Below are positions 1-64,000 of a stretch of 64,000 nucleotides of DNA, one piece after another. The notes beneath the pieces were generated by a model that worked only from the letters and a program-made list of their open reading frames with translations, did no database searches and was not told the origin of the DNA. The DNA lies in NCBI GenBank assembly GCA_030167865.1, contig JALAGF010004104.1, forward strand, positions 1 to 64,000. Reading direction: 5' to 3'. A program made the position numbers and the translations under genes. This DNA is from Craspedostauros australis (Eukaryota). Numbering within the stretch: position 1 is the first letter of the stretch; each line of letters starts with the position of its first letter.

Positions 1-707
1 CACAAGAAGCATGACCAAGATGAGAGACGCACAGCTATCACACACAGTTAAGACACACGCAAACAAGGGCAAACTGAGCACAAACCAAAGCAAATCAAAC
101 AAAGGCGCGAAACAAAGGCAAAGGCAAAGGCGAGAAGCAAACGGTGGACCACAGAGTACGACAACACAACACCAGCTTCCTTTCTGTTCGACTTCGATGG
201 TGAAGCGACTTCGTGACACCAAAGTTCTCGATTTGGTTCGGAGCACTTGGATGCTGCGACCCCACATGCGAAACGTACGGTGATGGGGAGGACTTAAGTG
301 ATCCATTGTCCTCTATTCTCCAAAGCTGCAACTTCTTGTGGATGCATTCCACCCAGTTGCGTGTTCTGGATGAGACGTCGTCTTGGACATCCTCACACTA
401 ACGTTGATACAGCCTTGCGACTTCCACCATGTCCAAGCCCTTAACAATCGCTACATGACGCAAACATTTCTCTGTCGGTGTCACCATCTGGCGGTATGAC
501 GCTAATGCCCAGTCCCCTGAAGTGGAACCGACAAGGAACATTGCGTGGCTGAAAGAGGCTGACAACGAACAGCTTGATGGGAGAGCCTGGTGCCCGAGTT
601 CTGAATTTTCTTTTGTTCTCCAATTCATCCAAGGTGCGCTCCTGATGTCGCGCGACCTGATCCGATCTGACATGCAGCGATGTGCGATACTGACACGGTG
701 ATTTAGC

Positions 708-750
708 GTGATGTGATGTGATGTGATGTGATGTGATGTGGTATGATGTG
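708..750. repeat. (GTGAT)n microsatellite
   Basis: 6 perfect units plus a degenerate tail. Confidence 0.9.
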
Positions 751-1713
751 CTTTGGCCTCTCTCTTTGGCTCCACTTGAGCCGGCTTGGCTTGGCTTTTG
801 AAGTACGTGTATGTACTTGTACTCGTACTCTTGCGGTCAATGGTTTGCTCCTACTTGCGTCACGCATTGTCTCGCCAACGATCTCGCGATACCGTTTCCC
901 ATCAGCACCACACCCCCAATACGCTTGTTCCAACGCACATCAGTCTCCGATCGAGTTGATTGATGGCTTGGTGCGAACTGGCACTCTGTGATGCACTCTG
1001 TGGTGTACTGGCACGTGAAAACGTGACAAACGACAAACATGAAAGAACGAACAAAAAACTTACCACTGCCATCATCAATACCATCGCTACGACCGTCATC
1101 GCTCCCATCGCTCCGTTGATACTACTACTACTACCACTACTGTCATCACCACGGGTGATACTACGGTTGCTGGTGTTGCCGTTGGTGTTGCGGGATCAGC
1201 TCAACGCAGTCGGCAGCATCAACGGTGACCCCGGTGCACTACTTGCAGCAGAAGTGATCAGAAAAGCAGCAGCAACGACAGCAGTCATCAAACGGCAGCA
1301 GTCATCAAACGACATCTATCATCAAACGACATCCATCATCACGGCTACAAGAGGCACGGGCTTGTGAGCCAAGCTCCGTCAGAGCCTGTCGCACTTCTGC
1401 TTAGCCAACTCTCGCGCACACGGGAAGACCCAGCACAGACGTCAAGTTCTGACAGAGCGTTCCCTCTTGATCAGTCCCATCGTTCTACCACAGAGGTCTC
1501 GACCTCAGACTTCATTGCTGACACCTCGGAGCACATCGCAGGCACGTTCTACGTACGAGCTTCGCACACGCAGAAACGCAGACCAAAAGCCAAAGACATG
1601 TGCATACATGCACATGCGCATGCACACGCACAGACTCTCCTCTCCACAGATCGTTTCAACAAGACAGCATAGAGTGGCAGCACCATCGTCTCTGATCGCA
1701 AGCAGTCATCGTC

Positions 1714-3249
1714 ATGTCAAATCGACAAGAGTCATCCTCCAACGCCACACAAACATCAGGAGCAGCGCCTACACCTGCTCCCGCGGCTTCAGAACCAAGA
1801 GATGAAAGAGGCGAAGCAACTACCGATCATGCTCCTCAACAACAACAGGGACGCAACCCTAACATCCATCAGTCTCTCCACCAATCCAGCACTGCTGACA
1901 TCGCATCCACGGCGCAGATGACTGCAACGACAACGACAACGACAACGGCCATCGCGGCATCAGGGATGTCACAGCCAGCAAGAACAGGATCCACCTCCAT
2001 TGCCGACTCAACAGGATCGGCCGACGACATGACGTACACGAGTAACATCGCAGCAGCGTGCGCAGCCACCAACGCCGAAATTCAGAACCAACCTGAGCTG
2101 TCTGAAGAGCTCCAGAAGGTGAGGAGATTGGAGATGAACCGGGTGAATGCACAGAGGAACAGGAACCGAAAGCGCATTCTGATCGACATGATACAAGCTG
2201 AGCAGCAGGAGCTCCTGATCGCCAACAGCGCCCTGAAACACGAAAATGAACAACTTCGGAATGCGATAAGGCAAGTCAAAGCACGGCAGCTGGAAGGAGG
2301 AATCGATTCTCATCCTCGGGCCCGGTCTCAGAATCAGATTCAGCCGCAAATCCAGCCTCAGCTTCAACCTCATCTCGAATCACACTCTCATGGGTCTGTC
2401 GATGCAGCTGCACATACAACGCAGACTCCACACACCACGGCACCTGCCACTGCGGGATTGCTCTCGAGCCAAATACTACCACGTCACCCCCAATTCGCGA
2501 CCAACATGGCACTACCTTCTGCTAGCCTGCTACCTCGATCTCAATTTCAGCCGCTGCAGCATATCCAACCTCGAACCCATCTCCAGGCGGCACAGCTACA
2601 AGCACCATCGCAACAGATACCTCAACAACCCACGCAACTAACACAATCGACACAACCTGAACATCTGCCACAGATACCACAGCAAGCATACGACGCCATC
2701 ATGGCACAGGCTGTCATGGTCAGCCAGCTACTTCTCCAACAGCAGATATTAGGCTTGGGTGGGGTACCGCCAACATTCGCGACAGCAACATCGTTGTTGC
2801 CAACAGCACTTTCAGGCACCACTGCTTCGATCCAAGGACAAGGGCAAGCGCAAGCGCAGCCGAGTACAAGCATGCTCCCCAGCAATACGGGCCATGTCTC
2901 AGTACAGCAGCAGCAGCAGCAGCCGCTACAAGAGGAGCAGTTGCAACCGCAGCCACAACAGCAGCCACACCAGCTGACTCACTTGGATCAAACCTTGCAA
3001 CCATCAGCCAATCCAGTCCAGCAAGACCAGCCTGAGTCCGCCCAGTACATCCAACAGCCGTTGACAGCGCAGCATGGATTCCAACACCACTATCACCATG
3101 GGCAGCAGCAGCAGCAGAAGAAGAATGCTCAACAACGAGATGAGGTTCAAGATGATCCCCCGCCCGCAACACAAAAGAAGGATACGCACGATGGGGCTCA
3201 CAGCAAGCCCAGAGAGGACAACCAGAGCACCACCCAAGCACCGACCTGA
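1714..3249 (+). CDS. bZIP transcription factor, Q-rich C-terminus (511 aa)
   Basis: Basic region RRLEMNRVNAQRNRNRKR followed by a heptad zipper (I..I..L..L..L); long Q/P-rich tail; single long ORF. Confidence 0.8.
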   Translation: MSNRQESSSNATQTSGAAPTPAPAASEPRDERGEATTDHAPQQQQGRNPNIHQSLHQSSTADIASTAQMTATTTTTTTAIAASGMSQPARTGSTSIADSTGSADDMTYTSNIAAACAATNAEIQNQPELSEELQKVRRLEMNRVNAQRNRNRKRILIDMIQAEQQELLIANSALKHENEQLRNAIRQVKARQLEGGIDSHPRARSQNQIQPQIQPQLQPHLESHSHGSVDAAAHTTQTPHTTAPATAGLLSSQILPRHPQFATNMALPSASLLPRSQFQPLQHIQPRTHLQAAQLQAPSQQIPQQPTQLTQSTQPEHLPQIPQQAYDAIMAQAVMVSQLLLQQQILGLGGVPPTFATATSLLPTALSGTTASIQGQGQAQAQPSTSMLPSNTGHVSVQQQQQQPLQEEQLQPQPQQQPHQLTHLDQTLQPSANPVQQDQPESAQYIQQPLTAQHGFQHHYHHGQQQQQKKNAQQRDEVQDDPPPATQKKDTHDGAHSKPREDNQSTTQAPT

Positions 3250-4849
3250 AGGGCTGGCTAGCTTCCTGGTTAACTGGCCGACTGTATCGGTGAGAAACAC
3301 TTGATTCCGTTACTTCGAGCGATCGATCATTCGTATCGTGCACAAACAAGTTGGCCACTTCGTGGATACTGTACAAATACTGCGCTGCGCTGCGCTGTAC
3401 TGCATTGTATGTCTTACTCATCCCAATTTCTTTCAGTCATCTTACTCTTGCGAGATGTACTACAACTACTACTCGTACCACACTATTATATAATACTATG
3501 CGCCGATTTTTGGCGTGTAACTTTCAACCGCGCTGATATGGACGCCAAGAAAGTTACACTTGCATCGTCACATTTTGCATCGGGAGATGTACATGCGCAG
3601 CCTGGCGGAACATATCGCATCCAATTTCGTTACGCTGCGCACAAGTCCGCGATGGTCTTACAGATTCGAAGTCCATCAACAACATCCGATACGCAGGTAA
3701 GTATTGTGTCATAGTGTAGAGGCGATCCTTGAGTGCCACGATGTTCTCACAAATGACTGGCACAAACAATTCCATCACCGTGCCGTGTTGTGCTGTGCTG
3801 TGCTGTGCTGTGCCATCGCCTTCGCTGCTGAAGTCGTTGCTGAGCTCGCTGATTTGCTCATCTACTTTTCTTATTCTCGTTCTCTCATCGTCTTCGCTCT
3901 ATGGGTTTGAATGTTGCTACGAGAATGCTCCGAACACACGCACAGGTGTCGCAACCATCTCTCTGTTCGAAATGGCATCGAATGCAACATGCCACTTTTG
4001 CTCTGCACGAAAAGTATTGCGTGAACTAGGCTATGCGACTCCTTGCTGGTACCGCGCGCATACCCTGTAATCCTCAAGCAACCGCGATCAGCACCTCCTG
4101 TACAGAGCCATTCTTGTTGCCAGCAAGGTTACTCGGTATTTCCGTCCTGGCGCCACAGGCCACATCAGGTCACAATTGAAACTTGTACCAGGCCAACCTA
4201 CCACGCGATCGTAGGAGCGCGCAGATGCCGGTTGCATCTGCGAATGGCGTGACCAGGGTCATTTCCGCAACTGGCAATCCAAGCAGTCCTGATGGTCCCA
4301 ACACCATCTACTGTTTCCTCAAACGACATCACCAACAAGGACAGAGTAGGAGATACATTCAAGCGTGTCCCAGATTGCGTGATCTCGACATCTCTGTACG
4401 GAATGGTGTGACATTCTCTGTGATAATTATTTACGGTGCAAGGAGAACACGAAGGTTCGCACGGTTCATGAGTTCGTTCACGACACCAAATTGTTGCTCA
4501 CAATTCTGGCAGCAAACACATCCATTCACAATACACCACAAAGCAGCAGCTCTCTCGCCGTCCTGGCTTGCCAGCAACATCAGAAACATTAGCATGAATA
4601 GGGCAGGACACTGCACTCTACTCCAGTACAAATATGAGTGCAATGCAGTACAATTCAATGCAATGCAATACAATACCATCTAATATATCACAAGTTGTGC
4701 GATGGCATCGTCTTCATTCTCGAGGCTGCGCTGCTCCCAATGTTGATGCCGGATGAATGATCCTGCTCGTACTCATGATTCGTCTGTCTTGATTTCAGCC
4801 AAGCAGGTACCCTGCGAGTATGCATCTCGCTCATTCTCTGCCTCCGTCT

Positions 4850-7110
4850 GTCTCTGGCCGCTATGGGACACCTGTACCAAACGAATACGGATACGAATAA
4901 AGGTTGTGCTCTGGAGCTGCGGGAACACGAAAGCGCATCTGCTGACCAAATGGCCGGCGCTGGTACGACCAGTCTCCGCCAATATCCTGCCTGTTCATTC
5001 GCCACTGGATTGGCATCGGTATGGATCTCGACGCGGATAGTGATGTCATTGCTGCGATTACTCCTTGGTTGTACACGGCAGTTGATGCGTGTCCCCATGC
5101 ATGGCGTCGTGTCGATGTTAGCGCTGGCGTCCACAACACATTGCTCCATTCTCGCATATCACGAAGATGATTGAGATGTCGCCATACCTCCGATAGGAGT
5201 GGAGACACGCACCACGCTGTGTGCGGAGTCCTTCACAGCAATTCGTGTTGCTTTGCTTTGCGTGATGTATCACACATCGTCGCCATCAATGCGATGCCAT
5301 TTGTTCTGCAGGCAGAAGGAGGCGACAGAGAGGCACAGTTGATAGGTACAGAAAGTATCACTCCGACGAACCTGACGCGGTCAGTCCAGAGATCAGATGG
5401 CTCAATCACACTTCAACCTGAGTTTGGTCGTGTCAGATCCAGGCCAAACATAAATGTGCTTGGTGTCTGGATACAATTGTGGAGGTACGCACATCACACA
5501 CCCGCGCATCTACGAGCACCGCGAGAAGGCCAACGAAGCGTGCTGGTCTCTGTTTGTTTGACCGATGTGTGCTGATTGATGGGTTCCAAAACCTGGGCGA
5601 TGTGGTCCCTTGTGCACAGTTCTTTGCACAGTTCTTCGCACGTCTCCAAATCCAGCGCCGGGCTGTTCTGAACGAGCACACTCTGGGTGATGTCTGAGAT
5701 CCTGCATGTTGTCACATTTCTGCCCATCCCAGTGGTTTGCCTTGTCGCGGTTGATTCTGTTTTGTTGTGTTCTGTTCTGCTCTGCTCTGCGCCATTGTCG
5801 CAGCTCTCTCCTTGCTCTCTCCTTGTTTCGTTGATTGCTTGCGTGCCTGACGGAATGGAAGTGGTGTCAGCGGAGGTGCCACACCACGCCAGGCCGTACA
5901 CCATGCCATGACCACAAGAGCAGAACCAGATTGCAGTTCGAAGAGCAACGACACCAGCCCCGGTACTACCGCGGCGTGGAAGAGGGGAAGCACAACATCA
6001 ACGAAAGTGCTACCGAGTCAATGAACAGTCACAAACACCTCTCAATCATGTTGAACTGGACACTTGCGCACTTTCACAACAGCCCTTCAATGGGGATTGT
6101 TGACGCTCGCGGCGGATACAGCAATTTTATCATCTTATTGCCATCCTGTCACGAATGTGGCGCTTCCACCAATCATTTTCCCTCAAACATATGATCGTAT
6201 GAGTCTATTGACACTGCTCGTTGTTACAGACCCGTTGCGCTGCTTTCATTCACAGTTCAACAATCACAGGGGCTCAGATGTTAGCTCTCAATTGTTCCTT
6301 CTGCCCTTGGTCAAATACAAGGAATCACCATGACGATTCTCCAGCGAACACTCTGATCGCGTCTTTCCGAGCTTAGCATGTCGTCGGATTCCTTGGATGA
6401 GAGTTCGCCATTCTTCGAATGCTGTTTTCCACACACAAACAGGCACACTCGCATAAATGCAGGTCTAGCTGTGTCCGCGAAGCACCACAAGGAATCCCAT
6501 CGGGCAGCTGCACCAAGTGCAACAGATACGACGCAACAACATCGAACGACAAATGTCGGTGAGACAACAAACAGAGGGACTCCGCCACGCTCGCTTCGCT
6601 CTGCCCTTCCCTGTTCGGATCCGTTCTCTTCTGCACCCTGACCTCCTCTTCTCGACTCTCCGGATCTGCTCCACCCTGCTCTGCTGTGCCATTCTGCCAA
6701 AATCGGCTCCTGCGGAACACAGTTGGTTGGCAACCAGATTGCATGCAGACGCAATCCCTCACACAACACCAGAGATGGTAGCAATTGGATCTTGTGGAGG
6801 GCCTGCGAGGAGTAAACTCATACCTTTGGCGACCAATCCAGGCAACCCAAGACCACCTCCAATAAGTATGGGTCCAGTATGCTAACGAAGCCAACATGAG
6901 GAGGGTGTTCTGTGCGTCCAACGAAATGGTTGGCGATCTGAGGTTGTGACCTTGGTACTGATGCTGATACTGTGCTTGCTGCTGCTGTTGCTGCTGTTGA
7001 CGCTGCTGCTGTTGTTGTCGATGAAAGAAGATGAATAGGTCGTCGTTGCAACTGGAGGTGATGTTGGATACGTCCAAAGTCCACGGAAATACCTTGATTG
7101 TTCAACCATC
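4850..7110 (-). pseudogene. possible degraded multi-exon gene (diatom LRR-like family?)
   Basis: Scattered protein-like fragments (ILDPYLLEVVLGCLDW, FEEWRTLIQGIRRHAKL, LDLETCEELCKEL, NEQAGYWRRLVVPAPAIWS) next to plausible GT/AG sites (donor at 6823), interrupted by stops and frame changes; bounds approximate. Confidence 0.2.
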
Positions 7111-8055
7111 AATCAACGTAGTCGCATCAGTAGCGATGTTCGTGCTTCGTGCTATTGAGTTGCAATCTTAGATAAAAGTGTAAGTGTAAGTGTAGGTGTA
7201 GATATAGTTGCAATTGTAGCTGGAGGCGTACATGTCATCATGGCTGTGGAGGCGCGGTTGTAGAGTAGGTGACTCTCGGGACAGTTGGCGATGGCAGTAG
7301 CAGCGGCGTGTGCTCTAAGTTCTGTGCAAGTACGTGTGTGTCTGAGTGTGGTGAAGGAAGGCACAAAAACGGACAACACACACGATACACACGATACGAC
7401 ACGATACGACACGACCAAACGAACGAACGAACGAATTCAGCGTATCTGCATGTCTGTCTGTTCACCCGGCATTCAACTGGCTGACTGATTGTCCCCTTTC
7501 GATGCATAGTCGCAGCTCGCGCCCGTACCGATGCGTCCTACTCGACTCTACACGGAGATTGTCTGCGAGTATTCCTGACAGCAAACCGGAGACGAAATGG
7601 GAAGGGAAGAAGCGGCAGGAAGAGGAGAGGAGAGGCGAAGTGTGTACGCACCATAAGAATCCAACGTTACCAAGATCAGATAAGGATGGAGTAGGCGGTA
7701 CACGTCAATAGCCAAGACCGGACAAATCCAAGGAGAGCACGGCAAAAGACCAGAGAGAAAAAACACTGAAAGATCAGAACTGAGATTGCCCCGCTTCCCT
7801 ATACTCCACTCTACTCCACTCTACGCTGACCCCACTCTGCGAGTACTCAAGGACAAAACACATCGAACTACGGATCCACCCACAAACCCAACAGGTCTCA
7901 CAATATTCAAATCCGCAACAACCACAGAACACACACCGCATCTCAGCACTACTCGTACCAACACAGCAACACAGCAACACTTCCAGTAGCATTCACTCTC
8001 TTCTTCACCTCTGTTTCCGCTCACGCTCACGCTGACGATCTCGCTCTCGTTCAAG

Positions 8056-9230
8056 ATGATGATGACAACGAACCACACTCCCAGGGTCTTCCTCCCCAAC
8101 CTTGACATCGCCAAGCTTCAGAAGCAGCAGGCGATCTCCAATGCCAAGCGACAGGCCACTCGGCGCAAGAACAGGCACAACAAGACATTCCCATGCAAAC
8201 TCCATCGCATGCTCCGGGATGCCGCGGCAGACGGCAACGAGCACATCGTATCCTGGGTTGCCAACGGAAAAGCATTCAAGGTGCATAGCGTGGATGGATT
8301 CGTGGAACATATCATGCCTCGCTACTTCAGACAGACCAAGTTCAGAAGCTTCACCAGGCAGGTACGTACCATACGAGTAGGGTACTTCTATCAAGATGCC
8401 ATTTGTACCTGCCATCCCGGTGCTCTTTTGAGATTGTCCCAACGCAACAGCACGCTCCTGCGCCATCGATCGTGTGGCCTACCACGCTGGCAACCCTCTT
8501 ATACTCACACATCCCCTTCCCCTAATCCTTTCGTATCCTTTACCTTTTGCCCGTGTACCATTTACCCTTGATCTTTGTGCACAATCAACAGCTGCAGCTG
8601 TATGGCTTCATTAGAGAATGCAAAGCCACATTCCGAGGATCCTATCGTCATCCAAGCTTCTTGAGAGATCAGGAAGAGCTGCACGAACGCGTCGTCCGCC
8701 AGAAGAGCCAGACTAATTCCAAGGCGGAGGCAGCAACAGAACAACCAAGCACACAATCAAAGACGATCGCAACCGCAACCGCAACTGTAACCACCAAGCC
8801 ATACCTAGCATTGCCTATTGCCCAAGCCGAGAGAGAGGATTTGTGCGGAGGAAATGCATCAGTGGGCAGTAGGAACTGCTACCGTCGTGACGAATCCAGC
8901 TGCGACACAAGCAGGCGTAGCAGCTTCACAAGCCACTCAAGTAGAGACTCCAGTGTGGCGACAGACATGACGGCAAGTACAGCAGCGGGTACGACTTCTG
9001 CGGATGTGGTTGCCAGCCTCCATACCAGCATGAATGCGGACACTGCCACTAACGCGACAAATGGAGAATCTCCAGAACAGTTGTCGTTCCTTGGAAAGAG
9101 ATTCTTCCCCACTGACAACGGCGACGCGATGACCACTTCCAGCACCGTCCCTGCAGACATTGTTGTGTCATCTAGCCGTGTGGGAGATGAAGGATACACG
9201 AGCGATGTGCAGCAATGGCAAGAGGTGTAG
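8056..9230 (+). CDS. heat shock factor (HSF-type DNA-binding) transcription factor, copy 1; exons 8056-8361, 8592-9230 (~314 aa)
   Basis: FPCKLHRML..IVSW..NGKAFKVH..F..HIMPRYF.QTKFRSFTRQ|LQLYGF..Y.HPSFLRD; GT-AG intron 8362-8591 restores the RQLxLYGF motif. Confidence 0.93.
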
Positions 9231-9915
9231 CTTAGCCAAGAGGACACTCCTGCAGTCTCACAGGCGTATATCAGTTGATACCGGTTCACACCAGCGCATA
9301 CCGATGCATAAACAGTTCGCAACGCATGGTTCATTTGACACTGTTCCTACCTACCTATTTACCTACCCACCTCCCTCCCTGCCTACCTACCTACCTACCC
9401 GTGCCATTATACTCGTACACTCCCACCTATTACATAATATTAGAGAGCAGGGAAGTCTGCACCCATGCTCAAAGCAAACACAGCAGTACTCGACTCCCAT
9501 TGTCTTGCGCTGTTGGGAATAGATGCAGAGCGCTGCAGCTCCATGTACGACCTACCATAAAACATCGCCATTGCCATTGTCGCCCTCTGTGTTCGTCACA
9601 GCAGCTCTTTTTGCGCGATTCTCCCAAACTCGAACTCCGTGCAGGTTATGAGAAGAGAGCGAAGGATTCAAAGATGGCACGGGCCGCACGAAGTGGTGGA
9701 AGGCGAAGTCACCCAACCTAACATAACATAGACATGCAAACAACATGCACCACAACAAGCACCATAGCAATCAATGCACATCATAAGAGTAAGCACTGAT
9801 TACGTCCGCGCTTACAAATGGAGCACCACACTCTACGTATGCTTTGATTGATCGATTGATTGATCGATTGATTGCATCCCTGCTCGTTCTGCGCACTGCA
9901 TCGAGCTGGAATCCA

Positions 9916-11958
9916 TCACGATAATGCGGATGGGCCAGAGGATGGATCCATCTTCTGGGATCGAGCACGAGCACGAGCACGAGTACGAACGCCATCGCCA
10001 TCACTATCGCTCAAAGCGAGGAACAGCGCAACTCCAATCAAGGAGGCCAGGCCAGCAAATGCGCATTCTACGCCCTGAAGGGTGGGCATCGAATCGGCAG
10101 CCAGACCAAGAAGGAACGGAGCCACGATGTACGCGGCATCACCGGCCGCACGAGGCAGAGCAAGCGCCGTTGCTTCTGATCCCAGTGGCGCCATCTCTTG
10201 GGCAAAGGCCGTCAGAGCTGGTCCTTGCGCTGTTGCGCCCAAACTCCAGCCGAGGACCACCAATGTGAACGCGATGGCCGAAGATGTCAGCTGCCCACCC
10301 AGAAGCGGCGCATCAAGCACGAGGCTATTCGTGGTGTGCAGTATTGCGTCCACATCGCCATTCAATGCCAGCGGTATGGCCATCAATCCAACGCTGCTGA
10401 TGACTCCGCTGACAAGGGCGGTGAACCTGGCATCTGTGCGATCTGTCAACCAGCCGCCGAACGGCGCACCAAGCAACCCGCTCAACCCACACGCGGATAC
10501 CAGCGCGCCCGCACCAGCGGCTCCACCAGGAAGTACTGCTGTTGCCAGGATGGGAATGCTTGCTATCTTGGCGGCAAATCCGAACGTGGCACCAACCTGG
10601 CACAGCGCCAAGCCTTTCCATGAGTTATTCTGCAGCAGCTCCCCCCATCCCACCTCCTCTTCTTCTTCCAGCTGCTGCTGCTGCTGCTGCTGCTGCGATT
10701 GCTGCTGCGTTCTCTTCTTTTTCTGTTGCTGGGGTCCTGTCGCACTCTCAACGGCTTCCGGTGGAGCGATGAAGATGGACTCGATGAAAGAAGTCCGCTT
10801 GTTCGTTTCGGCGGCCATGTCCGTGGCCATGCCCATGTCTGTGTCGATACCTGCACCTCCACTGGCGCTGGCACTGGCGCTGCTCTTCTGCAACTCACCC
10901 TCCAGCTGCCGCGATGCATTAATCCCAGTCGTTTCCGGAAGAAAGCAATACATCAACAGCGCCACGATTGCCGCAGCACTCACGCAAAGAAACGAGGCCC
11001 GAGGGCCATACTGCTCCACCACCACCCCGCCAAAGGGCGCACCGATGGCAATCCCCAGTGCCACCACGGCCTGCTGAGCTGCCAAGATCCTGCCTCGAAT
11101 GTCCGGCACCCGTCCCGCCAGATCTGCAAGCATTCCGCGTTCGCCAGCTTCTGACACGCAGCGTCCCAATCCCAATCCCAGCCGGGCGACGACCAGCGGC
11201 GCGATCGATGTGGCCAGTGCTGTGCCGACATCTGAGGCTGCGATGACCGCCATGCCGATCAGCATGGCTGGCCTGCGCCCACGATCAGCGAAGGTGCCGC
11301 CGGACTTGGCAGCAAGCAGCAATGCCACGGCCGGGGCTGAGATGACGATTCCATTTGCCGCCGATGACAGGCCGATTTCCTTTCCGTACAGCGGGATGGA
11401 TGGGATGACTGCGCCAACTCCCAGGAACAAGATGAACTGCGACAGCAGCAAGATTGCGAGGGGCTGCATCACGTCTGTTGGGATCCCAAAGAGCATCGAT
11501 GAGGAGTCGCCGGTTGCGCCGCCGAGTATGTCCTCGTTTTCATCCTTGTCTCTACCGGTGTCGTTGATTGTGTGTGATCGTTTTGTGGCTGCCAGCGACG
11601 TGGGAGTGTTTTGTCTGCTCTGCTTGATTTCCCACTTGTGCCGATGCTGACGTTGCTGCAGGTGTGGATGTAGATGTGGAGCATTCCTTGCTATGAAGCC
11701 ACCGCCACACACGGCCTCAGATTGCATGGCGTGTGAATTTGACCGAAAGGAAGCCACATAGCTGGAAGATGCCAATGGACCTCTGCTCGATCGCTCCACA
11801 ACGAACGCGTCTGCAACGTGCACCAACAGCAGTGCTTGGAGAAGTAACAGAAGGATCAGCGCTGTCGCTTGCTTTGTTGTTGTCCATGTTGCTGTCCATG
11901 TTGCTGTCCATGTTGCTGTCCATTTTACTGCCAATGGTATCGCAGTTGTTCGTGTCAT
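9916..11958 (-). CDS. MFS transporter (MFS_1/DHA1-like) with signal + putative plastid transit peptide, copy 1
   Basis: Multiple TM helices, motif-A-like GTFADRGRRP and GGWLTDRTDAR; likely start MTRTT at 11958; hydrophobic signal ending ADA-FV. Confidence 0.9.
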   Translation of the reverse strand: MTRTTAIPLAVKWTATWTATWTATWTTTKQATALILLLLLQALLLVHVADAFVVERSSRGPLASSSYVASFRSNSHAMQSEAVCGGGFIARNAPHLHPHLQQRQHRHKWEIKQSRQNTPTSLAATKRSHTINDTGRDKDENEDILGGATGDSSSMLFGIPTDVMQPLAILLLSQFILFLGVGAVIPSIPLYGKEIGLSSAANGIVISAPAVALLLAAKSGGTFADRGRRPAMLIGMAVIAASDVGTALATSIAPLVVARLGLGLGRCVSEAGERGMLADLAGRVPDIRGRILAAQQAVVALGIAIGAPFGGVVVEQYGPRASFLCVSAAAIVALLMYCFLPETTGINASRQLEGELQKSSASASASGGAGIDTDMGMATDMAAETNKRTSFIESIFIAPPEAVESATGPQQQKKKRTQQQSQQQQQQQQLEEEEEVGWGELLQNNSWKGLALCQVGATFGFAAKIASIPILATAVLPGGAAGAGALVSACGLSGLLGAPFGGWLTDRTDARFTALVSGVISSVGLMAIPLALNGDVDAILHTTNSLVLDAPLLGGQLTSSAIAFTLVVLGWSLGATAQGPALTAFAQEMAPLGSEATALALPRAAGDAAYIVAPFLLGLAADSMPTLQGVECAFAGLASLIGVALFLALSDSDGDGVRTRARARARSQKMDPSSGPSALS

Positions 11959-13521
11959 GATTGATGAATGACCAATGGACGGACGATCGATCGATCGATG
12001 GATTTGCTCGGCGGCCAATGACGGATTGACTGGTGGTTTCGATGCCATGTGCGTTGGTGGTTTCGGTTTGTGCAACGGCAGCAGCTCTTGCTTCACGAAC
12101 GATCGTGAGGAAGCACAGCGGGGATAGCAATATTCACGCGCCAATCCGAATGTGGTGCTTTCGAATGCGTAGAGCAGATCAGCCGTGTTGTGCAAGCATC
12201 ACGCCATGTCGTGCGAGCTATGATGTGATCGTATGGTACCAATAATACCAATCCAGTTGCGTGAGGTTGTGACATGTGTGTGTGTGTGTGTGTGTGGTTG
12301 GGAATGGTGTGCTGTGTGTAGTCTGTGTTGTTTCGCTGTGTGGTTCTTTCTGTCATGATGGTACCCGTGTCGCCACAGAGTACCACGGCAGTGATCAATT
12401 CGGTGTGTTGAAAGTTGAGTCGTATCATGGAATTGGAAGCTACGGTGGTTTATAATTTAATACATATAACGAATATGTGAATAGCGATTGTAACGGTTGC
12501 GGTAATATTAACAAACACAGGAGAATAGACTCTCTCTTTCCAAATGACACAAAGAGCACACGTGGCCATCTAACCGATGTTATTGCGTTCTCGTCATCTA
12601 TCACAAGAACAGGCGGAGGTGGGACCCAAACACATGACAACAACAGCACGCCGGCCTTCACACAACCTTCATGGCAACAACAACACTGAACTTGCAGGCG
12701 CGACACGACTCAGCCACGAACAGATACACAGGCCCAGACAAAGAGGAGAGGTGGAGAAACAGTGCAAAAGAACCGAACAGCAGCTGCTTCACAAGTCGCA
12801 CATCACACTTCTCGCGCTTCGGTCCTTGCTCGTCTCACATGATGCCAAGATACCACATCATGCTGTCCATCATCTCGCCGCGCGACACACATTGGATTCG
12901 CGCGATCTCATTGTAGTTCTGCGAATATTCGGAATGAATGATAGTCTCGGCGCATGCAAGGGGCGTTGGATCTGCCATGTGAAGCATATATATGTTAACC
13001 GCACAAACAACTGCATCGAGCGACATGGGAACGGCTGCGCACGGACCGATCCTCCTGATTGCATTTCAGAAACGCAAAGATGCCCACAAGACGACGTATA
13101 GCAGAGAACATCACATTTCCAGTCGGTGTTTGTGGTGGGCACGACTCCGGTTCGGCTTGCGCTGGAGATTGTGTCTCTTTGGAGCAGGCTCTTGCTCGCA
13201 CACACGCAGATTTTGCCATAGCCATCCAGTTGCGATAGTTGTTGCGCAAGAGCGCGATGGGACTTCAAGGAACAAACGACCGCTGACGGACAGGGACATC
13301 TTAATTGGAGAAAACCAAAGCGTGTGGAGAGATATCGACAACAGTACGCCATACTCGACTGGACTCGGGCTATGTTGGAGGTAATGCAGATAACGATGGC
13401 AACGGCTTCACAAGCAATCCCTGGAGATGTCAATCAGAAGGAGGAAACACCTGGTCACCTTTCCTCGACGTAGACCCTCGAGGCTAAATCGACGAGGAAG
13501 GTCGGTTTCCACATCATCTAT

Positions 13522-13525
<4 letters not shown>

Positions 13526-13556
<31 letters not shown>
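13526..13556. repeat. (TC)n microsatellite
   Basis: ~15 units. Confidence 0.95.
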
Positions 13557-13558
<2 letters not shown>

Positions 13559-14882
13559 ACGCGCACTTCGGCTCTCCTCCCTGTTTGGTTGTTCTGAAAC
13601 CGGTGTGTTGTTCCACTCGTCGCCAACGGCTTTTCCGTTCTGGGTGCGTTGGGCATTGGGCCTTTGGGTGGTTTTGATTCACCGTTGGCGAAATAGATTG
13701 GTCCACGGAATTTCTTTGTCGCTTCGTGTGCTGCTGATCGCAGCCGCAGTCGCGGACAACCGTGGTGCCAGTGGTGTTCACCATCGGTGGTGGAATCTCC
13801 CACATCATAACTGTCCCAACAACTAACGCCATTGATCGCAACAACTATCACAGAAAGCTTGTTCATCTCCACCAACACGGGCAAGCCACGCGACTTGTGC
13901 TCCACAGAATCCATATATTTGGCGATGGTTGTCGCTCGTTGGGAGAAAATGAACACCGCAGACACTATATATAGTGTCAATCATCGCACAACAGCTCGAT
14001 GTATATACTTGTGGACTTATCTTTGCACGTCTGTTTGTCGTGCAAGACACGAAAAGTCGGTACTATATGTCCAACGCCTAATAGTTTGTGGACCAACCCG
14101 TCACTCGGTACTTCGCCGATGATGGATATTCTGTTGGTCGAATCACCTGATGACGAGGCGTGACACAGTACGGGAACATACGCGAGACCGGATCCAAAAG
14201 CAAGCAAAAGCCTGGCAAAAAGACGTTGGATGCAAATCGACTGTAGCGAGGAAAGAGGGGCGGCAAGAAGTTGATGCGCCTCTGAGCATTGGGCCGCAAA
14301 TGCTAGAATCTCCCCCTCTCTCCATCATTCGTCGGCTCTCGCTCTCTTCCTCGCACCTCTCCACAGGTCTTCGATGGCATGAGGTTCCGACGAATCCTTT
14401 TTCGCGAATTCCTTCGCGCATGTTTCACGGCTCAGCGTCCGACAACAACCCCCCTCTCAATTCTGCCTGCCAACATTCATCGATCAATCAGACTCTCGTT
14501 CTCCGTCACCCGTTTTCAATCAGTTGACATCGCCTCCTTCCTTCGTCACATGGCAACACATCAGCTGCTCAGTTCTCCCGTTCGTCCGTGCATGGTATCA
14601 AACATCACTTATCACGCCGGACTCCCGATGATTAAACAGACGCGACCGAAGCCTTTGACACAACGATGAAACATACCGTGTGCTGCACCAACTAACCTTC
14701 GAACAACATCCCAGAGCATACTCGGTCCACCACGCACCCGAAGAAGCCAACGCAGCCCGCCGTGACTTCCTCGCAAGTCTACGACGGAATCACTGCTTTG
14801 GCGAGCTGTTCTCTTCACACTGCTCGACCGAGCTGCGGCAGCAAGGCTGACAGGACTACTGAATGCCAAAGTACGTCGGCAA

Positions 14883-17015
14883 ATGGCCAAACAATCAAGA
14901 ACTCCAACACTCGAACACTCCAACATCGACGCCGACCATCCGAGAAACCTGTCAAACACAAGGATCATGGCATGCTTCGGCAGTCGACCTATTTCTGGCA
15001 CAGTCGATACACTCTTTGACCTATTCAAAGATCCCAACTCCTCCAACTCCAGCAGCATCCGCGCAATTCCCCGATCCTCTACGATGGATGATTTGGGAGG
15101 CAAGTTCCACGATGTGGGGAGTACCACGCCTCTGGAAGAGCTCATCGGCAGTTCCATCGGATCGATCGACACCATTGAGACGATCGAAGTCACCACAGAG
15201 AGCAATCACGTTGACAACGGTGATGGGTGTGGCAACAATGTTCATTGTGCCGCGGCCAAAGCTGAAGCTGGCGCTACCACAGACAACCAATCTCGATCAG
15301 TTGGGAGGGCGCCCAATCCAGTGACATCCTTTGCCACTTACCCTCAACGAGACCCATCGCATGGTACCAATCATCGTCTGCGTCGCTTCCATCGGGAACA
15401 TCAGCGACAACATCAACATCAGCGACAGCACCAAGGGTTGAAACAGAACGAGCTGCACACATTCGAACTCGGTGGCCCAGTCGCTGACAACGCTATCACA
15501 AGTACGAGTACTGATACGGATCATGCAACGAGGAAGCGCAAGCCACCGGGCGACAAGGCCATGTTTGACGGACGATGCCAAAAGACAGGCGGCGTTGCTC
15601 ATTACGGTGACGTCAACAATCATAACGCAGGCCGAGAAGTGCCAACCATCATCGCGACGGTAGATGCCAACAATTCAAGCAGAGCAGCAGCCTCCGCATG
15701 TGGCTACACTGCTGACTTCGCTCCGTCCATTCACGCTGCGCCCATATCTGCACCGTGGCCGATGGCGCCCGATCGCTTGATGGGCAGCTCCCATCCTTTG
15801 TTGTACCAATACCAGGAACCAACACCTACTTTCCATGAATCACCTGTGATAGAACGTTCCACAAGTACGCAGCACGTCGACAGCAAGCTTTGTGATCTGG
15901 CTGCTGCTGCTACTGCTGCTGCTGGTGGTGGTGGACGGCAGGCAGCGGCTGCCTTCGTGTCGACGCCAGCAGCCGTGGCTACTCCGGCGCGACTAATAGC
16001 AAGAGTTCCCGAAAGATCAGCAATGTACTCTGAGGTCCAAACTAGAAGCGGGAAATCAGCTAGTCGCAAGGATAACACCGATGGCATTGATCGTGTTTCG
16101 CCTGGTGCTTTCAAGGTGACGGTGCCGTGCCAGAAAGGTGAAGAGAACAACGATTGCATCGCTGGTGCTGATGTTAGAATCGGTTCTTCCGTCGATCATC
16201 ATGACGAAGGTAAGCATTTCGCATCACGCTGGAACTATGGTAAGGGTTTGCAATCACTTCATCCTTTGCAGAACACCCTGCCCCGTACTCCAATAACAGC
16301 AATGCACCATGACAAGCGCCGAAAGGTCGCAGATCAACAACCCCCACGCCAAATCGATTTCATGCATGCATCTTCCATTCACTCGCATCCGCAGGATATC
16401 GCCAACAGCAATAACTCCGGCTCCAACATCAACGCCAGTCCACCTGTGGCAACAGACAAAAAAGAAGAGTCGACAATTCATTCCATGAAGCAAGTAAAGC
16501 CCAATGAATCCACGGAGTGCCCAAAGCCAACAGAGATGATGGGCCACACCAAGCGGAGCAAGACAACGGCTTCCAAAGGGACAAGGAAACCTCCCCCAAA
16601 GGAAAAGATCTTCGTTGACAAGACGGAGTTTGATGTACTCTCTGGTAGAGGCAGCGGTCCTGCCGAACACAAAGGCAACAGATGGTACAGAGAGCTCGTG
16701 GAGAAATACAAGCCGATCTACAAGAAAGAAGGCATCACCAAGTGTGAGAAGACAACAATAGCAGCAAAGATCGTTGATCAAGTCAAGCAACGAGGTGGGA
16801 GATTTCTCGAAAATGAGCCCAGCTCAGGATCGCAGACAGGTTCGGGACCCGGATCCGAGTCCGCTTCGAGAGTAGGAGGTCGCTGGTTCATCTCTCATGA
16901 CAAAACGGCGAGAGAGAAGGTATCTGCAGCCTTGAGGCAGGACAATACGAAGGAGTTCAATCTGGCCAAGCGCAAGAAGTACGAAGGCGACAACCGTAGC
17001 TGCAAGCGGCCGTGA
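14883..17015 (+). CDS. DUF6824-domain protein (diatom-expanded, putative DNA-binding)
   Basis: C-terminal DVLSGRG...HKGNRWYRELV...K..IAAKIVDQVKQRGGRFL...W......AREKVSAALR motif; long low-complexity N-terminus, start uncertain. Confidence 0.85.
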   Translation: MAKQSRTPTLEHSNIDADHPRNLSNTRIMACFGSRPISGTVDTLFDLFKDPNSSNSSSIRAIPRSSTMDDLGGKFHDVGSTTPLEELIGSSIGSIDTIETIEVTTESNHVDNGDGCGNNVHCAAAKAEAGATTDNQSRSVGRAPNPVTSFATYPQRDPSHGTNHRLRRFHREHQRQHQHQRQHQGLKQNELHTFELGGPVADNAITSTSTDTDHATRKRKPPGDKAMFDGRCQKTGGVAHYGDVNNHNAGREVPTIIATVDANNSSRAAASACGYTADFAPSIHAAPISAPWPMAPDRLMGSSHPLLYQYQEPTPTFHESPVIERSTSTQHVDSKLCDLAAAATAAAGGGGRQAAAAFVSTPAAVATPARLIARVPERSAMYSEVQTRSGKSASRKDNTDGIDRVSPGAFKVTVPCQKGEENNDCIAGADVRIGSSVDHHDEGKHFASRWNYGKGLQSLHPLQNTLPRTPITAMHHDKRRKVADQQPPRQIDFMHASSIHSHPQDIANSNNSGSNINASPPVATDKKEESTIHSMKQVKPNESTECPKPTEMMGHTKRSKTTASKGTRKPPPKEKIFVDKTEFDVLSGRGSGPAEHKGNRWYRELVEKYKPIYKKEGITKCEKTTIAAKIVDQVKQRGGRFLENEPSSGSQTGSGPGSESASRVGGRWFISHDKTAREKVSAALRQDNTKEFNLAKRKKYEGDNRSCKRP

Positions 17016-18804
17016 CGGTACACCAACCGCAGCATCAATTTAGGAATTAGAACAACCACGAAGGAAAAAAGGGTGCTGCTAGAGTAGCACAGAATAGTCA
17101 GAGTATCTGTTTGCCATTCGATGCGCACGTGTCACTTGGTTCGTGGTGTCCTGAAATCGCACAATGCTCTTGTGGCGAACAGGCTCATCTGTCCAGACGA
17201 GCACGCCGATTCGCAGTTTCTGCGGACAAAACAGCGCGCTTGCGGGGCACTCTCCTCGACCATACGTACCACCGCCAGCCGTCTCCTCCGTTCCCGAGTC
17301 GAGCAACACAATTGTCCGGCCTGCTGCCTTGTGCTGTGGATTGGTGATGCCGCCATTCTTATCCAGGGAAACACAAGCAGTGTGCACCATGACTGTGTGC
17401 AAAGTACTTCTCTGGTGCACGAGAGGTGCAATGCTGTGTGATGCCACGTGATGCCGCGTGCTGTGACGAAATGTCCATGCGAAATACACAGGAGAAAATA
17501 TCAGGACGGGATTGACCAGATGCGTGATTTGTGGACTGCGTCATCAGGATGGGACACAAAAGGAGCTGGCATATAGTAGAGAGCTAATCGCCATGAGCCT
17601 GTGTTGGAAGGAAATCGACCATGTTTGCGGGCTGATCCAGTCATCGAGATCCTCTTCGTACTGTAATTCATTCGCCGTGTGGGTGTCCAGAATTGATAGG
17701 AACGAATGGTCTGCGTAGGAGATGGAACGCACTATCATTGAAATGGATACGGCCTTGCTCCCCTCTCACGACACCGTCAAAGCTTGAGGATTCTGGGAGA
17801 CGACAGCGTCCACAGGGCTTACCTTTCGTCATAGAGGCTCGCAATTGCCCTCAACTCATTGCTGGATTCTCATTGTTGGTCGTTTTTGCGTTGATCAGTT
17901 GCGCCGCTCTTGCTGCGTTGATTGTTTGGGCTGAGTGTTGCGAAAGTTGTTTTGACACCGTTGCTTGTCCATGGTTGCTCGCCGTTGATTGTTGGTTATT
18001 CGTCCGCCCTTGCCCACCAATGATGTCTTGCTGCTTCTTGCTCCAGGCTCGCAGATCATCGATGCTTGATCGTCGATGTTGGATCATTCACCACCATCTA
18101 CCCGGACTTCGTCTGATGCCAATGCTGTTGTGCTGTCGTCGCCATCGTGGCCATCATGGGCATCGTAGTGAGTACGCCCAACCCACTGCGACCATACCGG
18201 CAAGCCTGGGACCAAATCTCGCATCATGGATGAAAGCCGAATGTGCTGGTGCGATCAGAGAGAATGGAACGGCGCGCGCTGATGGACGAGGTTAAGCTGA
18301 GTTGTCATGCCTACGACAACAAGCACGCGCGAAATGATTCCATTGCTCTTCTCTTCTTGTTCGAAAGACTGGGCACGTGGGCGTGATGTATGGTGGACCG
18401 TTGCTTCAGCGCCAATGGTAGATCTCTGCGTGCTCGTCGAGTTGTGACCTTCGTTGGTGCTGTGTCATTGTGTTTGTTTGGTTGCATGCGGAAGGCGGCG
18501 GAAGCAGCGTGGATCGATTTCCAGACGAGCGTGCCACTGCCTCGAGTTCCAGATTTTCAAATTGTCATAAACAACGTCTGTTTTCCTCGGTTTCGATGTG
18601 GTGACTGTTTGTCTCGAATCGGAATACTGTCTGCGACAAAAGCGACTTTCAAAAAGTCATGGACAGACAGACACGCTGTGACGCACACCCGCAGCTCCCC
18701 ATGTCATAGATTTTGGTACAGCAAGACACGAACAGAGCAAACCAGGGAACAAACTAAATTATATAATAGAATAGAGTAGCTTTAGTTACGGTCGAGTATC
18801 ATCA

Positions 18805-21800
18805 TTACATCGGGATCAAGGCCAGCACGGCGACAACGTATGCCCCGGTGGCGACGAGGATTCGTGAGAATTCCACTTGGGTCACTTCGTCCCTCGCGGG
18901 GATTTCATTGCCCGACTGGAATGCGACGATGAAGGAGAAATAGAACAGGAACAAGTCGGATCCTTTGATACCTGCAAATAGCGCGATGAGGAGGAATAGC
19001 AAGCCAATTCCGAGCTTGCCTGGTCTTCCGAACATCGCCATTGCCATACGCCCTCCGTCAGTGGCTGCGAGTTCGCAGGATCGGATCGTCGTCGCCATGG
19101 TACGTACCACAATGGTATCGCGCGGATCGGAACAGTTGAGTGGAAGTAGGACAACGCACGTGAGCAGAGATTCGATGAAGAAAAAAAAAATCAGAGCAAT
19201 GAAAGCAGTACTCGTAGAGGTCAGCGCGAGTCGCGAAGGCCAACTCCGACGAAGAATGCACCCAGCACCAATTGCTTCGATTGCAAAGGCAAGACACGAG
19301 CGATCAGCAAACACGGTCCCTGCAAGGATGAACGACACAGCGAACTTACTTCCGATCGGCAGCAAGGCCAATGCATTGATGAGCAACGAAATGAAGCCTG
19401 CGACAGCCACCGGGTGCAACGGGATGGTCATGCCAGCGATGGCCTGCGTCCCGATAGCCCCTTCTGGCACGCTGAGGACGCCGTTGCCGAGGATTGCATC
19501 GATGATGCCACCGCCCAGCGCGCTCTGTCGCAGAATGTCCAAGGGCAAGGCTGGCATGATTGCAGGATCAGAGACCATTGTGAGTTGCGAACCAACGAGC
19601 AAGGCGAACAGTGATCCCATCATCCCGCAAAGTGGACCGGAGATGGAAACATCGAACATGTCGTTTCGGTTCCTTGGGAGCGTTTTGAAAGTCGTGACGG
19701 CGCTTGTCACACCGGTGATCAAAGATGGCACCAAGGTTGGAATTGACAATTCGATCTGCGATTGTTGAAAGAGCCGATTTGAAGATGGAGCAGAAAGATG
19801 AGAGAGGACGCAACACGAAAACCACAATAAGAAACGAAGAAGAAAATTGCGGTGAGAACCTCCATGAAAATAACAAGGCACAAGGATATCGCGGTGGTGC
19901 TGTGTGATGCGGTGATTTTGGAACGCTTGGTCTGTTCTCTGAAAACAAAAATGCCACAATGCAATCAACACGCAGGATGATCGATGCTGATGCTGATACG
20001 TACGTTCTTGGTTGCTGCGGCGACCCTGTGGCCAGTTTCGTGCAGTACCTGCAGTCCGATGAATGTGACGAAGAGAGGTATGGACAGGTCCGTCAGCCAT
20101 GACAGGTCCGGCGTCATGCCAGCATCGACCAACGCAAGCTGCTCGTCGACCTTGCTGGAGAGGGTCGGATTGAAGAGGAACGGGAAGATGGAAAGGTACC
20201 AGGAGGTGGAAATTCCAAGGATGGTGGTGAGGGTCAGGGCCGTTCGGCGTCGCTCTCGGATGATGTCGTTGCCGACGACGTAGAGGAGTTTTGCGTCATC
20301 CATATTGAAACCGATATCCGATGTGACGTCGGGATCCACAAAGATGGAAAAATCGTTGGTGTAGAGGACGGTCATCTTGTCCTTGAGGGAGGATTTCTCC
20401 AGTTCGCTGTCGATGGAATCGATGAGAGCGCTGCCATCCTCGGTCTTGCTGCTTCCTCGTATGACGAAGCCTCCAAGCACAGGTTCGGGTTTCGAGGTTG
20501 CGGCGAATTGCGTCTTCGGGAGGATGTCCTGCGTGAATTTCTCAATCTCTGTCATCGTGGGGGAGTTGCCTTCCTTTCGGGTGCACGCGGGATAGAAGCG
20601 GTCGATCGTTTCATCCAATGCCGACGAATTGAAGGTCGAAAGAACCTCGATCATGGGCCCCACTTCGTTGCCGAAGGTGAGGTACTCCCCCAAGCCGGAG
20701 ACGTCGCTGACATTTCCACCGAACCCCGTGCGGAAATTGGAGAACGAGGCATCCATGCGCAGGGTTTGCAGCGCGATGGCATCATCGTCAGCATCGCTGG
20801 ACGATGCCTTGATGGATTCATAGATCCGCTTGTAATTTGGATTCTCCCGGAAGAGACGCTTGCGTTCCTCGATCTCTTCCTTGGCGAAATCTTGGTTGAG
20901 CGACACGAGGTCGTTCTTTTTTAGGTCGCTGAGGCGCATCGCCACCTCGGTCGTGTTGAGGTCGGCGATGGTGATGTAGTCCGTCTTCGTCATGCGTGCG
21001 AGCATTTGCTTCATGAATCCAGGCGAGGTCTCGATCGATGCAGCCAGCTCCTTGATTTCTTGCGGCGTCATGGGGGGCGAGTCGTTCTTGCCGGTGTCCG
21101 GCTTCATGATGAGCTCGTATTGTGTGTACGGATCGGCGGTCGGGATGCTGATGGGGGCGCCCTGCGGAGTGGCTGCAGCCTCCGTTTTGGAAGCATCGGG
21201 CGCCGGCGCTGGTGCCGGAGTGATTGGCTCTCCGCGCAAACGCTTCTGCAGGATGTCCATCTCACGTTCCAAGGCGTCGAGGTCTTTGGAGTCCTTGGAC
21301 TTGGCGACCGCCAGCTTCTTCTCCAGCTTAGCAATCTTTCCCAGCGTCAACTCCGCCTCCATGCGCTCAGCCTCGAGACGGGCCTTTTCGGCATCCGCTC
21401 GCAGACGCTTGGCTTCCTCCTCAGGCGACAGTTTCGCTCTGGCCCTTGCAGCAGGTGCAGCAGGTTCAACAGCAGCTGGTTCGATGTCAGCGGCTGGTTC
21501 GGGCTCCGCATGTGCCTCGAACGTCGCGACCGCGCTGGCTGCAAGCGCTTCGGCAGTACCATCAACCTCGGTGGTGGTGGTGGTGGATGAAGACAGTGTC
21601 GATGGCGTCGATGGCGTGGCTTGGCTGCTTGTGCTTGCAGGAACCACCTCATCCTTGCTGCTTCCGTCCTGCTTTGCTTCGCTCTCGTCCTTCTTCTTGC
21701 GCCAGAAGAAATGGAGCTGCGTGGCGCTGGCCTTGCGATCGCTCGGTGTCAACAATGGCGATCTTTGGGAAGGCGAGAACGCCCTGGACGCGGATCTCTG

Positions 21801-21887
21801 GGTGGAGAAGGCTTGCGTCGTCGTTGCTGCCGCAAGGCAGCACAGCAGCATCAGCCGCGCGGCCGCCGGTGTGCTCAGTCGGACCAT
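18805..21887 (-). CDS. EGY-like M50 (S2P) membrane zinc metalloprotease, plastid-targeted; exons 21887-20004, 19755-19350, 19064-18805
   Basis: HETGH (HExxH); GPLCG; NALALLPIGT|TDGGR (NxxPxxxxDG) formed across the intron; GT-AG introns; signal ending TQA-FS. Confidence 0.88.
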
Positions 21888-22346
21888 GGCAGAGTTGTCT
21901 AGGAGTGGGCAATACGGTCTCTCGGCGATCCGTTGTTCAATGATTGTGATGTCTTGGGGAGATGTGATGCTGAGGCGTGGCGTCAGGCGATCGAGAGACG
22001 TTGGAGTGGCTGCAAGTCCCGTTTGTTGCCTGTCGTCTCCTGTCGCAGTCGGCGCTCGCTTTGTGTCAACCACACGTCGCATTTGCGACACATCAAGGGC
22101 GAAAGATCCAACAGCGAACGTCTTCTGCGTTTTCGGTGTTGTTGTTGATTTGCTGACGTCACTTTGGACTCAGCCTCAACTTGGCATCACTCTAGCTTCC
22201 TCGATAGCCTGTGCTAACGGCAATCACCGTGTTGTTCTTTATGCTCGCACTAGAGTTAGACCATGCGCACTCTAATGCACCCTAATACACATAATAATAA
22301 TAGTAGTAGTGGTAGTAGTGCATAATACAGAGCCTTCAACTTCATT

Positions 22347-25300
22347 TTAGCACTTACTTCGATGTGTTGGCAGCAGTTGTTTCAAACACGCGAGTTGCGT
22401 GGTGTCCCGTTCACTCCTTGCAGTCTGTTGCCCTGCTGCGACACCTTCGCTGTTGAACTTGGACATGGAGACGGCCCTTTCTGCCCACTTCAGGGCAGTT
22501 TTGCTTCCCACGCTTCCTAGTCTGTCGATCGTCAGCTGCGCCATGCTTTCGGGTTCGTCAATGACGAGACCTGACGATGCGCAACCGTCGGTCAGCAGCC
22601 TCGTGAGACTTGCGACGTCCGTGACGCGCGGAACGGTGACAACTTCGTCAAAGACGGCGTTGAAACTTGCCAACGAGGACGAGGATGACACAGTGGCCAG
22701 AATTTGCAGGCGTCGAGGCCGGTTGCCGCCAGATCCCTTGCTGTGCCCACCGGCTCTCGCGCTCGTCGTCGTCGCGGGCGGCGAGCGCAGAAGGGCGCGC
22801 AGCGTCGCGATCATCACGCTGCTCATCCCGCTGGGGTTGTCCCCAGCGCATATCTGGTCCACATCGTCGATCACCAGCATCGACGTGGGCATCTGCGAAG
22901 CTTCCGTGAATCGATCGATCAGGGCGGTCGCTCGTGCCTGCTCATCCCCCGCATCCGCCGCGAGGTCCAACGATGTCACCAGACGAACGTAATCCGCTTC
23001 ACCCTTCGCCGAGGCCTCACTTGCGGCCCAGCACGCGAGGGCCGTCACTCCACAACCTTCGCCGCTGCCTTCACCCACCAACAGCATGGATTCGATGCGC
23101 GATTTGGTGTCATCGATTGGCAACGCGTTGGAGCTCGTGCATGTCAGCTGTTTCAGCGATTGCATCGTGCGTTGCATCTCTGCGGAGTACCTGCTGATTC
23201 CGTGCGGGAAGCGTCGAACGAGAACCTCGTCCTGCTTGCCAAGGGCTGGTCGCACTTCCATCAGAGCCTGTTCCAGATCGGCAACGGACACCATGCCGTC
23301 GGATGCATCTGATGCTTCAGTTCCAGCGTCAGCATCGGCGTCAATAGCTGTGCCATCGCCGTTGCTGGATTCGACTGTTCTGGCAAGCGCAAAGCTCGCT
23401 GCGCTTCGGACGAGTCCTGCTAGCTCAGCCCCTGTGAAATGCTCTGTCATTGCCGGTATGCCCCCATCGGTGAGATTCTCCAGCTGCTGCATAGCATCCA
23501 GACTCAACCCACCCGCTTCCTTCATACGCCGTGTGTGGATGCGCAGAATATCACGCCTGCCTGCAACGTCAGGCAACTCCACGCGCAGCTGCACCTCCAA
23601 ACGCCCAGGGCGAAGCAGCGCAGGATCCAGAAGTTCGGGTCGGTTGGTCAAGCCAACGACCAGGACGTTGTTCGCTTCCTTCACGCCGTCCATCTTTGCC
23701 AACAGCTGGTTCACGACGGAATCTCTCACCCCCGTCGAATCACCCGTGACCGTGCCACGCTTACGTGCAATGGCATCCATCTCATCCAGGATGATGACGT
23801 GCAGGGCGGACGCATCTCCCACCTGCGCATACTCCACCTCGGCAGGTGCAAACAGAGCACGGATGTTCTTTTCCGCCTCTCCGACGAACTTGTCCAAAAT
23901 CTCCGGCCCGTTCACGATCTGCGGTTCCCGTGCTCCCAGCATCCGAGACAGCTCCCGTGCCAGCAGCGTCTTACCGCATCCTGGCGGACCGGAAAGCAGA
24001 ATTCCTCTCACGTGGCTCACCCCCAACCTCCGGGCGGCTTCGGGATTTGCTCTGGTGGTCGCCAATGTAAGTGGAGCACGGTGTACAGTGTGCAGATGGA
24101 AGATATGTATGGTCGCGCGTAGTGGAATGCAAAATGGTGCGTTCGCAATGAGATCGTGCACATACAATGTGTACCAGGATGGCAAAGATTGCCAGTGTAT
24201 GGAAAACAGCAATCCAAAGCACGATGCGATCGCAATACATGCGAACAATCAAGCCTCATTTGAACGATTGTGCATGGCGCAGGCAGCTTCAACTCACCGT
24301 GATGCCAACACTCGACGAACAATGGCATTGAGCTGATCATCGAGACCTCCGACTTTGTCGAATGTCAGACCCATCTTGGCGCCCAGATTTGAAGCCTGCG
24401 CAGCACCATCCTCGCCAGGAACGCCGGCTTCTCCGTCTGCCTGATCACCATCGCTGTGTCCGTCGGCTTCTTCTGAGATTGCATCGTCAACGACTGGCAA
24501 GGCCATGGTGAGGAACCGATTGGGATCGTCCAAGATTTGAATCTCGCTGGAATCTTGACCATCGCCGTCCATCTGCTTTGTGCCAACCGGCGGACGCACC
24601 ACCGCTTCCAACAGTGTAGTTCTGCCGCTCTTCCCGCTGTAACTCCTCAATGCTCCACCCACGTACTTGACGCAGTCTTCTCCACCAAAGGAATCGCCTC
24701 CTCCTCCCAGCGTTCCATCCCCGCCACCTCTGAGAGACTTCTTCGTCGCCTTCGTGTAGAACCCGTCGCGGTTAGGTCCCCTCAACATGCTGATCTCAGA
24801 AACCCCGGTCAATGCTTTGACAACGGCCCACGATCCTGTGGGCCAGCGGCCATTCCATTCTTCGTCTGGTGGCAGAACATGGAGGATGATGTCCCAATAC
24901 TCGCCACCATCCAACCGATACCGTCCTGGCGGCGGTGAGCTGTCATCGTCATCGTCTCCAGTGTTGGCTGTCAGTTCGTCGTAGGCACCACTGGCCAAAC
25001 GGACGCAATCCATGACTTCCTGCAGAGATTCCATGGCATCATCATCCACCCAGCGACCCCATTCGAATCGAAAAGCATCGTGCGCCCCGTTGGCCGTCTC
25101 TGCACCACACGGAATGGACGCCGTCTTCGTCGCCTCGAACAGATCCTCCAATTTGAGTTCGGTGTCGGTGTTGTCATCGTTGCTCTTTCCGCCTTCGTCT
25201 GCCTCAGAGTTCTTATCTCCAGTGGCCGGAATCGATGCATGAGATTGTGTTGACTTGGAGGCTGGCGGTGTAGTCATGCGCTGTACTACAACAGATCGGT

Positions 25301-25457
25301 GACCATCGTTGTTCACTTCTGATCGTCGTGCGCCGCCCATCAATGATGGCTTCTGAGCGATGAACGACTCCGCATGTCTCACTGCTGTCAAACCCAACAA
25401 AGCCAGAAGCTGCAACAGCAACCGCATCCTCGGGATCGTCGTCGCTGACATCGTCAT
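22347..25457 (-). CDS. NSF/Sec18-like AAA+ ATPase with N-terminal presequence; exons 25457-24298, 24051-22347
   Basis: VGGLD..I.RR.LASR|ANP, GPPGCGKT, VNGPEILDKFVGEAEKNIR, LHVIILDEMDAI, TNRPELLDPALLRPGRLEV; degenerate D2 domain; GT-AG intron 24052-24297. Confidence 0.88.
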
Positions 25458-26049
25458 GTTATTGATCGATGGATGAGTGAATCTATGCGGAGCACGAGTA
25501 AGAAAGAAAGAAACGCAACAAGCCGATCGAGTCGTTGTGTCCCCAGTTTTGTTCGTCGTGAAGACGTCATCGTGGAGACGTCATCGCGAACATGTCATTT
25601 TTTGGCGGATGGAGCCACGGAACAAAAAGTGACAAGAAGAAGAGACGAAAAACGGGAGTGCGTTCGTCCCGTGATTCGATCGTTGATTCGAATCGTGTTT
25701 TGTGTCATTTTGGATCTACTGGCCAGCCAAGCTCGACATTCCGCATTCCGTATTCCGTGTTTCTTTTCGCTTCCCACCAACCAGCGAGAGACATCGACTC
25801 GTTTGACCAAAGTTGGTCGTGATGTCTTCCCAAAGAACTTGCGCGAAAGATCTCTTCCTCGCGGCAGATGCCTTTCTGCAGATTTCTGGCGCCAACCATC
25901 GCCATCTCTCTCTTTTGGCACTACTACTACAACAACGCGTGGGCACATCAACGCATTGAGAGAAGGTGGCAAGGGAGCGAAGATCCTTGCATATTATACA
26001 ATCAAGCAATCGCAACCGAGCACTCAACTCTATTACTGTCGGTATCACC

Positions 26050-27234
26050 ATGAACTTCACATCCCTCGCCTTCCTCGGTCTCGGGCTGCTCGTTGCAACG
26101 CAAACGACGGCGTTCATCCCGCTTTCCAGACTGTTCCCGAGCGCTGGTTCCTCCGCGACATCTGATGGCCGCGGACACAATTCTCAACCAACCACTTTCT
26201 CGCGCTTGCGGCCGTTGCAAAGTGGCAGGGGCATCGCGACGAACTACACGTGGTATGAGGAGGCGTTCGAGATCGAGGTCACCGTCAAGGTCCCTAAATC
26301 CACGAAGGCGAAGGACATCATCTTCAAGGCGACGTCCAATTCGCTCGATCTGAGGCTGAAGCAATCCAATGACGCGGAAGCCCTCCAGCTTCTGGATCCG
26401 ACGCGGCGGCTGCGAGGCAAGATCCTGACGGATGGAACCTACTGGGAGATCTTGGATCCCGAAGACATCGAAGATGACGACGAAGAGCATCGCCTCGTGA
26501 TAATCACATTCGAGAAGCTCATCAAGAAGGCGAAGGACGACTTCGATGTCGTGGATTACGATTGGAATGGCGTGTACCACGAAGAGTTCGAGGACGAGGT
26601 GTCGCATCGCAAGTACGACGAACCGGAAAAGCTCGATGTGCGCGAGTACGCCTCATCCATGGGCGTGGACGTTGACAACATCAACATGTCCATGGTGGAC
26701 AAGAACATGTTCTCGTCTGGTCTCAACATGACCAAGAAATCCATGGATGCGCTGACCGACGCTGGCTACCTGAAGGAAGTCACGCAGCAGAGCGATGGAT
26801 CCGAGTGGACGGCGGATGAAGATGGCGACGCCGTCCCATTTTCCAGCACGGGGAAGGTCGATCCCAACGCGCCGAAATCTCCAGGGCAAACCAAGGTCCC
26901 CTTCCTGGACACCGATTCCCCTTGGCACAAGGCTGTCCCGGTCGACAGGAAGGATGGATTCATGGAAGCCGAACGATCCGAGGCCGAAACAGAACCTGCG
27001 TCGGTTGATGCAAAGAAGGACGATGAAAAAGCAAAAGAAATTGAAAGAAAGCGTCAAGAGTTGGAGAAACAGCGCATGAAATCTGCTTCTGATCCCATCG
27101 ATACGCTCACGGTTGCCAAGCTGAAGGAGATCTTACGGGCAAGCAACCTCAAGGTGTCTGGAAACAAGAAGGAGCTGCAACAGAGATTACGGGAACACGT
27201 GCAGTCTATGCTTCAGAAAACCGGCGGTGATTGA
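26050..27234 (+). CDS. CS (p23/NudC-like) domain + C-terminal SAP domain protein with bipartite presequence
   Basis: NYTWYEEAFEIEVTVKVP..TKAKDI..L.G.I..DGTYWEI (CS); LTVAKLKEILRASNLKVSGNKKELQQRL (SAP); signal ending TTA-FIP. Confidence 0.85.
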   Translation: MNFTSLAFLGLGLLVATQTTAFIPLSRLFPSAGSSATSDGRGHNSQPTTFSRLRPLQSGRGIATNYTWYEEAFEIEVTVKVPKSTKAKDIIFKATSNSLDLRLKQSNDAEALQLLDPTRRLRGKILTDGTYWEILDPEDIEDDDEEHRLVIITFEKLIKKAKDDFDVVDYDWNGVYHEEFEDEVSHRKYDEPEKLDVREYASSMGVDVDNINMSMVDKNMFSSGLNMTKKSMDALTDAGYLKEVTQQSDGSEWTADEDGDAVPFSSTGKVDPNAPKSPGQTKVPFLDTDSPWHKAVPVDRKDGFMEAERSEAETEPASVDAKKDDEKAKEIERKRQELEKQRMKSASDPIDTLTVAKLKEILRASNLKVSGNKKELQQRLREHVQSMLQKTGGD

Positions 27235-27652
27235 TGCTCTATCCGACGAGCACAGTAGAGTATGGGTTTTGTTTCAAATCCGAGTGGAGTGGAGTGGAGC
27301 ATTCATGATTAGCGGCATTGTGATCACCCACAATAAGGATACTGCACAGAGTAGTGACTTCATCTTTAGATGACAACACGCTTGGGATCCTCTGTCTCGC
27401 ATTGTGAAGCATGATGGGGAGTGCTGCGATGCCGCCAAGGTAGCACTGTATTTCAGCAGAGACGCACTGTATTGATGTTTTTTGTGAAGTTCTTGACGAA
27501 ATCAAGTCAAAACAACACCAGTGATGCTGCATTCTGTTTTGCAGGCAAGAGTGGCAAGCTTCGGAGATTTCTTGCAGTCTATCATATAAAATATAATAAC
27601 TCGTAGTGCTGTGGCTTGAATATCATGCGCCAGCGAGTCGTCCGCGGAGATC

Positions 27653-28291
27653 TCACGGCTCAAACTCTTGACCGTACTTCTCCACCATCCCACCAAACCA
27701 CTTTGCCGCAGCCTCCGATTGATCCGCCAAGATCAATGAGCAGATGGGCTTGCTCTCCGCGTTGCTCATGCGCAGCACGCGCATCGTCTTGTCTGGATCC
27801 ACCGGACTCGCACGTTCGCTGAGAACGACCTTGGCCACGTCCGCCACCATGACATGAAATTCAAATGACGCATCGTCGGCCGCAAAGGTGACCAGGTTCT
27901 TTCCGCTCTTGGGAGATTGGTTCAGCTTGAATTTGGGGCCCATGACGTTGGTGCTTTCCAGGATGGCGCCGTTGCCGATGACGACGATGCGGAATGGGAG
28001 ATCGGAGGTATGCAGATGTCGCAGAAAGTCGTGGACGGTCTGTTCGGAATCGGAGAGGGACGGTTGCGTGGAATCATCGGCGGATCGCACTGCCGTGGAG
28101 GAAGTCTTTGCCGCCTTCCACGATGCAGGATGTCCGTGGTTTTGCGCGTTGTTGCAGGCATCGGCGGAGCGTGCGATCGTTGTTGCTGATGCTGCTGATG
28201 GTTGTCTCGGAATGAACCCATCGGTCGCCGTTGCTGCCAACAGCAGAGTGTAGAGGATGGCGAAGCTCTTTGTGATCGTGTAGCCAAGCAT
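27653..28291 (-). CDS. ChuX/HutX-like putative heme-binding protein, plastid-targeted
   Basis: FRIVVIGNGAILES...FEFHVM.ADVAKV...RVLRM.N.ESKPICSLIL...W...VEKYG resembles the cyanobacterial ChuX/HutX family; start MLGYT at 28291; signal ending TDG-FIP. Confidence 0.65.
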   Translation of the reverse strand: MLGYTITKSFAILYTLLLAATATDGFIPRQPSAASATTIARSADACNNAQNHGHPASWKAAKTSSTAVRSADDSTQPSLSDSEQTVHDFLRHLHTSDLPFRIVVIGNGAILESTNVMGPKFKLNQSPKSGKNLVTFAADDASFEFHVMVADVAKVVLSERASPVDPDKTMRVLRMSNAESKPICSLILADQSEAAAKWFGGMVEKYGQEFEP

Positions 28292-29065
28292 ATTTTCTTT
28301 CGCACGTATTATAGTCGACAGTGATATGTGCTTCGGAGTCTTTTGGTTGGTGTTTGAATGTGTGTGAGCGTGCATTAGTAGTCGTATGGGTGGAAGGACT
28401 GATGGGAACGTTCGTTGGTCTGCCTTGACGCCAACGCTCCAGGGATCTTCGGAGGCATCCATGCATGTGCCGATGGCTCCGGAGACGATCATAACTGGTC
28501 GCATCCAACACGACCACCAAAACGAACGTCACAACAACTTCAACTTTCTCGCTAGCCCCTCAATCACGAGTAAATGATGATTGGACGAGCATTATAGGTC
28601 CAATAAGTCAATACAGGAACTACGCCCAACCAGTATGCACGACTCGAACAAATGACAAAGACGTTTTCTTCCCAAATTCCGAGCAGGAACATCTCCGGAC
28701 CAACAGAAACCACGGAACAAAAAGGGAGACAGACAGAAGGAATGCAATGCGACGCAATGCCATGCCATGCGGTTCGATGGGATGTACGAGGACGAGGATT
28801 GATACAATGCGATGCACACGAGGATGATCTGCCTCGTCAGAGTGGAACAAATCTGGAGAAGAAATTGGAGGGCAAGAGCACAACCACGATTACGAGGACG
28901 TACAAAACAGGTGAGAGGGGAGCACACTTTCCATACGATACTTGCACACGCTGAGAAGAGACAGGCACGGCCACATCGACCATCATTGGGGAGTTCAAGC
29001 ACGCCGAGCAACACTTATATCTGCTTCACCACTCACCCACACAAGCCGCATCACCGGGAACCACG

Positions 29066-30316
29066 ATGTGCGACAGTCACGCAGAGTCGGAGCCATGCCG
29101 ACGCCACCCACAGTTCGCGAATAGCAGCAGCAACAACAATAGAAACAGCAGCATTGGCGGTGAAAGCAATGACGTCAACTTACCGCTGGACATGCTGTCG
29201 ACGAAGATCATGCCGTACCTGGATCGATCCAGCTGGAACAACTTCTCAATGACATGCAAAGAGGTGCATCGAGCATCGCAATCGCAGGCGCTAACCCCAC
29301 CGCCTTGGCCCCGCCAAATCAACGCCAAGGTCAATCGATTGTGCAGGGTGACGTGCATGGACATCACGTCGGATTCGGGCCACATCGCGTGCGGGTATTC
29401 GGATGGAAGAATTCGACTTTGGGGCAGACGCTGCGGTGAGATCACGCCATCCATCCATGGCCATTGGCCTGAAGAATCCGTGTGCGCCATGGTCTTTTCA
29501 TGGAACAGCGAGCTGCTCGCGACGGCAGGATTCGATCATGTCATCAATCTGTGGGATTTGCGCGGAGGGCTGCGTGCGGCAAAGCCTTCCGCAACATTCT
29601 ACGCTCCCTTCGTGAGCAGCATGTGCTTCTCGAACGACGACGCCATCGTCGCTTCCGCGCATCAGAATTCCACGGTGATCAATTTGTGGAGCGTCGCAAC
29701 GAGACAATGCGTCCAGAGTCTGGATGGATTCTCATCGGGGATGACGTCGCTGTCTTTCTCCTTTGACGGCATGTCCATGATCGGCACCACGGGGCTGGAC
29801 ATTTACGAGTGGTCGCTGGAGGATGAATCATGCCAATCGGTCGAGGATGGGGTCTTCAACACTATCGCGTCCTTGCCAAATGGGAATCACGTGGCCGCGA
29901 TCGATGCAGCGCAGAGGGTCGCTGTGTGGAACACGGCGAATGGTTGGAGCAAGAAGCATGAGCTCGGGATACGGGGCAAGGAAGCGTTGATGAGCAATCG
30001 GTCATCGAAGCTGGTGGTACTGGACGAGAACCACCAATTTCACGTTTGGAATCTCGACAATAGCAGCGATGTTGCTCGTAAGGATATTGATGGCCGTGCG
30101 AACGATACTGATCGCGCTTCTGGCGGTGATCATGACGATGATGACGATAGTCAGAACGGTATCAACGGCGACGCTGACGAGTTTCGTTTGCGAAAGATAA
30201 TGTCGATCAACAATCGAAGGCTGTCGGGATGTCGCAGACTTAGGCTCTCGAACGATGGCACGCTCATCATGGGAGTTCACGGCATGGAACAGTGCATCAG
30301 ATTGTCCTATATCTAG
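29066..30316 (+). CDS. F-box + WD40 repeat protein
   Basis: F-box-like LPLDMLSTKIMPYLD....NFSMTCKE; WD repeats (GYSDGRIRLW, AGFDHVINLWD, INLWS). Confidence 0.85.
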   Translation: MCDSHAESEPCRRHPQFANSSSNNNRNSSIGGESNDVNLPLDMLSTKIMPYLDRSSWNNFSMTCKEVHRASQSQALTPPPWPRQINAKVNRLCRVTCMDITSDSGHIACGYSDGRIRLWGRRCGEITPSIHGHWPEESVCAMVFSWNSELLATAGFDHVINLWDLRGGLRAAKPSATFYAPFVSSMCFSNDDAIVASAHQNSTVINLWSVATRQCVQSLDGFSSGMTSLSFSFDGMSMIGTTGLDIYEWSLEDESCQSVEDGVFNTIASLPNGNHVAAIDAAQRVAVWNTANGWSKKHELGIRGKEALMSNRSSKLVVLDENHQFHVWNLDNSSDVARKDIDGRANDTDRASGGDHDDDDDSQNGINGDADEFRLRKIMSINNRRLSGCRRLRLSNDGTLIMGVHGMEQCIRLSYI

Positions 30317-30814
30317 CATGCTCTCTGCTTCGACGACGAGAATTTCGAGAGCCGAGACGACGCTGCCGAGTACAGACCGGCGCCATTCTCCTCAACCACA
30401 CAATATAACGCATGAATACAATCCCCCGCTATAACACCAACACCGAAGAAGCCCTCTCTGCGCTCCCACTATGCCAGAGTAGAGGCAGTCTGAGTGGAAT
30501 CGAGCATAGCAGAACAGAGCACTCTGCTCCGTCACATACGCGCGACATCAAGTGAAACGCCGGTTTCCACCGCAAAGATAGAGTTAGTAGTGAATAGACT
30601 ACTTCGATTCAACTTCCCTCATTTTTGTCCATCCGAAGAATGTCACCCATCAACGCTGCAGCTCGGAAGCTCCGCAAGAACTTCAGTGATGGTGGCGGTG
30701 GCTCCACGTGATGGGCATTGGCGGTGGCTTCGGCAGAGCGATCTGGGACATCACCATCCCATCACACAATTACGCAGTTACGCAGTTACGAAGACTCGAC
30801 TGGCAAGGTGGACG

Positions 30815-32407
30815 ATGGCGCTGTTGGACAGGCGAAGGCCACGAATGGGACACTTTCTGTGGCTTGTCGTGTTCGCGGTCGTCCGGAACCTGCCTTGCAC
30901 GACGGCATACAATGCGGATCTTCGATTCAAGGTCTCATCGAGCATCGCCAAGAGCGAGCGAAGGGCTTTGGAACGACAAACCGCGCGACGCGAGGTCTGC
31001 GATGGATGCCGACGCCCACCGGTGCAGTGCATGTGCGACGTCTTGCCAGAGGCGAAGATAAAGACCTCGACAGAAGTGCTTGTGCTGCAGCATCCAACTG
31101 AGTTTCGGCGCAAGACGGTCTCAACCGTGCCGTTGTTACCGCTGGTGCTGGACAAGGTCAACGTGTCTGTTGGATCCAAGTTCAACGACATTCGGAGAAT
31201 CCCAGCAATCGACCGCGCCATTCAGAATGGCACCCCCATGCTCCTGCTATTTCCTCACGAGGATGCCATCCAGCTGGACGTCCCTGAACAGCTTGCGGCA
31301 TTCCGACAGCGTGCGCAACAGCGTGCGCAACGGCATGGCGAAGATGATGATGATGATGATGACGATGCCAACCCATCACAGCAAGCCCAGCTGCAGAACC
31401 ATGATGCAAATCAACTGCTCATCTTGATCGATGGAACATGGACGCAAGCAGCTCGCATGGCACGCCATTCGCCAGAGTTGGTCGCGGCATGCCAAAAGGT
31501 GCAGTTCATTTCTGACCGGGAATCCATCTACAACACGATTCGGAAAGAACCGAAGGAGCACTTCCTCTCGACGCTGGAAGCATGTATGTATGCCATGAAG
31601 CTTCTCGAACCAGATTCCACAGCAGTGCAGGCGGCGTCCGACCACCTCATCTGCGCACTGCACAAGCTCGTCGATGGGAATGTCGTTTCTCAGCAGAACA
31701 GCCTGCCGCGGTTCGTCAATCGAGGTGAGAATGATGCCAAAACGCAACGGCGACGAGAGGTGGAAGACGCAGTATTTGGCAAAGAACAATCTGACGGCAC
31801 AGATGGCAATGCCATGCAATTGTCAGCATCAGATGATGACCGACGGAATGGACAGGGCGGTTCCATCCCGCATGACGCCGAGGTGATGCCAGCATTCGAT
31901 CCGATCGATCTTGGTGACGGTGCCACCTTGCGGCAACTTTCGGGTCTGGATGGAGATTGGGTGGACATGCAGTGGCCGTATCGATCCAAAAAGTCCAGAA
32001 AGATGGTGGAACAGCAGCTTCAGGATCCCTACAGTGCTTGCTGCAGCCTTGGGATTGAGGTTGGCGGTTCGTTGAAGGCCTGCATTTTGCGGTACAGGAA
32101 TGGCGCACTTGGCATGCTGCACGTGGACGACGACTACCGTCGACGCGGCTATGCGACGGCGTTGCTGAAGGAAGCGACCGAGATCATTGAATCCAGGGGG
32201 GAGGCCTGTGAGGCGTACATACGGCACGGGAATGATGCCTCTGAATCCTTGTTCCGAAGTCTGGGGTGGGTACGAGCAGACCCAAACATCAAAGGAAAGA
32301 GCGGCAATCGACGTTCCAAGTTGAAATGGATCAAATCAATCGCGACCACTGCTTCGGTTCACCAAGAAGAAGAGGGCGTCGAAGTACGGCAAACTTTCGG
32401 TCCATAG
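30815..32407 (+). CDS. DTW-domain tRNA aminocarboxypropyltransferase (TapT/DTWD2-like) fused to an FR47/GLYAT-like GNAT acyltransferase
   Basis: CDGCRRP..QCMC zinc knuckle, LQHPTE, LLLFP, LIDGTW.QA, IRKEP...LSTLEA (DTW); C-terminal GALGMLHVDDDYRRRGYATALL...GNDASESLFRSLGW (GNAT). Start at 30815 or 30845. Confidence 0.85.
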   Translation: MALLDRRRPRMGHFLWLVVFAVVRNLPCTTAYNADLRFKVSSSIAKSERRALERQTARREVCDGCRRPPVQCMCDVLPEAKIKTSTEVLVLQHPTEFRRKTVSTVPLLPLVLDKVNVSVGSKFNDIRRIPAIDRAIQNGTPMLLLFPHEDAIQLDVPEQLAAFRQRAQQRAQRHGEDDDDDDDDANPSQQAQLQNHDANQLLILIDGTWTQAARMARHSPELVAACQKVQFISDRESIYNTIRKEPKEHFLSTLEACMYAMKLLEPDSTAVQAASDHLICALHKLVDGNVVSQQNSLPRFVNRGENDAKTQRRREVEDAVFGKEQSDGTDGNAMQLSASDDDRRNGQGGSIPHDAEVMPAFDPIDLGDGATLRQLSGLDGDWVDMQWPYRSKKSRKMVEQQLQDPYSACCSLGIEVGGSLKACILRYRNGALGMLHVDDDYRRRGYATALLKEATEIIESRGEACEAYIRHGNDASESLFRSLGWVRADPNIKGKSGNRRSKLKWIKSIATTASVHQEEEGVEVRQTFGP

Positions 32408-32522
32408 CGCAGACCAACGGCAGAATCACGATCGTTGGCATAAGACGTATAAATAGAGTGATGAGCTACTACTAGTACTTCTACAAGTGCGTTTGCTTAA
32501 TCGCATCCGGAGTGGTGCGTCG

Positions 32523-34730
32523 CTACAGGGTGCTTGGAGCAACCTGCTTCGATCTATTTTCGGGTTGTTTCTTCTCAGGTGTCACGATCACATTGATGGT
32601 GTCGGTCCCAACAACATCGCCCATGGGTGTTCCAACACCAGCACTCGCATGTTGGATTGGCTCCATTTCCCTCAGCACGACTTCGCAGTTTCCCACCTCG
32701 CCGCTGCTGTCGACATCAGTTTCCTTTTCGCCTGATGCGGTGTGATCATTCGGAACGAGCGATGCCTTGTTGGTTGGTGACGAATCAGGCTTGGATGGAG
32801 CCTCGTGCTCTGTGGCAACGTCGCCCTCATTTGTAGGTTGTGACTCGGATGATTGTCGAGTTCCACCATCTTGGTTCTCGTTCTCGTCTTTCTCTTCGGC
32901 GTCTTGGCATTCCAAGTCGGAGTTAGCTGGAGCAATGCTGATCGGATTATCGACTGCTGCAGCGATGTTCCTAGTGTGTGGCTCCTTGGAGACGAGCTGC
33001 ACTTCAACATTGTCTTGGCTTCCATCGGTGATGTCTGTGCTCGAGTTCGTTGCCTCTTCGCTGTCATTGACATTGGCGTTGGCATCGCGATCGTCACCGT
33101 CGTCAGGGATAGTGTCCACATCCAAGGAAATTTCCATCTTTGGCTGGTTCTGGAACTCGCAATCGTACAGTTCCACTGTCTTGCGGAAGTACGTCGATTC
33201 CTTGCGGCGGTTGCTTCGCTTTGCTCTCTGCTCATTTTTGCCTTTCTTGCCCTTGCCACTCTTGGAGCTACTCTTGGAACTGCCTCGCTCGCCCTTCTCG
33301 CTGTCCTTGCGGGCCTGGTGTCGCTTCCGTTCGCGAGGCTGGTAGCTGCTGCTGCCATCATCCCAGGTTTCGCCTTCCTCTTCGGATTCCTCGATGCGTT
33401 CAAGCATGCTTGTGGTGCGCGACAGCGCGGAGAGGATGGAACCCGATTCGGATGAAATGTCAGAAATGCTCCAGCTCGTGACGGTTGGCGAATGGAGATG
33501 GTTCTCGCCAAGGCCATTGCCGTCGTCGATGTACTGCTGGTTGGCGTCGTCTGTGAAGACATATTGACCAGCCGAAATGTCGAAACGTGCCGCTGGTAGC
33601 GCCTCAAGCGGAAAGGATTTGGTCAGGTCCGGCTCCTCCAATGGGAAGAAGTGGCGCCTCGGTTCGATGGTCTGGCGCATGGGACTGACCAAGGTTGCGC
33701 TCATCGACCTACGGGACGCGAGGAAGCGATTGCGGATGGTTGGATTGGGAGAGAAGCGTCGCTCGCGGCGGATGAAGCCGTAGCAGAAGATGGACGCCGC
33801 GATGAATGTGACGGTCGCAGACGCGATGATAATGCTGGTGGTTGTCGGATTGAGGCTGTCTGGATCATCCTCGTCTTTGCCATCAGTTAGGGGTGCGACG
33901 ACGAGCGTATCTCTGATCAGTTTCAGGTACTTCGCTCTGGCGATCGAAGCGTCGAATCCGTTGAGGAAGGCCGTGTCGGCCAAAGAAGCTTCGATCGCGG
34001 AAAGAGCGTTGCGCTTGGCCAGGTTGGAGTTGCTGTCGAGCAGAATCAACGTTGATCCATTGATGATAGAGCATGTGGTGCCGGCGCCTTCGGGGACACA
34101 GGAACCTGGAGTATTGACAAGGTGGGCGAAGTGATCGTCGTCGTCGTTGGAATGCAGCACATGCGTGGAGACAAAAACAGTTGTGGTAGAATGAAAAAGT
34201 GTGAGAAAGATGGGCAAAGTGGATTTTGCTGTGGTCGTGTTGTAGCCATGTTCTGGCGCGGCTGAAGACTTACCTGTTTTGGAAAATGTGTGCCTTCCAT
34301 CGGTGCGGACCTGGAACAGAGGCCGGTCATTGGCGTCGCAGTCGTTAAGCGCCTCCGCGACGGCGCGGATGAGCGCATCTTGCAAGCCTCCGAGGCTCCG
34401 AGAACTATCTGGTTGGAATTCTGCCTCGTAGGAGTATGTGAGCTGAAGTTCTGCGAGGTACGTGTTCTGTCGGATTGCGTTACACTGAGTCGTTGCGACA
34501 GTGGTCAATTGTCGTCGCCGACGCAACGCCGTTGTCGGCTGGGCGTCGTTTCCATTACCGCCGCTGCTGCCCTTGGATTGATCAGCATCCGTGTTCGGTT
34601 GTTGCTGTCGTTCCGCGTGCATAGATGTGCGCAGGTATGAAGCTTGAGACGAAGCAGCCGAGGCCTTTGCAAAGCTGCTGCTGCTGCTACCAGCGATGGC
34701 GGCAAAGATGAAAGCCAATTTGAGGATCAT
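32523..34730 (-). CDS. uncharacterised type-I membrane protein (signal peptide, LRRRRQL processing motif, single TM, disordered tail); probable intron 34106-34273
   Basis: MILKLAFIFAAIAG signal; diatom-type RRL motif; TM IIIASATVTFIAASIFCYGFI followed by RRERR; GTAAGT...CCAG intron. Confidence 0.7.
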   Translation of the reverse strand: MILKLAFIFAAIAGSSSSSFAKASAASSQASYLRTSMHAERQQQPNTDADQSKGSSGGNGNDAQPTTALRRRRQLTTVATTQCNAIRQNTYLAELQLTYSYEAEFQPDSSRSLGGLQDALIRAVAEALNDCDANDRPLFQVRTDGRHTFSKTGKSSAAPEHGYNTTTAKSTLPIFLTLFHSTTTVFVSTHVLHSNDDDDHFAHLVNTPGSCVPEGAGTTCSIINGSTLILLDSNSNLAKRNALSAIEASLADTAFLNGFDASIARAKYLKLIRDTLVVAPLTDGKDEDDPDSLNPTTTSIIIASATVTFIAASIFCYGFIRRERRFSPNPTIRNRFLASRRSMSATLVSPMRQTIEPRRHFFPLEEPDLTKSFPLEALPAARFDISAGQYVFTDDANQQYIDDGNGLGENHLHSPTVTSWSISDISSESGSILSALSRTTSMLERIEESEEEGETWDDGSSSYQPRERKRHQARKDSEKGERGSSKSSSKSGKGKKGKNEQRAKRSNRRKESTYFRKTVELYDCEFQNQPKMEISLDVDTIPDDGDDRDANANVNDSEEATNSSTDITDGSQDNVEVQLVSKEPHTRNIAAAVDNPISIAPANSDLECQDAEEKDENENQDGGTRQSSESQPTNEGDVATEHEAPSKPDSSPTNKASLVPNDHTASGEKETDVDSSGEVGNCEVVLREMEPIQHASAGVGTPMGDVVGTDTINVIVTPEKKQPENRSKQVAPSTL

Positions 34731-34845
34731 GGCTGGGCCGCTACTGAGGAAGGTGAGTTGCGTCATGGCGATCATGTGTTGGCACAGTGCGTCCAAATGT
34801 TGCTAAGTCTCGTCACTACTTTGGTTGTTTGATTTGATCTGTGAG

Positions 34846-34846
<1 letters not shown>

Positions 34847-34878
<32 letters not shown>
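34847..34878. repeat. (TTG)n microsatellite
   Basis: ~10 units. Confidence 0.9.
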
Positions 34879-34879
<1 letters not shown>

Positions 34880-35658
34880 TTGAATTTGTTGAGAATGATG
34901 TTGTGAACAAATTTGTGAGCAACAACCACATCTGCTCCACCAAAAGAGGTTTGCGTGAAACGCGTGAGGGCTCAACCAACCATGACGAATAGAGAGTACG
35001 GAAGGAATCATCGGCGTGGTGTGGTGTGGTATGTCGCGCGTGATCGGCGTCTTGGATCGTTGGATTGTTGTTGCGGAGTGTGGTGACATCGTGCGATTCA
35101 GAGAAAGGGGTTTGGTTTTGAGTTGACTGTGAGTTGCAGTGTTGTGAGTGAGTTTGAATTTGGACATTGCCATCTTTGTCACTTGTGGCACGTCATGTTG
35201 ATGGTCTCTCATGTTTGTGCATCCGTTATCCAATTGTGGAAGGCAGAGGTTTCGGAGTTTTCGAAAGATGTGATTGTGTCGCGTTGTGAACCTGGTCCCA
35301 CACACATTCGGATAGTGCCAATTTTTTGCGCGGGATTTTGTGGCATCTCATCATTGACTGTCTTTGTTGATGTTGAACCATGGCAAACACTCGCGGATGG
35401 GAGTGTCATACGCATAGTATGCACTCACTCGTAGGAGTATAGTGCCATGCAGTATGTTGCATACGAATAGGACACATCAACACTCAACATTCAGTGCGCA
35501 GCAGCTCTCCGCACTTAATTCTCCACACTGAGAATCAAATCAAAATGATGGCGAGAGCACATATAAAACATGAAATACAACAGAGCAGATTGGGCGCATT
35601 CGTCGTAAATGTTCGTACCTGATGTGAGCAGAGCCCGGCGCACAATTGCAATCACGCC

Positions 35659-36664
35659 TCATGACGAAGCCTCTCGAAGCTCTTCTTCGTCGCTGCCATC
35701 ACCGCCCTCATCGGCGCCATCGAGATCCAACGGGCTGCCGAATGTATCCGAAAACACAACTTCATCCACGGGAAGTCGCGGCGTTCTGACGAACGTGCTG
35801 GACTCTTCGAACTCGTAGCCGACGCCCACAATGAGAGGCACGGCGTAACGATCAGGGATTCGCAGGACTTCCTTCGTGCGCCTCACGTCGAATCCTTCCA
35901 TGATGCAGGACGCGAGATCGTGGCTCGTCGCCGCGTAGACGAACGACGCGGCCAGAAGGCCCGAGTTCTTGTAACACCATGCCTGCACGGGCTCGATGGT
36001 GGGCGTCGGCTGCACGTGCGACATCAGGTCGGTCGCGACGTTCTTGATCATCGTCGCAGCGTGTCCTTCGCCGATGAGGAAGGACGATGCCATCGGGAAG
36101 GTGGCCATGTAGTTCGGATGCCTGTGATCCCTCTCGAGCTTGGCAATGCGATCGACGCGCTTCGTGGGTTCCAGATCGGCCAGGAAGACAGCGAGCGCGC
36201 TTGCGTCTCGGGCGCGGAACTGATTGCCAGGTCCCAGCATGGCCTGGTCCGCGAGCTGCTCTTTGATGCGTTCGTTTTGCACCAGGATGACTTGGCTGGG
36301 TTGCAAGTTGAAGCTCGATGGTGATCTCTGGGAGCGCAGCCAGGGATGAATGCGATTGGAATTGCAGCAGGCGAAATGAGACAGCGTTTCTTCGTCGTCT
36401 TGCGTTTGTCATGAGTTGGCCATGTACAGATCAAGAATGAGACACGCAAGCACAGATATCCACCATCATCATCATCATCATCATCACCATCGTCTTCACC
36501 TTCATCTTTAACATCGTTAACATTCACCGTGCTCAGTTGCTCACCATCGTGGATTCCAACAAATCAGCCATCACGGGCTTTGGGATGGCGCGGTTTGGTT
36601 GGAACCGACGTGACGTTCGTCGTGCCTGAGCCAACGCTCGGAATGCTGCTGCGCTTTTCGTCAT
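35659..36664 (-). CDS. nitroreductase family protein; exons 36664-36545, 36327-35659 (~262 aa)
   Basis: ARRTSRRFQPNRAIP...STM|RSPSSFNLQP; AATSHDLASCIMEGFD; RLPVDEVV; GT-AG intron 36328-36544. Confidence 0.9.
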
Positions 36665-36961
36665 GGTCCCTCGTGTCTAGTTCTTCCTCGAATGGTTTGT
36701 GGATTCCAGAGAGAGAGAGAGTGGAGCGTGCTCTCTAGAGTAAGGATTGCATGTGCAGAGTATGCTGCCTTGGTGCCAATGTTGTTGGAGTTGTCGGCAT
36801 GGAATCTCAAACGTGGCGCGCAAAAGGGAAGGAACGTGGACAACCACGTTAACGAGAGGAAAACGGACAAGACAGGATCAGCTCACGATGTTGGTGTTGG
36901 CTGCTGAGAGAGGCAAAAGTTGCGCACAACGCCAGTGGACGAAACAAAAGGAACAAGCCAA

Positions 36962-37033
36962 GGTCGCCTCCGGGAATCGAACCCGGGACCTCCTGCACCC
37001 GAAGCAGGAATCATGCCTCTAGACCAAGGCGAC
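36962..37033 (-). tRNA. tRNA-Pro(CGG), intronless
   Basis: Acceptor stem GTCGCCT/AGGCGAC, anticodon arm CCTGC-TTCGGGT-GCAGG, T arm CCGGG-TTCGATT-CCCGG, discriminator C. Confidence 0.95.
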
Positions 37034-37539
37034 TTGCTCTTGTTGCCAGCGTCACACATTCTATGCTCCATATACATCGCATCATTGCATTTGTTCACAG
37101 GTCCAACGCTCCTCATTTCTGGTGCCCGGCACTCTTTCTCGTGTATCTGAGATCATGTGACAACTACTGGTAGTCTACCAACACTGATATCAACTTCTGC
37201 CGATGTTGCATCGTATCGCCTTTGATGCGCTTGTGCAAGATCCTTGCTGTTGCGTCCTGTTCATTGTAATGCTGCGCACTTCACAGGTCCGTCTCGGCAA
37301 AGGAGCATCTACCTATACCACCATAGAATATTTGCCAAGGACGTTGCGCAAACTGAGCAAACGCCTTGGATCTCTCCTTTCGAAAAATGCACGAGCGTGA
37401 TGTCGTCGCACCATACGCTGGTAGCATTAATGTTGAACTACTCGTCTTCGTATTATCATGGCAGTCTACATCCCATACTCTCTGTAGAAGAAAGTCTTGA
37501 CCTGCGATCGTATCGCTCAGGCGCAACCTCCGGCTCGCT

Positions 37540-40500
37540 CTACTTTTGCATGCTGACGCGGTAAATACCATACACAGGGCGGTGATCGGAGTGGGTGGCG
37601 GCCGGCACGCTTGTGTACTCGAGCACTCTGGTCCCTGACGGCTTGAAGAGAACTCGGTCGGTCCAGGCCGGAACGCGCTGCTTGTGCGAAGAGTCGTACG
37701 TGCCGGTGTCCCTGTCGAACTTGAACGTCGGGGCGAAGCTGACCTTGCCCTCCGCCATGCCAGGGAAGGCCCTCCCTTCGCTCACGGTTCGGATCAGCTG
37801 GTCGTACGGCATCATCTCATCCAGCAGCATCTGCCGGCGATCTCTGTCGCTGCCGTCATCTGCAGTGTCCTGCCATTCCAAAATGATGCGCTCCATTTCT
37901 TCGCGTGGAAGCTCCACGCGGTAATTGAGATCTCCGCAAAAGAATGCTCTGTCGACCGAGTCGAGCAACGTGCGAGACTTCTTCTTGCCGAGCGCGCTGT
38001 CGTCTGCGGAGATCATCGACGATGTCTGAAATCTCTCCGGCGCCTGAGCCTCGAGTTCGGAGATGATGCGCCAGAAGTCGGAATCCCGAGCATCCGAGTG
38101 CTTCAAGTGAGCTGCCATATGCGCCGTGACGAACAGCATCCTGAGCGGCTTTTTTGCCTTGCTCTTGTTCTTGCCCTTGTTCGCCTTCGTCGTTTTCTTG
38201 CGTTTCTCGTCGCCCTCACGGGTGGCGTTGGACTCATCATCCTGCGATTCGGCTTGTCTGGGATGAAGCTCGAGGAAGGCACCGATGGCCCCCTTGTTGT
38301 GAAACACGTTACCGATGCCACATGTGACATCCGCAATACTGCATGCCTTGATCTCGCCCAGGAAGGAGCGCTTGGCGAAGAGGCCGAATTGGATGCCGCC
38401 CAGCGAGTGCATGGCGATCGGAACATATTGTGCTCCCAGCATCCTGATCATCAGCCGACGGAACTCTCTTGACCGGCGACCCTCGCTCCTTCGCGGCTTG
38501 ATGTTCTCGCACTCCTGACCAGACACGAGCACTAGCTCGCTGCCATTCTCTCCTACTCGACGAAACTTGCGAATGAAGCTGGCCTCTTCCTCGGATGGCG
38601 ATTCTTCCGCCAGGTTCCATGTCACGACAGATACCGTGATGTCGGATTCGGCATCTTCCGAAGTTTCCAACTTTACCATGCCGTCCGTCGCCACAGGCGA
38701 CGGCGATTGTGATGGTGCGAATGTTGCAGCGGCATCTTCAATCTTGTCATCGCCGCTGCCGTCTTCCAGGATCTGATCGCCGGCGCGGAGGTCCATCCTT
38801 TTCATGGAGCGACGTGAAGCGTCGTCCTGATTCTCCTCTTCCTCCTCTTCCCCGTCCTCATCTGCCGCCTTGTCGCTGGTAGCATTGCCTTCTGTTTCTT
38901 CCTCGATTGCGGCGTCCGAAATCGCGTGGAATTCTTCAGATGCATCAAGAATGGCCTCTTGTTCTTGTTCTTCCGTATCACTTTGAGCAATAAGCGTTGT
39001 GCTCGTGGTTTCAACATGGTTCAGATCGTCGTCATTATCACCATCTTCTTCGCTGTATGTGACAGTAGCATCCAAGGAAACCTTCAGTGCAGAAGAATCA
39101 GGCTGGGCGGATAGGTGAGCTTCTGTTGCAATGTGGTCGCCACTCTCTTGCTCCAGCCATGGATGCACATTCTCCTGTAGCACTTGCCCGATGAAACTCA
39201 CCACATCGCGATCATACAGCGAGTCCTCGCCCTGCTTGTCGGCATGTTCGTCTGATAAAATCTGCCTAGCTTGCCTTGCCTCCTCGGCTGCTGCGATTGC
39301 GTTCACAGCGCTTCGTTCGTCCGTCGAAGCTGGGGCTGCGACATCCTCCGTGGCCTCAGTGTTGGCCTCGCTTCCGGCTTCATCTTGAGGATCCAACGCA
39401 GCGGGTGAGATATCCTCTTCATCTTCATGATCGGCCTCTACCGATGCCTCTTCATCAGCAGTCGGCTCGTCGATCAGTTCAGCATCATCGAGCCCAGCTT
39501 GTGACGTAGCGTGTTGTTGCAAGACCATTTCATCGCTCTCATCACTCTCATCACCGCCCTCGTCGTCTTCAATCTCCTGCGCCAATTCCTGTTGATCCGA
39601 ATCAGTATTTGCATCGCCCTCGTCTTCAACATCCTCACGTTCTTCTTCTTCTTCGTCCTCCTCCTCCTCCTCGTCAGCTTCCTCGTCTTCTTTGTCGTCA
39701 TTGATGTCTTCTTCATCTTGTTCGGCTTCATCCACTGCTGCCACAGCTGACAGTTGGTCAAGTTCTTGGTCTTGATCTTGATCCTGTTCCTCGTCCGTTA
39801 ACGATGGTGTGCCGGCAGCATCTGCAGGTTCGTCCTCGTCGCCACCATCGCTATCTTCGGCGCCATCGTTATACTCACCCTCATTTTCTTCTTCATCATC
39901 GTTGCTGCCTTCGCCTCCATCTTCATCGGGGATTGTGTTCGCCTCAGCAACCAGGTCAGCCTCGTCCACTCCGAATGTATCTGCATCTGCATTTGTTTCT
40001 GCCCTCGCGACTGACACGATATCCTCTTCCTCTTCGTCCTCAAAGTCCACGGCCATGTCGGTTTCCGCATCCGTAACTGTCACCGGCTCGTCAGGTTGAG
40101 GCAGGCTTCTCTCGCTCGATTCTTCATCTGGAGTCTCCTCCTCCTCCTCCTCTTCGTCGTCCTCGTCATCTTCTTCAATCTGGTCAGTCGGCAAAGATGT
40201 CGATGGAAGAGCTTCCGATGCTTCCGCGACCGTTTGGGTCGAATCCTGGGGAGCTTCCGATTCCGCCATGGGTTCGTCATGTGCTTCCGCTTCTTGATCA
40301 TCCTCACTTTGCGCGTCGATTGAAGCATCATCGACCAGAGAAGAGCTTTCATCGGCGTGAACCGTATCAGTCGAAGGATCTGGTGCTGAAAGAACGGCTC
40401 CCAGTTCCTTCTCGTCTTCCACACCGTCATCTTCAGCTTCCGGCGTAGTGGTTGCCTTGGACGATGTGACGACGAAGGCCGCCTTTTGAATACCGACGAC

Positions 40501-41898
40501 TTCGTTTGTCGTTGCTGCGCTGTCGTTGTCCGCTGAATCCGAGTCATGTTGATCATCCGGTTCTTCTTCTTCTTCTGTTTCTTCCGTTGTGACTTCTCTA
40601 TTGTTTGCGTGCGAAGCAGGAAGATCGGCATCGCAGGTGTTTGCTCCAGCCTGCGCTGCCTCATCCACGTTTGCATTCCCTTCTGTGGCCGTCGCTGCTT
40701 CCTCGTCCTTCTCATCCTCGCCATCAGCATCCTCAATCGCGCTGTCTACGAGTGGCAAAGATCGAACCCCGGAGGGAGATTCTCTTTGTTGGAGAGCCGC
40801 GATGTTCTCACTCGTCTGAAGGATGGATGCAGCGGCGAGTTGCGAAGCAGATTGTGGGAGAGCATCGGACGACGACGATGATGATGCATCGCTCTGTGCC
40901 TTCGACCTCGATTTGGCTTTCTTCTTCTTGGTGGACTTGGTGGCAACTCCTCTGATGGGTGGGGGCATAGGTTTGGCCGCTTCTGCCTCCTCGTCTCCGG
41001 AACGCCGCTGCTTGGACCTCTTGCGTTTCTTCTTTGCAGGCTTCTTGGAACGACCAGGAAGCGACGGTTCTTCTTCGATACGCTCTTCCTGCTGCTGCTG
41101 CTTCTGTTGCCGTTGCTGTTCTGCTTCATCTGGCTCCTGCGTGACCGGATCCAATGCGGGCGGCGTCTGTGTCTGTGCATCGCTCGGATCTGGATCCAAT
41201 GGACCAGCACGCTTGCTGCGCTTAGCCTTCTTGCGCTTCGGTTGTTTGGTCGTCGTCACTGTTGCAGCGGCCGTTGTTGAAGCAATCGCATCGGACGCGG
41301 TTGCCAGTGCATCATCACCATCATCTTTGGCCTCTGCACGTTTGGCATGCTTGACACGTTTGGCTTTCTTGGCCGATTTGGTGCGTTTGGCGTCGGATTC
41401 TCGCAGCTGGGCATCGGCATCTGCGTTGGATCCATCTGCATCTGCTATTGTGCCCGCGTCTGGTTTCGATTGAGCATCCACCTCCTTCCTGCGCTTCGTT
41501 CGCTTCGTCTTCTTGGAAGCAGGATCTTGCGCGCCGTCTGCTGCTTCGGATGGCTTCCTGGTCGAAGCTGACTTGGACTTTGCCGACTTCGTGTCATCCG
41601 TGGTTGCCGCCTTCGTGGCTCTTCGTTTTCTCTTCTTTCGGCTGGGTGACGTCGGCGATGACGGCGCAGATGAGGATGCCAAGTCGTCCGCAGTCGGAGA
41701 CTCGGCAGGTACATCGTGCACACCGAAGACCTTGTGATTGGCGGTCGCGAAGCTCGATGTGCCAGTCCCCGGTCTGATGGGCGGAGGCGTGGAGCTCTTC
41801 GCCAAGGCCAGGAACGTGCAAGGGCCATCACGGCGCAGCTGGCACTCGCTCAACAGCAGCATCAGCGCCCATCTGGATATCGTCCTCTTCATCGTCAT
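37540..41898 (-). CDS. inositol polyphosphate 5-phosphatase with very long basic-then-acidic disordered N-terminus
   Basis: VVTWN, GQEC, HNKGAIG, FFCGDLNYR, FAPTFKFD, PAWTDRVL and SDHRPV motifs; likely start MTMKR at 41898. Confidence 0.9.
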   Translation of the reverse strand: MTMKRTISRWALMLLLSECQLRRDGPCTFLALAKSSTPPPIRPGTGTSSFATANHKVFGVHDVPAESPTADDLASSSAPSSPTSPSRKKRKRRATKAATTDDTKSAKSKSASTRKPSEAADGAQDPASKKTKRTKRRKEVDAQSKPDAGTIADADGSNADADAQLRESDAKRTKSAKKAKRVKHAKRAEAKDDGDDALATASDAIASTTAAATVTTTKQPKRKKAKRSKRAGPLDPDPSDAQTQTPPALDPVTQEPDEAEQQRQQKQQQQEERIEEEPSLPGRSKKPAKKKRKRSKQRRSGDEEAEAAKPMPPPIRGVATKSTKKKKAKSRSKAQSDASSSSSSDALPQSASQLAAASILQTSENIAALQQRESPSGVRSLPLVDSAIEDADGEDEKDEEAATATEGNANVDEAAQAGANTCDADLPASHANNREVTTEETEEEEEPDDQHDSDSADNDSAATTNEVVGIQKAAFVVTSSKATTTPEAEDDGVEDEKELGAVLSAPDPSTDTVHADESSSLVDDASIDAQSEDDQEAEAHDEPMAESEAPQDSTQTVAEASEALPSTSLPTDQIEEDDEDDEEEEEEETPDEESSERSLPQPDEPVTVTDAETDMAVDFEDEEEEDIVSVARAETNADADTFGVDEADLVAEANTIPDEDGGEGSNDDEEENEGEYNDGAEDSDGGDEDEPADAAGTPSLTDEEQDQDQDQELDQLSAVAAVDEAEQDEEDINDDKEDEEADEEEEEDEEEEEREDVEDEGDANTDSDQQELAQEIEDDEGGDESDESDEMVLQQHATSQAGLDDAELIDEPTADEEASVEADHEDEEDISPAALDPQDEAGSEANTEATEDVAAPASTDERSAVNAIAAAEEARQARQILSDEHADKQGEDSLYDRDVVSFIGQVLQENVHPWLEQESGDHIATEAHLSAQPDSSALKVSLDATVTYSEEDGDNDDDLNHVETTSTTLIAQSDTEEQEQEAILDASEEFHAISDAAIEEETEGNATSDKAADEDGEEEEEENQDDASRRSMKRMDLRAGDQILEDGSGDDKIEDAAATFAPSQSPSPVATDGMVKLETSEDAESDITVSVVTWNLAEESPSEEEASFIRKFRRVGENGSELVLVSGQECENIKPRRSEGRRSREFRRLMIRMLGAQYVPIAMHSLGGIQFGLFAKRSFLGEIKACSIADVTCGIGNVFHNKGAIGAFLELHPRQAESQDDESNATREGDEKRKKTTKANKGKNKSKAKKPLRMLFVTAHMAAHLKHSDARDSDFWRIISELEAQAPERFQTSSMISADDSALGKKKSRTLLDSVDRAFFCGDLNYRVELPREEMERIILEWQDTADDGSDRDRRQMLLDEMMPYDQLIRTVSEGRAFPGMAEGKVSFAPTFKFDRDTGTYDSSHKQRVPAWTDRVLFKPSGTRVLEYTSVPAATHSDHRPVYGIYRVSMQK

Positions 41899-44584
41899 GG
41901 TGGACAAGGCGGGATGCTGATGCGTTGGAGTTCTCTCTCTCTCTCTCTCTATTGATACTCGTGGAGTAGCGAATCTGAAGTGGTGTGGCGTGAGTGTTGC
42001 TCCAGGACGCAATGATAATCCAACGGTCAAGCGGCAAGCATTCGGATCTTCCCTGATGTCTGTTGGTGTTGGTGATACAAGGATGAGTAAGATGAGAGCT
42101 TGCGAGTACGATTGGGGTCTGGCATCTGAACGGTGGCTCCGTCCATCCAACCGACGCACCGTTCGATCATCAATCCGCCGCATCCAAAGCCAACAACTAC
42201 ATCTTGTTTGTCGTTTGGTTGGCACGAATCTGACAAGTGGAGGTCCGTTGAAGAATCCTTCAGTCTGCCCTGCGACCGCACAGTAAAGGTATCTTTTTCG
42301 TGACAGCGACAACATCCTCGTAGAAAGAGGAATGCAATCTAGAGAGACTGATGGAGGTGATAGCAACATCACCGAAGGAGGATCTTCGCATCATCACCAA
42401 ATGCGCGAAACATGAGATGTGCAACCGTGTTCATGGCAACGGCAATGGCATTGGAAAGGAAAGAGGCTTGTATCTTGCGTTTCTTCGTTCTATGGTGTAT
42501 TCTGATGGCGATTGTCACGGAGCAACGGGATCAGCCGTGGTTGCGGAACCCTGCACAGAGAAAGGATCAACTCCAAAGAGCATGCAGTCTATGTGATGTG
42601 TCGGAACCGTGGATGGAGTCCTGGTCGAGTGAGGATGCGGTGGGTGAACAGAAGACCGATTTCGCATCATCGCACCACATCACATCACATCAAATGATGC
42701 ATGCAGCAGTGCATCGCACAACGATCGTATCACTACACTCCTCCGTCTCGCGACCCTTGCTCTTCGCCCTTCCACCCTCCACAGCTTCATTTTCGTTTTT
42801 ACACATCAGCCTCAAACCCGTTCTTGACCGGCACATCCACCATAACTCATGCCCCTTCGCAGTGGTTGAACAGAACAGTCTCCACGCCGTATCCACTATA
42901 CCCCGTATCCACTATACTCCACTTGGGCTGTCCTCGGATTTGCACTGCTTTCGGAGCTTGGCTCAAATTGAGCACAGAGAGTCAGAAAAAACGGGATCGT
43001 GGTCAAGTTCGAACAAAGGGACGTCCTCGCGACAGCCGCATGCTGATTGAGTGGCATAGTACGTCGAATGTAAACTCAATACGAATGCAAATGTCATTGC
43101 CATTCATGGTACAGACACCCACGAGCTACTCTGAGGACATTGCACGCGGCACTCTCGGATCTCATTGAACCAAACGAAAGAACGATGACAAGCTCAATTG
43201 CTCTTCCCCTTGTCTTCCGGAAGAGCAGAAGCCCAAACGAATCCGGCCTCGAGAATAACAAGACCAAACTTGTTGGCAGGGCCACGTACAACCATGCAAG
43301 GGCACGATCAATTATGTGTAAGCAGAGTACGATACTCTGTTTCATGTTTATCAACCACGCCTCCTTCTTCGAGATCGTCCAACTTATGTGATCCATGTTG
43401 CGATTGCACAAGACCGCATGGATTGCCGCCAGCATTGCAATTCGCATCATAGAATAGGAGCCAAAAGGTGTGGGCGGTACATACGTGTTTCCGACCAGTC
43501 GTCGTCTTGGCTCGGTGTCTGCCCCGTGCCGCTGATGGCTCAAGCTGAGTCGCTCAACCTTCTCCCACCACGGAGGGTATTGCGCACATTCTTGGCACTT
43601 CCCCCAAACAAAAAACGCCATAGATGGACGTTGGACAACTGCTCGTGCTTGACATGTGCAATGTTGATGATATCAAAGTAGGCAGGTATATTGGACATCA
43701 GTAGGTGCGGAGCAGAGCAGTGGAATAGATCGTATACTATGAATCTATTCTACTAGATAGCTGCTTTGTCTCTGCCAATGTTGACGAAGATGTTGCCATG
43801 ACGTGATTTCCGAGACGCTGAACAAATGCAACCGAATGGTAGAGCACCACGAACGATGGTGAACGCGTCGAGGTGCGATCTACACGGTTCCTGCACAGCT
43901 GGTGTATTTTCTGCGCAGTTTTCTCACCAATCAGTCGTGGAAAGAATGAGCATAAGTTTAGCCGTGATATAAGTATGGATAGCGTATGCGACACATGGTG
44001 AGACAGCGTCGTATAACGTCAATAACGCAACGAATCGATAGGCTACAGCGCGCTGGCTATCGCGGAGACATTCGTACCCGGGTGTCTGTGCAACACCTTT
44101 TGGTCCAAAAACCAAAGACGCGCCGAAACAAGAAGGAAAACTCTGCGCTTTTCTTTGTTGTCGTGAACGTTTTCGCCTTGTTCCCGTGCGTGTCGCGTGT
44201 GGCGATTCCGGTTTTGGCTGGGAGAGGCCAATCACGAGCACGAAGGGTGGTGGAGCCATCTCTGTGGTGTTTTTTGACACGACACACGACGACCAAGAAA
44301 ACAGAGAGACAGACAACAGTCCGGGCAATGTGTGACGAATTGCTCTCTGTGGAGCTGCTGCGGAACCACACAGCGCCACCATCTTCAACACACACCCCCA
44401 AGAGGACACACAGCATCAACGAAACCTGCGACCCCAACAGAACTACAGAACTACAGAGAGAGAAGTGAGAAGACTCATCAAACCAACAAAGGTGAAGGCG
44501 CAAGAGCGTAATCGTATTGGTACGAGCTATGCCACCGGGCGTACGCATAAACGCATTGACAGCGGCCTGGAATCCAAAGGGGGA

Positions 44585-45027
44585 ACAACAGCGACAACAA
44601 CAGCAACAACAGCAACAACAGCAACAACTCAAACAAGATAAACAATAAGAGCGATCACAACAACGACAACAAGAGCAACGACGACAACAACAAGGTTCGC
44701 GTTCCTCTCCTTGATGATCACAACGATTCCGCACATACCACAGTTAAATTGTTCATATCGCAGCACATCGCAGCACACCACAGCACACCGCAGCACACCG
44801 CAGCACACCGCATGCCTCCGAGTCTTCATCTCCTGCAAAGGTACCCCTCCGACCTATTATACTTGTACCATCATATCATTGTACCACCATTGTAGGGCGA
44901 CGCAGGCAGCACCGCAGAACACCTATCATAGAATACGTTTCAATGGAGAGCGGGAAACCGCGGCGGATCAGCATACAAAAATAGGATCTGCGGAACAACG
45001 ACTCATCACCGAAACCTGATAATCTCT

Positions 45028-45068
<41 letters not shown>

Positions 45069-45365
45069 GCACACACGATCAACAACGCGCAAGCAGCCAG
45101 TTGTCGCACCCAAGATTTAGCGGAACAGAGCTCAGGCGCACTTGCACCACACTCTTGTTGTCAAGCCGCGGGCTGGTCCATTCCTTCCACTACAACCCGA
45201 ACCAACCAACAAGGACACAACAACAACACAACAACAACACAACAACAACACAGAACAACACAACACAGAACAACACAACACAGAACAAGGACAACTGTGA
45301 ACAAAAAACACTCGCGAAACAGGACTGGCAAGATCGTGGAAAGCGCTTCCAAGTCAACCAGCCAA
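44585..45365. repeat. CAA/ACA-rich low-complexity tract with (CAGCA/CACCG) units and (GA)~18 at 45030-45065, upstream of the VPS9 gene
   Basis: Direct inspection of the sequence. Confidence 0.75.
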
Positions 45366-45680
45366 CCAGCCAAACACCCAAACAACCAGCCAGCGAGTCA
45401 ACGGACAAGGCGTTGACGCAAGTGTTGACGCATCCCACTCCATTGCCTCCACCACTTTCGTTCTCTCCACTTCAACGCACTTCACTTCAAGTCAATTGCA
45501 TCGCATTGCATTGGATCGAGACCGGATCCGTGAGGGTTGAACAGAGGAGTCATTGAGACCGTACCATCCTCCGCAAGCATCAGCAGCATCAGCAGCATCA
45601 GCAGCAACAGAACCCTGTGAGAAGCTCACCAGCCCCATCGACGCAGGCACAAACAAAACCACAAACGACGGATCGAGGAC

Positions 45681-48600
45681 ATGATGTCCACGATCACCAG
45701 CACTCCCCCTCCGCAGCAACGGAAGGAGGAGGAGATGATCCACGACATCCTGCTCACGGATCTCGATCGTGAGCCGACGATGGAGTTCACGTTGCCATCC
45801 CACTCCTCATCCGCGTCTCCAACAATCTCTGATAATGGCAATGACAACGACAATGATGACGACAATGACAACGATGACAACGAGCATGACAAGCAAAAGA
45901 GCAATGAGAAAGGAGAGACGAGCACACACTCCACAACGATACCAGAGTCAACAGCGGAGCAAACCGGCATGCCCACAGCCAACGATGATGCTCCAAGTCC
46001 TATCCCCGCCACGGCATCGGCCGACACAAACCAGGAGGAGGAAAGCACGGACACCGTCTCGATCTCCAGCCACGCGGAACGATCCTCCCCGCAAGCGCAG
46101 CAGGAGGCGGCAGCAACGGACAACGTGGACGACACCAGCGACACTCAAGCGGATGCACCGTCCGTCGCGGCAGGAGGCCCCGCACCCGAAATACTCTCGC
46201 CAGTTCACTACTCCTATGGGGATGACGACTACGATGACGACGACGACAGCGATGTTGCAGATTCTGCCACGCCGGTGTCGCTCAACGCTCTCTCCACGAC
46301 AGACGATCTGGAAATGGAAGGCATCCACCTGCTCAAGCAGATCTTCCCAGACGAATCCACGGAGTCATTGCGACGCATGCACCAGAGCCGGGTTGGCCAG
46401 AATCAGAATCAGCCTAATTCTACGCAACTGCCGTTTCCCTCGCACGCTAGTCCGGCCCAACATCCTGGTCAGCATCAAGACCACCCATCCGACGCCGACC
46501 TCCAACATCAGCAATGGTTGCTGCAGTCGCAAGGCCCCAATCAGGCACAGCGCAATCCGACGGACCAACGAAACCAGGCCCACCTCGAAAGGGAGTTACA
46601 GGCATACGAAAGACAGCGTCTGGAGCTCCTCGAGCAACAGGCAAGGCGCCGCAACGAGATGGACAGGTGGAGGCGAGCACAACTACAGCAACAGCAACAA
46701 CAACCCGGTGCGCGAACTCCACCGCAGATATCGTCGCACATGCGCTCCATGCAGCAATTGTCTCCCTACGGCAACATGTCCACCGTCAGCGATACGCAGT
46801 TCGGCCTTCCGCAAAGCGCGCCAATTCTAAACCCTAGCACCAGCATGTCATCGATGCCCGCGGCTCCGCAAACGATGGGTTTGGAGGAACGGCATCGCCA
46901 GCAGCTGGAGGAGCTCAAGAGGCAGCAGGAGCTGGATTTGCAGGAACGCCACCGACGGCAGCTCGAAGAGCTGCAGAGAAAACAGCAGGAGGAACTACAC
47001 CTCTACATGCAGAAACAGCAGCAGGAAATGCAAAGCGCGCAGGGGGGAAGCATCCAATCCAGTCTCGGTGAACATGCTTCCGTGCACTCGCAAACGGCTC
47101 AGCATGCGTCTGTCCTTCAGCAGCAATTGGGCCAACCACGAGAAAGCCCACACGGCGGTCTCCACCCAGACGCGATGATGGCAACGGAACCGAATGTCTG
47201 GGATGCCGGGCCCGAACTCCAGGATGATAACCAAGACTACCCCGAAACCATGCAACAACACGCACCAAGCGAGCACCACCACCAGCAACATCAAAGGCAT
47301 CCGCAAAACAAGCCATCTCTCCAATGGCAACACGAAGCAAGCAACCGTCCATTTCACCAATCGGAGGATCTGCGAAACTTGGGATCGCAACACAGCAGCA
47401 GCAGCCGTGGACGTCGCCGAGTCGTGCAGATTCACCAGCCCCAACAAAGACAGCACAACGGCACGGGAATGGAGCGACATGCCAATGATGGAATTGCGGA
47501 CTCGCGCAGGGAAATGATTGAGCGGCGCAAATCACGATCCCAGCCTCACCTTGTCAACAGCATTGAGGAGGCCGCCAAGGCGCTTGCTGGATTCGATATA
47601 GATTCGGAAGATGAGGACCAGCCCCAGCAGCAGCATGTTCCAAGTGGCGACTCCTCTGCATCTCGGATCAACAATTTGAACCAGCGCTCGCAGGCCGGCC
47701 ATCGCGATTCCGTGGACGGGTCAAACCACAACGACCACCGGCAACCGCTGACGACGGCGACACCCGCACACGAAGCACCGACGGTTTTACCAACATCACT
47801 TGGCATGCCAATCAGCTTGGGTCGCAGTCAATCGCGATCCATCGAGCAATCGAAGCACGATCTTCTGGATGATCCTGACGAAGAGGAGCTGCTGCATGCT
47901 CAGATGGGCGGCGACCCCAACCTGCAAGCCGCGTTGCCTTCGGGATTGCAGCGCAATCCATCGCAGAGCATCCAGCAAACCAAACACGACCTTCTCGATG
48001 ATGGTCCCGACGACGACGGCGACGAACAAATGCACGCACACATGAATATGGGTCAGAATCAGACGACGCCCTTCGGCTTGCAACGCAACCAATCACAATC
48101 TGCCACTCAACGACAACAGCAGCCGGGGACGCAGTCGAAACACGATCTGCTCGACGATCCAGACGAAGAGGAGCAGCTGCATGCCCACATGCAGATGCAG
48201 ATGCCAACGATATCTGGGGCTGGACGTGTTGCTGGGCCACACAATCTACTGCAGCACGTTCAACCTCTGCCAAGCCAAACGGCCACGCGCGATCTTCTCG
48301 ACGATCCAACCGAAGAGGAGGAAGTCCATGCCCGGCTCATGGCAATGCCAGCCAATGGCGCGTCTCAGCAAATGCTGGGCCAGCACGCGCATGGATCGAC
48401 TGGAGGACGGTCACTGCAGCACACAGCACATGACGACGGATCAAGCAGCCGAATGAATCCTTCCATCGCCGAGCATGGTGAATTCAACATGTTCGATGGA
48501 CCTCCTCAGGGCAATGGCAACGCTCCTCCCCAAAGTCAGATGATGGAAGGATTCAAGAGCTCCGAGCATGATCGCTCTTCCTCCCAGTCACAACTCAATG

Positions 48601-51600
48601 ACAGCACGCATAGACAGGGCAGCACAGATTCGTCAAGGCTGGCCAATATGCTGCGACAGGAGGAAGAGGCGCAGCATGCCAAGGTTCCCAATTTGCAAGA
48701 GCTGCTTGGTGGCGATGCCGCCCTCCTGGAACCAAACTCCCTTCATGAACCAACTCCATCCTCCGATGTGTGGCAAAAGCAACAAGAAACGCCGAGCGAA
48801 ACCGTGTTGCAGCAACGGCAATCGAGAAATCACCGTCGATCAGCTCGCCCTCGACGACAGTCGAAGTATCCAATGCAATTAGAACCGGCATTGGTGCAGG
48901 CCTTGGATGAGATCGTACCTGAGAACGAGGAACCGGAGCAATCGCAACCGCAAACTCATCAGCAACAACAGCAGCAGCAACAACAACAACAACAACAACA
49001 GAATAATCAACAGCAGCAGCAACCGCCGCCGCAACCGCAACCGCAACCGCAGCAATCAACTCCACAGGGAGAAACACAGACAGCTCCAGATTTGACCGAC
49101 ACTCATGATTACGGCAGCACAGACTGGGACTACGATGACAACAATGACTTCAATTTTTCAGGGCCCAAGCCATCCTCATCCTTGGGACTCTACCTGTACA
49201 ATGAACTGCGGAAGGCCCAGAAGAAACGTCGGCAGAGACCTGTGCAATGGCAGCGGCCAGACATCGGCGATGATTTCTTGCGTCTCCCGATGAGTGTTGC
49301 ATTCCAGCGTTACAATTCCTACACCGACTCCATGAGATGGGAGCTGGTCCAGGACTTGGAGGACCAGGCGCTGGAACAGCACAAGAACGTGTCGCTGCAC
49401 TACAAGGTCGACCCGTGCAGCCCATCGGATTTTTACACCGTCGTGCTCATTCGAGATCCAAGGATCGGGCTGGGCATGACACTGAGCGAGTATGCGAACC
49501 GCATTTTGGTGCACTCAATCGCACAGGAGCAACCGGGGCTCGGCACCGGTCCTGCGCACAAGGCCGGGGTCATCCCCGACGACTACGTTATTGGTATCAA
49601 CGGAATTGCGTTCGATGCATCGATCATTCCGTATGCCGATTCCACTGTTTTGCGCCACGCGGTTCAGGCCATCCAAAACTCTCCGGACCCGCTCGTCGTG
49701 CATCTGCAGCGTCATCACCATGCCCCTCCTCAGATACAACCACCCACACCGGCCTCCCAAGGCATGTCACAGCCATGGGGCCAAGCGCAAAACAGAAACA
49801 ATGCTGGTCAGAACAATGCGAGTGGCTTCGGCCAGCAAGCTCAACAACGGGAAAGGTCGCCACCAAGAGACCCTCGTCGGTTTTCTCGCGTCTCAATCAC
49901 CACCCTGGAAACATTGCCCCCGTCGCTTCCACCCATCGTGGATGTGAAGAATATTCGGAGGAACGAGTCCCTGCTTGACACAACCAACGAGAGCGTTGCA
50001 TCTGACACCAGCAGTATCACCAATCCACCAGACGAGCTCGCCGTTTCCCAGGCCTCTCACAGAGTCCGGCATGGTGGAGTTGTTGGCAGGCCAGTTCCGG
50101 AGCAGCAGCAGGCACAGAGCAACACTGGTTACAGTAACAACGTGGGGTTGCAACCACCACAAAGTGCGTCCGGCTTCAACTTCAGTAGCGGAGACAACGT
50201 CGGCAGAACCGGAAATGCAGGCGGAGGACGGAGGACCTCCGTGAACAGCAGCCACCGTCCTGTCGGAATCCTCCGCCGAAGTAGCTACGGTCGTCCACCA
50301 ATTGCTCAGAACGTGAACTTGGCGCTCAAGGAATTGGAGCTTATGGCTGGTGTCGACGATGACGATGACGACGACGAGGAGGAGTTGAACAAAATCATCG
50401 ACGGTCCGAGCAGTCAGAACAGCAACAACCGCGGCGCCGCGAACTTCAACGCGACCCATTTACAATCACACTCACAGATGCAACCACATGGATCAGCGAC
50501 GAACCAAGTGCCGAAGAAGAGAATGCGAATTCACCCATTCGCCAAGGCACTGTCGAAACGTGAGTTGCTAGAGAGCACCGAGGAGGAGTTGGCCATCACA
50601 CAATCCTTGGAGGACCTCACAGAACGCACTCGGCAATGGGAAGCAAATTCGACGCTTCGAATCCATCAGAACGATCACTACATCATCCCTCAGTTCGCCG
50701 CTGAGAACCTGCCTCTCGAGCTGTCTTTTCTCTTCGGTTCTGACGACGCCCCCGATGGTGGTGCTGTCAATCGCTCGTTCGGACCATCGACCCCAACGTA
50801 TCCAATGGATTCTCCTTTGATTCCGAAGGAGTTCCTGCACATGCTGTACGGTGATGACTACAAGGCCGAGGGCGATCTCGATGGGAATGGAGCAGGTGGT
50901 CAGATGGGGTCTTTCGGCGACGCGGCACAGTCCAACTCGGGGCTCTTCGGCTATTCTGGTCAATCCGGAAATCAGGGCGCGGCGGACGGCATGAACCCTT
51001 GGATGACATCATCTGGTCCCACGCCAGAGTATTTCATCCCCCTCATGGGAATTCGAAAGGCGTTGTGTGCGCGAATCGTCAACAAAAATCCAGAGGGAGA
51101 TCGTCTTGCCTACACCATATGGTGCTACGACGTTGAGAGCGGTAAAGAGTGGTACGCGCCGATCCGGTACCTGAGCGACTTCATGGACCTTCGCGAAAAC
51201 ATACTTCCGTTGTGCCCACCAAGCAGCAAGATCGCGCAGATGCCGTTCCCAAAGAACGGTGGCAGCGGTCTCCTATTCAGCAGGAAGGAGGCCAAGGAGA
51301 CCGAGGAATCCGAGGAGATCACGCAGGAGAAGATAACCCAACTGGAGCGCTTCATGCGAGCTCTTTGCTCGCTGATGTACACACACAAGCTGCACCCCGA
51401 TGTTGGCGATATCACTGCTCGCGTCCAAACCTTCTTGGGGTGCGAAGCGGCATTCCCTCCCGCACATTCTGTCCAAGGAGGCGCCGTTAACCAGCTTCAT
51501 GTTGACAAGAAGGGCATGGCACTCCTGAAGCTGGAAAACCCAGATCACGACGACACTCAGCTGCAAGTTCGGTTGATGCTGAAACGTAGCATCCAGCGGT

Positions 51601-52781
51601 ACACACATCGCCTATTCCTGGTGGAGTCCATGAGGCGCATAGTGGATCACTTTGTTGACAACATGCGAGCGCGTGGGCCATCGCTTGTTGATGTGGAAGC
51701 GTTGGAAGGCGAGGAGAAGGAAGCATTGAGGACGAGGGCGCTCAAGGAGATGGACCTGATGCAGAGCTATTTGGACCATCTGCAGGAGCTGATCATGGAA
51801 GGATGTATGGCAGACTTCGAGTCTATCTCTACGCGAAGGGAGTACCACAAGATCGAAGACTGGATCAAGGCGTCAGTCGGAGGGGAAAGGGTTTACTGGG
51901 ACCGGCTGGTGCGAGAGGCCGTCCGCGAACAAATCGAAATCGAGGTGTATGTGCCACTTCGCGGCGTCGTTTCACGTCTGTTGGTCAACGGGTGGAAGCA
52001 GGAGGATATGGAGGTGTATTTCAAGATGAACCAGCTCCGCAAGCAGTCGCAGGAGGACTTCCACATCCCACCCACCAAGATGAGTCCATCGAACTGGCAG
52101 TCGGTGGCCGAGATCCTTCACCAAGGCGTCGCCCGCAGCACGCTGCCATGCGCCAAGCTCCGAGCGATCGTGGATGCCGCCAGAGAGATCACTCGTTTGC
52201 ACCAGGATGAAACATCGGAGAGGAATGCCATGCTGATCAGCAGGCGCCAAAAGGGAAACGGTGACTCCCCGTCGCTTTCCTCCAGCGAGGCTTTGTTGAG
52301 CGCCGATGACTTCATGCCGATCATCATCTTCAGCGTTGTTCGCGCCGAGATGGAAAGACCGTGCGCGCTCTGTAAGTGAAGGAGTCCAGCGCTTCTCACA
52401 CTGCTATGTCCTATGCACACGAGTATTGCGTCGTGCGATGTTTGTCGCAAACATCTGCAAACATCTCGCATTGATCCTGCGGAATTCGCATGTGTTCTGT
52501 GGCACCAGCCTCATCAACTCACAAATATTGCTGTACGTATCGTTGCACCGTTGCTTCATGACTTTCATCGCCTACCAACAACAACAACAACCCGAATCAT
52601 TTTCACTGCGATCCCAACAGGCGTCCTACTACGGACACTCTGCGACGGCATGAACCGCATTGGCGAAATCGGCTACTTCCTCGCATCGTTTGAAGCGGCT
52701 GTCACGCACATCCAGGGGATCGACCTCAGCAACCTCGCACAGGGCGCAAGAAGCACGGCAGAAAGCACTGGTATCAAGTAG
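45681..52781 (+). CDS. large VPS9-domain (Rab5 GEF) protein with CUE-like, PDZ and PX domains; exons 45681-52371, 52621-52781
   Basis: LKQIFPD (CUE-like); GLGMTL..GPAHKAGVIPDDYVIGING (PDZ); YTIW..RYLSDF.DL..FPK (PX); LSADDFMPIIIF and GEIGYFLASFEAAV (VPS9) joined by GT-AG intron 52372-52620. Confidence 0.85.
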
Positions 52782-53089
52782 ACTACGACATGAGACGGAC
52801 ACTGCTGCTGCAAGCGCACTACACGGACATGCGCATGGACAAGGGCATGGTCATGCACATGAATGGTTAAATCAAACGATGCAGCCCATGCGGACGATCT
52901 TCACCTTGGTTTCGCACTGAGTGAAAGCGCACGAGGATGAAGAGAGATCAAACATAATCTACTCTACTCTAATAGACAACAACACCGTAGATGGGGTGAT
53001 TGCATCTCTCTGCCTGTAATATCTTTGTGTCATAACATTGCAAGCGCGGTGCACCAATGCGAGTGCAATACTCTGAGACAGTGCCATGG

Positions 53090-53575
53090 CTATTGTTTCT
53101 GTTGCTGTGCCTGATCGCGGCGCACACGTTCACGATTCTGTGCCTGCACGGCTGGTCCTACGAGGTCTGGGCCGAAGTCTGTTTCCTGCTCCGACTGCTT
53201 CTTGAGATGCTCCTTGAATCCCTTGCTGTAGACGTACTCTCCATTCTTCCAATCCCAATTGGGATCGCGGCCCGCATCCTTCGAGCCGCTATTCATGAAG
53301 GCACCGCGCTGCACCTGCGACGGCGTCAGCGCATCGTCGCGGTCCGTCAAGTTTTGGATGCGCGCCGTCGCGATGTACGGAATGGAGGCCATGCCACCCA
53401 ACACGGTGAGACAACCCAGCACAACCTTCGCGCTGGACTTGGTCGCGGAAGCACCGTCGGCGCTCGCTGTATTGAGCTTCGTGGCCGCCTTCGTTGCCCT
53501 GGATGTCGGCTTCACGTGTCGCATCAATTCGCGTGCGACTTCCGGCGGGAGATTCTTCAGAGATTGCGCCAACAT
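53090..53575 (-). CDS. small conserved single-TM protein, possibly mitochondrial
   Basis: Basic N-terminus, TM VVLGCLTVLGGMASIPY, motif QVQRGAFMNSGSKDAGRDP that I recall from small conserved plant/fungal proteins. Confidence 0.65.
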   Translation of the reverse strand: MLAQSLKNLPPEVARELMRHVKPTSRATKAATKLNTASADGASATKSSAKVVLGCLTVLGGMASIPYIATARIQNLTDRDDALTPSQVQRGAFMNSGSKDAGRDPNWDWKNGEYVYSKGFKEHLKKQSEQETDFGPDLVGPAVQAQNRERVRRDQAQQQKQ

Positions 53576-54293
53576 CGTGTTTGGTTTGTGTTCACGGGAC
53601 GGCGACCTTTCTTTCTCGACTGATGGAATGGAACGCGTTGATGGATTGCACAAAGTATAGCAGCAACCGAAGTGATGGGGATTGTTCGCTTTTGTCTCCG
53701 TCTCGATGTGTGGTGAATGTTGTGGTTGTTGCGCTCGTCACCTCATCCATTGCGTTCTGCGTCATTGCGGGAAACGGGAACGAACATCATTCGCGCATTT
53801 GTGTTGATGAACTGCTTAAGAAATCGAACCAGTCAAACAATATCGATCAATGCGACTACAATCCAAGCTCTTTTTCTTTTGCGAATCGCAAAGCAATCTC
53901 CCAGTCACGTTTCTTCTCGCCGAAGATACTGTGTCGCGTTCGCTCGTTGAGGTTCTCACGTTTGTCGTGGAGGCATCCCAACGAAGTTCGTTGTTGATCT
54001 CTGTCTGTCGCTTCTCATTCGACACGAACAGTTCGTCTTGTGATGCCAAAGGGGCTCAAGGAACAACAGCCAGAACCAATACGCATCACTGGTCCAGCAT
54101 CGATCTACTTCATGGTTGTGTGCCGCAGCGCATCGCAGCGCGACGCTTCGTGTGGTGCCATAAAAATACTCTTCGCAACTTGCAGCTCGTGTCATACGAG
54201 TACATCACGCATCACGCACCGCACATCACCGAAGCTCTACTCTACTCTACTCTACTCTGCTCTGCTCTGCTCAACTCCATCTCCAAGCGAAAC

Positions 54294-55529
54294 ATGACAT
54301 CGGCAGAAACTCTCGTGGTGATCGGCGGCGGCGTCGGCGGGCTGATCGCCATCTCCGAGGTCAGGAGGCTCAACCAGGAAGTTGCCATCACTCTGATCGA
54401 ACCGAAGGACTTCTTCGAGGTGCCTTGGTCCAGCGTGCGCGGTCTCATCGATGCGAAGGTGTCTCACGCCTCCACCCACTCCCTCAAGGACTGGGCATCC
54501 GAGCACAATGTCAAGCTCATCAATTCTTACGTCACGTCGATGGACGAGGACAACATCAACATGGCCAACTCGCGCACCATTGTCGACTTCGATCTCGTGC
54601 TCGTCGCGGTCGGCGCCACGAATCCAGAACCGGGCTTGGGACGCACGACGCCGGGACAGGGCGGCAGCATCGAAGAGGGCGACCGCCTCGATACCATGGC
54701 GAAGCGCGGACAGGAACTGATCAACTGCGGATCCGTCGCCATCGTCGGAGGCGGTTTGATCGGCATCGAGATGGCGGGAGATCTCGCGGCCACAGCCAAG
54801 CAGCGAGAGATCCCGCTGCACGTGCATCTCATCCACTCCGAACCGAGGCTCGCGATGAACGAAATGACGGCCGGTGCCTCGGCCATGGCGCAGCGCAAGC
54901 TGCAGAAGCTGGGCGTCACGCTGCATCTCGGAGAGCGGTGCAAGAAGATGTCCAACAACCCCGACGATCAGCATGATCTGCTCCTTCCGGCATCGAACAC
55001 GCAGGTGTCGGCCAACGAGATCGTGTGGACCACGGGCATCTCGTCGCACAACGACTTCCTCGGCGTCGACTACAAGACCTTCGAAACGAACTGGCTCAAG
55101 GTCGACGAGTACTTCCGCCTCCTCATCACGGTGAAGAGGAAGGGGAATGTGAACAAGCCCTCCGAGAAGTACTTTGCCTTCGGCGACTGCTGCGATTGGT
55201 GGCCCAACACCGGCATGGCCCTGATGGAAAATGGCAAGACCATCGGACACAACCTCACGATGGCTCTGTACACCATCGCCGAACGAAAAGCCGCCAGGTC
55301 CGGAGCGGCAGATGAAGGTGCCGCCAAAACGAAGACGAAGTCCAAAGTCAAGCCATTCAAAAAGGCCAAGGCGCCGCCACGTATCACCGTCACCACTATC
55401 GGGCCAAAAAGTGGCGTCGCCAGCGGCATCGGATGCTGCGGTCACACGCAATTCATTCTGCCCGGCATGAAGAACAAGACGATGTTCTTGTCCAACATCG
55501 AGAAGGCCGCCGACTTGCAAGGGCTGTGA
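54294..55529 (+). CDS. AIFM2/FSP1-like FAD/NAD(P)H oxidoreductase
   Basis: VVIGGGVGG, FDLVLVAVG, AIVGGGLIGIEMAGD, WTTG, LKVDEY and FAFGD motifs; start MTSAE at 54294. Confidence 0.85.
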   Translation: MTSAETLVVIGGGVGGLIAISEVRRLNQEVAITLIEPKDFFEVPWSSVRGLIDAKVSHASTHSLKDWASEHNVKLINSYVTSMDEDNINMANSRTIVDFDLVLVAVGATNPEPGLGRTTPGQGGSIEEGDRLDTMAKRGQELINCGSVAIVGGGLIGIEMAGDLAATAKQREIPLHVHLIHSEPRLAMNEMTAGASAMAQRKLQKLGVTLHLGERCKKMSNNPDDQHDLLLPASNTQVSANEIVWTTGISSHNDFLGVDYKTFETNWLKVDEYFRLLITVKRKGNVNKPSEKYFAFGDCCDWWPNTGMALMENGKTIGHNLTMALYTIAERKAARSGAADEGAAKTKTKSKVKPFKKAKAPPRITVTTIGPKSGVASGIGCCGHTQFILPGMKNKTMFLSNIEKAADLQGL

Positions 55530-56395
55530 AGATGAGTGACCGACACCCTCATCCCAAGTTGCTCGACGTCGCAGCGATCTCTGATCCGTCGACATCTCCC
55601 GCATCGCCTTAATTTTAGTGCCCGACCAGGTGGAATGCTTCCTCCATGGGCAAGGATCGCTTCCACTCCTCTACGTAGAAGTGCAGATGTATTAATTTAT
55701 AATATTATATCATATTCTATGATTTATGAGTTGTAACCTCTGGAGAGGGACTTGTCTTCTTCTGCCTACAGAGACGAGGATGGTACCTTTGTACGACGAC
55801 TGGTGGAGTTGTCTATCGAAGCGATGACGACACAAGTGATCAACATCGCGGAAGCCGCGGTAAAATGGACGTCACTGACACATGAAACATCCATTTTGCG
55901 TAGCCTTGTTGGTTTGTCTTGCTGCTGTTCAGAGCGGATGCGCGGTGCTCCTGAAGAATGAAAAACGTGAATCCAAGACTCAATTTTTTCGCTCGATCTG
56001 GTCTGGCCAAAAGAGCAAACAAGATGATGACGAAAAAACAAACTGGCGCAACGCGGTGCAAAATGGGGATTCGAAGACTTCCTCATGCTTCATCTCGTTG
56101 TTGTCATTGCGACGTTCACCGCGCGAACATGCTCTGTTCTTGCTCGTATCATCGGAGTGCAGTTTTCGACGGATGCTCGGATCCACAATCATTTTACATT
56201 CGCCATCCTCAGACAAGCATACTCAGCATACTCGATCGCAATACTTGTGCAGTTTGACAGGCTGTTTGAGGCAACAAGAGCGGCATATAATAATTAGCAA
56301 CTTATTCAATTTATATAATATAATATATAGTAAGTAGCAACAGCAGGAGCAAGATTAGGAGCATCATAGCAAGAGCCACCACAAAGGGAAGAACC

Positions 56396-58924
56396 ATGTC
56401 ATATCCAGCACAGGTGCACACCGCCACTCCGGCGCACATGCCTCAGCCAGGCGGCTCCGCCATGGGAGGCGCTCCAGGAGGCCCGGGATCGGCCGCCATC
56501 CCAGACTCGTACTTCACGGAGTCTCGCAAGGGCGAGGTGAACGAGCTGCGCAACCTCCTGCGCAACTTCGCCACGGAGCGCAGCCAGCAGCGCAAGCGAG
56601 ACATCCTGAAGAAGGTCATCGGCTACATGACCATCGGCATCGACGTCTCCAGGCTCTTCACCGAGATGATGCTGGCCATCGAGACGCGCGACCTCGTCAT
56701 CAAGAAGATGGTCTACCTCTACCTGTGCAACTACGCCAACACGCACCCCGATCTGGCGCAGATGTGCATCAACACGCTGCAGAAGGACTGCGGCAACGAG
56801 GACCCCATGGTCAGGGGCCTGGCGCTGCGCGCGCTCTGCTCCCTCAACCTGCCGCAGATGGTGGAGTACATCGGCGAGCCGCTGCGCCGCTCCCTGCAGG
56901 ACCACCATGCCTACGTGCGCAAGACCGGCGTCATGGGCATCCTCAAGCTCTACCATCTGGACCCGGACTCCTTCCGCGAGGCCAACTTCGTCGACATCCT
57001 CTACGACATGCTCAAGGACGTCGACTCCTCCGTGGTCTCCAACGCCATCCTCGTGCTCAACGAGATCCTGGCGCACGAGAAATCGCCCAACGGCGGCATG
57101 GCCATCAACCGCGCCATCATGCTGCACCTGCTCAACCGCATCCACGAATTCGCAGAGTTCCAGATCCTCCAGGTGCTGGACCTCGTGCCGCGCTACATCC
57201 CGGCCAACGCGGAGGAGGGCTTCCAGATCATGAACCTCCTGGACCCCATCCTCAGGACGTCGTCGTGCGCCGCTGTGCTGTCCACCGTGCGCGGATTCCT
57301 CTCCTTGGCCGATCAGATTGGCGGTGACGACCACACTGAGATGAAGCAGCAGGTCGTGGGACGCGTCAAGGCCTCGCTCATCACGCTCATGGCATCCGGC
57401 AGCAGCGAGATGGAGTTCTGTCTGCTCAAGCAAATCAAGGCGCTGGTGGAGCTGTGTCCGGGATCCTTCGATGACGAGTACCGCCAGTTCTACATCCGCT
57501 ACAACGAACCAACGCACGTCAAGTACCTCAAGGTCGAGGTCCTCGCCTTGCTGGCCAATCCGGAGACCGCCCCGGACATCGTCGCCGAGCTGTCCGAGCT
57601 CGTCCAATCCAACGACACGGACCTGTCGCGTCTGGCCATCCGCAGCTTGTCCCGCATCGCATGCCGCAACACGGGTGGTCCAGGTTGCGCGGAAGCCATC
57701 GCGCAGCGCATGGTGGAATGGATGGACTTCTACTCGGTGGAGCACATCCCGTCCGAAGCTGCCACCGCGCTCACGCTGATGGTTCGCAAGCATCCATCGC
57801 TCAAGCCCATGTGCAGCATCTCGCTGGCCCGCACCCTCAAATACCTAAAGGAACCCGCAGGCAAGGCCAGCGTCATCTACCTTCTGGGCGAATGCGGTGA
57901 CACAGTCGCCGAGGCGCCTTATGCCATCGAGAAGCTCATCGATTCCTACGGCACCATCGAGGATGTCACCGTCAAGATGGCGCTGCTCAATGCCACGATG
58001 AAGCTCTTCTTCAAGCGGCCGCCGGAAGTCCAACGCATGCTGGGCCGCTTGCTGCATGCGGCAACGGACGACGTCTCCTCCCAGGATCTGCACGATCGTG
58101 CGCTGCTGTACTACCGTTTGCTGCAGTCCGGAGCCGATCCAAAGTCTGTCATCGCGTCAGTCCTCAACACGGATGCGACGCTGTCGGCGGAGAACGAATT
58201 CGCCGAAGACGACGACCAGGTGCTGCGACAGGGGCTGATGAAGGAGTTCAATTCGCTTGCCACCATCTACGACAAACCGAGCATCGGATTCGTCAGCGAG
58301 AAGTTCCAGGTCAGCTACAAGATGATGCCAGATGAACATCCTCTGGAGGACATGGGTGGAGGAGCAACCGCAAGTCACGTCCCCGCTGCGCCATCCGGCA
58401 TGTCCGAGCAAGCTACGTCCAGCACGCCAGCAGCACCACAGCAGGAGTACCAACAGCCAGCACCGGCAGGTGGTGCCGTGACGGACCTCTTGGGCTTTGG
58501 CGGATCCGCGGAGCCCGCTGCTGCTCCTGCAGCACCTGCCGGAGGCATTGTTTTGGAAGCTCAGGGCACGATGACTGGGGAGGAATACCAAGGCGCGTGG
58601 GGCAGCATGCCCGACTCTGCAGCAGTCGTCGGCATGGTCATGCTGCCACGAATCCCACCGTCTACAGACGTCGTGGAAGCTGCGCTGGCGAGCGAAAACA
58701 TCTCCACCATGGCCAGCGGTGAGCTACCAGCAGAATTCAAATTCTTCCTCTATGCCAAAGACGCAGCATCCGGATCCCTCTTCCTTATCCAATCCAACAT
58801 TTCCAAGCAAGATGCAGAACCGATGATGATCCTCACGGTCAAGGTCAGCGGCGGAGACGGTGCTGATACCCAGCGCAAGGTCGATCAGCTCGTTGCAATC
58901 GCGCAAAAGGTACTCGCGGTGTAA
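56396..58924 (+). CDS. AP4B1: AP-4 adaptor complex beta subunit (beta-adaptin)
   Basis: KKVIGYMTIGIDVSRLF, KKMVYLYL, DPMVRGLALR, YVRKT, QDLHDRALLYYRLL, EFNSLATIY; C-terminal appendage. Confidence 0.9.
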   Translation: MSYPAQVHTATPAHMPQPGGSAMGGAPGGPGSAAIPDSYFTESRKGEVNELRNLLRNFATERSQQRKRDILKKVIGYMTIGIDVSRLFTEMMLAIETRDLVIKKMVYLYLCNYANTHPDLAQMCINTLQKDCGNEDPMVRGLALRALCSLNLPQMVEYIGEPLRRSLQDHHAYVRKTGVMGILKLYHLDPDSFREANFVDILYDMLKDVDSSVVSNAILVLNEILAHEKSPNGGMAINRAIMLHLLNRIHEFAEFQILQVLDLVPRYIPANAEEGFQIMNLLDPILRTSSCAAVLSTVRGFLSLADQIGGDDHTEMKQQVVGRVKASLITLMASGSSEMEFCLLKQIKALVELCPGSFDDEYRQFYIRYNEPTHVKYLKVEVLALLANPETAPDIVAELSELVQSNDTDLSRLAIRSLSRIACRNTGGPGCAEAIAQRMVEWMDFYSVEHIPSEAATALTLMVRKHPSLKPMCSISLARTLKYLKEPAGKASVIYLLGECGDTVAEAPYAIEKLIDSYGTIEDVTVKMALLNATMKLFFKRPPEVQRMLGRLLHAATDDVSSQDLHDRALLYYRLLQSGADPKSVIASVLNTDATLSAENEFAEDDDQVLRQGLMKEFNSLATIYDKPSIGFVSEKFQVSYKMMPDEHPLEDMGGGATASHVPAAPSGMSEQATSSTPAAPQQEYQQPAPAGGAVTDLLGFGGSAEPAAAPAAPAGGIVLEAQGTMTGEEYQGAWGSMPDSAAVVGMVMLPRIPPSTDVVEAALASENISTMASGELPAEFKFFLYAKDAASGSLFLIQSNISKQDAEPMMILTVKVSGGDGADTQRKVDQLVAIAQKVLAV

Positions 58925-59649
58925 CGCAACCAAGCGAGCATCTCAATTAACAGCATCACCAGAGCATTGCAAGTCCTTCTAGTCTCGTATGGCTGTGCCA
59001 ATGGAATTGGAGGTGACGCGATCATGGTACTTCATTGGAGTCTCTCCGGAGAGAGGCGCCATCAACAATCCCTGCAGTTTCGTCGCTCTCTTCGTCCTCG
59101 TAGCCTGTCTGTCTGTGTGTATTTGTCTGTTTACAAACCAGCGAGTACTGATTCCAGCACTGGAATGGTGATTTGAGTTCAATGAACATACAACGCTCCT
59201 TTTCCATGATACTATCACTAGTACCTGTTTGATTTCAATGTACCGTGTGATGGGTATCATCGTGTCACCAACCACACAGCGAAACAACACAGACTACACA
59301 CAGCACACCATTCCCAACCACACACGCACACACATACACATGTCACAACCTCACGCAACTGGATTGGTATTATCGGTACCACACGATCACATCATAGCTC
59401 GCACGACATGGCGTGATGCTTGCACAACACGGCTGATCTGCTCTACGTATTCGAAAGCACCACATTCGAATTGGCGCGTGAATATTGCTATCCCCGCGGT
59501 GCTTCCTCATGATCGTTCGTGAAGCAAGAGCTGCCGTTGCACAAACCGAAACCACCAACGCACATGGCATCGAAACCACCAGTCAATCCGTCATTGGCCG
59601 CCGAGCAAATCCATCGATCGATCGTCCGTCCATTGGTCATTCATCAATC

Positions 59650-61668
59650 ATGACACGAACAACTGCGATACCATTGGCAGTAAAATGGACAGGAACATGG
59701 ACAACAACAAAGCAAGCGACAGCGCTGATCCTTCTGTTACTTCTCCAAGCACTGCTGTTGGTGCACGTTGCAGACGCGTTCGTTGTGGAGCGATCGAGCA
59801 GAGGTCCATTGGCATCTTCCAGCTATGTGGCTTCCTTTCGGTCAAATTCACACGCCATGCAATCTGAGGCCGTGTGTGGCGGTGGCTTCATAGCAAGGAA
59901 TGCTCCACATCTACATCCACACCTGCAGCAACGTCAGCATCGGCACAAGTGGGAAATCAAGCAGAGCAGACAAAACACTCCCACGTCGCTGGCAGCCACA
60001 AAACGATCACACACAATCAACGACACCGGTAGAGACAAGGATGAAAACGAGGACATACTCGGCGGCGCAACCGGCGACTCCTCATCGATGCTCTTTGGGA
60101 TCCCAACAGACGTGATGCAGCCCCTCGCAATCTTGCTGCTGTCGCAGTTCATCTTGTTCCTGGGAGTTGGCGCAGTCATCCCATCCATCCCGCTGTACGG
60201 AAAGGAAATCGGCCTGTCATCGGCGGCAAATGGAATCGTCATCTCAGCCCCGGCCGTGGCATTGCTGCTTGCTGCCAAGTCCGGCGGCACCTTCGCTGAT
60301 CGTGGGCGCAGGCCAGCCATGCTGATCGGCATGGCGGTCATCGCAGCCTCAGATGTCGGCACAGCACTGGCCACATCGATCGCGCCGCTGGTCGTCGCCC
60401 GGCTGGGATTGGGATTGGGACGCTGCGTGTCAGAAGCTGGCGAACGCGGAATGCTTGCAGATCTGGCGGGACGGGTGCCGGACATTCGAGGCAGGATCTT
60501 GGCAGCTCAGCAGGCCGTGGTGGCACTGGGGATTGCCATCGGTGCGCCCTTTGGCGGGGTGGTGGTGGAGCAGTATGGCCCTCGGGCCTCGTTTCTTTGC
60601 GTGAGTGCTGCGGCAATCGTGGCGCTGTTGATGTATTGCTTTCTTCCGGAAACGACTGGGATTAATGCATCGCGGCAGCTGGAGGGTGAGTTGCAGAAGA
60701 GCAGCGCCAGTGCCAGCGCCAGTGGAGGTGCAGGTATCGACACAGACATGGGCATGGCCACGGACATGGCCGCCGAAACGAACAAGCGGACTTCTTTCAT
60801 CGAGTCCATCTTCATCGCTCCACCGGAAGCCGTTGAGAGTGCGACAGGACCCCAGCAACAGAAAAAGAAGAGAACGCAGCAGCAATCGCAGCAGCAGCAG
60901 CAGCAGCAGCAGCTGGAAGAAGAAGAGGAGGTGGGATGGGGGGAGCTGCTGCAGAATAACTCATGGAAAGGCTTGGCGCTGTGCCAGGTTGGTGCCACGT
61001 TCGGATTTGCCGCCAAGATAGCAAGCATTCCCATCCTGGCAACAGCAGTACTTCCTGGTGGAGCCGCTGGTGCGGGCGCGCTGGTATCCGCGTGTGGGTT
61101 GAGCGGGTTGCTTGGTGCGCCGTTCGGCGGCTGGTTGACAGATCGCACAGATGCCAGGTTCACCGCCCTTGTCAGCGGAGTCATCAGCAGCGTTGGATTG
61201 ATGGCCATACCGCTGGCATTGAATGGCGATGTGGACGCAATACTGCACACCACGAATAGCCTCGTGCTTGATGCGCCGCTTCTGGGTGGGCAGCTGACAT
61301 CTTCGGCCATCGCGTTCACATTGGTGGTCCTCGGCTGGAGTTTGGGCGCAACAGCGCAAGGACCAGCTCTGACGGCCTTTGCCCAAGAGATGGCGCCACT
61401 GGGATCAGAAGCAACGGCGCTTGCTCTGCCTCGTGCGGCCGGTGATGCCGCGTACATCGTGGCTCCGTTCCTTCTTGGTCTGGCTGCCGATTCGATGCCC
61501 ACCCTTCAGGGCGTAGAATGCGCATTTGCTGGCCTGGCCTCCTTGATTGGAGTTGCGCTGTTCCTCGCTTTGAGCGATAGTGATGGCGATGGCGTTCGTA
61601 CTCGTGCTCGTGCTCGTGCTCGATCCCAGAAGATGGATCCATCCTCTGGCCCATCCGCATTATCGTGA
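59650..61668 (+). CDS. MFS transporter, copy 2
   Basis: Same translation as copy 1 except the N-terminus (WTGTWTT vs WTATWTATWTATWTT). Confidence 0.9.
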   Translation: MTRTTAIPLAVKWTGTWTTTKQATALILLLLLQALLLVHVADAFVVERSSRGPLASSSYVASFRSNSHAMQSEAVCGGGFIARNAPHLHPHLQQRQHRHKWEIKQSRQNTPTSLAATKRSHTINDTGRDKDENEDILGGATGDSSSMLFGIPTDVMQPLAILLLSQFILFLGVGAVIPSIPLYGKEIGLSSAANGIVISAPAVALLLAAKSGGTFADRGRRPAMLIGMAVIAASDVGTALATSIAPLVVARLGLGLGRCVSEAGERGMLADLAGRVPDIRGRILAAQQAVVALGIAIGAPFGGVVVEQYGPRASFLCVSAAAIVALLMYCFLPETTGINASRQLEGELQKSSASASASGGAGIDTDMGMATDMAAETNKRTSFIESIFIAPPEAVESATGPQQQKKKRTQQQSQQQQQQQQLEEEEEVGWGELLQNNSWKGLALCQVGATFGFAAKIASIPILATAVLPGGAAGAGALVSACGLSGLLGAPFGGWLTDRTDARFTALVSGVISSVGLMAIPLALNGDVDAILHTTNSLVLDAPLLGGQLTSSAIAFTLVVLGWSLGATAQGPALTAFAQEMAPLGSEATALALPRAAGDAAYIVAPFLLGLAADSMPTLQGVECAFAGLASLIGVALFLALSDSDGDGVRTRARARARSQKMDPSSGPSALS

Positions 61669-62353
61669 TGGATTCCAGCTCGATGCAGTGCGCAGAACGA
61701 GCAGGGATGCAATCAATCGATCAATCAATCGATCAATCAAAGCATACGTAGAGTGTGGTGCTCCATTTGTAAGCGCGGACGTAATCAGTGCTTACTCTTA
61801 TGATGTGCATTGATTGCTATGGTGCTTGTTGTGGTGCATGTTGTTTGCATGTCTATGTTATGTTAGGTTGGGTGACTTCGCCTTCCACCACTTCGTGCGG
61901 CCCGTGCCATCTTTGAATCCTTCGCTCTCTTCTCATAACCTGCACGGAGTTCGAGTTTGGGAGAATCGCGCAAAAAGAGCTGCTGTGACGAACACAGAGG
62001 GCGACAATGGCAATGGCGATGTTTTATGGTAGGTCGTACATGGAGCTGCAGCGCTCTGCATCTATTCCCAACAGCGCAAGACAATGGGAGTCGAGTACTG
62101 CTGTGTTTGCTTTGAGCATGGGTGCAGACTTCCCTGCTCTCTAATATTATGTAATAGGTGGGAGTGTACGAGTATAATGGCACGGGTAGGTAGGTAGGTA
62201 GGCAGGGAGGGAGGTGGGTAGGTAAATAGGTAGGTAGGAACAGTGTCAAATGAACCATGCGTTGCGAACTGTTTATGCATCGGTATGCGCTGGTGTGAAC
62301 CGGTATCAACTGATATACGCCTGTGAGACTGCAGGAGTGTCCTCTTGGCTAAG

Positions 62354-63528
62354 CTACACCTCTTGCCATTGCTGCACATCGCTCGTGTATCCTTCATCTC
62401 CCACACGGCTAGATGACACAACAATGTCTGCAGGGACGGTGCTGGAAGTGGTCATCGCGTCGCCGTTGTCAGTGGGGAAGAATCTCTTTCCAAGGAACGA
62501 CAACTGTTCTGGAGATTCTCCATTTGTCGCGTTAGTGGCAGTGTCCGCATTCATGCTGGTATGGAGGCTGGCAACCACATCCGCAGAAGTCGTACCCGCT
62601 GCTGTACTTGCCGTCATGTCTGTCGCCACACTGGAGTCTCTACTTGAGTGGCTTGTGAAGCTGCTACGCCTGCTTGTGTCGCAGCTGGATTCGTCACGAC
62701 GGTAGCAGTTCCTACTGCCCACTGATGCATTTCCTCCGCACAAATCCTCTCTCTCGGCTTGGGCAATAGGCAATGCTAGGTATGGCTTGGTGGTTACAGT
62801 TGCGGTTGCGGTTGCGATCGTCTTTGATTGTGTGCTTGGTTGTTCTGTTGCTGCCTCCGCCTTGGAATTAGTCTGGCTCTTCTGGCGGACGACGCGTTCG
62901 TGCAGCTCTTCCTGATCTCTCAAGAAGCTTGGATGACGATAGGATCCTCGGAATGTGGCTTTGCATTCTCTAATGAAGCCATACAGCTGCAGCTGTTGAT
63001 TGTGCACAAAGATCAAGGGTAAATGGTACACGGGCAAAAGGTAAAGGATACGAAAGGATTAGGGGAAGGGGATGTGTGAGTATAAGAGGGTTGCCAGCGT
63101 GGTAGGCCACACGATCGATGGCGCAGGAGCGTGCTGTTGCGTTGGGACAATCTCAAAAGAGCACCGGGATGGCAGGTACAAATGGCATCTTGATAGAAGT
63201 ACCCTACTCGTATGGTACGTACCTGCCTGGTGAAGCTTCTGAACTTGGTCTGTCTGAAGTAGCGAGGCATGATATGTTCCACGAATCCATCCACGCTATG
63301 CACCTTGAATGCTTTTCCGTTGGCAACCCAGGATACGATGTGCTCGTTGCCGTCTGCCGCGGCATCCCGGAGCATGCGATGGAGTTTGCATGGGAATGTC
63401 TTGTTGTGCCTGTTCTTGCGCCGAGTGGCCTGTCGCTTGGCATTGGAGATCGCCTGCTGCTTCTGAAGCTTGGCGATGTCAAGGTTGGGGAGGAAGACCC
63501 TGGGAGTGTGGTTCGTTGTCATCATCAT
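62354..63528 (-). CDS. HSF transcription factor, copy 2; exons 63528-63223, 62992-62354
   Basis: Translations identical to 8056-9230. Confidence 0.93.
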
Positions 63529-64000
63529 CTTGAACGAGAGCGAGATCGTCAGCGTGAGCGTGAGCGGAAACAGAGGTGAAGAAGAGAGTGAATGCTACTG
63601 GAAGTGTTGCTGTGTTGCTGTGTTGGTACGAGTAGTGCTGAGATGCGGTGTGTGTTCTGTGGTTGTTGCGGATTTGAATATTGTGAGACCTGTTGGGTTT
63701 GTGGGTGGATCCGTAGTTCGATGTGTTTTGTCCTTGAGTACTCGCAGAGTGGGGTCAGCGTAGAGTGGAGTAGAGTGGAGTATAGGGAAGCGGGGCAATC
63801 TCAGTTCTGATCTTTCAGTGTTTTTTCTCTCTGGTCTTTTGCCGTGCTCTCCTTGGATTTGTCCGGTCTTGGCTATTGACGTGTACCGCCTACTCCATCC
63901 TTATCTGATCTTGGTAACGTTGGATTCTTATGGTGCGTACACACTTCGCCTCTCCTCTCCTCTTCCTGCCGCTTCTTCCCTTCCCATTTCGTCTCCGGTT

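Follow-up and report, generated by a model that had tools for sequence, protein, structure and literature searches.

The 64,000-nt stretch of DNA analysed here (the window) holds a gene-bearing inverted repeat around a long single-copy spacer. With confidence a little above even, we read it as a 'palindrome with a long spacer': a segmental duplication in inverted orientation on a nuclear diatom chromosome, homogenised by homologous recombination, whose spacer may occasionally invert with near-neutral effect. Positions 7584-12345 are the reverse complement of 59270-64000 at 99.16% identity over 4762 alignment columns, with 9 mismatches and 3 gap openings (self-blastn; E=0.0, 8543 bits), which is far beyond chance. 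A repeat search returns 7584-11912 / 59672-64000 as 4329 nt of 100% complementary sequence, plus three shorter inner pieces at 91–97%. Both methods bear out the repeat reported at 7584-12345 / 59270-64000 in the initial annotation, which had also remarked that the right arm reaches the window end and that the repeat might be longer. The truncation is confirmed: position 7584 mirrors window position 64000, so the outer boundary is out of view and 4.7 kb is a minimum for the arm length. The features of the locus are:

1-7583: left flank; would be arm sequence if the repeat continues past 64000
7584-12345: left arm, 4762 nt; start dictated by the window end and of no biological meaning
7584-11912: outer left arm, 100% identical to 59672-64000 over 4329 nt (4307 nt with another gap placement in a tandem repeat)
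8056-9230, + strand: HSF-type transcription factor gene, left copy, 314 aa, one intron (exon 1 8056-8361; GT..AG intron 8362-8591; exon 2 8592-9230)
9916-11958, − strand: MFS (DHA1/NorA-like) transporter gene, left copy, 680 aa
11875-11923: coding 12-bp tandem array, 4.1 copies; about 2 copies in the right arm at ~59685-59709
11891-12345: divergent inner edge of the left arm (partner ~59270-59693), holding every difference between the arms
12346-59269: spacer, 46,924 nt, single-copy and gene-dense
12577-13101: spacer-end ORF, no family
36962-37033: tRNA-Pro(CGG), mid-spacer
56396-58924: spacer-end gene, Adaptin_N, AP-complex beta subunit
59270-64000: right arm, 4731 nt, reverse complement of the left arm; runs off the window
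59650-61668, + strand: MFS transporter gene, right copy, 672 aa
62354-63528, − strand: HSF gene, right copy, nucleotide-identical to the left copy

Homology between the arms ends cleanly in intergenic DNA at both inner junctions. A sensitive blastn of 12346-16000 against 55600-59269 finds no significant residual homology past the inner boundary (best E=0.015, 45 nt), and a MAFFT alignment shows at most ~25 nt of weak similarity past 12345. No copy of the left flank was found elsewhere in the window. Apart from the arms, the window matches itself only at a 38-nt (TC)n/(AG)n microsatellite pair, 13522-13559 / 45027-45064, which we rejected as an inverted repeat, taking it for a chance match between dinucleotide microsatellites.

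Each arm consists of a convergent HSF and MFS gene pair with both genes intact, as had been proposed earlier and as Pfam matches in both arms now confirm (HSF_DNA-bind, two copies, E=7e-12 to 8e-12; MFS_1, two copies, E ~1e-32). Exon 1 of the HSF gene covers positions 1-55 of 100 of HSF_DNA-bind and exon 2 by itself has no Pfam match, so the second half of the predicted DNA-binding domain depends on the splice model, which is built on the GT/AG borders, frame continuity and the FTRQ|LQLYGF join. Compared with the left MFS protein, the right one lacks 8 aa (an in-frame deletion) and carries G for A at one residue, in an N-terminal repeat; the rest is identical. The left N-terminus has four WTAT/WTTT repeat units and a signal-peptide-like hydrophobic stretch followed by VADA|F, at which place A-F is common to three homologues. 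VADA|F resembles the ASAFAP-type motif with F at +1 (PMC4329603), and on these N-terminal features the protein is plausibly a plastid transporter with a putative plastid-like presequence. Its best relatives are from diatoms, at 50–57% identity over 70–88% of the query, with no near-identical protein among the matches listed. Upstream of the left arm, the ORF at 1714-3249 annotated as 'bZIP' has a weak Pfam match, its 20.7 bits falling short of the curated cut-off (27.6).

The spacer carries about 17 genes, and several of its ORFs are without domains. Above the Pfam cut-offs, its ORFs encode a DUF6824 protein, an AAA ATPase, a CS+SAP protein, a WD40 protein, a DTW+GNAT fusion, a nitroreductase, a 5-phosphatase-like protein of 1610 aa and a pyridine-nucleotide oxidoreductase, besides the AP-complex beta subunit; a VPS9-like protein of 2232 aa falls below the cut-off. 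The 759-aa ORF at 32526-34802 matches only a cluster of diatom hypothetical proteins (Atlas, score 0.91). The tRNA is the only RNA gene found in the window; Rfam places no RNA gene at the repeat boundaries and no rRNA operon in the arms. Domains were sought in 21 ORFs, in 101 of 220 stop-to-stop ORFs that reach 110 aa or more (the remainder being frames that overlap or lie antisense to annotated genes, or right-arm duplicates) and, at E<=1, in 11 large ORFs that lacked an annotation. None of these 133 reading frames has a transposase, recombinase, integrase or mobile-element domain in Pfam, and the initial statement that no transposase or recombinase is visible holds. A segment inverted by a site-specific recombinase of the Hin/Gin/FLP type was rejected on the same count, since the scanned frames in and beside it contain no recombinase domain. 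A composite transposon or an element bounded by terminal inverted repeats was also rejected: no transposase or reverse transcriptase domain was found, and the arms are two ordinary host genes.

The differences between the arms are concentrated at one end. All 11–12 difference events fall within the inner 455 of 4762 nt (P=6e-12 under a uniform spread, for 11 events), and consist of 8–9 substitutions, 7 of them transitions, and indels of 24, 4 and 3 nt, each comprising whole units of a short tandem repeat. This transition-rich spectrum with whole-unit indels looks like natural mutation. The inner edge is ~2–3% diverged overall, with a substitution density of 3.3% over its last 241 nt, and perfect blocks between differences are no longer than 90 nt. 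In contrast, the outer identical part includes 1387 nt of non-coding DNA with 0 differences, where 24–46 would be expected at the inner-edge substitution density. Going inward along the arm, the first difference met is in the 12-bp tandem array, which we propose as a possible barrier to conversion tracts. Both the presence of two copies and the lack of any difference over the outer 4.3 kb are as given by the assembly. Polishing with multi-mapped reads can wipe out small true differences.

The confinement of all differences to the inner 455 nt, next to 4.3 kb of identical outer sequence that includes non-coding DNA, gives indirect support to arm-to-arm recombination, and to the idea of arm-to-arm conversion already raised in the initial annotation. 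On this model, a cassette of an HSF and a DHA1-type MFS gene would have been duplicated in opposite orientation, 46.9 kb apart, and the duplication would not be brand new because the inner edge has diverged. Intrachromosomal gene conversion would then have made the remainder of the arms uniform. The inner ~455 nt may have escaped, since the three indels and close substitutions leave identity blocks of at most 90 nt beside the end of homology. The same recombination intermediates, resolved as a crossover, would invert the spacer. As the arms are identical, the inner junctions intergenic and only the upstream contexts of the MFS genes swapped, such an inversion would be expected as an occasional, functionally near-neutral structural polymorphism, not as a regulated switch. 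Local duplication is a reported route of HSF family expansion in diatoms (10.1101/2020.02.11.942037), and inverted repeats are reported to drive recurrent inversion (10.1101/2021.12.20.472354). Against conversion, arm and spacer GC are the same (0.544 vs 0.543), giving no signal of GC-biased conversion, unlike the signal reported for human P6 (PMC3723533). The case for conversion also comes from one sequence and not from comparisons between species or within populations, and the outer repeat end, where an edge effect predicts a rise in divergence, is out of view.

Three other accounts of the repeat were weighed. A very recent duplication could dispense with conversion altogether if the inner-junction differences arose from error-prone break-induced or template-switching repair synthesis during copying. 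Replicative repair is known to introduce mutations near junctions, no difference lies farther than 455 nt from the inner junction, and the indels are slippage-type events in tandem repeats. However, junction-associated mutagenesis is known at densities much below the 3.3% seen over the last 241 nt, and 7 transitions among 8–9 substitutions resemble ordinary divergence; we regard this account as rather unlikely. The artefact explanation, in which a second copy of a single-copy locus was mis-joined (a haplotig or repeat-graph walk) or diverged copies were polished to a false 100%, draws on the right arm reaching the end of the sequence, on the perfect 4.3-kb identity expected from a collapsed graph node, and on a report that segmental duplications near contig ends confuse diatom genome scaffolding (PMC8147415). 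Yet the window is without N runs, the arms are not the same sequence at the inner edge, and each joins different unique DNA at an intergenic point, through homology that decays instead of stopping at a perfect match. A fold-back read would leave next to no spacer, whereas 46.9 kb of unique genes separate the arms here, and polishing would probably not remove ~3% true divergence; an artefact is therefore unlikely in our view. We hold it quite unlikely that the repeat is simply the footprint of a past 47-kb inversion whose staggered breaks duplicated the sequence between paired breaks, inverted at both ends. The arms are formerly unique, gene-bearing, non-repetitive DNA exactly at both segment ends, no repetitive or mobile element lies at the junctions, and the same pattern of duplication was reported in 17 of 29 Drosophila inversions. 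Those duplications have a median of 321 bp and an aligned maximum of ~1.9 kb (PMC1885836), though, against at least 4.76 kb here. A footprint moreover accounts for origin only: the identity gradient would still need later homogenisation, so this account overlaps with the homogenised inverted duplication that we favour and does not replace it.

The initial annotation had put the locus forward as a flip-flop candidate, and as a switch of the yeast type the proposal is not borne out. In a programmed flip-flop locus, such as those that set the mating type of methylotrophic yeasts, regulated recombination between the arms would turn the spacer round to alter gene expression. The near-identical, kb-scale repeat is what such a locus would have, and flip/flop regions both smaller and larger than the 46.9-kb spacer are known (19 kb, PMC5720833; 44 kb, 138 kb and 194 kb, PMC6692504). 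The yeast switch is reported to be marked by two alternative cassettes, one at either end of the invertible region, and by silencing from a centromere or telomere next to one end (PMC6692504). Here an ORF of no family lies at one spacer end and an unrelated gene, for an AP-complex beta subunit, at the other, the arms carry the same genes and not alternative ones, and no recombinase domain was found among the scanned frames. The window contains no telomere-repeat array and no centromere-like low-GC tract; its lowest 500-nt GC is 43.8%, against the criterion of <33% from Phaeodactylum tricornutum, another diatom species (10.1101/096016). Judging from this anatomy, inversion would leave the expressed gene set unchanged, and a programmed switch is highly improbable.

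An unregulated form of the idea has a better, if still low, standing. The ~17-gene, 46.9-kb segment might toggle by mitotic recombination between the arms within clonal diatom populations, with both isomers coexisting as a nuclear counterpart of plastid inverted-repeat isomers, which we consider improbable on present evidence. If it does toggle, it would be without a described precedent among stramenopiles; the 24-, 4- and 3-nt indels at the inner edge would mark phase from within the repeat, and each flip would exchange the upstream contexts of the MFS copies. Among the matches listed, no paper describes a diatom nuclear segment made invertible by flanking inverted repeats, which is no proof of absence.

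If the favoured duplication is real, the locus, being compact and carrying natural markers, would lend itself to measurements of intrachromosomal gene conversion and of inversion by non-allelic homologous recombination (NAHR) in a diatom. Mitotic recombination in P. tricornutum was reported as very frequent, at 4.2 per 100 divisions, and was measured between homologues, not paralogous repeats (10.1101/2020.11.08.373134). The duplication would also double the dose of a stress-type transcription factor and of a probable, putative plastid-envelope transporter. The MFS copies differ only in the promoter/5' region and the N-terminal repeat, and hence their expression would be separable in RNA-seq.

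Plastid genomes provide one comparison: recombination between their large inverted repeats, whose identity it maintains, gives rise to isomers of both orientations. The present repeat is unlike theirs in having no rRNA operon in its arms, a spliceosomal-type GT-AG intron, nuclear gene families and 54% GC. It is not a new kind of system, as inverted segmental duplications, palindromes and their inversions are well described elsewhere. The flip/flop loci of Ogataea, Komagataella, Ascoidea and Saturnispora share with it a kb-scale inverted repeat flanking a large segment; reported values include a repeat of 2 kb in Ascoidea and regions of 19–194 kb, with inversion via homologous recombination (PMC5720833, PMC6692504). 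In the yeasts, MATa lies at one end of the invertible region and MATalpha at the other, and whichever cassette is next to a centromere or telomere is silenced by it (PMC6692504); this window has neither feature. Drosophila staggered-break duplications likewise place unique gene sequence, inverted, at both segment ends with no repetitive element, but their copies are at most ~1.9 kb, average 88% identity and are often decayed (PMC1885836), whereas those here are at least 4.76 kb, intact and 99–100% identical.

Further parallels come from the human genome, in which recurrent 'toggling' inversions also involve a gene-rich unique segment between high-identity inverted duplicates, and arise by non-allelic homologous recombination with no dedicated recombinase (10.1101/2021.12.20.472354). 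That class is defined by both orientations, whereas this locus is known from one assembled orientation. Repeat length is reported as the main predictor there, with flanking repeats of at least 10 kb in 70–72% of recurrent cases (10.1101/2021.12.20.472354), compared with at least 4.7 kb visible here. Primate sex-chromosome palindromes, such as human Y P6 and the X palindromes, resemble the locus in having inverted arms of at least 99% identity with protein-coding genes round a unique spacer, which is ~46 kb in P6 (PMC3723533) and 77 bp to 358 kb in X palindromes (PMC8327919). Their arms are longer: ~104 kb in P6 (Table 1, PMC3723533) and at least 8 kb by the criterion used for primate X palindromes (PMC8327919), against 4.76 kb visible here in a repeat whose right arm is cut by the window end. 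Here, by contrast, the spacer, with its ~17 genes, is about 10 times as long as the visible arm, and the locus belongs to a unicellular diatom and has no known sex linkage. In the primate palindromes, arm identity above 99.9% (PMC3723533) is ascribed to arm-to-arm conversion and inversion to a rarer crossover outcome (PMC3723533, PMC8327919), conversion being ~20-fold commoner than inversion in P6 (PMC3723533).

The inverted repeat proposed by the initial annotation, which had joined 7584-12345 to 59270-64000 as reverse complements, was recovered both by a repeat search of the window and by self-blastn. The repeat search returns arms (7584-11912 and 59672-64000) that are 100% complementary over 4329 nt, followed inwards by three shorter inverted pieces at 91-97%, and self-blastn gives a single alignment of 7584-12345 with 64000-59270 at 99.16% over 4762 columns (9 mismatches, 3 gap openings, E=0.0). 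The left arm measures 4762 nt, the right arm 4731 nt and the spacer 46,924 nt. The left limit at 7584 is set purely by its mirror position, the window end at 64000; the outer end of the repeat is thus not visible and 4.7 kb is only a minimum arm length. The window holds no N characters, and its sole further self-match by self-blast, a 38-nt (TC)n/(AG)n microsatellite pair (13522-13559 and 45027-45064), was dismissed as chance pairing of simple repeats.

The window looks like diatom nuclear chromosomal DNA, judging from its ORFs, among which a DUF6824 protein, a heat-shock-type transcription factor (HSF) and a weak bZIP match are the Pfam clues. The best named relatives of the MFS membrane transporter are from Seminavis robusta, Nitzschia inconspicua, Cylindrotheca fusiformis and MMETSP transcriptomes, at 47-59% identity, with no near-identical protein among the matches listed. 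Bacillariophyta dominate the labels of an Atlas neighbour cluster.

Features of the arms
7584-8055: region upstream of HSF, left arm, 472 nt
8056-9230, + strand: left HSF copy (exon 1 8056-8361, exon 2 8592-9230)
8362 (GT) to 8591 (AG): intron of the left HSF copy
63528-62354, - strand: right HSF copy, nucleotide-identical to the left
Between HSF and MFS, left arm: intergenic stretch of 685 nt with a (CCTA)n microsatellite
11958 (ATG) to 9916 (stop), - strand: left MFS copy, 680 aa
Upstream of the MFS ATG to the homology end, left arm: 387 nt
11875-11923 (left) and about 59685-59709 (right): 12-nt tandem array, 4.1 copies left and about 2 right

The convergent pairing of HSF and MFS in each arm, as first annotated, is confirmed, with HSF on the + strand and MFS on the - strand in the left arm. 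HSF exon 1 matches positions 1-55 of 100 of the HSF_DNA-bind profile (E=8e-12), the match terminating at the exon end; exon 2 searched alone has no Pfam match, and the joined exons form an open frame of 314 aa. The MFS protein matches MFS_1 (E ~1e-32, Pfam), and its relatives are named in the sources as DHA1/NorA-like permeases. At its N-terminus a hydrophobic stretch precedes VADA|F, and A-F after such a stretch also occurs in three of the seven aligned homologues (P0004, P0006, P0047), which makes plastid targeting plausible. The 12-nt tandem repeat lies within the coding region and encodes WTAT/WTTT units before the signal-peptide-like stretch. With about four copies against two, the presequence is therefore polymorphic in length between the MFS copies: the 24-nt indel is in frame and removes two WTAT units from the right copy, which additionally carries a single A-to-G residue change.

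All other differences between the arms lie upstream of the common MFS ATG, and in a global alignment every difference falls at left coordinate 11891 or higher.

Differences between the arms (left-arm coordinates)
Within 11875-11923: 24-nt indel in the 12-nt tandem array
11984-11987: 4-nt indel in a GATC repeat
12078-12080: 3-nt GCA indel
12105, 12117, 12146, 12167, 12233, 12241, 12280, 12289: eight unambiguous substitutions, seven of them transitions

A possible ninth substitution near 11915 hinges on gap placement. In the same alignment the outer 4307 nt of the arms, including 1387 nt of non-coding DNA, contain no differences. Assuming a uniform spread, the probability that all 11 events fall within the inner 455 nt is P = 6e-12, and if the outer non-coding DNA had gathered substitutions as densely as the inner edge (1.8-3.3%), it should show 24-46 differences; it shows none. 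Identity across those 1387 non-coding nt rules out gene constraint as the reason for the outer identity. This inner clustering next to identical outer non-coding DNA therefore reflects either 2-3% divergence followed by homogenisation of most of the arm, or abnormally fast mutation of the inner edge, or homogenisation during assembly.

On balance we favor a real inverted segmental duplication, the arms of which are probably held identical by intrachromosomal gene conversion. Conversion requires unbroken homology on both sides of the tract, and in the inner 455 nt, which adjoins the homology end, three indels and the substitutions leave no identity block longer than 90 nt; this edge may thus be poorly converted and retain the older divergence. 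A very young duplication combined with junction-associated mutagenesis would place the differences at the inner edge by mutation, and we consider it unlikely. An assembly artefact is quite unlikely: diatom scaffolding is known to be confused by segmental duplications, as noted in the cited part of PMC8147415, but here the inner edges of the arms are distinct, each arm adjoins different unique DNA and the spacer is long. An inverted duplication left behind by a staggered-break inversion would agree with the pattern outlined in PMC1885836, although the duplications in the section cited reach at most about 1.9 kb and the arms here at least 4.7 kb, and we regard this origin as very unlikely.

The intermediates of gene conversion can also end in crossovers, and a crossover between inverted repeats flips the DNA that separates them. 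For the human Y-chromosome palindrome P6, with a spacer of about 46 kb, the cited portion of PMC3723533 gives per-generation estimates of 2.5-3.2e-4 for conversion and 1.4-1.7e-5 for inversion; the per-generation rate of recurrent human inversions between inverted duplications ranges from 3.4e-6 to 2.7e-4, with repeat length as the main predictor (10.1101/2021.12.20.472354, in the part cited), and mitotic interhomolog recombination is described as very frequent in diatoms (10.1101/2020.11.08.373134, in extract). Together with crossover resolution, these rates make occasional spacer inversion plausible. The coexistence of both orientations in clonal cultures is unlikely. With identical arms and intergenic junctions, the consequences of a flip would be limited to an exchange of upstream sequence context between the two MFS copies and a reversed spacer orientation within the chromosome. 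A flip-flop switch of the yeast type is not supported, and a programmed flip/flop locus is extremely improbable: two features that define such loci in the passages cited from PMC6692504, alternative cassettes at opposite ends and a silencer next to one of them, are absent from the window, in which we see no feature that would make inversion a switch.

The homology ends ~45 nt beyond an interrupted (TG)n tract, and past this end sensitive blastn finds no significant similarity. The left-hand end is flanked by the MFS start (11958) and a + strand ORF starting at 12577, the right-hand end follows the stop codon of the gene for an AP-complex beta subunit (56396-58924) by 345 nt, and neither inner junction interrupts a recognisable gene. 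Genes in the spacer are densely packed and of ordinary kinds, with ORFs over the Pfam cut-off for DUF6824, AAA ATPase, CS+SAP, WD40, a DTW+GNAT fusion, a nitroreductase-family protein, a 1610-aa protein with an inositol-phosphatase-like domain, a pyridine-nucleotide-disulphide oxidoreductase and adaptin, and several ORFs without a family. The fusion is a 637-aa ORF (30494-32407, + strand) joining a DTW domain (E=2.6e-41) to a C-terminal GNAT/FR47 acetyltransferase domain. The 1610-aa ORF (37540-42372, - strand) and a 2232-aa ORF (45681-52379, + strand) have domain matches at their C-terminal ends only (Exo_endo_phos2 and, under the cut-off, VPS9), and since both regions are strongly AT-skewed (-0.34 and +0.36) and rich in short tandem repeats, the proteins are largely of low complexity. 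Two long, overlapping, adjoining ORFs of 496 and 734 aa (18808-22169, - strand) have no Pfam family and could together represent a single gene interrupted by an intron or a change of frame. The only RNA gene detected in the window is:
36962-37033, - strand: tRNA-Pro (anticodon CGG)

The bZIP gene of the initial annotation (1714-3249, + strand) does match bZIP_1, but weakly (E=4.7e-4, 20.7 bits against a 27.6-bit cut-off). The annotation saw no transposase or recombinase, and this holds: Pfam assigned none of the 21 + 101 + 11 ORFs scanned a domain of a transposase, integrase, reverse transcriptase or recombinase. The window contains no tandem telomere repeat, and its minimum GC per 500 nt is 43.8% (mean 54%); the P. 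tricornutum centromere signature is <33% GC over about 500 bp (10.1101/096016, cited in part).

The locus acts as a small counterpart of sex-chromosome-type palindromes and resembles inversion hotspots flanked by inverted duplications. Its arms, at 99.16%, reach the palindrome identity criterion of at least 99%; the arm criterion used for primate X palindromes is at least 8 kb, and the 4.76 kb visible here are a minimum, the arm being cut by the window end. Local duplication of HSF genes is commonplace in diatoms, according to the cited part of 10.1101/2020.02.11.942037. Given these likenesses and such ordinary duplication, the locus belongs to an already known kind of structure, not a new one.

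Follow-up and report, generated by a model that had tools for sequence, protein, structure and literature searches.

A diatom DTW-GNAT fusion protein as a candidate bifunctional tRNA-modifying enzyme of the plastid

The window analysed, a stretch of 64,000 nucleotides of Craspedostauros australis DNA, contains a single open frame encoding a protein of 530 aa (P0001), in which a DTW domain and a GNAT domain are joined behind a signal-peptide-like leader. P0001 may be a plastid-imported bifunctional tRNA-modifying enzyme, which forms acp3U and then N-acylates the acp amine; we regard the chances for and against this assignment as about balanced, and the N-acylation of the acp amino group by the GNAT half is inferred. 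The sequences directly show the architecture, catalytic motifs that are intact in each half, conservation, the occurrence of fused and split genes, and the leader, whereas the compartment, the substrate of the GNAT (tRNA), its acceptor (the acp amine) and acyl donor, and the position modified are deduced. In the proposed pathway, the protein, encoded in the nucleus of a diatom-type alga, would enter the plastid, where the DTW domain would transfer the 3-amino-3-carboxypropyl group from SAM onto N3 of a plastid tRNA uridine, giving acp3U, perhaps at position 47 or at 20a/20b. The GNAT domain, carried on a flexible linker and bearing a strongly basic, RNA-friendly tail, would act next on the acp3U-tRNA, transferring the acyl group of an acyl-CoA, with acetyl-CoA as the simplest candidate, to the free alpha-amino group of the acp side chain. 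The pathway would thus end in acacp3U, or else in a related acyl-acp3U.

Coding frame, leader and predicted location

The coding frame and its 5' features are as follows:

30815..32407, + strand: whole coding frame of P0001, 530 aa plus stop, comprising leader, DTW domain, linker and GNAT domain
30689..30691, + strand: alternative in-frame upstream ATG, adding 42 aa ahead of the leader and giving 572 aa
30815..30907, + strand: signal-peptide-like leader (aa 1-31), with its core at F14-V23 and its end at T29-T30-A31/Y32

As the sequence-only reading of this DNA had stated, the frame is uninterrupted from ATG 30815 to its stop; it is also open 5' of this ATG. The protein aligns collinearly with 28 fusion homologues (alignment A1). 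The N-termini of the homologues consist of a hydrophobic leader, which favours 30815 over 30689 as the probable translation start. Every motif named in that reading was found in the translation, namely C62-x-x-C65 ... C72-x-C74, Q92-H-P-x-E96, D206-G-T-W209, and L251-S-T-L-E-A256 in the DTW half, and LHVDDDYRRRGYA at 435-447 and N473-x-A-S-x-x-L-F-x-S-L-G-W485 in the GNAT half. The presence of DTW and GNAT domains in one protein was borne out by Pfam matches above cut-off for both: DTW (PF03942; 142.4 bits, cut-off 33.7, E 1.9e-41, aa 59-286, covering profile positions 1-191 of 195) and FR47 (PF08445; 48.5 bits, cut-off 22.1, E 8.6e-13, aa 418-487), with Acetyltransf_1 matching as well (37.3 bits, cut-off 20.7, E 3.9e-09). 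The motif and domain content of P0001 is far above chance.

The hydrophobic leader ending in TTA-Y, also noted earlier, was recovered with an 11-residue hydropathy maximum of 2.52, and by a crude heuristic its end is of the diatom plastid type, a small residue followed by an aromatic one. Bipartite plastid presequences of diatoms consist of a signal peptide with an aromatic residue or Leu at +1 ('ASAFAP' type). A signal-peptide-like core was present in 86/98 family N-termini, followed in 62/98 by a small residue and F/Y/W (crude heuristic), and many relatives have near-canonical sites (...CNA/FSA, ...TSF/SA, and ...TQA/FPL). On this crude measure, the leaders across the family look plastid-type. 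Alternatively, P0001 could be non-plastidial, that is, an ER/secretory protein, or a cytosolic one if another start is used, with cytosolic or other RNAs as targets. The second in-frame ATG and the 36/98 leaders that lack a small/F/Y/W site by the crude heuristic speak for such a location, but the hydrophobic leaders of most family members, with their near-canonical sites, speak against it, as does the existence in Amphora of a leaderless DTW paralogue (P0087). Moreover, to our knowledge, no diatom compartment other than the plastid both lies behind a signal peptide and contains tRNAs, which we deduce rather than observe. A non-plastid location is considered rather unlikely.

The DTW half and its ancestry

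The N-terminal half of the protein contains the following features:

30914..30982, + strand: basic N-terminal helix (...IAKSERRALERQ...), aa 34-56, from the AF2 model (helix 34-56) and alignment A1
30989..31672, + strand: DTW (TDD/SPOUT-like) aminocarboxypropyl-transferase domain, aa 59-286, from Pfam, hhalign, and Foldseek
30998..31036, + strand: four-cysteine zinc knuckle C62, C65, C72, and C74, invariant in 28/28 fusions
31283..31411, + strand: variable insert within the DTW domain, aa 157-199, with the acidic run E176-D184
31430..31441, + strand: catalytic D206-G-T-W209 motif, invariant in alignment A1 and paired with TapT D137-G-T-W140
31673..31786, + strand: helical extension past the DTW core, aa 287-324 (AF2 helices 269-295 and 303-321)

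The DTW half was modelled with a SPOUT-like fold resembling that of TapT. In the Foldseek search, TapT (9kz5_B) ranked first for this half (E 2.2e-06, TM 0.70 on the target); AF2 pLDDT was mostly >90 across the domain, and hhalign matched the half to E. coli TapT with a probability of 96.8% (25% identity over 150 aligned columns). The hhalign alignment pairs C62/C65/C72/C74 with TapT C31/C34/C41/C43, which are described as coordinating zinc in the crystal (PMC12630136), and places P147 opposite the P of the F-P motif in TapT. According to the same source, TapT activity requires D137 and W140 (PMC12630136). The DTW half thus looks catalytically intact, its key residues matching the essential ones of TapT, and from the shared fold, zinc cysteines, proline, and D-G-T-W motif, SAM-dependent acp transfer would be expected. 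The premise of the earlier reading, that TapT and DTWD1/2 use SAM to form acp3U, agrees with the papers describing these enzymes (PMC12630136; PMC6895100). Compared with E. coli TapT (YfiP/TuaA; the tRNA acp3U47 enzyme; PDB 9KYT/9KZ5), which shares the fold, the four-Cys zinc site, and D-G-T-W, P0001 alone adds the leader, the helical extension, the acidic insert, and the fused GNAT. The insert is length-variable and unalignable among homologues, with pLDDT of 62-76 at residues 171-200. The basic helix, kept in pennate-type relatives, is a possible tRNA-binding patch by analogy with Patch1 described for TapT (PMC12630136). The helical extension has a mean pairwise identity of 0.28, and DTW-only relatives terminate just past it.

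In spite of the resemblance to TapT, the DTW half is not a TapT orthologue and is nearer to a second bacterial DTW paralogue, since in one Pseudomonas genome the diatom DTW profile scored 88 bits against the second paralogue and 33 bits against the TapT orthologue, the latter being also its score against E. coli TapT. In the same genome, the scores against E. coli TapT were 231 bits for the TapT orthologue and 78 bits for the second paralogue. An NCBIfam search of P0001 returned no DTW-family match at E<=1, and phmmer against the PDB missed TapT, which was recovered with the family profile and hhalign. Almost all of the 10 matches to the DTW part by itself, and of the best 120 of 218 matches to the DTW-only profile A2, were members of the same family; neither set included a named DTW reference from plants or animals. 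By language-model features, the Atlas clusters closest to this part were green-lineage DTW proteins (score 0.93-0.94), which serves as a lead only.

By title, the 80 best bacterial DTW loci belonged mostly to Bdellovibrionota/Oligoflexia, Myxococcota, and Pseudomonas with other Proteobacteria, and a few to Spirochaetes and Planctomycetota. Descent of this half from cyanobacteria was considered and set aside, no cyanobacterium-titled locus being among these 80. A GNAT-like frame was found within 3 kb in 0/80 of these loci (E<=1e-2), and relaxing the threshold to E<=50 gave no convincing one, so the bacterial neighbourhoods lend no support to the acylation reading. Among plastid-bearing eukaryotes, organelle-related or non-canonical DTW enzymes are represented in plants by AT1G03687 (TapT-like, predicted chloroplast) and AT5G54880 (DTWD2B), as described in PMC6895100, where acp3U47 is also given as present in plant plastid tRNAs. 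In contrast to the GNAT-fused P0001, no GNAT fusion is reported for the plant DTW paralogues.

Fused and split genes across the family

Both domains were present in at least 69/88 relatives of P0001, and the named carriers are all diatoms, both centric and pennate (Amphora, Entomoneis, Nitzschia, Corethron, Thalassiosira, Skeletonema, Discostella, and Cylindrotheca). The mean pairwise identity was nearly the same in the DTW (0.50) and GNAT (0.48) domains, and dropped to 0.11 in the linker. Among the relatives are MMETSP transcripts marked complete in which both domains are present. Two points raised earlier, conservation of the fusion and a single transcript, hold in these relatives, and the fusion is old and under selection.

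The two halves also occur apart. In the tree, genes with DTW alone branch from within the fusion clade at no fewer than three points, and monophyly of the fusions was rejected (p-AU 1.8e-6). Faulty gene calling does not account for every DTW-only relative, since five metagenome loci of this type are followed by 2.3 kb or more of DNA in which no frame encodes a GNAT. Some calls are artefacts: P0066 and P0069 fall in clusters that include 544- and 546-aa members, and P0072, which stops inside the GNAT start, is probably another. Of 16 GNAT-only sequences that fall in the fusion-type clade, 7 are stand-alone genes with their own hydrophobic, signal-peptide-like leader; one stand-alone cluster has seven members, each of 189 aa, one of them on 12 contigs. 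The stand-alone fusion-type GNATs retain both the basic tail and the leader. The earlier description of the gene as a Rosetta-stone fusion is upheld by these split DTW-only and GNAT genes, and the pattern of fused and split genes behaves as a true Rosetta stone. By the tree and the loci, the GNAT domain was lost or detached several times, which implies that the DTW enzyme works without a covalently joined GNAT and counts against the acylation reading.

The GNAT half and its candidate acceptor

The C-terminal half of the protein contains the following features:

31787..31897, + strand: disordered linker, aa 325-361, with pLDDT <50 at residues 325-354
31898..32335, + strand: GNAT acyl-CoA N-acyltransferase domain of the FR47-like type, aa 362-507, from Pfam, profile, AF2, and Foldseek
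32138..32155, + strand: GNAT motif A (acyl-CoA pyrophosphate loop) R442-R-R-G-Y-A447, with R442 invariant in 28/28 (A1)
32276..32335, + strand: basic tail (...KGKSGNRRSKLKWIK), aa 488-507, with the last beta-strand at 502-507 in the AF2 model

The AF2 model of P0001 has a pTM of 0.56, so the mutual placement of the two active sites is not fixed; complex prediction for DTW (aa 36-325) and GNAT (aa 355-515), run without alignments, reached a best score of 0.23, short of the mark of 0.34, and carries no weight in either direction. Among solved structures, the GNAT half is closest to Drosophila CG14615/FR47 (PDB 1SQH), which the family profile matched with E 4.8e-15 (1sqh_A, chain residues 167-291 of 312 aa). 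The Foldseek neighbours of this half were many GNATs with E from ~1e-06 to 1e-05, including 1sqh (rank 2), Ard1, RimI, RimL, and Naa50/60, and weak sequence matches to Naa30 and RimI were obtained.

Motif A, defined as Q/R-x-x-G-x-G/A, is whole in P0001, and the GNAT half looks catalytically intact as judged from its residues. That the GNAT has lost catalysis and instead modulates the DTW enzyme, by binding RNA or sensing acyl-CoA, is considered highly unlikely. Substitution of the fourth-position glycine of motif A in the Skeletonema-type proteins P0051, P0056, and P0058 would suit such a role, as would the inactive enzyme domains described as RNA binders in DTW fusions (PMC4275035). It is countered by the 14 invariant positions of the GNAT in alignment A1 (R442, kept in 28/28, N473, and 12 others), by conservation equal to that of the catalytic DTW domain, and by a confidently predicted fold (pLDDT >90 across the GNAT domain).

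The GNAT half of the fusion family is distinguished by its charge. The tail follows the consensus K-x-G-T-G-K-R-R-A-K-R-K-W, and the mean charge of the last 28 aa was +6.4 in 138 fusion-type GNATs versus 0.0 in 71 FR47-like relatives, the net charge of the whole GNAT being +5.7 versus -1.9. Together with the alpha-amino acetyltransferases among the structural neighbours (RimI, Ard1, and Naa50/60), this charge fits an RNA-borne amino-acid amine as the putative substrate; protein N-termini would fit the same neighbours equally well. Accordingly, the GNAT might acetylate plastid proteins (N-termini, lysines, or itself) or a small molecule, the fusion providing co-regulation or co-targeting only. 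We consider this unlikely, though of some weight. After 1SQH, the best structural neighbours (with RimL) are protein N-alpha-acetyltransferases, to which the weak Naa30 and RimI matches may be added; the GNAT is dispensable in several lineages, and E. coli tapT lies 31 bp upstream of patZ, encoding a protein lysine acetyltransferase. On the other side, the fusion has been retained in centric and pennate diatoms with equally conserved halves, the FR47-like relatives are without the family-specific basic tail, and stand-alone GNATs have kept both tail and leader. If the GNAT nevertheless targets proteins, a strongly conserved tie between tRNA modification and acetylation would still be left to explain.

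A further alternative retains RNA as the substrate and changes the acceptor: the GNAT could modify this tRNA, or some other RNA of the plastid, at an aminoacyl moiety or another base, with only RNA binding shared through the fusion. The basic tail and net charge indicate a polyanion substrate and no particular atom, which leaves room for this reading; but the acp amine is the only nucleophile newly created by the DTW step, and the AcpA precedent suits it, and an acceptor other than the acp amine is therefore held to be quite unlikely.

That precedent comes from Vibrio cholerae, in which AcpA (VC0317) is reported to acetylate acp3U to acacp3U (10.1101/723049), in agreement with what the sequence-only reading had presumed. 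As described there, AcpA acts after the DTW paralogues VC1533/VC0131/VC1980, and acacp3U is located at 20b and 46 (10.1101/723049; PMC6895100). In mass spectrometry, acp3U and acacp3U have precursor ions of m/z 346 and 388 (10.1101/723049), and deletion of acpA in Vibrio lets acp3U accumulate. The logic proposed for P0001 is the same, with acp3U made first and an N-acetyltransferase acting second on its amine; the difference is that Vibrio uses two separate genes, whereas P0001 is fused, eukaryotic, and leader-bearing. For P. aeruginosa, the Pseudomonas authors report that a clear AcpA homologue was not found. In the titles and abstracts of the matches listed, literature on acacp3U concerned bacteria only, with acylated acp3U on record for no eukaryote. 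The literature search returned no paper joining acp3U and diatoms; diatom plastid tRNA modifications were absent from the literature searched, and a DTW-GNAT fusion was not found in print.

While acp3U is widespread, we know of acetylated acp3U and AcpA from one bacterial genus only. The conserved fusion, taken with its split forms, is the strongest argument obtainable from sequence for a second, unrelated-looking acyltransferase on acp3U, and it identifies both a specific protein and a group of organisms in which to seek acyl-acp3U. We tentatively predict, with somewhat less than even confidence, that diatom plastid tRNAs carry N-acylated acp3U, whether acacp3U or a novel acyl derivative, and that P0001 makes it in a single pass. 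The acyltransferase half would derive from a eukaryotic protein of the FR47-like type, so that its origin may be independent of that of Vibrio AcpA. If true, this would be the first acylated acp3U in a eukaryote or organelle, a new tRNA hypermodification in diatom plastids, and the first function or substrate class for FR47-like GNATs.

Titles and abstract openings retrieved for 'FR47-like' gave no function of the family, and the nearest GNAT relatives are uncharacterised. The bacterial scan with the GNAT profile A5 gave six weak loci, none titled Vibrio, and no close bacterial relative was found in it. FR47-like proteins consist of two tandem GNAT-like halves, of which P0001 keeps the C-terminal one only, with DTW on its N-terminal side. 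The algal FR47-like relatives inspected terminate in ...ADADWVGF, and the diatom fusion clade bears the basic tail instead. The earlier suggestion of a GLYAT-type GNAT was not borne out: no Pfam match to the Gly_acyl_tr profiles (Gly_acyl_tr_N/Gly_acyl_tr_C) was obtained for P0001 at E<=1, and the domain corresponds to the C-terminal half of an FR47-like protein. The Atlas cluster label 'Glycine N-acyltransferase family' for the GNAT is a lead only, and some more distant FR47-like relatives match Gly_acyl_tr_C weakly.

Gene structure, taxonomic spread and leader

The sequence-only reading had described a single open frame combining a DTW domain with a C-terminal GNAT. This was confirmed for P0001, the 530-residue product of the frame, in which both Pfam scores exceed their cut-offs and each motif named in that reading was recovered where it had been placed.

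30815 (ATG) to 32407 (end of stop), + strand: coding frame of P0001, 530 residues, uninterrupted translation
aa 59-286, + strand: DTW domain (Pfam, 142.4 bits, cut-off 33.7, E 1.9e-41)
aa 418-487, + strand: C-terminal GNAT, best described by FR47 (Pfam, 48.5 bits, cut-off 22.1, E 8.6e-13)

The Pfam family Acetyltransf_1 also matches the C-terminal GNAT (E 3.9e-09). Upstream of 30815 the same frame is still open and contains another in-frame ATG at 30689, 126 nt 5' of the 30815 start (window 30689-30814). The sequence comparison favours 30815 because the homologues begin with a hydrophobic leader. The database model of the closest named homologue, Amphora P0002, has about 30 residues ahead of this leader. 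The window has a high gene density and long uninterrupted frames, and its sole tRNA gene is tRNA-Pro(CGG) (36962-37033, - strand).

The initial search yielded 88 relatives of P0001 with a top identity of only 45%, and precomputed Pfam annotation placed DTW and FR47 together in 69 of them. All named matches were diatoms (Amphora, Entomoneis, Nitzschia, Corethron, Thalassiosira, Skeletonema, and Discostella), and a later search added Cylindrotheca and Thalassiosira exigua. Using family HMMs built here, both domains were detected in 123 of the 300 proteins collected. Since several fusion relatives are MMETSP transcripts labelled complete and the named taxa include both groups, the fusion covers centric and pennate diatoms and is one message in these relatives. 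The fusion is conserved, and the single transcript that the sequence-only reading had set as a check is borne out in relatives. Amphora coffeaeformis, which has the fusion P0002, also encodes a leaderless second DTW paralogue (P0087, 321 aa; Pfam, DTW only), probably a cytosolic enzyme.

As a rule, diatom stromal proteins carry a signal peptide followed by F, W, Y, or L. For the leader survey, 98 of the 123 two-domain proteins were kept: each opens with M, has its DTW start intact, and has 35 or more residues ahead of the zinc knuckle. The other 25 were dropped on these criteria. By crude home-made criteria substituting for SignalP and ASAFind, 86 of the 98 had a maximal 11-residue hydropathy of 1.8 or higher close to the N-terminus, and 62 had a hydrophobic core followed by a small residue and F, Y, or W, with Leu at +1 uncounted. 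Plant plastid tRNAs are reported to contain acp3U47, and an Arabidopsis TapT-like paralogue is predicted to be chloroplastic (PMC6895100).

DTW half and its bacterial relatives

In the alignment of 28 full-length fusion relatives (A1), the invariant residues of the DTW half were C62, C65, C72, C74, Q92, P94, E96, P147, D206-G-T-W209, and S252-T-L-E255. A profile comparison with the K-12 record of E. coli TapT (probability 96.8%) paired the four cysteines with C31/C34/C41/C43, P147 with P111, and D206..W209 with D137..W140. In TapT, these are described as zinc ligands and residues whose mutation cripples the enzyme (PMC12630136); the D and W of the D206..W209 motif are likewise reported as required in Arabidopsis DTWD2A (PMC7704012). 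Pairwise identity averaged 0.50 in the DTW core and 0.48 in the GNAT; the helical extension reached 0.28 and the disordered linker 0.11. An E-D8 acidic run (aa 176-184, window 31340-31366) lies within a variable insert of the DTW domain, whose length and sequence differ in every homologue.

The AlphaFold2 model built on A1 (mean pLDDT 81.6) contains two well-folded domains and a disordered stretch at 325-354; with a pTM of 0.56, the mutual orientation of the domains is not fixed by the model. The first-ranked Foldseek match was TapT (9kz5_B, TM 0.70 on target).

The 80 nearest bacterial DTW loci (27-36% identity) belonged, by record title, mostly to Bdellovibrionota/Oligoflexia, Myxococcota, and Pseudomonas and other Proteobacteria, with a few from Spirochaetes or Planctomycetota; no cyanobacterium occurred among the titles. 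One Pseudomonas genome has two DTW genes.

Bit scores of bacterial DTW proteins against E. coli TapT and the diatom DTW profile
Pseudomonas L128, TapT orthologue: 231 bits; 33 bits
Pseudomonas L129, second paralogue: 78 bits; 88 bits
E. coli TapT: not applicable (itself); 33.6 bits

Takakura et al. (PMC6895100) describe TapT (PA3606) and a VC1980-like paralogue (PA1424) in Pseudomonas and speculate that the VC1980-like group makes acp3U20b. The diatom DTW domain appears closer to this second group than to TapT proper, and the tRNA target position may therefore be 47 or 20a/20b. In Vibrio, 20b is reported among the acetylated positions (bioRxiv 10.1101/723049). By language-model features, the nearest clusters were DTW clusters of the green lineage, which serves as a lead only.

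At L010, L011, L014-L016, and other Myxococcus/Corallococcus loci, the DTW match reaches query residue 335, passing the end of the Pfam domain to enter the helical extension common to the eukaryotic clade. A Bdellovibrionales MAG contains a stop-free frame of about 688 aa (L001:2811-4874; DTW match 3001-3534) that runs 1.3 kb past the domain and may be another bacterial DTW fusion.

GNAT half, fused and split forms

The GNAT half has 14 invariant positions in A1 (R373, L375, D379, W387, S394, G413, R442, L450, A454, N473, S476, F480, G484, and G497); R442 starts the R-R-R-G-Y-A acyl-CoA loop. Among solved structures, Drosophila CG14615/FR47 (PDB 1SQH; profile E 4.8e-15) is the closest relative, matched over its C-terminal half only (residues 167-291 of 312). 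No Gly_acyl_tr profile of Pfam matched P0001 at E<=1. A search with aa 355-530 against 1.84 billion representatives (E<=0.001) yielded only 291 proteins. In a FastTree tree of 209 GNAT domains, the 138 fusion-type rows grouped as a single clade (support 92), separate from 71 FR47-like proteins that lack DTW; those of the latter whose sequences were read have an N-terminal domain ahead of the GNAT. The closest non-fused relatives are uncharacterised FR47-like proteins from marine eukaryotes, the diatom Odontella, and flies.

The fusion-type clade is set apart from them by a basic tail (consensus K-x-G-T-G-K-R-R-A-K-R-K-W), the end of which forms the last beta-strand of the GNAT in the AlphaFold2 model. 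Mean net charge was +5.7 for fusion-type GNATs (n=138; last 28 residues, +6.4) and -1.9 for FR47-like relatives (n=71; last 28 residues, 0.0), a difference with a Mann-Whitney p of 5e-23 that overstates independence, the rows being related. Such a basic surface, as predicted from sequence, fits an RNA-borne substrate. Longer FR47-like GNATs without DTW in diatoms and MMETSP transcripts (P0179, 492 aa, Odontella aurita; P0160/P0241) branch outside the fusion-type clade and may be related to the donor gene. The diatom GNAT also matched fly FR47-like tandems of three modules (P0145, 884 aa, Teleopsis dalmanni) and two modules (P0158, 607 aa, Condylostylus longicornis).

Some DTW-only relatives were rejected as true split genes: the 90% clusters of P0066 and P0069 (381 aa) hold 544- and 546-aa members, and one transcript is split into a 381-aa and a 156-aa ORF. 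P0072, whose C-terminus falls within the GNAT start, is probably another such artefact. The metagenome scan returned 46 loci, 23 of them in the close family (L082-L104). Both domains were present at 6 of these 23, and five (L083, L086, L092, L098, and L099) had at least 2.3 kb downstream with no GNAT segment in six frames. In a quick IQ-TREE analysis of 62 DTW domains, with 7 bacterial domains as root, DTW-only genes were nested in the fusion clade at no fewer than three places. One DTW-only clade is the sister group of the fusions from centric diatoms (support 100), P0262 lies within fusions of the Cylindrotheca type (support 99), and a 12-member clade has two fusions in it (support 96). Constraining the 38 fusions to one clade, a group chosen after seeing an earlier FastTree tree, cost 128.8 log-likelihood units (p-AU 1.8e-6). 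Part of the DTW-only relatives are genuine and part artefactual.

Within the fusion-type clade, 16 members were GNAT-only; nine start in the linker and are fragments, and the remaining seven (P0091, P0095, P0105, P0107, P0112, P0131, and P0172) start with a hydrophobic leader, with sites such as ...SEA|FHS, ...TQA|FPL, and ...CDG|YSS. The P0095 cluster has seven members of 189 aa each, one seen on 12 contigs. Judged from these sequences, the halves are fused in most lineages and occur as two separately targeted genes in others, the split halves coming from separate records; this occurrence therefore gives a Rosetta-stone pattern.

Proposed two-step modification

The DTW domain would form acp3U on plastid tRNA using SAM, and the tethered GNAT would then N-acylate the newly made alpha-amino group. 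We regard this two-step activity on plastid tRNA as evenly balanced between right and wrong. The N-acylation step has a precedent in V. cholerae AcpA, for which deletion of vc0317 (acpA) is reported to abolish acacp3U and raise acp3U (bioRxiv 10.1101/723049). Several points count against it. After 1SQH, the Foldseek neighbours of the C-terminal half are the protein N-alpha-acetyltransferases Ard1, RimI, RimL, and Naa50/60, with which a protein substrate would agree just as well. The repeated loss or splitting-off of the GNAT also weighs against N-acylation of acp3U, and a GNAT-like neighbour within 3 kb was found at 0 of the 80 bacterial DTW loci, which was counted against the two-step reading.

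Both kinds of enzyme are already known. The literature searches returned no report tying acp3U to diatoms and, for aminocarboxypropyltransferase together with GNAT, nothing related by title and abstract; both results were also counted against the two-step reading. The literature searched yielded no account of the fusion and its conservation, of the split forms, of the putative plastid-type leader, or of an FR47-like origin for the acyltransferase. Database names for the fusion proteins are only 'tRNA-uridine aminocarboxypropyltransferase' or 'DTW.../GNAT...'.

For E. coli, the preprint reports no acetylated acp3U detected (bioRxiv 10.1101/723049). In this bacterium an acetyltransferase gene adjoins the DTW gene of E. 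coli K-12: tapT (L081:7224-7922) lies 31 bp upstream of patZ (L081:7954-10614), which encodes a peptidyl-lysine N-acetyltransferase, on the same strand (NC_000913.3, 2719223-2722613).
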